Of a stretch of DNA of 64,000 nucleotides, positions 1-64,000 are shown piece after piece. Position 1 is the first letter of the stretch; each line of letters begins with the position of its first letter. The DNA lies in NCBI GenBank assembly GCA_951406725.2, contig OX597840.1, positions 26,164,001-26,228,000 of the forward strand. Reading direction: 5' to 3'. The stretch comes from Octopus vulgaris (lineage: Eukaryota). Below the pieces are notes generated by a model. It was not told the DNA's origin and did no database searches. It saw only the letters and a list, made by a program, of their open reading frames with translations. A program made the position numbers and the translations under genes.

Positions 1-662
<662 letters not shown>

Positions 663-3600
663 CACAGTGACATTTGTTGTATGACATTCCGTCAGAAGGT
701 GAAGTTTGTATCTCATAAAGAACTCTACACATGATAGAAACTATATGAATGTGATATCTATGGTAAATCTTTCATTTGAAATTATCCATTATTGAATCAA
801 AAGAGCATTGACAGAGGAAGGAAAACATATCACTGTGATAGCAGTGCTGAATCATTCTTTGAAAATGGTGAATTGTTTGTACACAGTCATATTAATATGA
901 AAGATAAAACCATACCCTAAGACATTTGTGCTAAGTCAATCTATGAAAATGATCAATTATTAAAACATAACTGCATTCATACAGAAGAGGAACCATATCA
1001 CTACAATGATGATAATCATCATCATTTAAAATTCTCCTATTCATGCTTCTGTGGATCAGATGGAATTCATTGATGGAGATTTTCTACATCTGGGTACCTT
1101 TCTTGTGACCAATCCTCACCTGTTTCCAAGCAAGGAAATATTTTCCCTGGTGAGACATATTTACGCAGAGGACTGGAAATGAACAACTGCACAAGTATGA
1201 CGGTCATGATGGCCATTTACGGACATCACATAATATCTGGACAAGGATACACTCACTTGTGCATACACACACACACGTGTATATATGTATGTATGAAGAA
1301 TTTCTTATAGGAGATATTTTACATGTTTTCTCTTTGTCTAAAAGTTTGTAATTCCTATTAGGTAATGAAACACATGTAATGCTGAATAAATACTATCAAA
1401 CTGTTTTCCAGTCTTCTTATGTGATATGTAATTACTCTGCAAAAATTATTGATCCAAACCTCAGACAAAAATAATATTTATGTATATATATAATAACCAG
1501 CTTGTTTGTACAGCTGTTATACTTTCATTAGATTAGTGGAATAAATGAGGGGTGGGGACAGAAGTGGAGAAAAGGGAGGGAGAAATAGAGTAAGGTGATC
1601 TTATAATAATTCTGTTTCTCATTCTGTTACTTAGCTCGTCAGTAACACTTTCATGTTATTAGAGAAAAGGGGGTAGAGAGAGAAAAGATGATAAGACAAA
1701 GAGCGAGGCAAATAGAGAAAGAAAGGAAAGGGAGAGACAAAAAGACTAAGAAAGAAGCAAGCATGACATGTGATAGGGGGAATGTAATAGTTATTTTATG
1801 GTTAAAAAAGCTAGCTGAAGGTTGTGATATAGAGAATAGTTAGAAATATAATCTTAGCAGAGGGGTGATGTTCTGATGTTGATATTAAAGGAAGGAACAG
1901 AGAGAGAGAGAGATGATGATGATGGTGGTGGTGAGTTGATTTCTCTTTCTTTATAGAGACCATCACTCAACACTTGCACTTCTTTGCAATTATTCTTTTT
2001 TCGAAATTATTTCGTGTTAAAGTTGCCATATTTCGGTAATTTCAACCAATCAGTGACATGTATTCAGCTGAAGAAAATTACTGGTGTTGTTACCAACTAT
2101 CGGCGGTGTATATTTCGTCTGCCACTGTTATTTATGACATCGTTCGGGCGTTTTTACTGGTTTTACCTGTAAGGAACTTTACAACAATTTTTCTACTTAG
2201 GTTCTTAAGGTTACAATTAAGATTGGGGTCTTAGGTTTAGGGTTACGAAAAAAGTGAAAAGGGAAGAAATTGGAGGGGGAGGGGGGCACAAAAATTCAGG
2301 AAAACAGGATGGAAAAACTTTTATTCATACGAACGTAACGGAGATGGAATATGTCATGAATAAGAGTGACAAACGAAAGACTTAGGACTCATTGAATGCT
2401 TTAAGTTCTCAAAAAAAAAAAAGAAAAAAACAATCACACTGAGAGTTGCTGAAGCATGGAACAGACTGCCGGCATCAGTTGTTAGTTGTTGGAGCACTGC
2501 ATCCTTCAAAACTTCCATGCTTCCTGACATTCGCCAACACTACACCTGATTTTCTCCCCTCCATACACACGCAAGCATGTATCTGACTCATACACTGTTC
2601 GCTTTCTAGACTTTTTACATTGCTGCATATACTTTATACGCACTTTCTGACAAGTTGTGGTGCACCTGAGCACTGTATACAATAATTTCATTATTATTAT
2701 TATAATCGATGAGTGGAGATAATCGATAAACTGATTCCTTATGGTTTTTGCCAATTTCGGCAGATTTCGCTCGAATGTGATGTCCTTGTCACTTATTTCG
2801 GTTTGAAGTAAAGCGCTTCATCACTTAACGATCCTAACTTAAAACCGAGCAACGCCGGGCTACACTGCTACTCAAATATATATCAGTACAGCCGTTAATA
2901 TTTAAAGACAAGAGTTAGTTCCCCTTGTTAACTCTTCCTAATTTCATTTCCTCCTCCTGTTTCTCGCGCACCTTGATTGTTTGATCACTTTCACTTTCAA
3001 ACTGATATTTAAGAGGAAACCCAATCGAAAATATACAAATGATTGGTAATAGAATGTCTAAAGAAACAGTTTCAGCATTTTTATTATGTCGATCTGCAAA
3101 ATATGAAGTAACGTTCGTTGGAAAGAGTAAGTATCATTGTGTTATCCCTTCTCTTTTAGATATTTCATCGCATTTGTGTCTACGCCTTCCGGATCGCCGT
3201 CATTTCCTATATCTCTTAATGTCAGATTAATACCTCGTTTAGATAAAATTCCTCTTTCTTTTTGACTTGTAAATTGGACAATTTAGTTAAATGCGGATAC
3301 GGATTTTTGTCAGTGAAGAGGTCGCGGACTTATAGCGACGAAAATATTTTGACAAATTAAACTTAAATGTTGAAGTGAATCGAACGGCTTTTTTGTGTGT
3401 TTCTTAAATGGCTTACAAACACCTTCCACGCTGCAATTGTTTTCGTTCCAACACACGATCTCAGATCAAATCACTTGCTATGCGAGTACATCTTCGAAAT
3501 TACCATGTAATTTGTAAGAAAAGATGGGGAATGTATAAAAGTACGATTGTGCACTTGAATTACTGAAACGAAAATGCAATGTCGTATACAGACGAAATGA

Positions 3601-3798
3601 AAGGGCTTTGAATTGAAACACTTTGACCAAAAATAAATACAAAAATCCGTTTATATAATGTTTTACTCGAAAATTAGTAGTAAAATATATAAAAAAAATA
3701 TCGACACGACATATTAAATGAAGGTTGATAGCCATTGTTTAAAAACTATCACCTTGTGAAATTTAGTTTACTCAAATCAGTCACTAATAACTCGATTT

Positions 3799-4207
3799 GA
3801 ATCTTTTCGATTTGAACGGCAGTTTTTTCTAGCGGTATCATGAAATTATCACCCATAATTATGACCCTAGTATCGATCTATTGCATTTCAATCTGTTTTA
3901 AGGTTAGGGGTGGGGTGATGGGTATCTTTTTTCTTCTCAAATGTAAATAAACCCAATCTGTTTCTTAAACGAGGGACATATTCATATGGCACAGAATGAT
4001 TTTTTTTACCTCAATTGACGTCATTGATTAGTTGAAATTGCAGAAATTGAAGAAAAACAACAAATATCATACAAACTTTAGAATTTTCTCAATAAAGCCA
4101 AGAGAAAAAGTTGTTTTATAAACACATTCTACCAGTATACGAAATTTAAAAGTGTTTAGTTACGTGGAAATTATTTTTAAAAAGTGCCGTTCAAACCGAT
4201 AAGATCC
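3799..4207. mobile_element. About 410-bp MITE, family 1 (GGATC..GATCC TIRs, 8-bp TSD)
   Basis: TIRs gaatcttttcgatttgaacggcag / gtgccgttcaaaccgataagatcc; flanks ctcgattt / ctcaattt. Confidence 0.8.
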
Positions 4208-4559
4208 CTCAATTTTTGTGCTTGAAGCCTTATAAACATTTTTATGTCCATTAAAATATGTAGACATTATAATAATCAAAAATCTTTGAGAATGGTTTTA
4301 AGCGTGTGTTGGGATTTGGGTTTTGATTGCTGCACTGCGACTGCGTGGAGTTCTCTTCTGTTTTGCAGACATCATGTTCAACTTTGGTTTTAGGGAGTCT
4401 GGAATGTAGCAACTCGCTGCAAAAAAATATTATTGCGTTGAAGTTTCATTTTGCTTACAATTTAGCAATCTTTGTATTGTATATTGCTGTATTTTTCAGT
4501 CAGTTGAAGCCTTTTAAACTTTGGTATTCGAGTTTGGGTTTATAACAGTGTAGTCTTGT

Positions 4560-4822
4560 GGAGGCATATCGTCTAGTGGTTAGAGCAGTGGACTCCGCAG
4601 TCGAGTGATCGCAGGTTCGAATCTCAGACTGAGCGAAACACCTAAGCTCCAGCAGAAGGTAATGGTGAAACTTCTGCTGACTCTTTCACTACAACTTTCT
4701 CACTATTTCCTCCTGCATCTTGCAACTTACCTGCGACGGACTATCGTCCCATCCAGGTGGAGAACCTATACGCCAAGGAAGGAGGCTCTTATGAGCCTGG
4801 CATGGCTCGAGAAGGAACAACA
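4560..4822 (+). mobile_element. tRNA-derived SINE
   Basis: tRNA-like head with A-box-like (cgtctagtgg) and B box (ggttcgaatc) followed by a non-tRNA body. Confidence 0.7.
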
Positions 4823-4980
4823 GTGTGTTCTACTCCCTGATATAAACTTCTTGAAAACAGAGAGATGGGATAAGTTTAATGGTCCAGATAAAGGATTATT
4901 TCTACAATTTATGAAAACAGAAATGTCGTAAATTTGCACTTTTGAATATCTGCCTTTTAAACATACTTGATGTCTTATAT

Positions 4981-5000
4981 TATTTTTTCTATTCTTTCAG
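4981..5000 (+). promoter_or_regulatory. Candidate splice acceptor about 420-470 nt upstream of the ATG, present in the well-preserved ZNF copies
   Basis: ttttttctattctttcag: polypyrimidine tract plus CAG, also at about 10517 and 44766 and on the minus strand for the other copies. Confidence 0.4.
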
Positions 5001-5423
5001 AAAATCACATGAAATTGGCTAAAAAGTATTTTTTACTTTTAAAGAATCATCAATATGAATCATGTTTGAAAGACTCTGCAAAGATATTCTATAAACGTAT
5101 ACTCCTGCTTCTATAAAACATTGCTGAATTACAGTAAAATATTTCCTCTGAGAGAGAAAACATTTCTTTACTTCTGAAATGTGCAAGAGATAATTTTCTC
5201 TTTTAAATATACTTTGATAGATTTCGAAAAAGTATTTGCAGCATTTTTAAATATTGGCATTGATCACATTTAGAAGAAATATAAGAGAAGTGATATTTGT
5301 TTGGAATAAACTATAAAAGCAAAAAGAAGAAAAATATCCATATATTTTGGTGAGAGGAGAATTAGTATTGAAAAGTTGTTGATCTGTACAACTTGAAGTT
5401 TCAGGTTTATTTTTCTTGAAGAG

Positions 5424-6293
5424 ATGTCGGAAGAATTAGGAAAATCATCATATGACTGTGACATCTGCAAAGAGTCATTCTTAGAAGAAAGTAAATTCAA
5501 TCAACACAAACAAATTCATAAAGGGGAAGCACCATATCACTGTGATATCTGTGGTAAATCATTCTCTGTTCGCAGTAGCTTAACCAAACACAAGCGTATT
5601 CATACAGGGGAGAAACCATATCACTGTGATATCTGTGGTAAATCATTCTCTGATGGCACTACCTTAATTAAACACAAACGTATTCATACGGGAGACAAAC
5701 CATATCACTGTGATATCTGCGGTAAATCATTCTCTCATGCTCATAGCTTAACTACTCACAAGCGTACTCATACAGGGGACAAACCATACCACTGTGATAT
5801 CTGTGGTAAATCATTCTCCGATAGCACTACCTTAATTAAACACAAACGTATTCATACGGGAGACAAACCATATCACTGTGATATCTGCGGTAAATCATTC
5901 TCTCATGCTCATAGCTTAACTAAACACAAGCGTATTCATACCGGTGAGAAACCATACCACTGTGATATCTGTGGTAAATCATTCTCTATTGACAGTAACT
6001 TGACTGCACATAAACGTATTCATACAGGAGAGAAACCATATCACTGTAATATCTGTGGTAAATCATTCACTGTTAGCAGTCACTTAACTCAACATAGACG
6101 TATTCATACAGGAGAGAAACCATACCACTGTGATATCTGTGGTAAATCATTCTCTGTTAGCAGTAGCTTAACCAAACACAAGCGTATTCATACAGGTGAG
6201 GAACCATATCGCTGTGATATCTGTGGTAAATCATTCTCACAAAAACATCACTCAATTAAACACAAGTGTATTCGTTGTGAAGTTGATCCATAA
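5424..6293 (+). CDS. Tandem C2H2 zinc-finger protein, 289 aa, 10 repeats (type A start, X end)
   Basis: Open ORF with C-x2-C-x12-H-x3-H repeats and TG(E/D)KPY linkers; last repeat ends HKCIRC. Confidence 0.9.
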
Positions 6294-6860
6294 CACAGCA
6301 ACATTGGTTGTATAACATTCCTTCAGAAGGACAAGTTTGTATCTCATAAAACCCTCTACACAAGAAAGAAACTATATCAATGTGATATCAATGGTAAGCC
6401 TTTCATTTGAAATGATCCATTAACGAATCGAAAGAGCATTGACAGAGGAAGGAAAACATATCACTGTGATATGAAAATGATCAATTATTAAAACATAACT
6501 GCATTCATACAGAAGAGGAACCATATCACTACAAAGATGATAATCATCATCATTTAAATTTCGCTTTTCCATGCTTCAATGGATCAGATGGAATTCATTG
6601 ATGGAGATTTTCCTGAGCTGGGTACCCTTTCTTGTCACCAATCCTCACCTGTTTCCAAGCAAGGAAATATTTTCCCTGGTGAGACATAATTTACGCAGAG
6701 GACTGGAAATGAAGATACACTCACTTGCGCATACACACACACACTCACACACGTGTATATATGTATGTATGAAGAATTTCTTATAGGAGATATTTTACAT
6801 GTTTTCTCTTTGTCTAAAAGTTTGTAATTCCTATTAGGTAATGAAACACATGTAATGCTG

Positions 6861-6866
6861 AATAAA
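6861..6866 (+). promoter_or_regulatory. Candidate poly(A) signal (homologues at 1385, 12698, 47459 on +; 17056 on -)
   Basis: AATAAA in a conserved gtaatgctgAATAAAta context 0.5-0.8 kb downstream of the ZNF stops. Confidence 0.45.
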
Positions 6867-9317
6867 TACTATCAAACTGTTTTCCAGTCTTATGTGATAT
6901 GTAATTACTCTGCAAAAATTATTATCCAAACCTCAGACAAAAATAATATTTATGTATATATATAATAACCAGCTTGTTTGTACAGCTGTTATACTTTCAT
7001 TAGATTAGTGGAATAAATGAGGGGTGGGGACAGAAGTGGAGAAAAGGGAGGGAGAAATAGAGTAAGGTGATCTTATAATAATTCTGCTTCTCATTCTGTT
7101 ACTTAGCTCGTCAGTAACACTTTCATGTTATTAGAGAAAAGGGGGTAGAGAGAGAAAAGATGATAAGACAAAGAGCGAGGCAAATAGAGAAAGAAAGGAA
7201 AGGGAGAGACAAAAAGAGTAAGAAAGAAGCAAGCATGACATGTGATGGGGGGATTGTAATAGTTATTTTATGGTTAAAAAAGCTAGCTAAATGTTGTGAT
7301 ATAGAGAAGAGTTAGAAATATAATCTTAGCAGAGGGGTGATGTTCTGATGTTGATATTAAAGGAAGGAACAGAGAGAGAGAGATGATGATGATGTCGGTG
7401 GTGAGTTGATTTCTCTTTTTTTATAGAGACCATCACTCAACACTTGCACTTCTTTGCAATTATTCTTTTTTGGAAATTATTTCGTGTTAAAGTTGCCATA
7501 TTTCGGTAATTTCAACCAATCAGTCACATGTATTCAGCTGAAGAAAATTACTGGTGTTGTTACCAACTATCAGCAGTGTATATTTTGTCTGCCACTCTTA
7601 TTTATGACATCGTTCGGGCGTTTTTACTGGTTTTACCTGTAAGGAACTTTACAACAATTTTTCTACTTAGGATTAGGTTCTTAAGGTTACAATTAAGATT
7701 GGGGTCTTAGGTTTAGGGTTACGAAAAAAGTGAAAAGGGAAGAAATTGGAGGGGGAGGGGGGCACAAAAATTCAGGAAAACGATGGAAAAACTTTGATGC
7801 CGTAGAAATGCACGAATGATTATGGTGCTGACATACCCTAGTTTATTCATACGAACGTAACGGAGATGGAATATGTCATGAATAAGAGTGACAAACGAAA
7901 GACTTAGGACTCATTGAATGCTTTAAGTTCTCAAAAAACAAAAAAGAAAAAAACAATCACGCTGAGAGTTGCTGAAGCATGGAACAGACTGCCGGCATCA
8001 GTTGTTAGTTGTCGGAGCACTGCATCCTTCAAAACTTCCATGCTTCCTGACATTCGCCAACACTACACCTGATTTCCTCCCCTCCATACACACACAAGCA
8101 TCTATCTGACTCATACATTGTTTGCTTTCCAGACTTTTTACATTGCTGCATATACTTTATACGCACTTTCTGACAAGTTGTGGTGCACCTGAGCACTGTA
8201 TACAATAATTTCATTATTATTATAATCGATGAGTGGAGATAATCGATAAACTGATTCCTTATGGTTTTTGCCAATTTCGGCAGATTTCGCTCGAATGTGA
8301 TGTCCTTGTCACTTATTTCGGTTTGAAGTTAATCGCTTCATCACTTAACGATCCTAACTTAAAACCGAGCAACGCCGGGCTACACTGCTACTCAAATATA
8401 TATCAGTACAGCCGTTAATATTTAAAGACAAGAGTTAACTCCCCTTGTTAACTCTTCCTAATTTCATTTCTTCCTCCTGTTTCTCGCGCACCTTGATTGC
8501 TTGATCACTTTCACTTTCAAACTGATATTTAAGAGGAAACCCAATCGAAAATATACAAATGATTGGTAATAGAATGTCTAAAGAAACAGTTTCAGCATTT
8601 TTATTATGTCGACCTGCAAAATATGAAGTAACGTTCGTTGGAAAGAGTAAGTATCATTGTGTTATCCCTTCTCTTTTAGATATTTCATCGCACTTGTGTC
8701 TACGCCTTCCGGATCGCCGTCATTTCCTATATTTCTTAATGTCAGATTAATACCTTGTTTAGATAAAATTCCTCTTTCTTTTTGACTTGTAAATTGGACA
8801 ATTTAGTTAAATGCGGATACGGATTTTTGTCAGTGAAGAGGTCGCGGACTTATAGCGACGAAAATATTTTGACAAATTAAACTTAAATGTTGAAGTGAAT
8901 CGAACGGCTTTTGTGTGTTTCTTAAATGGCTTACAAACACCTTCCACGCTGCAATTGTTTTCGTTCCAACACACGATCTCAGATCAAATCACTTGCTATG
9001 CGAGTACATCTTCGAAATTACCATGTAATTTGTAAGAAAAGATGGGGAATGTATAAAAGTACGATTGTGCACTTGAATTACTGAAACGAAAATGCAATGT
9101 CGTATACAGACGAAATGAAAGGGCTTTGAATTGAAACACTTTGACCAAAAATAAATACAAAAATCCGTTTATATAATGTTTTACTCGAAAATTAGTAGTA
9201 AATATATAAAAAAAAAATATCGACACGACATATTAAATGAAGGTTGATAGCCATTGTTTAAAAACTATCACCTTGTGAAATTTAGTTTACTCAAATCAGT
9301 CACTAATAACTCAATTT

Positions 9318-9725
9318 GAATCTTTTCGATTTGAACGGCAGTTTTTCTAGCGGTATCATATGAAATTATCACCCATAATTATGACCCTAGTATCGATCTA
9401 TTGCATTTCAATCTGTTTTAGGGTTAGGGGTGGGGTGAAGGGTATCTTTTTTCTTCTCAAATGTAAATAAACCCAATCTGTTTCTTAAACGAGGGACATA
9501 TTCATATGGCACAGAATGATTTTTTACCTCAATTGACGTCATTGATTAGTTGAAATTGCAGAAATTGAAGAAAAACAACAAATATCATACAAACTTTAGA
9601 ATTTTCTCAATAAAGCCAAGAGAAAAAGTTGTTTTATAAACACATTCTACCAGTATACGAAATTTAAAAGTGTTTAGTTACGTGGAAATTATTTTTAAAA
9701 AGTGCCGTTCAAACCGATAAGATCC
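9318..9725. mobile_element. MITE family 1 copy
   Basis: Same TIRs; perfect 8-bp TSD CTCAATTT at 9310-9317 and 9726-9733. Confidence 0.85.
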
Positions 9726-10077
9726 CTCAATTTTTGTGCTTGAAGCCTTATAAACATTTTTATGTCCATTAAAATATGTAGACATTATAATAATCAAAAA
9801 TCTTTGAGAATGGTTTTAAGCGTGTGTTGGGATTTGGGTTTTGATTGCTGCACTGCGACTGCGTGGAGTTCTCTTCTGTTTTGCAGACATCATGTTCAAC
9901 TTTGGTTTTAGGGAGTCTGGAATGTAGCAACTCGCTGCAAAAAAATATTATTGCGTTGAAGTTTCATTTTGCTTACAATTTAGCAATCTTTGTATTGTAT
10001 ATTGATGTATTTTTCAGTCAATTGAAGCCTTTTAAACTTTGGTATTCGAGTTTGGGTTTATAACAGTGTAGTCTTGT

Positions 10078-10338
10078 GGAGGCATATGGTCTAGTGGTTA
10101 GAGCAGTGGACTCGCAGTCGAGTGATCGCAGGTTCGAATCTCAGACTGAGTGAAACACCTAAGCTCCAGCAGAAGGTAATGGTGAAACTTCTGCTGACTC
10201 TTTCACTACAACTTTCTCACTCTTTCCTCCTGCATCTTGCAACTTACCTGCGACGGACTATCGTCCCATCCAGGTGGAGAACCTATACGCCAAGGAAGGA
10301 GGCTCTTATGAGCCTGGCATGGCTCGAGAAGGAACAAC
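10078..10338 (+). mobile_element. tRNA-derived SINE (duplicate)
   Basis: ggaggcatatggtctagtggttagagc..ggttcgaatc; near-identical to the 4560 copy. Confidence 0.72.
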
Positions 10339-10919
10339 AGTGTGTTCTACTCCCTGATATAAACTTCTTGAAAACAGAGAGATGGGATAAGTTTAATGGT
10401 CCAGATAAAGGATTATTTCTACAGTTTATGAAAACAGAAATGTCGTAAATTTGCACTTTTGAATATCTGCCTTTTAAACATACTTGATGTCTTATATTAT
10501 TTTTTCTATTCTTTCAGAAAATCACATGAAATTAGCTAAAAAGTAATTTTTACTTTTAAAGAATCATCAATATGTATCATGTTTGAAAGACTCTGCAAAG
10601 ATATTCTACAAACGTATAATCCTGCTTCTATAAAACATTGCTCAGTTACAGTAAAATATTTCCTCTGAGAGAGAAAGCATTTCTTTAGTTCTGTGTCTGA
10701 AATGTGCAAGAGAAAATTTTCTCTTTTAAATATACTTTGATGGATTTCCAAAGAGTATTTGCAACATTTTTAAATATTGGCATTGATCACATTTAGAAGA
10801 AATATAAGAGAAGTGATATTTGTTTGGAATAAACTATAAAAGCAAACAGAAGAAAAATATCCATAAATTTTGGTGAGAGGAGAATTAGTATTGAAAAGTT
10901 GTTGATCTTTACAACTTGA

Positions 10920-12017
<1,098 letters not shown>

Positions 12018-12796
12018 TAAACAGAAATCTTTCCTTACGAAGTGGGTCCATAACACAGTGATATTTGTTGTATAACATTTCCTCAAAAGGACAAAGGACG
12101 TATCTCATAAAGACATCCACAGAATATAGAAACTATATGAATGTGACATCTATGGTAAATCTTTGACATGAAATCATCCATTATTGAATCAAAAGAGCAT
12201 TGACAGAGGAAGGAAAACATATCACTGTGATGTTAACCTGAATCATTCTTTCAAAATGGTGAATTAATTATACACAGTCCTGTTAATATGAAGGATATGC
12301 CATACCCTAAGATATCTGATAATGATCAATTATAACATAAATGAATTCAAACAGAAGAGGAACCAAATCACTACGATGATGATGATCCTCATCATTTAAC
12401 ATTCACTTTTACATTCTTCTATGGATCGGATTGAATTCATTGATACCTTCCCTGTTTCCAAGCAAGGAAATATTTTCCCTGGTGAGACATATTTTACACA
12501 GAAGACTGGAAGTGAACAACTACACAAGTATGACGGCCATGATGGCCATTTACGGACATCACATAATGTCTGGACAAGGGTGCACACACACACACTTATG
12601 TATGTCTGAAGATTTTCTTATAAGAAATATCTTATATGTTCTCTACACATCTAAATGTTTGTAATTCCTATTAGGAAATGAAACACATGTAATGCTGAAT
12701 AAATAATATCAAACTTTTCTCCACTGTCCTTATGTGTTTTGTAATTACTCTAAAAAATATCATCCAGACTGCCCACAAAAATAATATATATGTATA

Positions 12797-13185
12797 CCGT
12801 AAATCCTTGAGTATAATCCGCATTTCTTTCCCAAAATTTATCGGTCAAAATCCCTTGTGCGTACTATATACGAGGTTGAAATTGAAAAATATTTTCTAAG
12901 CAATGTCCGAGTCTCTATTTTGCTGTCAGGCAAAGTTTATTCAGATGCAACATTTATTAAAATAAAAGTATTCAGAACACAGAATAACATGTAACAAAAT
13001 CAATTTGCAAACATATTTACATTCCCATATAACAGTTAAAAACATCACCATTATTGTATTACGCATGCGTGGAAGTGTTTGTTTGACTAGGTGCTGCTGG
13101 CTTAATTATGCACGACTCAAGTTAGAGAAGGGATGTGTATTATACACAAGGTTTAGGTTTAGGTGTTATACTCGAGGATTTACGG
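12797..13185. mobile_element. About 390-bp MITE, family 2 (Tc1/mariner/pogo-type, TA TSD)
   Basis: TA-ccgtaaatccttgagtataa ... ttatactcgaggatttacgg-TA; absent from the paralogous site at about 1481-1500. Confidence 0.8.
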
Positions 13186-13211
13186 TATATCTATATATAG
13201 TAACCAGCTTG

Positions 13212-13476
13212 TTTGTGGTGAAAGTCGGTGTGCATCAGGGATCTGTGTTATCACCATTGTTGTTTGCATTAGTGGTTGAAGTGGAGAAGGAGAATGCAAG
13301 AAAGAGACCGTAAATGGAGATACTGTATGCAGATGACCTTGTTCTGATGAGGGAGAAGTTTTGGAAATGGAAGGAGGCATTTGAAAGCAAGGGTTTGAAG
13401 GTAAACCTTGGGAAAACAAAAGGTGATAGTGAGTGGGGTGGAAGGAGAAGTGTTGGTGAGTAAGGTGGATCCATGT
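13212..13476 (+). mobile_element. Non-LTR retrotransposon RT fragment (RTE-like), degenerate
   Basis: Translates VKVGVHQGSVLSPLLF..*MEILYADDLVL..ESKGLKVNLGKTK..KVDPC, containing the QG-SP and YADD motifs. Confidence 0.85.
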
Positions 13477-13668
13477 AGAAAGAGAAAATGATGTTTTATA
13501 AACACATTCTACCAGTATACGAAGTTTAACATTTTTTAGTTACCTAGAAATTATGTTAAAAAACAGCCATTCAAACCAAAAAGATCTGATAATTTTAATA
13601 TTTGAGGGATTCATATAATTTTCCATGCAGAATTTCATCAGTTAATTTGCTTCTTCCACAGAAAGTTG

Positions 13669-14078
13669 GGATCATTTCGGTTTGAACAGCAGTTTTTTAA
13701 AATAATTTCTAGGTAACCAAACACTTTTAAACTTCCTATACTGGTAGAATGTGTTTATAAAACATCTTTTTCTTTTGGCTTTATTGAGAAAATTCTATAG
13801 TTTGTAAGACATTTGTTGTGTTTTTCCTTCAATTTCTGCAATTTCAACCAATCAATGACGTCTATTGAGGTGAAAACATTCTGTACCGTATGAATATGTC
13901 CCTCGTTTAAGAAACAGATTGGGTTTATTTACATTTGTGAAGAAAAAAGATACCCTTTCCCCTAACCCCAACCCTAAAACACATTGAAATGCAATAGATC
14001 GATACTAGGGTCATAATTATGGGTGACAATTTCATATGACATCACTAGAAAAAACTGCTGTTCAAACCGATAAGATCC
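13669..14078. mobile_element. MITE family 1, independent insertion
   Basis: Same TIRs and interior in the opposite orientation; different TSD gaaagttg / aaaagttg. A one-ended fragment lies at about 13478-13587. Confidence 0.85.
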
Positions 14079-15709
14079 AAAAGTTGTTTTTAAGTTACAA
14101 TGGCTTAAAGTTCGATTATGTTTACTCATTCACAAAACAGGGTTTGGAAGCTATCATTTTGTGCATGGCAACACGTGTTGTCAAATATTTGTGAATCTGT
14201 ATTCTTCACACGGTAATTCATAGGGTACTTTTACTTTTGTTTCAGTCATTCGACTGCGGCCATGCTGGAGCACCGCTTGTAGTCGAACAAACCTACAACT
14301 CTCTCTCTTCTCTCTCCCCTCCTTAATTCTTTTGTTCCTCTTTTTCTCTCTCTTCTCTTCCCACGTGACCGATAGGCCAGACAGCTAACCCTCTTTTTGC
14401 GTCTGACCACGGCCAGTGCAACATCGATATTCTTCCCTGTGTTTGTGAAAGCTCTGTATCTCTGCCGTAAGGCTTCATTTCCCACACACCAGCTAAATTC
14501 AATTCGTCCCCAGTCGAAAGACACCTGTTGTTATGTCCTGTTATTATTATTAATATTTTTATTGTATTTTGTATTTATATTTGTGTAACATCGTCTGTAT
14601 TTCCATCCTTATTTTCGTATACATTCCATGCTTTCTTCCAAGGAATCTGATGCTCTTAGCTTACTTTTTCCTTGGGGCTGGCCAGATTGGAGCAATCTCA
14701 AGATTAATCAGCCGAAATTGCGAGGATGATCTGGTTCTTTACAGGGGACAGAAAGCTTCGAATGACCCGTCCTTTCTTTTTCATAAAGGACCCGTTTGTA
14801 CTTTGGTGTGAAATAATTTTTTTCCACACGTTTTTTTTAGTGCATTCAACGAAGCTCAGTCCAAACCCACCACCCGCCACATTCTTCCAGAAAAGAAAGG
14901 GGGGGACCTTGGAGTTTCCCCACCAACAGAGTTTTGTTTTGTTTTTTTTCTGGGTTATTTTACATGCTTTCAATGTATGACATTGAAATTATACGTAAAC
15001 GGCTCCTTTCCTTAGAAAAAGAAAGATTCGGCCACTATTTCTTGCATGCCCTGCTACCACGTAACAGCTATTTTGAGTCCTTTATCGTAAATAGCTGTTG
15101 TATGGTAACAGGGCATGCTAGAAATAGCAACCAAGTCTTTGGAGATGAGATACATTGAATGCACTTGAAAAAAACCTATGGAAAGAATTTATTTCACAGT
15201 GAGGTTATGAACAGGTCTTTTACGAAATATTTACGGTATTTCTAAAGCCATCTTCACTTTAAAATATTTTTTAAATATGCCAAAACAATTTTCGTAATGG
15301 TATTCAATTGAAAATAATAAAAAAATAAATAAAATTGTCTGTTTAAAGAAAGTTAAAATATAAAAACATTTCCTGTAAAAACAACTTTTTTGTTGGCAAG
15401 TTAGTCATAATGTGTCTAACCGAAAGGCTAGAAATCCTTCCTTTTTAGTGTTAAGTTATTTTTGGTGTATTTTCCCAATATGCACTGTTTTGGGTATTCA
15501 TACCCACCAAAACTCCTAATATCTCAAGAACCAGTTGTCCAATTCATGCGAAACTTGTTTTATTCTGTTTGTATTCACATTTCAGGAAAGTCTTAATTCT
15601 TAGTATTTTCCCCATTATGTGCCATTTTGGCTATGTAACATTGGAAGCAAGATTGAAGTTCATTTTTAATGTAATATATGTGTGTGTGTGTGTAGAGGTC
15701 TGCCTACTT

Positions 15710-15797
15710 ACAACTGCAATACAAGCATTTAGTTGTGAATAAACCATTATACTTGGCACTTGTTGGCCTGGAGAAAGTCTTTGATAGAATTCCTCAG
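15710..15797 (+). mobile_element. Short non-LTR RT fragment (paralogue at about 48695-48782, minus strand)
   Basis: NKPLYLALVGLEKVFDRIP resembles the RT motif KPLYLAFVDLEKAFDRVP. Confidence 0.65.
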
Positions 15798-15902
15798 TTG
15801 GCCACACACCAAGGTTCAACAGAACCTACTGAAGCAAGCCAACGTGCTTCTAGCATTATCACAGGCAAGAGCAAGACGTCGACATCAAAGTTCGTACTGT
15901 TT

Positions 15903-16113
15903 TCAAATTTTGGCACAAGGCCAGCAATTCCACGGGTGTGTGTTAAGTTGAATATGTCGATTCCAGTGCTCAACCGTTGCTTATTTCCACCAACGGCCAA
16001 AAGGACGAAAGACAAAGTCCACCTTGGCAGAATTTAAATGCAAATGTCATGTCAGAAGAACCACAGCTAAGCATTTTCCCCAATGTGCTAACGACCCTGC
16101 CAGTTCGCCACCT
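15903..16113 (-). mobile_element. Old SINE of a second family
   Basis: Reverse strand reads ggtggcgaactggcagggtcgttagcac..aaatgcttagc..ggccttgtgccaaaatttga, resembling an abundant octopus SINE (from memory, not searched). Confidence 0.55.
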
Positions 16114-17557
16114 TAGTTTATTATTAATTACTAGTGGGACCCAGGTAAATTCTACAGAATGAAAAAAATTAAGAGGACCTATTTAAGAAAGAGAGGATGA
16201 TTTGCATTTTTATAGCATTCATAGTTTTAGCTTTCTTTGAATATACTTGGCATCTGTCTACATCCAATTCCTCACAACACCATTGGTGCCATCTTTTTCC
16301 TCTTTTTTATTATATCTTCTTAGTGTTCCATGCTCTAGATCTGTGCATCTTTTCTCAGGTAGCTTGCAACTGTGTCTCTTGTGAATCCATAGTTTAGGCT
16401 AAATTAATCCTTAGAAACAAATATCAATCTCTTAAGTGAGAAGACGATAAATAATTGCACAGAAGTGCAAGTGTTGAGTGATGGTCTCTATAAAACAAAG
16501 AAATTCCTTTTCACTATCAACACACCACCACCACCATCATCATCATCTCTCTCTCTCTCTCTGTGCCTTTCTTTAATCTCACAATCAGAACATCACCCCT
16601 CTGCTAAGATTATATTTCTAACTCTTCTCTATATCACAACCTTCAGCTAGCTTTTTTAACCATAAAATAACTATTACATTCCCCCTATCACATGTCATGC
16701 TTTCTTCTTTCTTAGTCTTTTGTCTCTCCCTTTTCTTTCTTTCTCTATTTGCCTCACTCTTTGTCTTATCATCTTTTCTCTCTCTACCCCCTTTTCTCTA
16801 ATAACATGAAAGTATTACTGACGAGCTAAGTAACAGAATGAGAAGCAGAATTATTACAAGATCACCTTACTCTATTTCTCCACTTCTATCCCCACCCCTC
16901 ATTTATTCCACTAATCTAATGAAAGCATAACAGCTGTACAAACAAGCTGGTTATTATATATATACATAAATATCATTTTTGTCTGATGTGTGGATAATAT
17001 TTTTTGCAGAGTAATTACATATCACATAAGGAGACTGGAAAACAGTTTGATAGTATTTATTCAGCATTACATGTGTTTCATTACCTAATAGGAATTACAA
17101 ACTTTTAGACAAAGAGAAAACATGTAAAATATCTCCTATAAGAAATTCTTCATACATACATATATACACGTGTGTGTGTGTATGCAAGCAAATTTTAAAT
17201 GATGATGATTATCATCTTTGTAGTGATATGGTTCCTCTTCTGTATGAATGCAGTTATGTTTTAATAATTGATCATTTTCATAGATTGACATAGCACAAAT
17301 GTCTTAGGGTATGGTTTTATCTTTCATATTAATATGACTGTGTAGAATTCTCCATTTTGATAGAATGATTAAGCACTGCTATCACAGTGATATGTTTTCC
17401 TTCCTCTGTCAATGCTCTTTTGATTCGTTAATGGATCATTTCAGATGAAAGGCTTACCATTGATATCACATTGATATAGTTTCTTTCTTGTGTAGAGGGT
17501 TTTATGAGATACAAACATGTCCTTCTGAAGGAATGTTATACAACCAATGTCACTGTG

Positions 17558-18799
17558 TTATGGATCAACTTCATAACGAATACACTTGTGTTTAATTGAG
17601 TGATGTTTTTGTGAGAATGATTCACCACAGATGTCACAGCGATATGGTTCCTCACCTGTGTGAATACGTTTATGTGCAGTAAAGTTACTGCCAACAGAGA
17701 ATGATTTACCACAGATATCACAGTGGTATGGTTTCTCCCCTGTATGAATATGCTTGTGTGTGGTTAAGCTACTGCTAACAGAGAAAGATTTGCCACAGAT
17801 ATCACAGGGATATGGTTTCTCACCTGTATGAATACGTTTGTGTTTAGTTAAGGTATTGCCAGCAGAGAATGATTTACCACAGATATCACAGTGATATGGT
17901 TCCTCACCTGTGTGAATACGTTTATTTGCAGTCAAGGTACTGCCAACAGAGAATGATTCACCACAGATACCACAGTGATATGGTCTCTCCCCTGTATGAA
18001 TACGTTTGTGAGTAGTTAAGTTAACTTCTTGAGTGAATGATTTACCACAGATATCACAGCAATATGGTTCCTCACCTGTGTGAATACGTTTGTGTGCAGT
18101 GAAGTTACTGCCAACAGAGAATGATTTACCACAGATATCACAGCAATATGGTTCCTCACCTGTGTGAATATGTTTGTGTACAGTCAAGGTACTGCCAACA
18201 GAGAATGATTCACCACAGATACCACAGTGGTATGGTTTCTCACCTGTATGAATACGTTTGTGGTTAGTAAAGCTACTGTGAAGAGAGAATGATTTACCAC
18301 AGATATCACAGCGATATGGTTCCTCACCTGTGTGAATACGTTTATGTGCAGTCAAGGTACTGCCAACAGAGAATGATTCACCACAGTGATATGGTCTCTC
18401 CCCTGTATGAATACGTTTGTGAGTAGTTAAGTTACCTTCTTGAGTGAATGATTTACCACAGATATCACAGCAATATGGTTGCTCACCTGTGTGAATACGT
18501 TTGTGTGCAGTGAAGTTACTGCCAACAGAGAATGATTTACCACAGATATCACAGCAATATGGTTGCTCCCCTGTATGAATACGTTTGTGTGCAGTCAAGC
18601 TACTGCCAACAGAGAATGATTTACCACAGATATCACAGTGGTGTTGTTTCTCACCTGTATGAATACGTTTGTGGTTAGTAAAGCTACTGCGAAGAGAGAA
18701 TGATTTACCACAGATATCACAGCGATATGGTTCTTGACTTGTATGAATTTCTTGGTGTTTACTGGATTTACGTTTTTCTAAAAATGACATTTTGTACAT
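17558..18799 (-). CDS. Tandem C2H2 zinc-finger protein, 413 aa, about 14 repeats (type B start, X end)
   Basis: Open ORF; one repeat has a 9-nt in-frame deletion (YHCGESF) and one has H>N (TANKRIH). Confidence 0.88.
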   Translation of the reverse strand: MYKMSFLEKRKSSKHQEIHTSQEPYRCDICGKSFSLRSSFTNHKRIHTGEKQHHCDICGKSFSVGSSLTAHKRIHTGEQPYCCDICGKSFSVGSNFTAHKRIHTGEQPYCCDICGKSFTQEGNLTTHKRIHTGERPYHCGESFSVGSTLTAHKRIHTGEEPYRCDICGKSFSLHSSFTNHKRIHTGEKPYHCGICGESFSVGSTLTVHKHIHTGEEPYCCDICGKSFSVGSNFTAHKRIHTGEEPYCCDICGKSFTQEVNLTTHKRIHTGERPYHCGICGESFSVGSTLTANKRIHTGEEPYHCDICGKSFSAGNTLTKHKRIHTGEKPYPCDICGKSFSVSSSLTTHKHIHTGEKPYHCDICGKSFSVGSNFTAHKRIHTGEEPYRCDICGESFSQKHHSIKHKCIRYEVDP

Positions 18800-20029
18800 G
18801 CCACAGTCATATGATGAGTTTCCGTATTCCTCCGATATTTCTTCAAGAAAAATAAAATCGATCCTTCAAGTTGTACAGATCAACAACTTTTCAATAATAT
18901 TTCTTCTCTCACCAAAATATATGGATATTTTGCTTCTTTTTGCTTTTATAGTTTATTCCAAACAAATATCACTTCTCTTATATTTCTTCTAAATGTGATC
19001 AATGCCAATATTTAAAAATGTTGCAAATACTCTTTGGAAATCTATCAATGTATATTTAAAAGAGAAAATTTTCTCTTGCACATTTCAGACACAGAAGTAA
19101 AGAAATGCTTTCTCTCTCAGAGGAAATATTTTACTGTAATTCAGCAATGTTTTATAGAAGCAGGATTATACGTTTGTAGAATATCTTTGCAGAGTCTTTC
19201 AAACATGATACATATTGATGATTCTTTAAAAGTAAAAATACTTTTTAGCCAATTTCAGGCGATTTTCTGAAAGAATAGAAAAAATAAGATAAGACATCAA
19301 GTATGTTTAAAAGGCAGATATTCAAAAGTGTAAATTTACGACATTTCTGTTTTCAAAGATTTTAGAAGTAATTCTTTGTCTGAACTATTAAATTTATCCC
19401 ATCTCTCTGTTTTCAAGAAGTTTATATCAGGGAGTAGATATGTGTAGTATAATAACATCTCCTGGACATTAAGTCTGTCATAGACACATACCAATATACA
19501 TGTCAATAACACTAGATATCTGATGTTTTAATCTCAGTCATGTGTCGTAAAAGAGATATCACACCTCTCCTGCCTCTTTCCGTACATTTATAAATACACA
19601 CATACAGGAAGCTTAATGTCAATATTCTGTTGAATATAAAACATGAATAACAGTCAGCAAATAATCAGTATGGATGACTAACAGCATCAAAATCTTTTGT
19701 GGGGAATTTTTGATGTAGGAAAAAATATTGGTTGAGGTGGAGAAGGAAATTGGTGACAATCCTTCTCAATGGGGGCAAATGATGTAGTTTTAACATTAAA
19801 TTATTCTCGTTTTCTTCTTTACTTTTAAATTCTTACAAGTTACAATTACTGTTTCTCTTCCTTCTTACTTCGCAACAAAATATTGTTTATCGTGGTGAGT
19901 GAAAAATGCAGCGATGCGTAATCACGGAGGTGTGAGTTCGAATCTCATAATAGGGGTAGCTTATCCTGTTCAGGCTATATTATTAGCAATATCCTGCCTT
20001 TGAGAATTTAAAATCACTTTGTAGTGAAG

Positions 20030-20330
20030 CTATACAGCGGCGCGCGCGCGGGCTTGGTGCTTTCACCACCGGAAGTAGGACCTTTTGCCTACGTGGCAGT
20101 TAGCCGAGGCAAGGGGATCGTAGAACGTTTGACCACTAGCAGCAGTCAGCAGCGACTTGAGACATGGCTATCGAAGGTACAACACGTATATTCTCTCTGT
20201 CCGAATTTGATTCTAGCAGCAGCCTATACCGAAAGCTTTTAACCAAATTGTTGCAGACTACATCATCTTCCTTTCTCCGGACGCCATCTTTGACAAGTGT
20301 CGTTTTGCATTTGAACACTTTCTTATTTTA
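20030..20330 (-). promoter_or_regulatory. Candidate CpG-rich promoter / first exon of the 18799 ZNF gene
   Basis: Local GC/CpG island: GCGCGCGCG run, ETS motif CCGGAAGT (20069-20076), YY1 motif CGCCATCTT (20282-20290; AAGATGGCG on the gene strand). Confidence 0.5.
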
Positions 20331-23039
20331 CAGCGATAAGGTTCAGCTGAGACACATCTATACCAAAGGGATGCCAGATACACCAATTATCGGTTACCAC
20401 ATAAGAGAATAAAGTAGATATATATTATTTACGTCTGGGTCTTGTTGTTTCTGACTGGTAGAGAATCCAACGGAAAGTGATTGCTTCTCGCACCCCCAAA
20501 AGGTCCAGAGAAGATATTCACACTAAGATCGTTACAACTTCTTTAACTTCCTAAGACATCTCAAAAGCTTCTAAAGCAAACTTCGTTTGTTTGTTTACGT
20601 TCATCGTAATTTGAATTTAAATATATATGTATTACGAAGAGAGAGAAGGAATAACTTAGGTAATTAATTGAAAACAACATAAAAAAAAAACAGAGTACAA
20701 TTCATATATAATGCCTTAAATCCCAACAACGGACCATTGAATGTGTTTATGTGAAAAAAGATATCGAAAAACATTAGCACGTAAGAGTGAGAAAGAAACT
20801 CGGAAGGTATCAGGTGGTCGTGGGGTGCGCGATAAATAACAGCTAAATTGCTCTTCAATCGGTTTTTTCCTTCTTTGTTGGTTTCATAACCGTTTCAATC
20901 CTTGCATGTACAGCAGAAATACGCAGAAATTTTCTGAAAATTCCCCCAAAATAAAAATGTGATAAGCGGTTACATTGGGTGCTTAAAGAAAGATTCCTTT
21001 GAAAAATAGATATTAATTGTAAGTTGTAATGAAGGAGAAGAACCTTCGGAAATAGAGACTTCCTAGGTTTTAAATAAAATCCGTTCCATTTCTTCTGTAT
21101 ACAAAATTTACTTTTCGTTTCAGTATTTCAAGTGCACACTCGTATTTTTATACATTCCGCATGTCTTAGAAATTACATCGTAATTTTCCCGCGGAATTTA
21201 CATGTGAGGAAGAAAGAGAAAAGTTATCTACACAAGGTATCCATCGGACGTTAACAAATAATATAGGAAATAAGGAAAGATGCAATGAAATATCTGAATG
21301 TAAAGGAGAACACAACGGAAGTATTGAAAGAACAGCCTCACCGAAGTTGAAAAAGTGGGTTTCCATCGCCAAAAAATTAAAGAAAGGTAGGTGCGGTCCA
21401 TGCCCTTTACCTCCGCTATTTCGTCTTTGTTTAGTGAGATTCTTTCTTGTAACTTACTCAACACATCGAAACAAACAGACGTACGTAATCTTTTGTTGGC
21501 GTAAGACACTTATAGATGTTTTCTTTCTTTCACATGTAACATTCAGAAAATGTAATCTAAGATATCAATGTATAATACAGTGATATACTGAAAGAAAAAA
21601 ATTTACAGAAAAGAGAAATAGAAGTATTTCGACTTCTGCATTAAATTAAATTAATATCTATTTTTAAGGAACTTTCTAACAAATGCTTCGTATCATTTTA
21701 TGGGGAATTTTCAGAAAATTTCTTGTATTTGCTGTAAGAAATTGAAAGGAACATACAGAGAAGGAAAAAACCATGATATGGGTGATTGTCTTGAATTATG
21801 CAATATTATCACATAAACACATATTGGTCTGTTTAACATTATATGAATTGTACTCTGTATGTTGTTTTCATTAATTACCTAAGTTGTCCTTTCTCCTGAA
21901 TACAATATTTAAATTCAAATTCAAAGAATATAACAAACAAAGTTTCTTTGAAATGAATGTCTTAGGAAGTTAAAGAAGTTGATGGTGTGTGTATCTTCTC
22001 TATTAAAGCAATATTTCGATCTATCGAAACATAGAAAATAGAATATATACACACTCTATGTGGGATAATTGTGATTATAGATGATAATCTATTTAAATAA
22101 GAAATGTTACAAAATTGTCCAAGAATAAGAAAGTGATGTAGTGCATAATTTAAAAATGCCTGAAATCAATGGAAGAAGAAAATTCGTGTTGATTGATTTA
22201 GCTGCTACATGCTATTCATTCCTGATGTGCCATGAAAAGATATTCTAGTGAAAGACAAAACGAGCGAAAGCTTCACACAAGTATTTACTCAAAAGGCAGG
22301 ATATGAATAATATCTGAACAGGTTACAGAATAATGTGATATGGCATTTTAAAGATAAAAATTTTGTAAATAGGAAGGAAAACAGTAATTAATTATAAAAT
22401 TTAAAAAGTAAAGAAAACGAGAAGATGTTAAAACATCATTTTTATTGTAATTTCCTTCTAAATATTATTACATCAAAGATTTTACTGTTATATTACTGAT
22501 ATGTAATAAGTTTTATATAAATATGATTAAATTTTTATGGTGGTTATAAAGTGGAAAAAGGAGATGATATCTGCATTTTTACAATTAAAAAAAGTATATT
22601 AGTATGTCTGCAGACTGCATGAATAACATACATGTTCTTTTGAAGAAAGAAACTAAAAGAAAACGAAAAATGTAAATTCTGAATATCTGTTAAACATACT
22701 TGATGTCTTAATTTTTCTACTTGAAATTAATAAAAGATACAAGAATCATCAATATGTATCATGTTTAAGCAAGTGTCAAGCGTAATCCTGCTTCTATAAA
22801 ACATTTAATTTTATATTTCAAAGAGAAAGCATGTATCTGTGTCTGAAATGTGCAATTTTCTCTTTTAAATATACATTGATAATTTAAAATTATTTCAACA
22901 TTTTTAAATATTATTGATCAAATTTAGAAAAATATAGAAAAGTGACTGTATAACTATAAAACAAAAAACAAGATATCCATATATTGGTGAGGAGGAAATA
23001 TTATTTGAAAATGATCTGTACAACTTAAACGAATATATG

Positions 23040-23948
23040 GAGGAATAGACAGTGTGTAAAAAATGAAAAGTAAATCAAAAACAAAAAATTTAAACAAAAC
23101 CATATCGCTGTGATATCTGTGGTAAATCATTTCTCTTCCAGTAGCTTTCAACATTCATACAGGTGAGAAAAACAACTGTGATATCTGTGGTAAATCACTC
23201 TGTTAACTGAAAAAAGATATTCTCAACCATATTGCTGTGATATCTGTGGTTCATTCTCTGTGGCAGTATTATGCACACAAACATGTCAACAGGTGAGCAA
23301 CCATTTGTGTGATATCTGTGGTAAATCATTCATAAGAGGAAAACTACTCACAAAAGTCACAAACATACTGTGGTGAATCATTTTATACCTTACACATGAA
23401 AACCTGACTGTGGTAAATCATTCTTCACAGTGAAATGTCCTTTCCTGATACTGCTGCATTCTCTGTTGGAGATGAAATTTCACACATACCATCTGTGATA
23501 TCTGTTAAATATGTTGGCAGTGTAGAAATATTCACACATAGAAATATGCATATTGTGGTAAATATTCATAAAAGTTAACTATATAGTATTTAGAGAATAT
23601 CACTATCTGTGGTGAATCATTCTCTGTTAGTACCTTGACTGAAATAAAGTATTCACACTAGAACCATATCACTGTGATATCTGTGGTAAAATTCTCTGCT
23701 GGATAGAAACACAAACGTATTCATACATGAAACCATATCCCTGTGATATCTGTGGCAAATCTTTCTCTGTTAGCAGTAGCTTAACCACACACAAATATTC
23801 ATGAAACCATAATGTGATATCTGTGGTAAATCATTCTCTGTTCAGTAACTTTTGCACATAAATATTCACCAGGTGAGGAACCATATGTGACAGTGGTTCA
23901 TTCACAAAAACATCACTCAATTCACATTTTCTTATGAAGGATCCATAA
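23040..23948 (+). pseudogene. Heavily deleted inverted copy of the 17558-18799 ZNF gene (probably artefactual)
   Basis: tgtgatatctgtggtaaatca cores survive in the same order as in the 17558 gene, ending gatccataa, with pervasive short deletions. Confidence 0.65.
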
Positions 23949-26452
23949 CACAGTGACATTGGTTGCATTCCTTCAAAGGACTGTTTTACTCATACGTCTA
24001 AAGCTATATCTGTGATATCTGTAAATCTCTGTGTCTTAACATCAAAAGAGCATTGACAGAGGAAGGAACATATCACTGTGATACACTTTCATTCTACATG
24101 GAGTCTACACATCATATTAATATAAAGATAAAACCATACCCTAATTTGTGTATATCTTGTGAATATTACATAACTGCATTCCAAAGAAATAGAATCATCT
24201 CAGCTGCATACACACACACACGTGTTTATATGTATGAGAAATCTTTGTCATGTTTTTCTCAAACAGGTAATGAAACACATAATGCTGAATAAATACTATA
24301 ATCTCCTAGATATGTAATTACTCTGAAATATTATCACACATAGACATATTTAGTATATATATAATACTAACTATAATCTTTCAAATGATTTAGAAATATT
24401 ACTGTAATATCATTCTGTTGCAGATACTTTCAAAACTGAGAAAAAGATATCTAAATAGTCAGCTAATATAGTTATATAAAAAAGCTACATGATATTGAAA
24501 TATAATTCAATGTTCTATTTAATTAAACAAATATTGGTGATAGGAATTGTCACTCAATTCTGTGATTTATTCATTGATATTTGTTTCTAAATAAACTATG
24601 GATTCACAAGAGGTTGCAAGATGAGAAAGATTCTGTGAACACTAAGAAGTATAATAAAAAGAAAGTACTTGTGAGGATGTCTATTATTAAAAACTACTGA
24701 ACATAAAAATGATATTTTTCTTGTATTTGTGTAATAAACTTCAACTGGCTCGTTCAATAGTGGTTCTTCTGACATGCATTTGCATTTAAATTCTGCCAAG
24801 GTGGACTTTGTCTTTCGTTAAGCAATTACAATCGACATATTCAACTTACACAACTGGCCTTGTGCCAGAATGAAAACAGTAGAACTTTAGATTGCTCTTT
24901 TGATAATGCTAAAATTTTGCTTCAGTAGTTGAATGTGTAACTGAGGCATCAGAAGGCCAACAAGCAAGTATAATAAATCGTATCAAAGTAGACCTCTAAC
25001 ACACACACACACATATATTACATTTGACCATCTTGTCCTGTTACATAGCCAAAATGGCACATAATGGGGACAGAATATAAATGTGAATACACAGATAAAA
25101 CAATCGCAGATCAACTGTTCTTGAGATATTATTTTGGTGGGTATGAATACAGTGCATATTGCAAAACTTCTAAGGATTTCAGCCTTTCTAGACACATTAT
25201 GACTAAAGCATTGTTTTTACAGGAAATGTTTTTATATTTTAACTTTCTTTAAACAGACAATTTTATTTATAAATTGAATACCATTACGAAAATTGTGGCA
25301 ATATTTAAATGAAGGCTCGTGACCTGTTCATAACCTCACTGTGTTCTTTCCAGGTCAATGTATCTCATCTCCAAAGAGTTGCATCTAGCATGCCCTGACC
25401 ATACAGATTTACAAAGGACTAAAGAGAATGCATGTAGTCGTTTCAAATCGATGTAAAATCAAAACACTCTCATAGTTTCTTTTCTGGAAGAATGTGGCTG
25501 GGTTTGACTGAGTGAATGCACTATGTGTTATTTCACACCGTACAAACGGGTCCTTTATGAAAAAGAAAGGACGGGTCATTCGAATAATCATCCTCCAGTG
25601 ATTAACTTGAGATTGTACTGGCCAGCCCCAAGGGTAAGCTAAGAGCATCAGACCTTGCATGGAATGTATACATGGAAATACAGCATGTTACACAAATATA
25701 TACAATAAAAATATTAATAATAATTTTCTTTCGACTGGGGACGAAAATTTAGCTATGAACTCAGAGATACAGATGAATATCGATGTTGCACTTTCAGACT
25801 GTAGCTGTCTGGATTCACGTAAAGAAGAGAGAGAAAAAGAGGAACTTAAAGAGAGAGTTGTAGTTGATCATTGCTAGCATATATTGAAACAAAAGTAAAA
25901 GACTTGAATTACCTGTGAAGAATACAGTTCACAAATATTTGACAACACGTGTTGCCATGAAAATGATAGCTTCCAAACCCTGTTTTGTGAATGAGCATAA
26001 TGACTTTAAGCCTGTAACTTCAACTTTTGGATCTTATCGGTTTGAACAGCATCTGATGTCATAAAATTGTCACCCTATGACCCTAGTATCGATCTATTGC
26101 ATTTCAATGTGTATTGGGGTTAGACACAAATGTACTTTCTTAAACGAGGGACATATTCATACTCAGAATGTCACCTCAATAGACGTCATTGATTGGTTGA
26201 AATTGCAGAAATTGGAAAACATTCATGAACGAAGATACCTAGAAATTATTTTAAAAAACTGCTGTTCAAACCGATCCCAACTTTCTGTGGAAGAAGCAAA
26301 TTAACTGATGAAATTCTGAAAATTATATGAACAAATATTAAAATTATGATCTTTTGGTTTGAATGGCTGTTTTTTAACATAATTTCTAGGTAACTAAAAA
26401 AGTTAAATGTATACTGGTAGAATGTGTTTATAAAACATCATTTTCTCTTTCT

Positions 26453-26705
26453 ACATGGATCCACCTTACTCCCTTCTCCTTCCACCCCACTCACTATCAC
26501 CTTTTGTTTTCCCAAGGTTTACCTTCAAACCCTTGCTTTCAAATGTCCTTCCATTTCCAAAACTTCTCTCTCATCAGAACAAGGTCATCTGCATACAGTA
26601 TCTCCATTTACGGTCTCTTTCTTGCATTCTCCTTCTCCACATCAACCACTATGCAAACAACAATGGTGACAACACAGATCCTGATGCACACCACTTTCAC
26701 CACAA
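26453..26705 (-). mobile_element. Non-LTR RT fragment (mirror copy)
   Basis: Reverse complement of 13212-13476 with deletions. Confidence 0.7.
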
Positions 26706-26732
26706 ACAAGCTGGTTACTATATATAGATATA

Positions 26733-27092
26733 CCGTAAATCCTCGAGTATAACACCTAAACCTAAACCTTGTGTATAATACACATTCTCTAACTTGAGTC
26801 GTGATTAAGCCAGCAGCACCTAGTCAAACAAACACTTCCACGCATGCGTAATACAATAATGGTGATGTTTTTAACTGTTATATGGGAATGTAAATATCAA
26901 ATTGATTTTGTTACATGTTATTCTGTGTTCTGAATACTTTTATTTTAATAAATGTGTCTGAATAAATGCCTGACAGCAAAATAGAGACTCGGACATTGCT
27001 TAGAAAATATTTTTCATTTTAACCTCGTATATAGTACGCACTAGGGATTTTGACCGATAAATTTTATGCGGATTATACTCAAGGATTTACGG
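26733..27092. mobile_element. MITE family 2 copy (mirror arm)
   Basis: Same TIRs and TA flanks. Confidence 0.75.
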
Positions 27093-27876
27093 TATACATA
27101 TATATTATTTTTGTGGGCAGTTTGGATGATATTTTTAGAGTAATTACATAACACATAAGGACAGTGGAGAAAAGTTTGATATTATTTATTCAGCATTACA
27201 TGTGTTTCATTTCCTAATAGGAATTACAAACTTATAGATGTGTAGAAAACATGTAAGATATTTCTTATAAGAAAATCTTCAGACATACATAAGTGTGTGT
27301 GTGTGCACCCTTGTCCAGATATTATGTGGTGTTCATAAATGGCCATCATGACCGTCATACTTGTGCAGTTGTTCATTTCCAGTCTTGTGTGTAAAATATG
27401 TCTCACCAGGGAAAATATTTCCTTGCTTGGAAACAGGGAAGGTATCAATGAATTCAATCCGATCCATAGAAGAATGTAAAAGTGAATGTTAAATGATGAG
27501 GATCATCATCATCGTAGTGATATGGTTCCTCTTCTGTTTGAATTCATTTATGTTATAATTGATCATTATCAGATATCTTAGGGTATGGCATATTCTTCAT
27601 ATTAACAGGACTGTCTACAAACAATTCACCATTTTGAAAGAATGATTCAGGTTTAACATCACAGTGATATGTTTTCCTTCCTCTGTCAATGCTCTTTTGA
27701 TTCAATAATGGATGATTTCATGTCAAAGATTTACCATAGATGTCACATTCATATAGTTTCTATATTCTGTGGTTGTCTTTATAAGATACGTCCTTTGTCC
27801 TTCTGAGGAAATGTTATACAACAAATATCACTGTGTTATGGACCCACTTCATAAGGAAAGACTTCTGTTTAAATCA

Positions 27877-28965
<1,089 letters not shown>

Positions 28966-29569
28966 CTCTTCAAGAAAATATAATCAATCCTTCAAGTTGT
29001 ACAGATCAACAACTTTTCAATACTATTTCTCCTCTCACCAAAATTTATGGATATTTTTCTTCTTTTTGCTTTTATAGTTTATTCCAAACAAATATCACTT
29101 CTCTTATATTTCTTCTAAATGTGATCAATGCCAATATTTAAAAATGTCGCAAATACTCTTTGGAAATCTATCAAAGTATATTTAAAAGAGAAAATTATCT
29201 CTTGCACATTTCAGACACAGAAGTAAAGAAATGCTTTCTCTCTCGGAGGAAATATTTTACTGTAATTCAGCAATGTTTTATAGAAGCAGGATTATACGTT
29301 TGTAGAATATCTTTGCAGAGTCTTTCAAACATGATACATATTGATGATTCTTTAAAAGTAAAATACTTTTTAGCCAATTTCATGTGATTTTCTGAAAGAA
29401 TAGAAAAAATAATATAAGACATCAAGTATGTTTAAAAGGCAGATATTCAAAAGTGCAAATTTACGACATTTCTGTTTTCATAAACTGTAGAAAGTAATTC
29501 TTTATCTGAACTATTAAATTTATCCCATCTCTCTGTTTTCAAGAAGTTTATATCAGGGAGTAGAACACA

Positions 29570-29840
29570 CTGTTGTTCCTTCTCGAGCCATGCCAGGCTC
29601 ATAAGAGCCTCCTTCCTTGATGTGTAGGTTCTCCACCTGGATGGGACGCTAGTCCGTCGCAGGTAAGTTGCAAGATGCAGGAGGATAGAGTGAGGAAAGT
29701 TGCAGCGAAAGAGTCAGCAGAAGTTTCACCATTACCTTCTGCTGGAGCATGGTGCTTAGGTGTTTCGCTCGGTCTGAGATTCGAACCTGCGATCACTCGA
29801 CTGCGAGTCCACTGCTCTAACCACTAGACCATATGCCTAC
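29570..29840 (-). mobile_element. tRNA-derived SINE (mirror arm, more divergent)
   Basis: Reverse complement of the 10078 copy with substitutions and small insertions. Confidence 0.7.
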
Positions 29841-30214
29841 ACCAGACTACACTGTTATAAACCCAAACTCGAATACCAAAGTTTAAAAGGCTTCAATCGA
29901 CTGAAAAATACAGCAATATACAATACAAAGATTGCTAAATTGTAAGCAAAACGAAACTTCAACGCAATAATATTTTTATGCAGCAAGTTGCTACATTCCA
30001 GACTCCCTAAAACCAAAGTTGAACATGATGTCTGCAAAACAGAACAGAACTCTGTGCAGTCGTCGTGCAGCCATATAACAGCAGCAACCAAAAATCACGT
30101 GATGAAAACCCAAATCCCAATACACACTTAAAACCATTCTCAAAGACTTTTGATTATTATTATTATTTTAATGGACATAAAAATGTTTATAATGCTTCAA
30201 GCACAAAAATTGAG

Positions 30215-30624
30215 GGATCTTTTCGGTTTGAACGGCAGTTTTTAAAAATAATTTCCTCGTAACTAAACACTTTTAAATTTCGTATACTGGTAGAATGTGT
30301 TTATAAAACATCTTTTTCTCTTGGCTTTATTGAGAAAATTCTATAGTTTGTATGATATTTTTGTTGTTTTTCTTCAATTTCTGCAATTTCAACCAATCAC
30401 TGACGTCTATTGAGGTAAAAAATCATTCTGTGCCATATGAATATGTCCCTCGTTTAAGAAACAGATTGGGTTTATTTTACATTTCTGAAGAAAAAAGATA
30501 CCCTTCCCCCCACCCCTAACCCTAAAACAGATTGAACTGCAATAGATCGATACTAGGGTCATAATTATGGGTGACAATTTCGTATGACACCGCTAGAAAA
30601 AAACTGCCGTTCAAACCGAAAAGA
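30215..30624. mobile_element. MITE family 1 copy (mirror arm)
   Basis: ggatcttttcggtttgaacggcag ... ctgccgttcaaaccgaaaaga flanked by aaattgag. Confidence 0.8.
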
Positions 30625-33600
30625 AATTGAGTTATTAGTGACTGATTTGAGTAAACTAAATTTCACAAGCGATAAATTTTAAACAATGGCTAATCAGCCT
30701 TTATTTTATATGTCGTGTCGATTTTTTTTTTTTATATCTTCACAACAAATGTTCGAGTAAAAGATTATATAAACGGGTTTTTATATTTATTTTTGGTCAA
30801 ATTAGGTACTTTCTGCTGTTTCAATTCAAAGCCCTTTCATTTCGTCTGTATACGATATTGCCTTTTCGTTTCAGTATTTCAAGTGCACAATCGTACTTTT
30901 ATACATTCCCCATCTTTTCTTACAAATTACATCGTAATTTCGAAGATGTACTCGCATAGCAAGTGATTTGATCTGAGATCGTGTGTTGGAACGAAAACAA
31001 TTGCAGCGTGGAAGGTGTTTGTAAGCCATTTAAGAAACACACAAAAGCCGTTCGATTCACTTCAACATTTAAGTTTAATTTGTCAAAATATTTTCGTCGC
31101 TATAATAACGGCGACCTCTTCACTGACAAAAATCCGTATCCGCATTTAACTAAATTGTCCAATTTACAATATCAAAAAGAAAGGGAATTTTATCTAAACA
31201 AGGTACTTAATCTGACATTACAACGAACGTTACTTCGATATTTTGCAGATCGACATGAAATATCTAAAATGCTGAAGGGATAACACAATGATACTTACTC
31301 TTTCCAACGAACGTTACTTCATATTTTGCAGGTCGACATAATAAAAATGCTGAAACTGTTTCTTTAGACATTCTATTACCAATCATTTGTATATTTTCGA
31401 TTGGGTTTCCTCTTAAATATCAGTTTGAAAGTGAAAGTGATCAAACAATCAAGGTGCGCGAGAAACAGGAGGAAGAAATGAAATTAGGAAGAGTTAACAA
31501 GGGGAGTTAACTCTTGTCTTTAAATATTAACGGCTGTACTGATATATATTTGAGTAGCAGTGTAGCCCGGCGTTGCTCGGTTTTAAGTTAGGATCGTTAA
31601 GTGATGAAGCGATTAACTTCAAACCGAAATAAGTGACAAGGACATCACATTCGAGCGAAATCTGCCGAAATTGGCAAAACTGCCATAAGGAATCAGTTTA
31701 TCGATTATCTCCACTCATCGATTATAATAATAATGAAATTATTGTATACAGTTGCTCAGGTGCACCACAACTTGTCAGAAAGTGCGTATAAAGTATATGC
31801 AGCAATGTAAAAAGTCTGGAAAGCAAACAATGTATGAGTCAGATACATGCTTGCGTGTGTATGGAGGAGGAAAATCAGGTGTAGTGTTGGCGAATGTCAG
31901 GAAGCATGGAAGTTTTGAAGGATGCAGTGCTCCGACAACTAACAACTGATGCCGGCAGTTTGTTCCATGCTTCAGCAACTCTCAGCGTGATTGTTTTTTT
32001 CTTTTTGTCTTTACTGAGAACTTAATAGCATATTTCAATGAGTCCTAAGTCTTTCAGTTTGTCACTCTAAAAATATTCAGGAAGAAAGAAAAAAATGAAA
32101 AGGAAAAATATTCCATCTCCCATTTACAAGTTCCTCAATGAAGTACAACGTTCCATGGGTATGTCAAGGAACACCATAATCATTCGTGCATTTCTACGGC
32201 AGTCAAAGTTTTTCCATCGTTTTCCTGAATTTTTGTGAACAAGGCCTCCACCCATCCAATTTCTATCTCCTCCAGTTTCACTTCTTTTCGTAACCCTAAA
32301 CCTAAGTCCACCCAATCTTAATGCAAATGTAACCTTCAGAAGAACCTAATCCCCTAATGTAGCTAAAACCCTGCCAGTTCGCCACCTTAGTTTGTATTAA
32401 TTACTAGTGGGACCCATGTAAAACCAGTAAAAACGACCTATTTAAGAAAGAGGATGTCATAAATAAGAGTGGCAGACAAAATATACTTGGCACTGCTGAT
32501 AGTTGGTAACAACACCAGTAATTTTCTTCAGCTGAATACATGTGACTGATTGGTTGAAATTACCGAAATATGGCAACTTTAACACGAAATAATTTCCAAA
32601 AAAGAATAATTGCAAAGAAGTGCAAGTGTTGAGTGATGGTCTCTATAAAAAAAGAGAAATCAACTCACCACCGACATCATCATCATCTCTCTCTCTCTGT
32701 TCCTTCCTTTAATATCAACATCAGAACATCACCCCTCTGCTAAGATTATATTTCTAACTCTTCTCTATATCACAACATTTAGCTAGCTTTTTTAACCATA
32801 AAATAACTATTACAATCCCCCCCATCACATGTCATGCTTGCTTCTTTCTTACTTCTTTTTGTCTCTCCCTTTCCTTTCTTTCTCTATTTGCCTCGCTCTT
32901 TGTCTTATCATCTTTTCTCTCTCTACCCCCTTTTCTCTAATAACATGAAAGTGTTACTGACGAGCTAAGTAACAGAATGAGAAGCAGAATTATTATAAGA
33001 TCACCTTACTCTATTTCTCCCTCCCTTTTCTCCACTTCTGTCCCCACCCCTCATTTATTCCACTAATCTAATGAAAGCATAACAGCTGTACAAACAAGCT
33101 GGTTATTATATATATACATAAATATTATTTTTGTCTGAGGTTTGGATAATAATTTTTTGCAGAGTAATTACATATCACATAAGACTGGAAAACAGTTTGA
33201 TAGTATTTATTCAGCATTACATGTGTTTCATTACCTAATAGGAATTACAAACTTTTAGACAAAGAGAAAACATGTAAAATATCTCCTATAAGAAATTCTT
33301 CATACATACATATATACACGTGTGTGAGTGTGTGTGTGTATGCGCAAGTGAGTGTATCTTCATTTCCAGTCCTCTGCGTAAATTATGTCTCACCAGGGAA
33401 AATATTTCCTTGCTTGGAAACAGGTGAGGATTGGTGACAAGAAAGGGTACCCAGCTCAGGAAAATCTCCATCAATGAATTCCATCTGATCCATTGAAGCA
33501 TGGAAAAGCGAAATTTAAATGATGATGATTATCATCTTTGTAGTGATATGGTTCCTCTTCTGTATGAATGCAGTTATGTTTTAATAATTGATCATTTTCA

Positions 33601-33779
33601 TATCACAGTGATATGTTTTCCTTCCTCTGTCAATGCTCTTTCGATTCGTTAATGGATCATTTCAAATGAAAGGCTTACCATTGATATCACATTGATATAG
33701 TTTCTTTCTTGTGTAGAGGGTTTTATGAGATACAAACTTGTCCTTCTGAAGGAATGTTATACAACCAATGTTCACTGTG

Positions 33780-34650
<871 letters not shown>

Positions 34651-35254
34651 CTCTTCAAGAAAAATAAACCTGAAACTTCAAGTTGTACAGATCAACAACT
34701 TTTCAATACTAATTCTCCTCTCACCAAAATATATGGATATTTTTCTTCTTTTTGCTTTTATAGTTTATTCCAAACAAATATCACTTCTCTTATATTTCTT
34801 CTAAATGTGATCAATGCCAATATTTAAAAATGCTGCAAATACTTTTTTTTTCGAAATCTATCAAAGTATATTTAAAAGAGAAAATTATCTCTTGCACATT
34901 TCAGAAGTAAAGAAATGTTTTCTCTCTCAGAGGAAATATTTTACTGTAATTCAGCAATGTTTTATAGAAGCAGGAGTATACGTTTATAGAATATCTTTGC
35001 AGAGTCTTTCAAACATGATTCATATTGATGATTCTTTAAAAGTAAAAAATACTTTTTAGCCAATTTCATGTGATTTTCTGAAAGAATAGAAAAAATAATA
35101 TAAGACATCAAGTATGTTTAAAAGGCAGATATTCAAAAGTGCAAATTTACGACATTTCTGTTTTCATAAATTGTAGAAATAATCCTTTATCTGGACCATT
35201 AAACTTATCCCATCTCTCTGTTTTCAAGAAGTTTATATCAGGGAGTAGAACACA

Positions 35255-35517
35255 CTGTTGTTCCTTCTCGAGCCATGCCAGGCTCATAAGAGCCTCCTTC
35301 CTTGGCGTATAGGTTCTCCACCTGGATGGGACGATAGTCCGTCGCAGGTAAGTTGCAAGATGCAGGAGGAAATAGTGAGAAAGTTGTAGTGAAAGAGTCA
35401 GCAGAAGTTTCACCATTACCTTCTGCTGGAGCTTAGGTGTTTCGCTCAGTCTGAGATTCGAACCTGCGATCACTCGACTGCGAGTCCACTGCTCTAACCA
35501 CTAGACGATATGCCTCC
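35255..35517 (-). mobile_element. tRNA-derived SINE (mirror of 4560)
   Basis: Reverse complement of the 4560 copy. Confidence 0.7.
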
Positions 35518-35868
35518 ACAAGACTACACTGTTATAAACCCAAACTCGAATACCAAAGTTTAAAAGGCTTCAACTGACTGAAAAATACAGCAATATACAA
35601 TACAAAGATTGCTAAATTGTAAGCAAAATGAAACTTCAACGCAATAATATTTTTTTGCAGCGAGTTGCTACATTCCAGACTCCTAAAACCAAAGTTGAAC
35701 ATGATGTCTGCAAAACAGAAGAGAACTCACGCAGTCGCAGTGCAGCAATCAAAACCCAAATCCCAACACACGCTTAAAAACCATTCTCAAAGATTTTTGA
35801 TTATTATAATGTCTACATATTTTAATGGACATAAAAATGTTTATAAGGCTTCAAGCACAAAAATTGAG

Positions 35869-36275
35869 GGATCTTATCGGTTTGAACGGCACTTTTTAAA
35901 AATAATTTCCACGTAACTAAACACTTTTAAATTTCGTATACTGGTAGAATGTGTTTATAAAACAACTTTTTCTCTTGGCTTTATTGAGAAAATTCTAAAG
36001 TTTGTATGATATTTGTTGTTTTTCTTCAATTTCTGCAATTTCAACTAATCAATGACGTCAATTGAGGTAAAAAATCATTCTGTGCCATATGAATATGTCC
36101 CTCGTTTAAGAAACAGATTGGGTTTATTTACATTTGAGAAGAAAAAAGATACCCATCACCCCACCCCTAACCTTAAAACAGATTGAAATGCAATAGATCG
36201 ATACTAGGGTCATAATTATGGGTGATAATTTCATGATACCGCTAGAAAAAACTGCCGTTCAAATCGAAAAGATTC
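35869..36275. mobile_element. MITE family 1 copy (mirror of 3799-4207)
   Basis: Same TIRs; flanks aaattgag / aaatcgag. Confidence 0.8.
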
Positions 36276-39200
36276 AAATCGAGTTATTAGTGACTGATTT
36301 GAGTAAACTAAATTTCACAAGGTGATAGTTTTTAAACAATGGCTATCAACCTTCATTTAATATGTCGTGTCGATATTTTTTTTTTATATATTTACTACAT
36401 AATTTTCGAGTAAAACATTATATAAACGGATTTTTGTATTTATTTTTGGTCAAAGTGTTTCAATTCAAAGCCCTTTCATTTCGTCTGTATACGACATTGC
36501 ATTTTCGTTTCAGTAATTCAAGTGCACAATCGTACTTTTATACATTCCCCATCTTTTCTTACAAATTACATGGTAATTTCGAAGATGTACTCGCATAGCA
36601 AGTGATTTGATCTGAGATCGTGTGTTGGAACGAAAACAATTGCAGCGTGGAAGGTGTTTGTAAGCCATTTAAGAAACACACAAAAGCCGTTCGATTCACT
36701 TCAACATTTAAGTTTAATTTGTCAAAATATTTTCGTCGCTATAAGTCCGCGACCTCTTCACTGACAAAAATCCGTATCCGCATTTAACTAAATTGTCCAA
36801 TTTACAAGTCAAAAAGAAAGAGGAATTTTATCTAAACAAGGTATTAATCTGACATTAAGAGATATAGGAAATGACGGCGATCCGGAAGGCGTAGACACAA
36901 ATGCGATGAAATATCTAAAAGAGAAGGATAACACAATGATACTTACTCTTTCCAACGAACGTTACTTCATATTTTGCAGATCGACATAATAAAAATGCTG
37001 AAACTGTTTCTTTAGACATTCTATTACCAATCATTTGTATATTTTCGATTGGGTTTCCTCTTAAATATCAGTTTGAAAGTGAAAGTGATCAAACAATCAA
37101 GGTGCGCGAGAAACAGGAGGAGGAAATGAAATTAGGAAGAGTTAACAAGGGGAACTAACTCTTGTCTTTAAATATTAACGGCTGTACTGATATATATTTG
37201 AGTAGCAGTGTAGCCCGGCGTTGCTCGGTTTTAAGTTAGGATCGTTAAGTGATGAAGCGCTTTACTTCAAACCGAAATAAGTGACAAGGACATCACATTC
37301 GAGCGAAATCTGCCGAAATTGGCAAAAACCATAAGGAATCAGTTTATCGATTATCTCCACTCATCGATTATAATAATAATAATGAAATTATTGTATACAG
37401 TGCTCAGGTGCACCACAACTTGTCAGAAAGTGCGTATAAAGTATATGCAGCAATGTAAAAAGTCTAGAAAGCGAACAGTGTATGAGTCAGATACATGCTT
37501 GCGTGTGTATGGAGGGGAGAAAATCAGGTGTAGTGTTGGCGAATGTCAGGAAGCATGGAAGTTTTGAAGGATGCAGTGCTCCAACAACTAACAACTGATG
37601 CCGGCAGTCTGTTCCATGCTTCAGCAACTCTCAGTGTGATTGTTTTTTTCTTTTTTTTTTTTGAGAACTTAAAGCATTCAATGAGTCCTAAGTCTTTCGT
37701 TTGTCACTCTTATTCATGACATATTCCATCTCCGTTACGTTCGTATGAATAAACTAGGGTATGCCAGCACCATAATCATTTGTGCATTTCTACGGCATCA
37801 AAGTTTTTCCATCCTGTTTTCCTGAATTTTTGTGCCCCCCTCCCCCTCCAATTTCTTCCCTTTTCACTTTTTTCGTAACCCTAAACCTAAGACCCCAATC
37901 TTAATTGTAACCTTAAGAACCTAAGTAGAAAAATTGTTGTAAAGTTCCTTACAGGTAAAACCAGTAAAAACGCCCGAACGATGTCATAAATAACAGTGGC
38001 AGACGAAATATACACCGCCGATAGTTGGTAACAACACCAGTAATTTTCTTCAGCTGAATACATGTCACTGATTGGTTGAAATTACCGAAATATGGCAACT
38101 TTAACACGAAATAATTTCGAAAAAAGAATAATTGCAAAGAAGTGCAAGTGTTGAGTGATGGTCTCTATAAAGAAAGAGAAATCAACTCACCACCACCATC
38201 ATCATCATCTCTCTCTCTCTGTTCCTTCCTTTAATATCAACATCAGAACATCACCCCTCTGCTAAGATTATATTTCTAACTATTCTCTATATCACAACCT
38301 TCAGCTAGCTTTTTTTAACCATAAAATAACTATTACATTCCCCCTATCACATGTCATGCTTGCTTCTTTCTTAGTCTTTTTGTCTCTCCCTTTCCTTTCT
38401 TTCTCTATTTGCCTCGCTCTTTGTCTTATCATCTTTTCTCTCTCTACCCCCTTTTCTCTAATAACATGAAAGTGTTACTGACGAGCTAAGTAACAGAATG
38501 AGAAACAGAATTATTATAAGATCACCTTACTCTATTTCTCCCTCCCTTTTCTCCACTTCTGTCCCCACCCCTCATTTATTCCACTAATCTAATGAAAGCA
38601 TAACAGCTGTACAAACAAGCTGGTTATTATATATATACATAAATATTATTTTTGTCTGAGGTTTGGATAATAATTTTTGCAGAGTAATTACATATCACAT
38701 AAGAAGACTGGAAAACAGTTTGATAGTATTTATTCAGCATTACATGTGTTTCATTACCTAATAGGAATTACAAACTTTTAGACAAAGAGAAAACATGTAA
38801 AATATCTCCTATAAGAAATTCTTCATACATACATATATACACGTGTGTGTGTGTATGCACAAGTGAGTGTATCCTTGTCCAGATATTATGTGATGTCCGT
38901 AAATGGCCATCATGACCGTCATACTTGTGCAGTTCTTCATTTCCAGTCCTCTGCGTAAATTATGTCTCACCAGGGAAAATATTTCCTTGCTTGGAAACAG
39001 GTGAGGATTGGTGACAAGAAAGGGTACCCAGCTCAGGAAAATCTCCATCAATGAATTCCATCTGATCCATTGAAGCATGGAAAAGCGAATTTTAAATGAT
39101 GATGATTATCATCATTGTAGTGATATGGTTCCTCTTCTGTATGAATGCAGTTATGTTTTAATAATTGATCATTTTCATAGATTGACTTAGCACAAATGTC

Positions 39201-39455
39201 TTAGGGTATGGTTTTATCTTTCATATTAATATGACTGTGTAGAATTCTCCATTTTCATAGAATGATTAAGCACTGCTATCACAGTGATATGTTTTCCTTC
39301 CTCTGTCAATGCTCTTTCGATTCGTTAATGGATCATTTCAAATGAAAGGCTTACCATTGATATCACATTGATATAGTTTCTTTCTTTGTGTAGAGGGTTT
39401 TATGAGATACAAACTTGTCCTTCTGAAGGAATGTTATACAACCAATGTCACTGTG

Positions 39456-42430
<2,975 letters not shown>

Positions 42431-45235
42431 ATTCTCGTACGCAAAAATTTCTGAAAATTCCCCCAAATAAAAATATGTGACGAGGGATTATATTAGGTGC
42501 TTAAAGCAGCACTCCACACACACACAAATTAAATAAATTAGAAAAACATATTAATTCTAAATTTTAATGATGCAAAAGAACCACCAGAAATAAAGACTTC
42601 CTATCTCTCAAATAGAAGCCGATCCATTTCCTCTCGTTACGATATTTGCTTTTCGTTTCAGTATTTCAAGTGCACACTCGTATTTTTATACATTCCCCAT
42701 TTCTTACAAAGACAAGACTTGTTCAGAGTTAATTCTTCCTAATTTTGTTGCTCCGTGTGCATGTGTATTGCTTGCTCAGTTCCACTTAACAATTGATATT
42801 GAAGAGACAATCTAATTAAATAGATACGTGATTGGTAATTAAGTGTCTAAAGAAACAGATGCAGCATTTTTTTATATTATGTTGACCTGTTAAATATGAA
42901 TATTCGTCGCAAAAATTCTCTTGAAGCTGTCACTGTCCACTCTAACTTTTCCCTGATTCAACATATTCTCATATTTTCATCGTTGACTCTCTCTGAATAT
43001 ATATTACTATGTAAGTATATTTCTATTGTATATGTATCATATTACGTACGTCTGTTTGTTTCGATGTGTTGAGTAAGTTACAAGAAAGAATCTCACTAAA
43101 CAAAGACGAAATAGCGGAGGTAAAGGGCATGGACCTCACCTACCTTTCCCTAATTTTTTGGCGATGGAAACCCACTTTTTCAACTTCGGTGAGGCTGTTC
43201 TTTCAATACTTCCGTTGTGTTCTCCTTTACATTCAGATATTTCATTGCATCTTTCCTTATTTCCTATATTATTTGTTAACGTCCGATGGATACCTTGTGT
43301 AGATAACTTTTCTCTTTCTTCCTCACATGTAAATTCCGCGGGAAAATTACGATGTAATTTCTAAGACATGCGGAATGTATAAAAATACGAGTGTGCACTT
43401 GAAATACTGAAACGAAAAGTAAATATTGTATACAGAAGAAATGGAACTGATTTTATTTAAAACCTAGGAAGTCTTTATTTCCGAAGGTTCTTCTCCATCA
43501 TTACAACTTACAATTAATATCTATTTTTCAAAGGAATCTTTCTTTAAGCACCCAATGTAACCGCTTATCACATATTTTTATTTTGGGGGAATTTTCAGAA
43601 AATTTCTGCGTATTTCTGCTGTACATGCAAGGATTGAAACGGTTATGAAACCAACAAAGAAGGGAAAAAACCGATTGAAGAGCAGTTTAGCTGTTATTTA
43701 TCGCGCACCCCACGACCACCTGATACCTTTCGAGTTTCTTTCTCACTCTTACGTGCTAATGTTTTTCGATATCTTTATTCACATAAACACATTCAATGGT
43801 CTGTTGTTGGGATTTAAGGCATTATATATGAATTGCACTCTATATTTTAATGTTAATTTTAATTAATTACCTAAGTTATCCTTCTCTCTCTTCGTAATAC
43901 ATATATATTTAAATTCAAATTACGATGAACGTAAACAAACAAACGAAGTTTGCTTTAGAAGCTTTGAGATGTCTTAGGAAGTTAAAGAAGTGATTTTAAA
44001 TTCTCAAAGGCAGGATATTGCTAATAATATAGCCTGAACAGGATAAGCTACCCCTATTTTGCAGAAAAGTGTTGGCGGCCGGCTATGAGATTCGAACTCA
44101 CACCTCCGTGATTACGCATCGCTGCATTTTTCACTCACCACGATAAACAATATTTCGTTGCGATGTAAAAAGGAAGGGAAACATTAATTGTAACTTGTAA
44201 GAATTTTAAAAAAAAGAAGAAAACGAGAATAATTTAATGTTAAAACTACATCATTTGCCCCCATTGAGAAGGATTGTCACCAATTTCCTTCTCCACCTCA
44301 ACCAATATTTTTTCCTACATCAAAAATTCCCCACGAAAGATTTTGATGCTGTTAGTCATCCATACTGATTATTTGCTGACTGTTATTCATGTTTCATATT
44401 CAACAGAATATTGACATTAAGCTTCCTGTATGTGTGTATTTATAAATGTACGGAAAGAGGCAGGGGAGGTGTGATATCTCTTTTAGGACACATGACTGAG
44501 ATGAAAACATCAGATATCTAGTGTTATTGACATGTATATTGGTGTGTGTCTATGACAGACTTAATGTCCAGGAGATGTTATTATACTACACATATCTACT
44601 CCCTGATATAAACTTCTTGAAAACAGAGAGATGGGATAAATTTAATAGTTCAGATAAAGAATTACTTCTAAAATCTTTGAAAACAGAAATGTCGTCAATT
44701 TGCTCTTTTGAATATCTGCCTTTTAAACATACTTGATGTCTTATATTATTTTTTCTATTCTTTCAGAAAAATCACATGAAATTGGCTAAAGAGTATTTTT
44801 TGCTTTTAAGGGATCATCAATATGTATCATGTTTGAAAGACTCTGCAAAGATATTCTACAAACGTATAATCCTGCTTCTAGAAAACATTGCTGAATTACA
44901 GTAAAATATTTCCTCTGAGAGAGAAAGCATTTCTTTACTTCTGTGTCTGAAATGTGCAAGAGAAAATTTTCTCTTTTAAATATACTTTGATGGATTTCCA
45001 AAGAGTATTTGCAACATTTTTAAATATTGGCAATGATCATGTTCAGAAGAAATATAAGAGAAGTGATATTTGTTTGGAATAAACTATAAAAGCAAAAAGA
45101 AGAAAAATATCCATATATTTTGGTGAGAGAAGAAATATTATTGAAAAGTTGTTGATCTGTAAAACTTGAAGGATTGATTTTATTTTTCTTGAAGAAATAT
45201 CGGAGGAATACGGAAACTCATCATATGACTGTGGC

Positions 45236-46738
45236 ATGTACAAAATGTCATTTTTAGAAAAACGTAAATCCAGTAAACATCAAGAAATTCATACAAGTCA
45301 AGAACCATATCACTGTGATATCTGTGATAAATCATTCTCTCTTCACAGTAGCTTTACTAACCACAAACGTATTCATACAGGTGAGAAACCACACCACTGT
45401 GATATCTGTGGTAAATCATTCTCTTTTAGCAGTACCTTGACTGTACACAAACGTATTCATACAGGGAAGAAACCATATCACTGTGATATCTGTGGTAAAT
45501 CATTCTCTGTTGGCAGTAACTTCACTGCACACAAACGTATTCACACAGGTGAGCAACCATATTGCTGTGATATCTGTGGTAAATCATTCACTCAAGAAGG
45601 TAACTTAACTACTCACAAACGTATTCATACAGGTGAGAGACCATATCACTGTGGTATCTGTGGTGAATCATTCTCTGTTGGCAGTACCTTGACTGCACAT
45701 AAACGTATTCACACAGGTGAGGAACCATATCACTGTGATATCTGTGGTAAATCATTCTCTTTTAGCAGTAACTTCACTGCACACAAACGTATTCACACAG
45801 GTGAGGAACCATATTGCTGTGATATCTGTGGTAAATCATTCTCTGCTGGCAATACCTTAACTAAACACAAACGTGTTCATACAGGTGAGAAACCATATCC
45901 CTGTGATATCTGTGGTAAATCATTCTCTGTTAGCAGTAACTTCACTGCACACAAACGTATTCACACAGGTGAGGAACCATATTGCTGTGATATCTGTGGT
46001 AAATCATTCTCTGCTGGCAATACCTTAACTAAACACAAACGTGTTCATACAGGTGAGAAACCATATCCCTGTAATATCTGTGGCAAATCTTTCTCTGTTA
46101 ACATTAGCTTAACCACACACAAGCGTATTCATGCAGGGGAGAAACCATATCCCTGTGATATCTGTGGCAAATCTTTCTCTGAAAACGGCAGTTTAACTAA
46201 ACACAAGCGTATTCATACAGGTGAGAAACCATGCCACTGTGATATCTGTGGTAAATCATTCTCTGTTGGCTGTAACTTGACTGCACATAAACGTATTCAT
46301 ACAGGAGAGAAACCATATCACTGTAATATCTGTGGTAAATCATTCACTGTTAGCAGTCACTTAACTCAACATACACGTATTCATACAGGGGAGAAACCAT
46401 ACCACTGTGATATCTGTGGTAAATCATTCTCTGTTAGCAGTAGCTTAACCAAACACAAGCGTATTCATACAGGTGAGGAACCATATCGCTGTGATATCTG
46501 TGGCAAATCTTTCTCTGAAAACAGCAGCTTAACTAAACACAAGCGTATTCATACAGGTGAGAAACCATACCACTGTGATATCTGTGGTAAATCATTCTCT
46601 GTTGGCAGTAACTTGACTGCACATAAACGTATTCACACAGGTGAGGAACCATATCGCTGTGACATCTGTGGTGAATCATTCTCACAAAAACATCACTCAA
46701 TTAAACACAAGTGTATTCGTTGTGAAGTTGATCCATAA
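45236..46738 (+). CDS. Tandem C2H2 zinc-finger protein, 500 aa, 17 repeats (type B start, X end)
   Basis: Open ORF of canonical fingers, ends [10 protein letters not shown]. Confidence 0.9.
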   Translation: MYKMSFLEKRKSSKHQEIHTSQEPYHCDICDKSFSLHSSFTNHKRIHTGEKPHHCDICGKSFSFSSTLTVHKRIHTGKKPYHCDICGKSFSVGSNFTAHKRIHTGEQPYCCDICGKSFTQEGNLTTHKRIHTGERPYHCGICGESFSVGSTLTAHKRIHTGEEPYHCDICGKSFSFSSNFTAHKRIHTGEEPYCCDICGKSFSAGNTLTKHKRVHTGEKPYPCDICGKSFSVSSNFTAHKRIHTGEEPYCCDICGKSFSAGNTLTKHKRVHTGEKPYPCNICGKSFSVNISLTTHKRIHAGEKPYPCDICGKSFSENGSLTKHKRIHTGEKPCHCDICGKSFSVGCNLTAHKRIHTGEKPYHCNICGKSFTVSSHLTQHTRIHTGEKPYHCDICGKSFSVSSSLTKHKRIHTGEEPYRCDICGKSFSENSSLTKHKRIHTGEKPYHCDICGKSFSVGSNLTAHKRIHTGEEPYRCDICGESFSQKHHSIKHKCIRCEVDP

Positions 46739-48377
46739 CACAGCAATATTGGTTGTATAACATTCCTTCAGAAGGACAAGTTTGTATCTCATAAAACCCT
46801 CTACACAAGAAAGAAACTATATCAATGTGATATCAATGGTAAGCCTTTCATCTGAAATGATCCATTAACGAATCAAAAGAGCATTGACAGAGGAAGGAGA
46901 ACATATCACTGTGATAGCAGTGCTTAATCATTCTATGAAAATGAAGAATTATACACAGTCATATTAATATGAAAGATAAAACCATACCCTAAGACATTTG
47001 TGCTAAGTCAATCTATGAAAATGATCAATTATTAAAACATAAGTACATTCATACAGAAGAGGAACCATATCACTACAAAGATGATAATCATCATCATTTA
47101 AAATTCGCTTTTCCATGCTCCAATGGATCAGATGGAATTCATTGATGGAGATTTTCCTGGGCTGGGTACCCTTTCTTGTCACCAATCTTCACCTGTTTCC
47201 AAGCAAGGAAATATTTTCCCTGGTGAGACATATTTTACGCAGAGGACTGGAAATGAACAACTGCACAAGTATGACGGTCATGATGGCCATTTACGGACAT
47301 CACATAATGTCTGTACAAGGATACACTCACTTGTGCATACACACACACACGTGTATATATGTATGTATGAAGAATTTCTTATAGGAGATATTTTACATGT
47401 TTTCTCTTTGTCTAAAAGTTTGTAATTCCTATTAGGTAATGAAACACATGTAATGCTGAATAAATACTATCAAACTGTTTTCCAGTCTTCTTATGTGATA
47501 TGTAATTACTCTGCGAAAAATATTATCCAAACCTCAGACAAAAATAATATTTATGTACATATATAATAACCAGCTTGTTTGTACAGCTGTTATGCTTTCA
47601 TTAGATTAGTGGAATAAATGAGGGGTGGGGACAGAAGTGGAGAAAAGGGAGGGAGAAATAAAGTAAGGTGATCTTATAATAATTCTGTTACTTAGCTCGT
47701 CGGTAACACTTTCATGTTATTAGAGAAAAGGGGGTAGAGAGAGAAAAGATGATAAGACAAAGAGTGAGACAAATAGAGAAAGAAAAAAAAAGGAGAAACA
47801 AAAAGACTAGGAAAGAAGCAAGCATGACATGTGATGGGGGGAATGTAATAGTTATTTTATGGTTAAAAAAGCTAGCTGAAGGTTGTGATATAGAGAAGAG
47901 TTAGAAATATAATCTTAGCAGATGGTGAGATTAAAGAAAGGCAGAGAGAGAGATGATGGTGGTGGTGTGTTGATAGGGAAAAGGAATTTCTTTTTTTTAT
48001 AGAGACCATCACTCAACACTTGCACTTCTGTGCAATTATTTATCGCCTTCTCACTTAAGAGATTGATATTTGTTTCTAAGGATTAATTTAGCCTAAACTA
48101 TGGATTCACAAGAGACACAGTTGCAAGCTGCATGAGAAAAGATGCCCAGATCTAGAGCATGGAACACTAAGAAGATATAATAAAAAAGAGGAAAAAGATG
48201 GCACCGATGGTGTTGTGAGGAATTGGATGTAGACAGATGCCAAGTATATTCAAAGAAAGTTAAAACTATGAATGCTATAAAAATGCAAATCATCCTCTCT
48301 TTCTTAAATAGGTCCTCTTAATTTTTTTCATTCTGTAGAATTTACATGGGTCCCACTAGTAATTAATAATAAACTAA

Positions 48378-48590
48378 GGTGGCGAACTGGCAGGGTCGTT
48401 AGCACATTGGGGAAAATGCTTAGCTGTGGTTCTTCTGACATGACATTTGCATTTAAATTCTGCCAAGGTGGACTTTGTCTTTTGTCCTTTTGGCGGTTGG
48501 TGGAAATAAGCAACGGTTGAGCACTGGAATCGACATATTCAACTTAACATACACACCCGTGGAATTGCTGGCCTTGTGCCAAAATTTGAA
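48378..48590 (+). mobile_element. Old SINE of a second family (duplicate of 15903-16113)
   Basis: Near-identical inverted copy. Confidence 0.55.
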
Positions 48591-50444
48591 AACAGTACGA
48601 ACTTTGATGTCAACTTCTTGCTCTTGCCTGTGATAATGCCAGAAGCACGTTGGCTTGCTTCAGTAGGTTCTGTTGAACCTTGGTGTGTGGCCAACTGAGG
48701 AATTCTATCAAAGCCTTTCTCCAGGCCAACAAGTGCCAAGTATAATGGTTTATTCACAACTAAATACTTGTCTTGCAGTTGTAAGTAGGCAGACCTCTAC
48801 ACACACACACACACATATATTACATTAAAAATGAACTTCAATCTTGCTTCCAATGTTACATAGCCAAAATGGCACATAATAGGGAAAATACTAAGAATTA
48901 AGACTTTCCTGAAATGTGAATACAAACGGAATAAAACAAGTTTCGCATGAATTGGACAACTGGTTCTTGAGATATTAGGAGTTTTGGTGGGTATAAATAC
49001 CCAAAACAGTGCATATTGGGAAAATACACCAAAAATAACTTAACACTAAAAAGGAAGAATTTCTAGCCTTTCGGTTAGACACATTATGACTAACTTGCCA
49101 ACAAAAAAAGTTGTTTTTACAGGAAATGTTTCTATTTTTGCTTTTTGTATTTATATTTTAGCTTTCTTTAAACAGACAATTTTATTAATTTTTTTATTAT
49201 TTTCAATTGAATACCATTACGAAAATTGTTTTGGCATATTTTAAAATATTTTAAAGTGAAGATGGCTTTAGAAATACCGTAAATATTTCGTAAAAGACCT
49301 GTTCATAACCTCACTGTGAAATAAATTCTTTCCATAGGTTTTTTTCAAGTGCATTCAATGTATCTCATCTCCAAAGACTTGGTTGCTATTTCTAGCATGC
49401 CCTGTTACCATACAACAGGTATTTACGATAAAGGACTCAAAATAGCTGTTACGTGGTAGCAGGGCATGCAAGAAATAGTGGCCGAATCTTTCTTTTTCTA
49501 AGGAAAGGAGCCGTTTACGTATAATTTCAATGTCATACATTGAAAGCATGTAAAAAACCCAGAAAAAAAAACAAAACAAAACTCTGTTGGTGGGGAAACT
49601 CCAAGGTCCCCCACCACCCCTCCCCCTTTCTTTTCTGGAAGAATCTGGCGGGTGGTGGGTTTGGACTGAGCATCGTTGAATGCACTCAAAAAAATGTGTG
49701 GAAAAAATTATTTCACACCAAAGTACAAACGGGTCCTTTATGAAAAAGAAAGGACGGGTCATTCGAAGCTTTCTGTCCCCTGTAAAGAACCAGATCATCC
49801 TTGCAATTTCAGCTGATTAATCTTGAGATTGCTCCAATCTTACCAGCCCCAAGGAAAAAGTAAGCTAAGAGCATCAGATTCCTTGGAAGAAAGCATGGAA
49901 TTTATACGAAAATAAAGACGGCAAAACAGACGATGTTACACAAATATAAATACAAAATACAATAAAAATATTAATAATAATAACAGGACATAACAACAGG
50001 TGTCTTTCGACTGGGGATGAATTGAATTTAGCTGGTGTGTGTGGAAATGAAGCCTTACGGCAGAGATACAGAGCTTTCACAAACACAGGGAAGAATATCG
50101 ATGTTGCACTGACCGTGGTCAGACGCAAAAAGAGGGTTAGCTGTCTGGCCTATCGGTCACGTGGGAAGAGAAGAGAGAGAAAAAGAGGAACAAAAGAATT
50201 AAGGAGGGGAAAGAGAAGAGAGAGAGGTAGGTTTGTTCGACTACAAGCGGTGCTCCAGCATGGCCGCAGTCGAATGACTGAAACAAAAGTAAAAGTACCC
50301 TATGAATTACCGTGTGAAGAATACAGATTCACAAATATCTGACAACACGTGTTGCCATGCACAAAATGATAGCTTCCAAACCCTGTTTTGTGAATGAGTA
50401 AACATAATCGAACTTTAAGCCATTGTAACTTAAAAACAACTTTT

Positions 50445-50854
50445 GGATCTTATCGGTTTGAACAGCAGTTTTTTCTAGCGGTGTCATATGAAATTATCAC
50501 CCATAATTATGACCCTAGTATCGATCTATTGCATTTCAATGTGTTTTAGGGTTGGGGTTAGGGGAAAGGGTATCTTTTTTCTTCACAAATGTAAATAAAC
50601 CCAATCTGTTTCTTAAACGAGGAACATATTCATACGGTACAGAATATTTTCACCTCAATAGACGTCATTGATTGGTTGAAATTGCAGAAATTGAAGGAAA
50701 AAAACAACAAATGTCTTACAAACTATAGAATTTTCTCAATAAAGCCAAAAGAAAAAGATGTTTTATAAACACATTCTTCCAGTATAGGAAGTTTAAAAGT
50801 GTTTGGTTACCTAGAAATTATTTTAAAAAACTGCCGTTCAAACCAAAATGATCG
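50445..50854. mobile_element. MITE family 1 copy (paralogue of 13669-14078)
   Basis: Same TIRs; flanks caactttt / caactttc. Confidence 0.8.
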
Positions 50855-51046
50855 CAACTTTCTGTGGAAGAAGCAAATTAACTGATGAAATTCTGCATGG
50901 AAAATTATATGAATCCCTCAAATATTAAAATTATCAGATCTTTTTGGTTTGAATGGCTGTTTTTTAACATAATTTCTAGGTAACTAAAAAATGTTAAACT
51001 TCGTATACTGGTAGAATGTGTTTATAAAACATCATTTTCTCTTTCT

Positions 51047-51310
51047 ACATGGATCCACCTTACTCACCAACACTTCTCCTTCCACCCCACTCACTATCAC
51101 CTTTTGTTTTCCCAAGGTTTACCTTCAAACCCTTCCTTTCAAATGCCTCCTTCCATTTCCAAAACTTCTCTCTCATCAGAACAAGGTCATCTGCATACAG
51201 TATCTCTATTTACAGTCTCTTTCTTGCATTCTCCTTCTCCACTTCAACCACTAATGCAAACAACAATGGTGATAACACAGATCCCTGATGCACACCGACT
51301 TTAACCACAA
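51047..51310 (-). mobile_element. Non-LTR RT fragment (paralogous copy)
   Basis: Reverse complement of 13212-13476. Confidence 0.8.
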
Positions 51311-51330
51311 ACAAGCTGGTTACTATATAT

Positions 51331-51716
51331 GGTGGAAGCACTCCGTCGGTTACGACGACGAGTGTTCCGGTTGATCCGAATCAACGGAACAGCCTGCTCG
51401 TGAAATTAACGTGTAAGTGGCTGAGCACTCCACAGACACATGTAACCCTTAACGTAGTTCTCGGGGATATTCAGCGTGACACAGAGAGTGACAAGGCCGG
51501 CCCTTTGAAATACAGGTACAACAGAAACAGGAAGTAAGAGTGAGAGAAAGTTGTGTTGAGAGAGTACAGCAGGGATCACCACCATCCCCTGCCAGAGCCT
51601 CGTGGAGCTTTAGGTGTTTTCGCTCAATAAACACTCACAACGCCCGGTCTGGGAATCGAAACCGCGATCCTACGACTGCGAGTCCGCTGCCATAACCACT
51701 GGGCCATTGCGCCTCC
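51331..51716 (-). mobile_element. Young, apparently full-length tRNA-derived SINE with 13-bp TSD
   Basis: Head ggaggcgcaatggcccagtggtta..ggtttcgattccc; TSD GGTTACTATATAT at 51318-51330 and 51717-51729; empty sites at about 13195 and 26715. Confidence 0.9.
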
Positions 51717-51776
51717 GGTTACTATATATATATATATACTGTAAATCTGCGCCTCCGGTTACTATATATATATATA

Positions 51777-52169
51777 CTGTAAATCCTCGGTCCACACTTG
51801 AGTATAACACCTAAACCTTGTATATAATACACATCCCTTCTCTAACTTGAGTCGTGCATAATTAAGCCAGCAGCACCTAGTCAAACAAACACTTCCACGC
51901 ATGCGTAATACAATAATGGTGATGTTCTTAACTGTTATATGGGAATGTAAATAGGTTTGCAAATTGTTTTGTTACATGTTATTCTGTGTTCTGAATACTT
52001 TTATTTTAATAAATGTTGCGTCTGAATAAACTTTGCCTGACAGCAAAATAGAGACTCGGACATTGCTTAGAAAATATTTTTCAATTTCAACCTCGTATAT
52101 AGTACGCACAAGGGATTTTGACCGATAAATTTTGGGAAAGAAATGCGGATTATACTCAAGGATTTACGG
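51777..52169. mobile_element. MITE family 2 copy
   Basis: Same interior; right TIR intact, left TIR altered (ctgtaaatcctcgg). Confidence 0.7.
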
Positions 52170-53022
52170 TATACATATATATTATTTTTGTGGGCAGTCT
52201 GGATGATATTTTTTACAGAGTAATTACAAAACACATAAGGACAGTGGAGAAAAGTTTGATATTATTTATTCAGCATTACATGTGTTTCATTTCCTAATAG
52301 GAATTACAAACATTTAGATGTGTAGAGAACATATAAGATATTTCATATAAGAAAGTCTTCAGACATACATAAGTGTGTGTGTGTGAACCCTTGTCCAGAT
52401 ATTATGTGGTGTCCGTAAATGGCCATCATGACTGTCATACTTGTGCAGTTGTTCATTTCCAGTCTTGTGTGCAAAATATGTCTCACCAGGGAAAATATTT
52501 CCTTGCTTGGAAACAGGGAAGGTATCAATGAATTCAATCCGATCCATAGAAGAATGTAAAAGTGAATGTTAAATGATGAGGATCATCATCATCGTAGTGA
52601 TATGGTTCCTCTTCTGTTTGAATTCATTTATGTTATAATTGATCACTATCAGATATCTTAGGGTATGGCATATCCTTCATATTAACAGGACTGTGTATAA
52701 TTAATTCACCATTTTGAAAGAATGATTCAGGTTTAACATCACAGTGATATGTTTTCCTTCCTCTGTCAATGCTCATTTGATTCAATAATGGATGATTTCA
52801 TGTCAAAGATTTACCATAGATGTCACATTCATATAGTTTCTATATTCTGTGGATGTCTTTATGAGATACGTCCTTTGTCCTTTTGAGGAAATGTTATACA
52901 ACAAATATCACTGTGTTATGGACCCACTTCATAAGGAAAGACTTCTGTTTAAATCAGAAATGATTTGCCACAGATATCACTGTGAATTTATTTTTCTTGA
53001 GTGTGAAATCATTTGTGTATAG

Positions 53023-54693
<1,671 letters not shown>

Positions 54694-55439
54694 CTCTTCA
54701 AGAATAATAAAATCGATCTTTCAAGTTGTACAGATCAACAACTTTTCAATACTAATTCTCCTCTCACCAAAATATATGGATATTTTTCTTCTTTTTGCTT
54801 TTATAGTTTATTCCAAACAAATATCACTTCTTTTATATTTCTTCTAAATGAGATCATTGCCAATATTTAAAAATGTTGCAAATACTCTTTGTAAATCCAT
54901 CAAAGTATATTTAAAAGAGAAAATTATCTCTTGCACATTTCAGAAGTAAAGAAATGTTTTCTCTCTCAGAGGAAATATTTTACTGTAATTCAGCAATGTT
55001 TTATAGAAGCAGGATTATACGTTTATAGAATATCTTTGCAGAGTCTTTCAAACATGATACATATTGATGATTCTTTAAAAGTAAAAAATACTTTTTAGCC
55101 AATTTCATGTGATTTTCTGAAAGAATAGAAAATATAATATAAGACATCAAGTATGTTTAAAAGGCAGATATTCAAAAGTGCAAATTTATGACATTTCTGT
55201 TTTCATAAATTGTAGAAGCAATCCTTTATCTGAACTACTAAACTTATCCCATCTCTCTATTTTCAAGAAGTTTATATCAGGGAGTAGACAAGTATTATAA
55301 TAACATCTCCTGGACATTAAGTCTGTCCTAGACACACACACATACCAATATACATGTCAATGACACTAGATATCTAATGTTTTCATCTGAAGGGGGTTTT
55401 CTCCAGTGTCTGAGTATGCTTGGGTCTAGTTAGGCAAAT

Positions 55440-55595
55440 ACTAACAGAGAATGATTCACCACTGATATCACAGTGATATGGCTTCTCCCCTCCATGAACT
55501 CTTGTGTGAGTAGTGAAGTTACCTCTTTGATAGAATTACTTGCCACAGATATTACAGTGATCTGGTTTCTCCTCTAAATTAATACGTTTGCGTTG
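55440..55595 (-). pseudogene. Old decayed relic of about 2 zinc fingers (duplicate of 40735-40890)
   Basis: Near-identical to 40735-40890. Confidence 0.65.
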
Positions 55596-57294
55596 CGTTA
55601 AGCTGATGCCACTGTAGCAGATTCCAAACTACCTTTCATTTGCACTCTTTCAGTTGGTGAAGCTAAATCGCCTTTATATCAAACACTTTCTCCTCTGAAA
55701 AGGTAAAATTGTTTTTCTTAACCGAAAGGGTTTCTCCGCTGTTTTTTGAGTGCCAGAATTAGTCTGGAGAAAAGAAGGGCCAAAATCGGTCTAGAGTGTG
55801 TTTGTGGAGGCGAGTTTGTTGAAAAGAGTGAACTAACTCAAAGGTAACCCATGCTGTATGCAGTCACTTTGCATGCTAGAAATAGCAGGGATTTATTATG
55901 TTTTTAAACGACATAATGACTTAATTAAGATAATGTTTCCTCTTAATTCGGTTTTGTATTTCCTAATTATAAAAATGTGGAACCAAACTTAAAACCATTC
56001 TCAGTGACTTTTTGATTATTATTATTATTATAATTTCTATATATTTTAATGGACATAAAAATGTTTATAATGCTTCAAGCATGGAAAATTAAATTATTGC
56101 TGACTGATTTGAGTAAACTAAATTTCACAAGACGATAGTTTTTAAACAATGGAGATCAGCCTTCATTTTATATGTCGAGTTGATATTTTTTTAATATATT
56201 TACAACTAAGTTTCGAGTAAAAGATTATATAAACGGATTTTTATATTTGTTTTTGGTGAAATTAGGTACTTTCTGGTGTTTCAATTCAAAGCCCTTTCAT
56301 TTCGTCTGTATACCATATTGCCTTTTCGTTTCAGTAATTCAAGTGCACAATCGTACTTTTATACATTCCCCATCTTTTCTTACAAATAACAGCCTTACTT
56401 TCATATAATTTCTTCTTTGTTTGGTTAGATTCTTTCTTTTGACTTATTCAACACAAGGAAACAAACAGATGTACGTAATATGATACTTAATACAATAGAA
56501 ATGTCTTTATAATACTTACATAGTAATTGATATAAAGAGAGAGTCAACGAGTCAGAGCATTACATGTGTTTCATTTCCTAATAGGAATCACAAACATTTA
56601 CACGTAGAGAAAACATTTAAGATATTTCCTATAAGAAATTCTTCAGACATACACATGTATCTGTGCGTGTTCCTTTGCCTAGATATTATGTGATGTTCGT
56701 AAAGGGCCATCATGACCATCATACTTGTGCAGTTGTTCACTTCTAGCCTTCTGCATAAAATATGTCTCACCATATTTTATGGAAAATATTTCCTTGCTTG
56801 GAAACATGTGAAGATTGGTCACAAGAAAGGTACCCAGATGTAGAAAATCTCCATCAATGAATTCCATCCGATCCACAGAAGCAAGAATAGGAGAATGTTA
56901 AATGATGAGGATCATCATCATCGTGGTTCCTCTTCTGTATGAATGCATTTACATTTCAATAATTGATCCATTTTCATAGATTGATTTAGCACGAATAGCT
57001 TAGGTTACAGTTATATCTTTCATATTAATAGGACTGTGTACAAACAATTCACCATTTTGATAGAATGATTCAGGTTTAACATCAAAGTGATATGTTTTCC
57101 TTCCTCTGTCAATGCTCTTTTGATTCAATGATGGATGATTTCATGTCAAAGATTTACCATAGATGTCACATTCATATAGTTTCTATATTCTGTGGATGTC
57201 TTTATAAGATACGTCCTTTGTCCTTTTGAGGAAATGTTATACAACAAATATCACTGTGTTATGGACCCACTTCATAAGGAAAGACTTCTGTTTA

Positions 57295-57420
<126 letters not shown>

Positions 57421-60400
57421 CTACCCTGTATGAATACGGTTGTGGTGAATGAAGCCACTGTTCTGAGAGAATGATTTACCACAGATATCACAGTGATATG
57501 GTTTCTCCCCTGTATGGATACGTGTGTGTTCAGTTAAGCCACTGTTTTGAGAGAATGATTTACCACAGATATCACAGTGATATGACTTCTCCCCTGTATG
57601 GATACGTTTGTGTCTAGCTAAGTTACTGTCACTAGATAATGATTTACCACAGATGTCACAGCGATATGGTTCCTCACCTGTGTGAATACGTTTGTGAGTA
57701 GTTAAGTTACCTTCTTGAGTGAATGATTTACCACAGATATCACAGCAATATGGTTCCTCACCTGTATGAATACGCTTGTGTTTGGTTAAGCTACTGCTAA
57801 CAGAGAATGATTTACCACAGATATCACAGTGGTATGGTTTCTCACCTGTATGAATACGTTTGTGAGTAGTTAAGTTACCTTCTTGAGTGAATGATTTACC
57901 ACAGATATCACAGCAATATGGTTCCTCACCTGTGTGAATATGTTTATGTGCAGTCAAGTTACTGCCAGCAGAGAATGATTTACCACAGATATCACAGTGG
58001 TATGGTTTCTCACCGGTATGAATACGTGTATGTTGAGTTAAGTGATTGCTAACAGTGAATGATTTACCACAGATATTACAGTGATATGGTTTCTCTCCTG
58101 TATGAATACGTTTATGTGCAGTCAAGTTACTGCCAACAGAGAATGATTTACCACAGATATCACAGTGGTATGGTTTCTCACCGGTATGAATACACTTGTG
58201 TTTAGTTAAGCTGCTGTTTTCAGAGAAAGATTTGCCACAGATATCACAGCGATATGGTTTCTCACCTGTATGAATACGCTTGTGTTTGGTTAAGTTACTG
58301 CTAACAGAGAATGATTTACCACAGATATCACAGTGGTCTGGTTTCTCCCCTGTATGAATACGTGTATGTTGAGTTAAGCTACTGCTAACAGAGAATGATT
58401 TACCACAGATATTACAGTGATATGGTTTCTCTCCTGTATGAATACGTTTATGTGCAATCAAGTTACTGCCAACAAAGAATGATTTACCACAGATATCACA
58501 GTGGTATGGTTTCTCACCTGTATGAATACGCTTGTGTTTAGTTAAACTGCCGTTTTCAGAGAAAGATTTGCCACAGATATCACAGCGATATGGTTTCTCC
58601 CCTGCATGAATACGCTTGTGTGTGGTTAAGCTAATGTTAACAGAGAAAGATTTGCCACAGATATCACAGGGATATGGTTTCTCACCTGTATGAATACGCT
58701 TGTGTTTGGTTAAGCTACTGCTAACAGAGAATGATTTACCACAGATATCACAGCAATATGGTTCCTCACCTGTGTGAATACGTTTGTGTGCAGTGAAGTT
58801 ACTGCTAACAGAGAATGATTTACCACAGATATCACAGGGATATGGTTTCTCACCTGTATGAACACGTTTGTGTTTAGTTAAGGTATTGCCAGCAGAGAAT
58901 GATTTACCACAGATATCACAGCAATATGGTTCCTCACCTGTGTGAATACGTTTGTGTGCAGTGAAGTTACTGCTAACAGAGAATGATTTACCACAGATAT
59001 CACAGGGATATGGTTTCTCACCTGTATGAACACGTTTGTGTTTAGTTAAGGTATTGCCAGCAGAGAATGATTTACCACAGATATCACAGCAATATGGTTC
59101 CTCACCTGTGTGAATACGTTTGTGTGCAGTGAAGTTACTGCTAACAGAGAATGATTTACCACAGATATCACAGGGATATGGTTTCTCACCTGTATGAACA
59201 CGTTTGTGTTTAGTTAAGGTATTGCCAGCAGAGAATGATTTACCACAGATATCACAGCAATATGGTTCCTCACCTGTGTGAATACGTTTGTGTGCAGTGA
59301 AGTTACTGCTAACAGAGAATGATTTACCACAGATATCACAGGGATATGGTTTCTCACCTGTATGAACACGTTTGTGTTTAGTTAAGGTATTGCCAGCAGA
59401 GAATGATTTACCACAGATATCACAGCAATATGGTTCCTCACCTGTGTGAATACGTTTGTGTGCAGTGAAGTTACTGCTAACAGAGAATGATTTACCACAG
59501 ATATCACAGGGATATGGTTTCTCACCTGTATGAACACGTTTGTGTTTAGTTAAGGTATTGCCAGCAGAGAATGATTTACCACAGATATCACAGCAATATG
59601 GTTCCTCACCTGTGTGAATACGTTTGTGTGCAGTGAAGTTACTGCTAAAAGAGAATGATTTACCACAGATATCACAGGGATATGGTTTCTCACCTGTATG
59701 AACACGTTTGTGTTTAGTTAAGGTATTGCCAGCAGAGAATGATTTACCACAGATATCACAGCAATATGGTTCCTCACCTGTGTGAATACGTTTGTGTGCA
59801 GTGAAGTTACTGCTAACAGAGAATGATTTACCACAGATATCACAGGGATATGGTTTCTCACCTGTATGAACACGTTTGTGTTTAGTTAAGGTATTGCCAG
59901 CAGAGAATGATTTACCACAGATATCACAGCGATATGGTTCCTCACCTGTGTGAATACGTTTATGTGCAGTCAAGGTACGGCCAACAGAGAATGATTCACC
60001 ACAGATACCACAGTGATATGGTCTCTCACCTGTATGAATACGTTTGTGAGTAGTTAAGTTACCTTCTTGAGTGAATGATTTACCACAGATATCACAGCAA
60101 TATGGTTCCTCACCTGTGTGAATACGTTTGTGTGCAGTGAAGTTACTGCCAACAGAGAATGATTTACCACAGATATCACAGCAATATGGTTCCTCACCTG
60201 TGTGAATATGTTTGTGTACAGTCAAGGTACTGCCAACAGAGAATGATTCACCACAGATACCACAGTGGTATGGTTTCTCACCTGTATGAATACGTTTGTG
60301 GTTAGTAAAGCTACTGTGAAGAGAGAATGATTTACCACAGATATCACAGCGATATGGTTCTTGACTTGTATGAATTTCTTGGTGTTTACTGGATTTACGT

Positions 60401-60426
60401 TTTTCTAAAAATGACATTTTGTACAT
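57421..60426 (-). CDS. Tandem C2H2 zinc-finger protein, 1001 aa, 35 fingers (type B start, Y end)
   Basis: 3-kb open ORF of 28-aa repeats ending HHNRIHTG at the linker TAG. Confidence 0.9.
58740..59930 (-). repeat. 168-bp two-finger higher-order tandem repeat, 7 copies
   Basis: gtattgccagc recurs at about 58883, 59051, 59219, 59387, 59555, 59723 and 59891, encoding alternating AGNTLTK / VSSNFTA helices. Confidence 0.9.
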
Positions 60427-63400
60427 GCCACAGTCATATGATGAGTTTCCGTATTCCTCCGATATTTCTTCAAGAAAAATAAAATCAATCCTTCAAGTTT
60501 TACAGATCAACAACTTTTCAATAATATTTCTTCTCTCACCAAAATATATGGATATTTTGCTTCTTTTTGCTTTTATAGTTTATTCCAAACAAATATCACT
60601 TCTCTTATATTTCTTCTAAATGTGATCATTGCCAATATTTAAAAATGTTGCAAATACTCTTTGGAAATCCATCAAAGTATATTTAAAAGAGAAAATTATC
60701 TCTTGCACATTTCAGACACAGAAGTAAAGAAATGCTTTCTCTCTCAGAGGAAATATTTTACTGTAATTCAGCAATGTTTTCTAGAAACAGGATTATACGT
60801 TTGTAGAATATCTTTGCAGAGTCTTTCAAACATGATACATATTGATGATTCTTTAAAAGTAAAAAATACTTTTTAGCCAATTTCAGGCGATTTTCTGAAA
60901 GAATAGAAAAAATAAGATAAGACATCAAGTATGTTTAAAAGGCAGATATTCAAAAGTGCAAATTTACGACATTTCTGTTTTCATAAATTGTAGAAGTAAT
61001 CCTTTATCTGAACTATTAAATTTATCCTATCTCTCTGTTTTCAAGAAGTTTATATCAGGGAGTAGACATATGTAGTATAATAACATCTCCTGGACATTAA
61101 GTCTGTCATAGACACACACCAATATACATGTCAATAACACTAGATATCTGATGCTTTCATCTCAGTCATGTGTCGTAAAAGAGATATCACACTTCATCTG
61201 CCTCTTTCCGTACATTTATAAATACATACATACAGGAAGCTTAATGTCAATATTCTGTTGAATATGAAACATGAATAACAGTCAGTAAATAATCAGTATG
61301 GATGACTAACAGCATCAAAATCTTTTGTGGGGAATTTTTCATGTAGGAAAAATTATTGGTTGAGGTGGAGAAGGAAATTGGTGACAATCCTTCTCAATGG
61401 GGGCAAATGATGTAGTTTTAACATTAAATTATTCTCATTTTCTTCTTTACTTTTAAATTCTTACAAGTTACAATTAATGTTTCTCTTCCTTTTTACATCG
61501 CAAGGAAATATTGTTTATCGTGGTGAGTGAAAAATACAGCGATGCGTAATCACGGAGGTGTGAGTTCGAATCTCATAGCCGGCCGCCAACACTTTTCTGC
61601 AAAATAGGGGTAGCTTATCCTGTTCAGGCTATATTATTAGCAATATCCTGCCTTTGAGAATTTAAAATCACTTTGTAGTGACTATATACAGCGGCGCGCG
61701 CGCACCGTCCATTCCTGTTTCGCGCGTGCGGGCTTGGTGCTTTCACCACCGGAAGTAGGACCTTTTGCCTACGTGGCAGTTAGCCGAGGCAAGGGGATCG
61801 TAGAACGTTTGACCACTAGCAGCAGTCAGCAGCGACTTGAGACATGGCTATCGAAGGTACAACACGTATATTCTCTCTGTCCGAATTTGATTCTAGCAGC
61901 AGCCTATACCGAAAACTTTTAACCAAATTGTTGCAGACTACATCATCTTCCTTTCTCCGGACGCCATCTTTGACAAGTATCGTTTTGCATTTGAACACTT
62001 TCTTATTTTACAGCGATAAGGTTCAGCTGAGACACATCTATACCAAAGGGATGCCAGATACACCAATTATCGGTTACCACATAAGAGAATAAAGTAGATA
62101 TATATTATTTACGTCTGGGTCTTGTTGTTTCTGACTGGTAGAGAATCTGGATTATTAAAGCAACGGAAAGTGATTGCTTCTCGCACCCCCAAAAGGTCCA
62201 GAGAAGATATTCACACTAAGATCGTTACAACTTCTTTAACTTCCTAAGACATCTCAAAAGCTTCTAAAGCAAACTTCGTTTGTTTGTTTACGTTCATCGT
62301 AATTTGAATTTAAATATATATGTATTACGAAGAGAGAAAAGGATAACTTAGGTAATTAATTGAAAACAACATAAAAAAAACAGAGTACAATTCATATATA
62401 ATGCCTTAAATCCCAACAACGGACCATTGAATGTGTTTATGTGAAAAAAGATATCGAAAAACATTAGCACGTAAGAGTGAGAAAGAAACTCGGAAGGTAT
62501 CAGGTGGTCGTGGGGTGCGCGATAAATAACAGCTAAATTGCTCTTCAATCGGTTTTTTCCCTTCTTTGTTGGTTTCATAACCGTTTCAATCCTTGCATGT
62601 ACAGCAGAAATACGCAGAAATTTTCTGAAAATTCCCCCAAAATAAAAATGTGATAAGCGGTTACATTGGGTGCTTAAAGAAAGATTCCTTTGAAAAATAG
62701 ATATTAATTGTAAGTTGTAATGAAGGAGAAGAACCTTCGGAAATAGAGACTTCCTAGGTTTTAAATAAAATCCGTTCCATTTCTTCTGTATACAATATTT
62801 ACTTTTCGTTTCAGTATTTCAAGTGCACACTCGTATTTTTATACATTCCGCATGTCTTAGAAATTACATCGTAATTTTCCCGCGGAATTACATGTGAGGA
62901 AGAAAGAGAAAAGTTATCTACACAAGGTATCCATCGGACGTTAACAAATAATATAGGAAATAAGGAAAGATGCAATGAAATATCTGAATGTAAAGGAGAA
63001 CACAACGGAAGTATTGAAAGAACAGCCTCACCGAAGTTGAAAAAGTGGGTTTCCATCGCAAAAAAATTAGGGAAAGGTAGGTGCGGTCCATGCCCTTTAC
63101 CTCCGCTATTTCGTCTTTGTTTAGTGAGATTCTTTCTTGTAACTTACTCAACACATCGAAACAAACAGACGTACGTAATATGATACATATACAATAGAAA
63201 TATACTTACATAGTAATATATATTCAGAGAGAGTCAACGATGAAAATATGAGAATATGTTGAATCAGGGAAAAGTTAGAGTGGACAGTGACAGCTTCAAG
63301 AGAATTTTTACGACGAATATTCATATTTAACAGGTCAACATAATATAAAAAAATGCTGCATCTGTTTCTTTAGACACTTAATTACCAATTACGTGTCTAT

Positions 63401-64000
63401 TTAATTAGATTTTCTCTTCAATATCAGTTGTAAAGTGGAACTGAGCAAGCAATACACATGCATACGGAGCAACAAAATTAGGAAGAATTAACTCTGAACA
63501 AACGTCTTGTCTTTGTAAGAAATGGGGAATGTATAAAAATACGAGTGTGCACTCGAAATACCGAAACGAAAAGCAAATATCGTAACGAGAGGAAATGGAA
63601 CGGCTTTTATTTGAGAGATAGGAAGTCTTTATTTCTGGTGGTTCTTCTGCATCATTAAAATTTAGAATTAGTATGTTTTTCTAATTTATTTAATTTTTGT
63701 GTGTGTGGAGTGCTGCTTTAAGCACCTAATATAATCCCTCGTCACATATTTTTATTTTGGGGAATTTTCAGAAATTTTTGCGTACGAGAATTTGAAATTA
63801 TCCATTATTGAATCAAAAGAACATTGACAGAGGAAGGAAAACATATCACTGTGATGTTAAACCTGAATCATTCTTTCAAAATGGTGAATTAATTATACAC
63901 AATCCTATTAATATGAAAGATATAACTGTAACCTAAGCTATTCGTGCTAAATCAATCTACGAAAATGATCAATTATTGAAATGTAAATGCATTGATACAG
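60300..64000. repeat. Inverted duplicate of about 42224-45360
   Basis: For example 63781 cgtacgagaatttgaaattatcc is the reverse complement of about 42419-42441; continues to the window end. Confidence 0.88.
61690..62010 (-). promoter_or_regulatory. Candidate CpG-rich promoter / first exon of the 60426 ZNF gene
   Basis: Same block: CCGGAAGT at 61749-61756 and CGCCATCTT at 61962-61970. Confidence 0.5.

What the first reader, a model, noticed from the sequence alone, without database searches (positions are those of the whole stretch)
5424..60426. Combinatorial shuffling of ZNF gene halves: all four N-end x C-end combinations are present
Seen: two N-terminal types (A MSEELGK.., B MYKMSF..) and two C-terminal/3' flank types (X ..[11 protein letters not shown][C/Y]EVDP, Y ..[26 protein letters not shown]). 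They occur as A-X (5424), A-Y (10947, 54693), B-X (18799, 45236) and B-Y (60426). Internal finger blocks are also shared across types: the xHS helices (HAHSL, DSTTL) in 5424 and 54693; ESSSL in 10947 and 54693; VSSHLTQ in 5424 and 45236. The 5.5-kb duplication boundaries fall inside the arrays. Inference: the 84-bp repeat acts as a recombination substrate that makes new DNA-binding specificities by swapping gene halves, like the PRDM9 minisatellite but across a whole gene cluster.
Basis: partly seen in the sequence, partly recalled or inferred. Interest (0 to 1): 0.72.

Follow-up and report, generated by a model that had tools for sequence, protein, structure and literature searches.

The report
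Zinc-finger genes that swap halves
In a likely octopus gene cluster, zinc-finger genes carry every pairing of two front ends with two back ends, likely because their repeated fingers let neighbouring copies cross over in frame, which would create new DNA-binding proteins in one step, though some joins may be assembly errors.

Summary
In detail: all six ORFs are at the stated places and the four pairings are real in the assembly. Over 56 genes on this chromosome, B is a clade of 5' flanks and X and Y are clades of 3' flanks; in the 21 local genes each grouping is rejected on the opposite side (AU p<1e-69). All four pairings recur in a second cluster 3 Mb away. Gene 54693 is fingers 1-10 of one paralogue plus the tail of 10947. 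The B-Y join stands twice, on both sides of a gap. Corrections: X and Y are the two ends of one duplicated spacer; flanks also break, arrays only about 1.3-2.9 times more often; the PRDM9 diversity signature is weak (0.38); window 21.5-39.6 kb is likely a long-read fold-back artefact, partly overwritten by a distant paralogue. No spanning long reads were available. Best reading: ordinary non-allelic recombination that favours the coding finger repeats. The scan earlier noted a related spacer inversion elsewhere in this genome.

The parts
1..607 (+). Tail of an error-rich A-type gene that starts 526 bases before the window; first ~9 fingers follow the gene at 72445, tail is X-like
607..5423 (.). 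Head-to-tail spacer family U (3' flank to A-type 5' flank)
   Evidence: spacer 7; 2.0% from spacer 8
4992..5000 (+). Candidate splice acceptor before the finger exon, present before every gene; stops in all three frames between it and the ATG, so likely a non-coding leader
   Evidence: splicing not tested
5424..6293 (+). A-X gene, 289 aa; xHS fingers then a B-X-type tail (switch between fingers 5 and 6)
6240..10946 (.). Head-to-tail spacer family U, second copy
   Evidence: spacer 8
10947..11891 (+). A-Y gene, 314 aa
12017..17611 (.). Tail-to-tail spacer T: Y at one end, X at the other; six copies in the local cluster
   Evidence: spacers 0, 2, 5, 9, 12, 16
17558..18799 (-). B-X gene, 413 aa
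21490..39606 (-). Likely long-read fold-back artefact: inverted copy of 511-21489, with broken copies of the genes at 10947 (near 28965) and 5424 (near 34650); not counted as genes
   Evidence: 285 deletions (median 3 bases) against 5 insertions in 3.6 kb; error falls with distance from the fold; ends at the gap
39607..39706 (.). 100-N scaffold gap, inside an array
39707..39988 (-). 5' part of an A-type gene cut by the gap; its apparent X tail is not evidence
39989..45196 (.). Head-to-head spacer H (A-type 5' flank to B-type 5' flank)
   Evidence: spacer 11; 2.3% from spacer 4
45236..46738 (+). B-X gene, 500 aa
46685..52952 (.). Tail-to-tail spacer T, second copy in the window
   Evidence: spacer 12
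52953..54693 (-). A-Y chimeric gene: fingers 1-10 match an A-X paralogue 28 kb before the window, fingers 13-16 are identical to 10947; 1-base frameshift near the end
53629..53653 (-). Crossover interval of the 54693 chimera; one copy found in the assembly
54694..57295 (.). Mosaic spacer: half of spacer H joined to a Y 3' end; a breakpoint in flank DNA, not in an array
   Evidence: spacer 13
57421..60426 (-). B-Y gene, 1001 aa, 35 fingers; its twin 12.5 kb before the window has 24
57637..57655 (-). B-to-Y crossover interval (17 shared bases); the same join stands in the twin gene
58753..59928 (-). Run of near-identical two-finger (168-base) units; minisatellite-like expansion, 924 bases more than the twin

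Best explanation
These are finger-only C2H2 zinc-finger genes whose 5' and 3' flanks are almost freely paired, likely because germline crossovers between non-allelic copies favour the 84-base finger repeats. Shown: decoupled flank trees, mapped in-register joins, whole spacer cassettes copied end to end with different gene halves on either side. Inferred: crossovers between arrays in the same direction duplicate or delete spacer-plus-half-gene units; crossovers between facing arrays would invert the tail-to-tail spacer and swap X for Y. Because 84 bases are 28 codons, joins keep the frame and give full-length proteins with new finger orders, which would change DNA targets (untested). Breaks in flanks occur as well, at a lower rate. 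No dedicated recombinase or signal is needed.
For: B clade 100/100 on the 5' tree; X 100/99 and Y 99/99 on the 3' tree; local counts A-X 4, A-Y 6, A-other 3, B-X 6, B-Y 2 of 21, and A-X 4, A-Y 12, A-other 12, B-X 3, B-Y 3, B-other 1 of 35 in the cluster 3 Mb away. 5'-by-3' r2 0.032, permuted mean 0.0205 (max 0.029 of 20), within flanks 0.063 and 0.173. AU rejections. 54693 painted finger by finger to two parents; the A-X form of its 5' block also stands in the distant cluster, so A-Y is derived. B-Y join in two copies that differ in finger number and several bases, across a gap. Of 7 gene pairs within 1.5% at the 5' flank, 0 stay within 3% across the array, 4 keep upstream homology (pairs not independent). 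Switch test enriched across arrays at all three margins. 151 of 311 local canonical fingers have an identical 84-mer in another gene.
Against: Nearest-neighbour retention is no lower across arrays than in flanks (6 of 35 and 7 of 40, against 8 of 34, 7 of 31, 7 of 38, 8 of 39). Over all genes the enrichment is small (15 of 43 against 35 of 154 at margin 2%; 10 of 43 against 27 of 154 at 2.5%) and the counts are not independent. Five local spacers are mosaics with internal breaks. The window holds an 18-kb artefact, 4 kb of which best matches a paralogue 3.3 Mb away, so this assembly can make chimeras in silico. The 54693 join has one copy only. The twin B-Y genes may be two alleles, not two paralogues.
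Confidence: 0.65

Rival explanations
1. The chimeras are real but arrays are not favoured: the whole cluster is a mosaic of 2-4% diverged duplicates and crossovers fall anywhere.
For: Nearest-neighbour test shows equal loss of linkage in flanks and across arrays; mosaic spacers 1, 13, 15, 18, 21; within-5'-flank site incompatibility is already 0.43.
Against: Margin-based switch test is higher across arrays in every setting tried; 15 of 21 local spacers with homologues are end-to-end copies although they are about four times longer than arrays (149 kb of spacer, 34 kb of array; my count).
Confidence: 0.2
2. The rare pairings are assembly products: the assembler jumped between paralogues inside arrays, or consensus steps overwrote one copy with another.
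For: Fold-back arm and a gap inside an array in this window; arm 27.0-30.9 kb best matches the distant cluster; frameshifted genes nearby.
Against: All four pairings recur 3 Mb away with different joins; B-Y genes lie scattered over the Y clade; the local B-Y join stands in two distinct copies; the overwritten stretch replaced A-Y by a collinear A-Y and did not swap flank type; a third cluster keeps one pairing in 11 of 11 genes.
Confidence: 0.12
3. A programmed or somatic switch (shufflon-like) inverts or swaps halves within an animal.
For: Facing gene pairs around spacer T have the geometry of an invertible segment.
Against: Joins lie at different fingers, with no common signal beyond the finger framework; no recombinase ORF among ORFs of 100 aa or more was recognised (not searched against families); copies differ by 1-4%, which fits germline history.
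Confidence: 0.03

Closest known systems
Vertebrate poly-ZF / KRAB-ZNF clusters (PMC2604467 and PMC12575710; passages read)
   Same: Tandem clusters, local duplication, finger gain and loss presumed to be by recombination, fast change at base-contacting residues, non-allelic recombination.
   Different: There, conversion between paralogues was short and found in few genes (chicken excepted), and mouse breakpoints were tied to retroviral elements and multi-gene blocks. Here the coding arrays themselves are frequent junctions, whole halves are re-paired, and no KRAB or other effector domain is found.
PRDM9 coding minisatellite (PMC3890296 abstract; PMC5519329 and PMC11703093 passages)
   Same: 84-base coding repeat, finger-number change, identical fingers reused, diversity peaks at helix positions -1, +3, +6.
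   Different: PRDM9 is one locus with KRAB, SSXRD and SET domains and homogenised within the array; here exchange is between genes, within-gene framework distance (0.118) is close to between-gene distance (0.135), and the diversity statistic is 0.38.
Coleoid cephalopod C2H2 expansion (PMC9068888 and PMC9795677; passages)
   Same: Large clustered family of C2H2 genes; gene conversion is suggested there for protocadherins.
   Different: The passages read give counts, places and dates, not swapping of gene halves.
Chimeric genes by unequal crossing-over in tandem families such as KIR (PMC7516082, search listing only); TAL effector repeat swapping (recalled, no call supports it)
   Same: Hybrid genes from crossovers between paralogues.
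   Different: Here the crossover substrate is a many-copy coding repeat, so any finger can pair with any other in frame.

Membership tests
Tandem C2H2 (poly-ZF) genes | Tandem C2H2 fingers with TGEKPY-type linkers | tested here: met
   PF13465 and PF00096 above cut-off in 3 of 3 proteins scanned
KRAB-ZNF | KRAB domain | tested here: not met
   No KRAB among the listed Pfam hits (best 25 per protein); ORFs begin within ~12 residues of the first finger; upstream exons not mapped
PRDM9 | KRAB, SSXRD and SET domains before the array | tested here: not met
   stops in all three frames between the acceptor and the ATG at 5424
PRDM9-like coding minisatellite | High share of amino-acid diversity at -1, +2, +3, +6 | tested here: not met
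   Median 0.38 over 55 genes against 0.49-0.55; per-gene method, only roughly comparable
PRDM9-like coding minisatellite | Finger-number change by repeat turnover | tested here: met
   24 against 35 fingers in twin genes, by insertions of 252 and 672 bases
PRDM9-like coding minisatellite | Allelic diversity between individuals, germline instability | not testable with these tools
   One unphased assembly; only short contigs of other runs
PRDM9-like coding minisatellite | Positive selection at base-contacting codons | tested here: inconclusive
   pN/pS 1.2-1.8 at contact codons against 0.54-0.59 in the variable framework, 388 nearest-finger pairs; not a formal test, recombination breaks its assumptions
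Non-allelic homologous recombination in tandem clusters | Mosaic copies with crossovers in tracts of identity between paralogues | tested here: met
Programmed inversion system (shufflon-type) | Fixed crossover sites and a site-specific recombinase | tested here: not met
   Joins at different fingers; recombinase not searched beyond a look at ORF sizes
Octopus C2H2 expansion | Cephalopod origin of the genome | tested here: inconclusive
   2.80-Gb genome and finger style fit octopus from recall and earlier scan notes; homology searches named no cephalopod

The most novel reading that the evidence does not exclude
The cluster works as one shared coding minisatellite: fingers are exchanged among dozens of genes so fast that the two chromosome copies of one animal carry different chimeric genes. 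The 12-kb spacer found at 0.3% divergence on both sides of the gap would then be two alleles with 24 against 35 fingers in one gene, a different tail in the other and different neighbours, a standing source of individual DNA-binding repertoires, perhaps against transposons.
Probability: 0.25. Interest if true: 0.75.

Novelty: new variant of a known kind. Interest (0 to 1): 0.46.

Why it matters
Cephalopods carry one of the largest C2H2 repertoires and how it diversifies is little studied. If arrays are the preferred junctions, new finger orders arise in single in-frame steps, gene trees and ortholog calls for these genes are ill-defined, and repertoires may differ between individuals. It also warns that gene counts in such clusters are inflated by artefacts: 18 of the window's 64 kb look like a fold-back copy.

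Tried and rejected
Short contigs of four other runs laid on the B-Y join at 99% likeness: no listed piece held both the last B-type and first Y-type base; the longest near it ended 2 bases short. A hole proves nothing, so this is no evidence either way. Four runs laid on 19000-28000: summed depth fell from thousands before 21.4 kb to 0-22 at 21.7-22.9 kb; also a part without cover, so not counted as evidence. Run search: no RNA holder listed. Protein search with the B N-end: 0 of 4 candidates scored; with a whole B-X protein: the best 120 listed were generic zinc-finger proteins, none named from a cephalopod. Atlas: generic clusters. The low pN/pS at Cys/His codons is circular (fingers were chosen by that motif) and is not used. 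Genes at 28965, 34650 and 39988 were dropped as artefact or gap-cut. My early idea that 60426 has a third tail type was wrong: its first 216 flank bases are Y and the switch comes later. A reciprocal product of the B-Y swap was looked for on the trees and not found. Literature searches found no report of half-swapping in cephalopod zinc-finger clusters; subscription papers are not covered, the 2015 octopus genome paper was not held, and no supplements were read.

Full report
What is there. The window is part of a cluster of finger-only C2H2 genes on contig C27 of a 2.80-Gb genome; octopus is likely but rests on recall and earlier scan notes, as my searches named no cephalopod. B is a derived form of A: the first ATG is lost and the first finger is degenerate, so the ORF starts at a later Met.

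An artefact first. The stretch 21.5-39.6 kb is an inverted copy of 0.5-21.5 kb. Near the fold it lacks 35-50% of bases, far from it it is 99-100% identical, and it ends at a 100-N gap. In 3.6 kb aligned there are 285 deletions of median 3 bases against 5 insertions. One contig of another run fits 21371-21489 with its first 119 of 357 letters only. Fold-back reads are a described long-read artefact (PMC12870357, passages); that the second arm is deletion-rich is from recall. Within this arm, 27.0-30.9 kb best matches a paralogue 3.3 Mb away, so consensus steps made a chimera here.

Testing the pairings. I found 83 gene starts in the window and 1 Mb of fetched stretches. Dropped: 10 without a 3' anchor, 13 on other contigs, 3 artefact or gap-cut, 1 with a distant anchor, leaving 56. 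On the 5' tree B is a clade (100/100; one gene my motif rule called A falls in it); on the 3' tree X (100/99) and Y (99/99) are clades. Locally: A-X 4, A-Y 6, A-other 3, B-X 6, B-Y 2. In the cluster 3 Mb away: A-X 4, A-Y 12, A-other 12, B-X 3, B-Y 3, B-other 1. Linkage between 5' and 3' sites is barely above permutation (r2 0.032; permuted mean 0.0205, maximum 0.029 of 20; within flanks 0.063 and 0.173). For the 21 local genes AU tests reject B on the 3' tree and X and Y on the 5' tree.

Mapping joins. In 54693 fingers 1-10 differ by 0-1 bases from a paralogue 28 kb before the window that ends in X, and fingers 13-16 are identical to 10947; the switch lies at 53629-53653 and was found once in the assembly. 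The B-Y switch of 60426 lies at 57637-57655 and stands twice, in copies with 35 and 24 fingers. All three joins inspected fall in the conserved framework before a recognition helix and keep the 84-base register.

Architecture. Local spacers fall into families copied end to end: tail-to-tail T (six copies, always X at one end and Y-type at the other; one copy lacks a scored anchor), head-to-head H and K (two each), head-to-tail U (three) and V (two). So X and Y are two ends of one cassette, and genes are what forms where cassettes meet. Five spacers are internal mosaics.

Are arrays favoured? Mixed. Requiring a margin on both sides, closest relatives switch across the array in 12 of 18 local genes against 16 of 63 flank controls (margin 1.5%), 8 of 18 against 10 of 63 (2%), 5 of 18 against 6 of 63 (2.5%); over all genes 25 of 43 against 58 of 154, 15 of 43 against 35 of 154, 10 of 43 against 27 of 154. 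A plain nearest-neighbour test shows no difference. Counts are not independent, so I give no p-value.

PRDM9 comparison. Diversity peaks at -1, +3, +6 and +1; pN/pS is 1.2-1.8 at contact codons (informal). The PRDM9 statistic is 0.38, below 0.49-0.55 (PMC11703093, passages), and fingers within a gene are hardly more alike than between genes (0.118 against 0.135): a cluster-wide finger pool rather than per-gene homogenisation.

Mechanism. Likely germline non-allelic recombination: same-direction arrays give duplications and deletions with hybrid genes; facing arrays would invert T and swap tails. Joins, mosaics and cassettes are shown; the crossover process, expression and new binding targets are inferred. 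Predicted transposon binding by octopus fingers is reported in PMC10547256 (passages) and was not tested here.

Known and new. Finger gain and loss and cluster recombination are known in vertebrates (PMC2604467, PMC12575710; passages), where paralogue conversion was mostly short. Near-free pairing of gene halves through the arrays was not found in my searches. It is a new variant of a known process; without spanning reads single joins stay unproven.

Noticed in passing
window 21490-39606: Likely long-read fold-back artefact of 18 kb that adds two false gene copies; other findings on this stretch should be treated as artefact.
   Followed up: yes
window 27000-30900: Part of the fold-back arm best matches C27:22.881-22.885 Mb rather than its own mirror, a likely consensus or polishing chimera.
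   Followed up: partly
window 60465 to 8.4 kb beyond the window end, against 12.5-0.5 kb before the window start: A 12-kb head-to-head spacer at 0.3% divergence on both sides of the gap; alleles assembled in tandem or a very young duplicate.
   Followed up: partly
window 41849-42432: Orphan 3' flank of a zinc-finger gene inside the head-to-head spacer; it served as the breakpoint behind gene 60426.
   Followed up: partly
window 4829 and 10346: 5' flanks of 5424 and 10947 leave the common upstream sequence about 600 bases before the ATG; an insertion or older rearrangement.
   Followed up: no
L081-L094 (C2:14.63-14.74 Mb): A related cluster of 11 genes, all one pairing and all in one direction, with near-identical whole-gene duplicates; one gene repeats about nine fingers internally.
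   Followed up: no
L061-L068 (C27:23.05-23.08 Mb) and L047: Short genes with a stop in the third finger alternate with intact ones; several genes in this cluster carry an early stop after five codons.
   Followed up: no
L001 (gene 59 kb before the window): A second copy of the gene-start finger lies inside the array, 102 bases out of register, as if two gene starts were fused.
   Followed up: no
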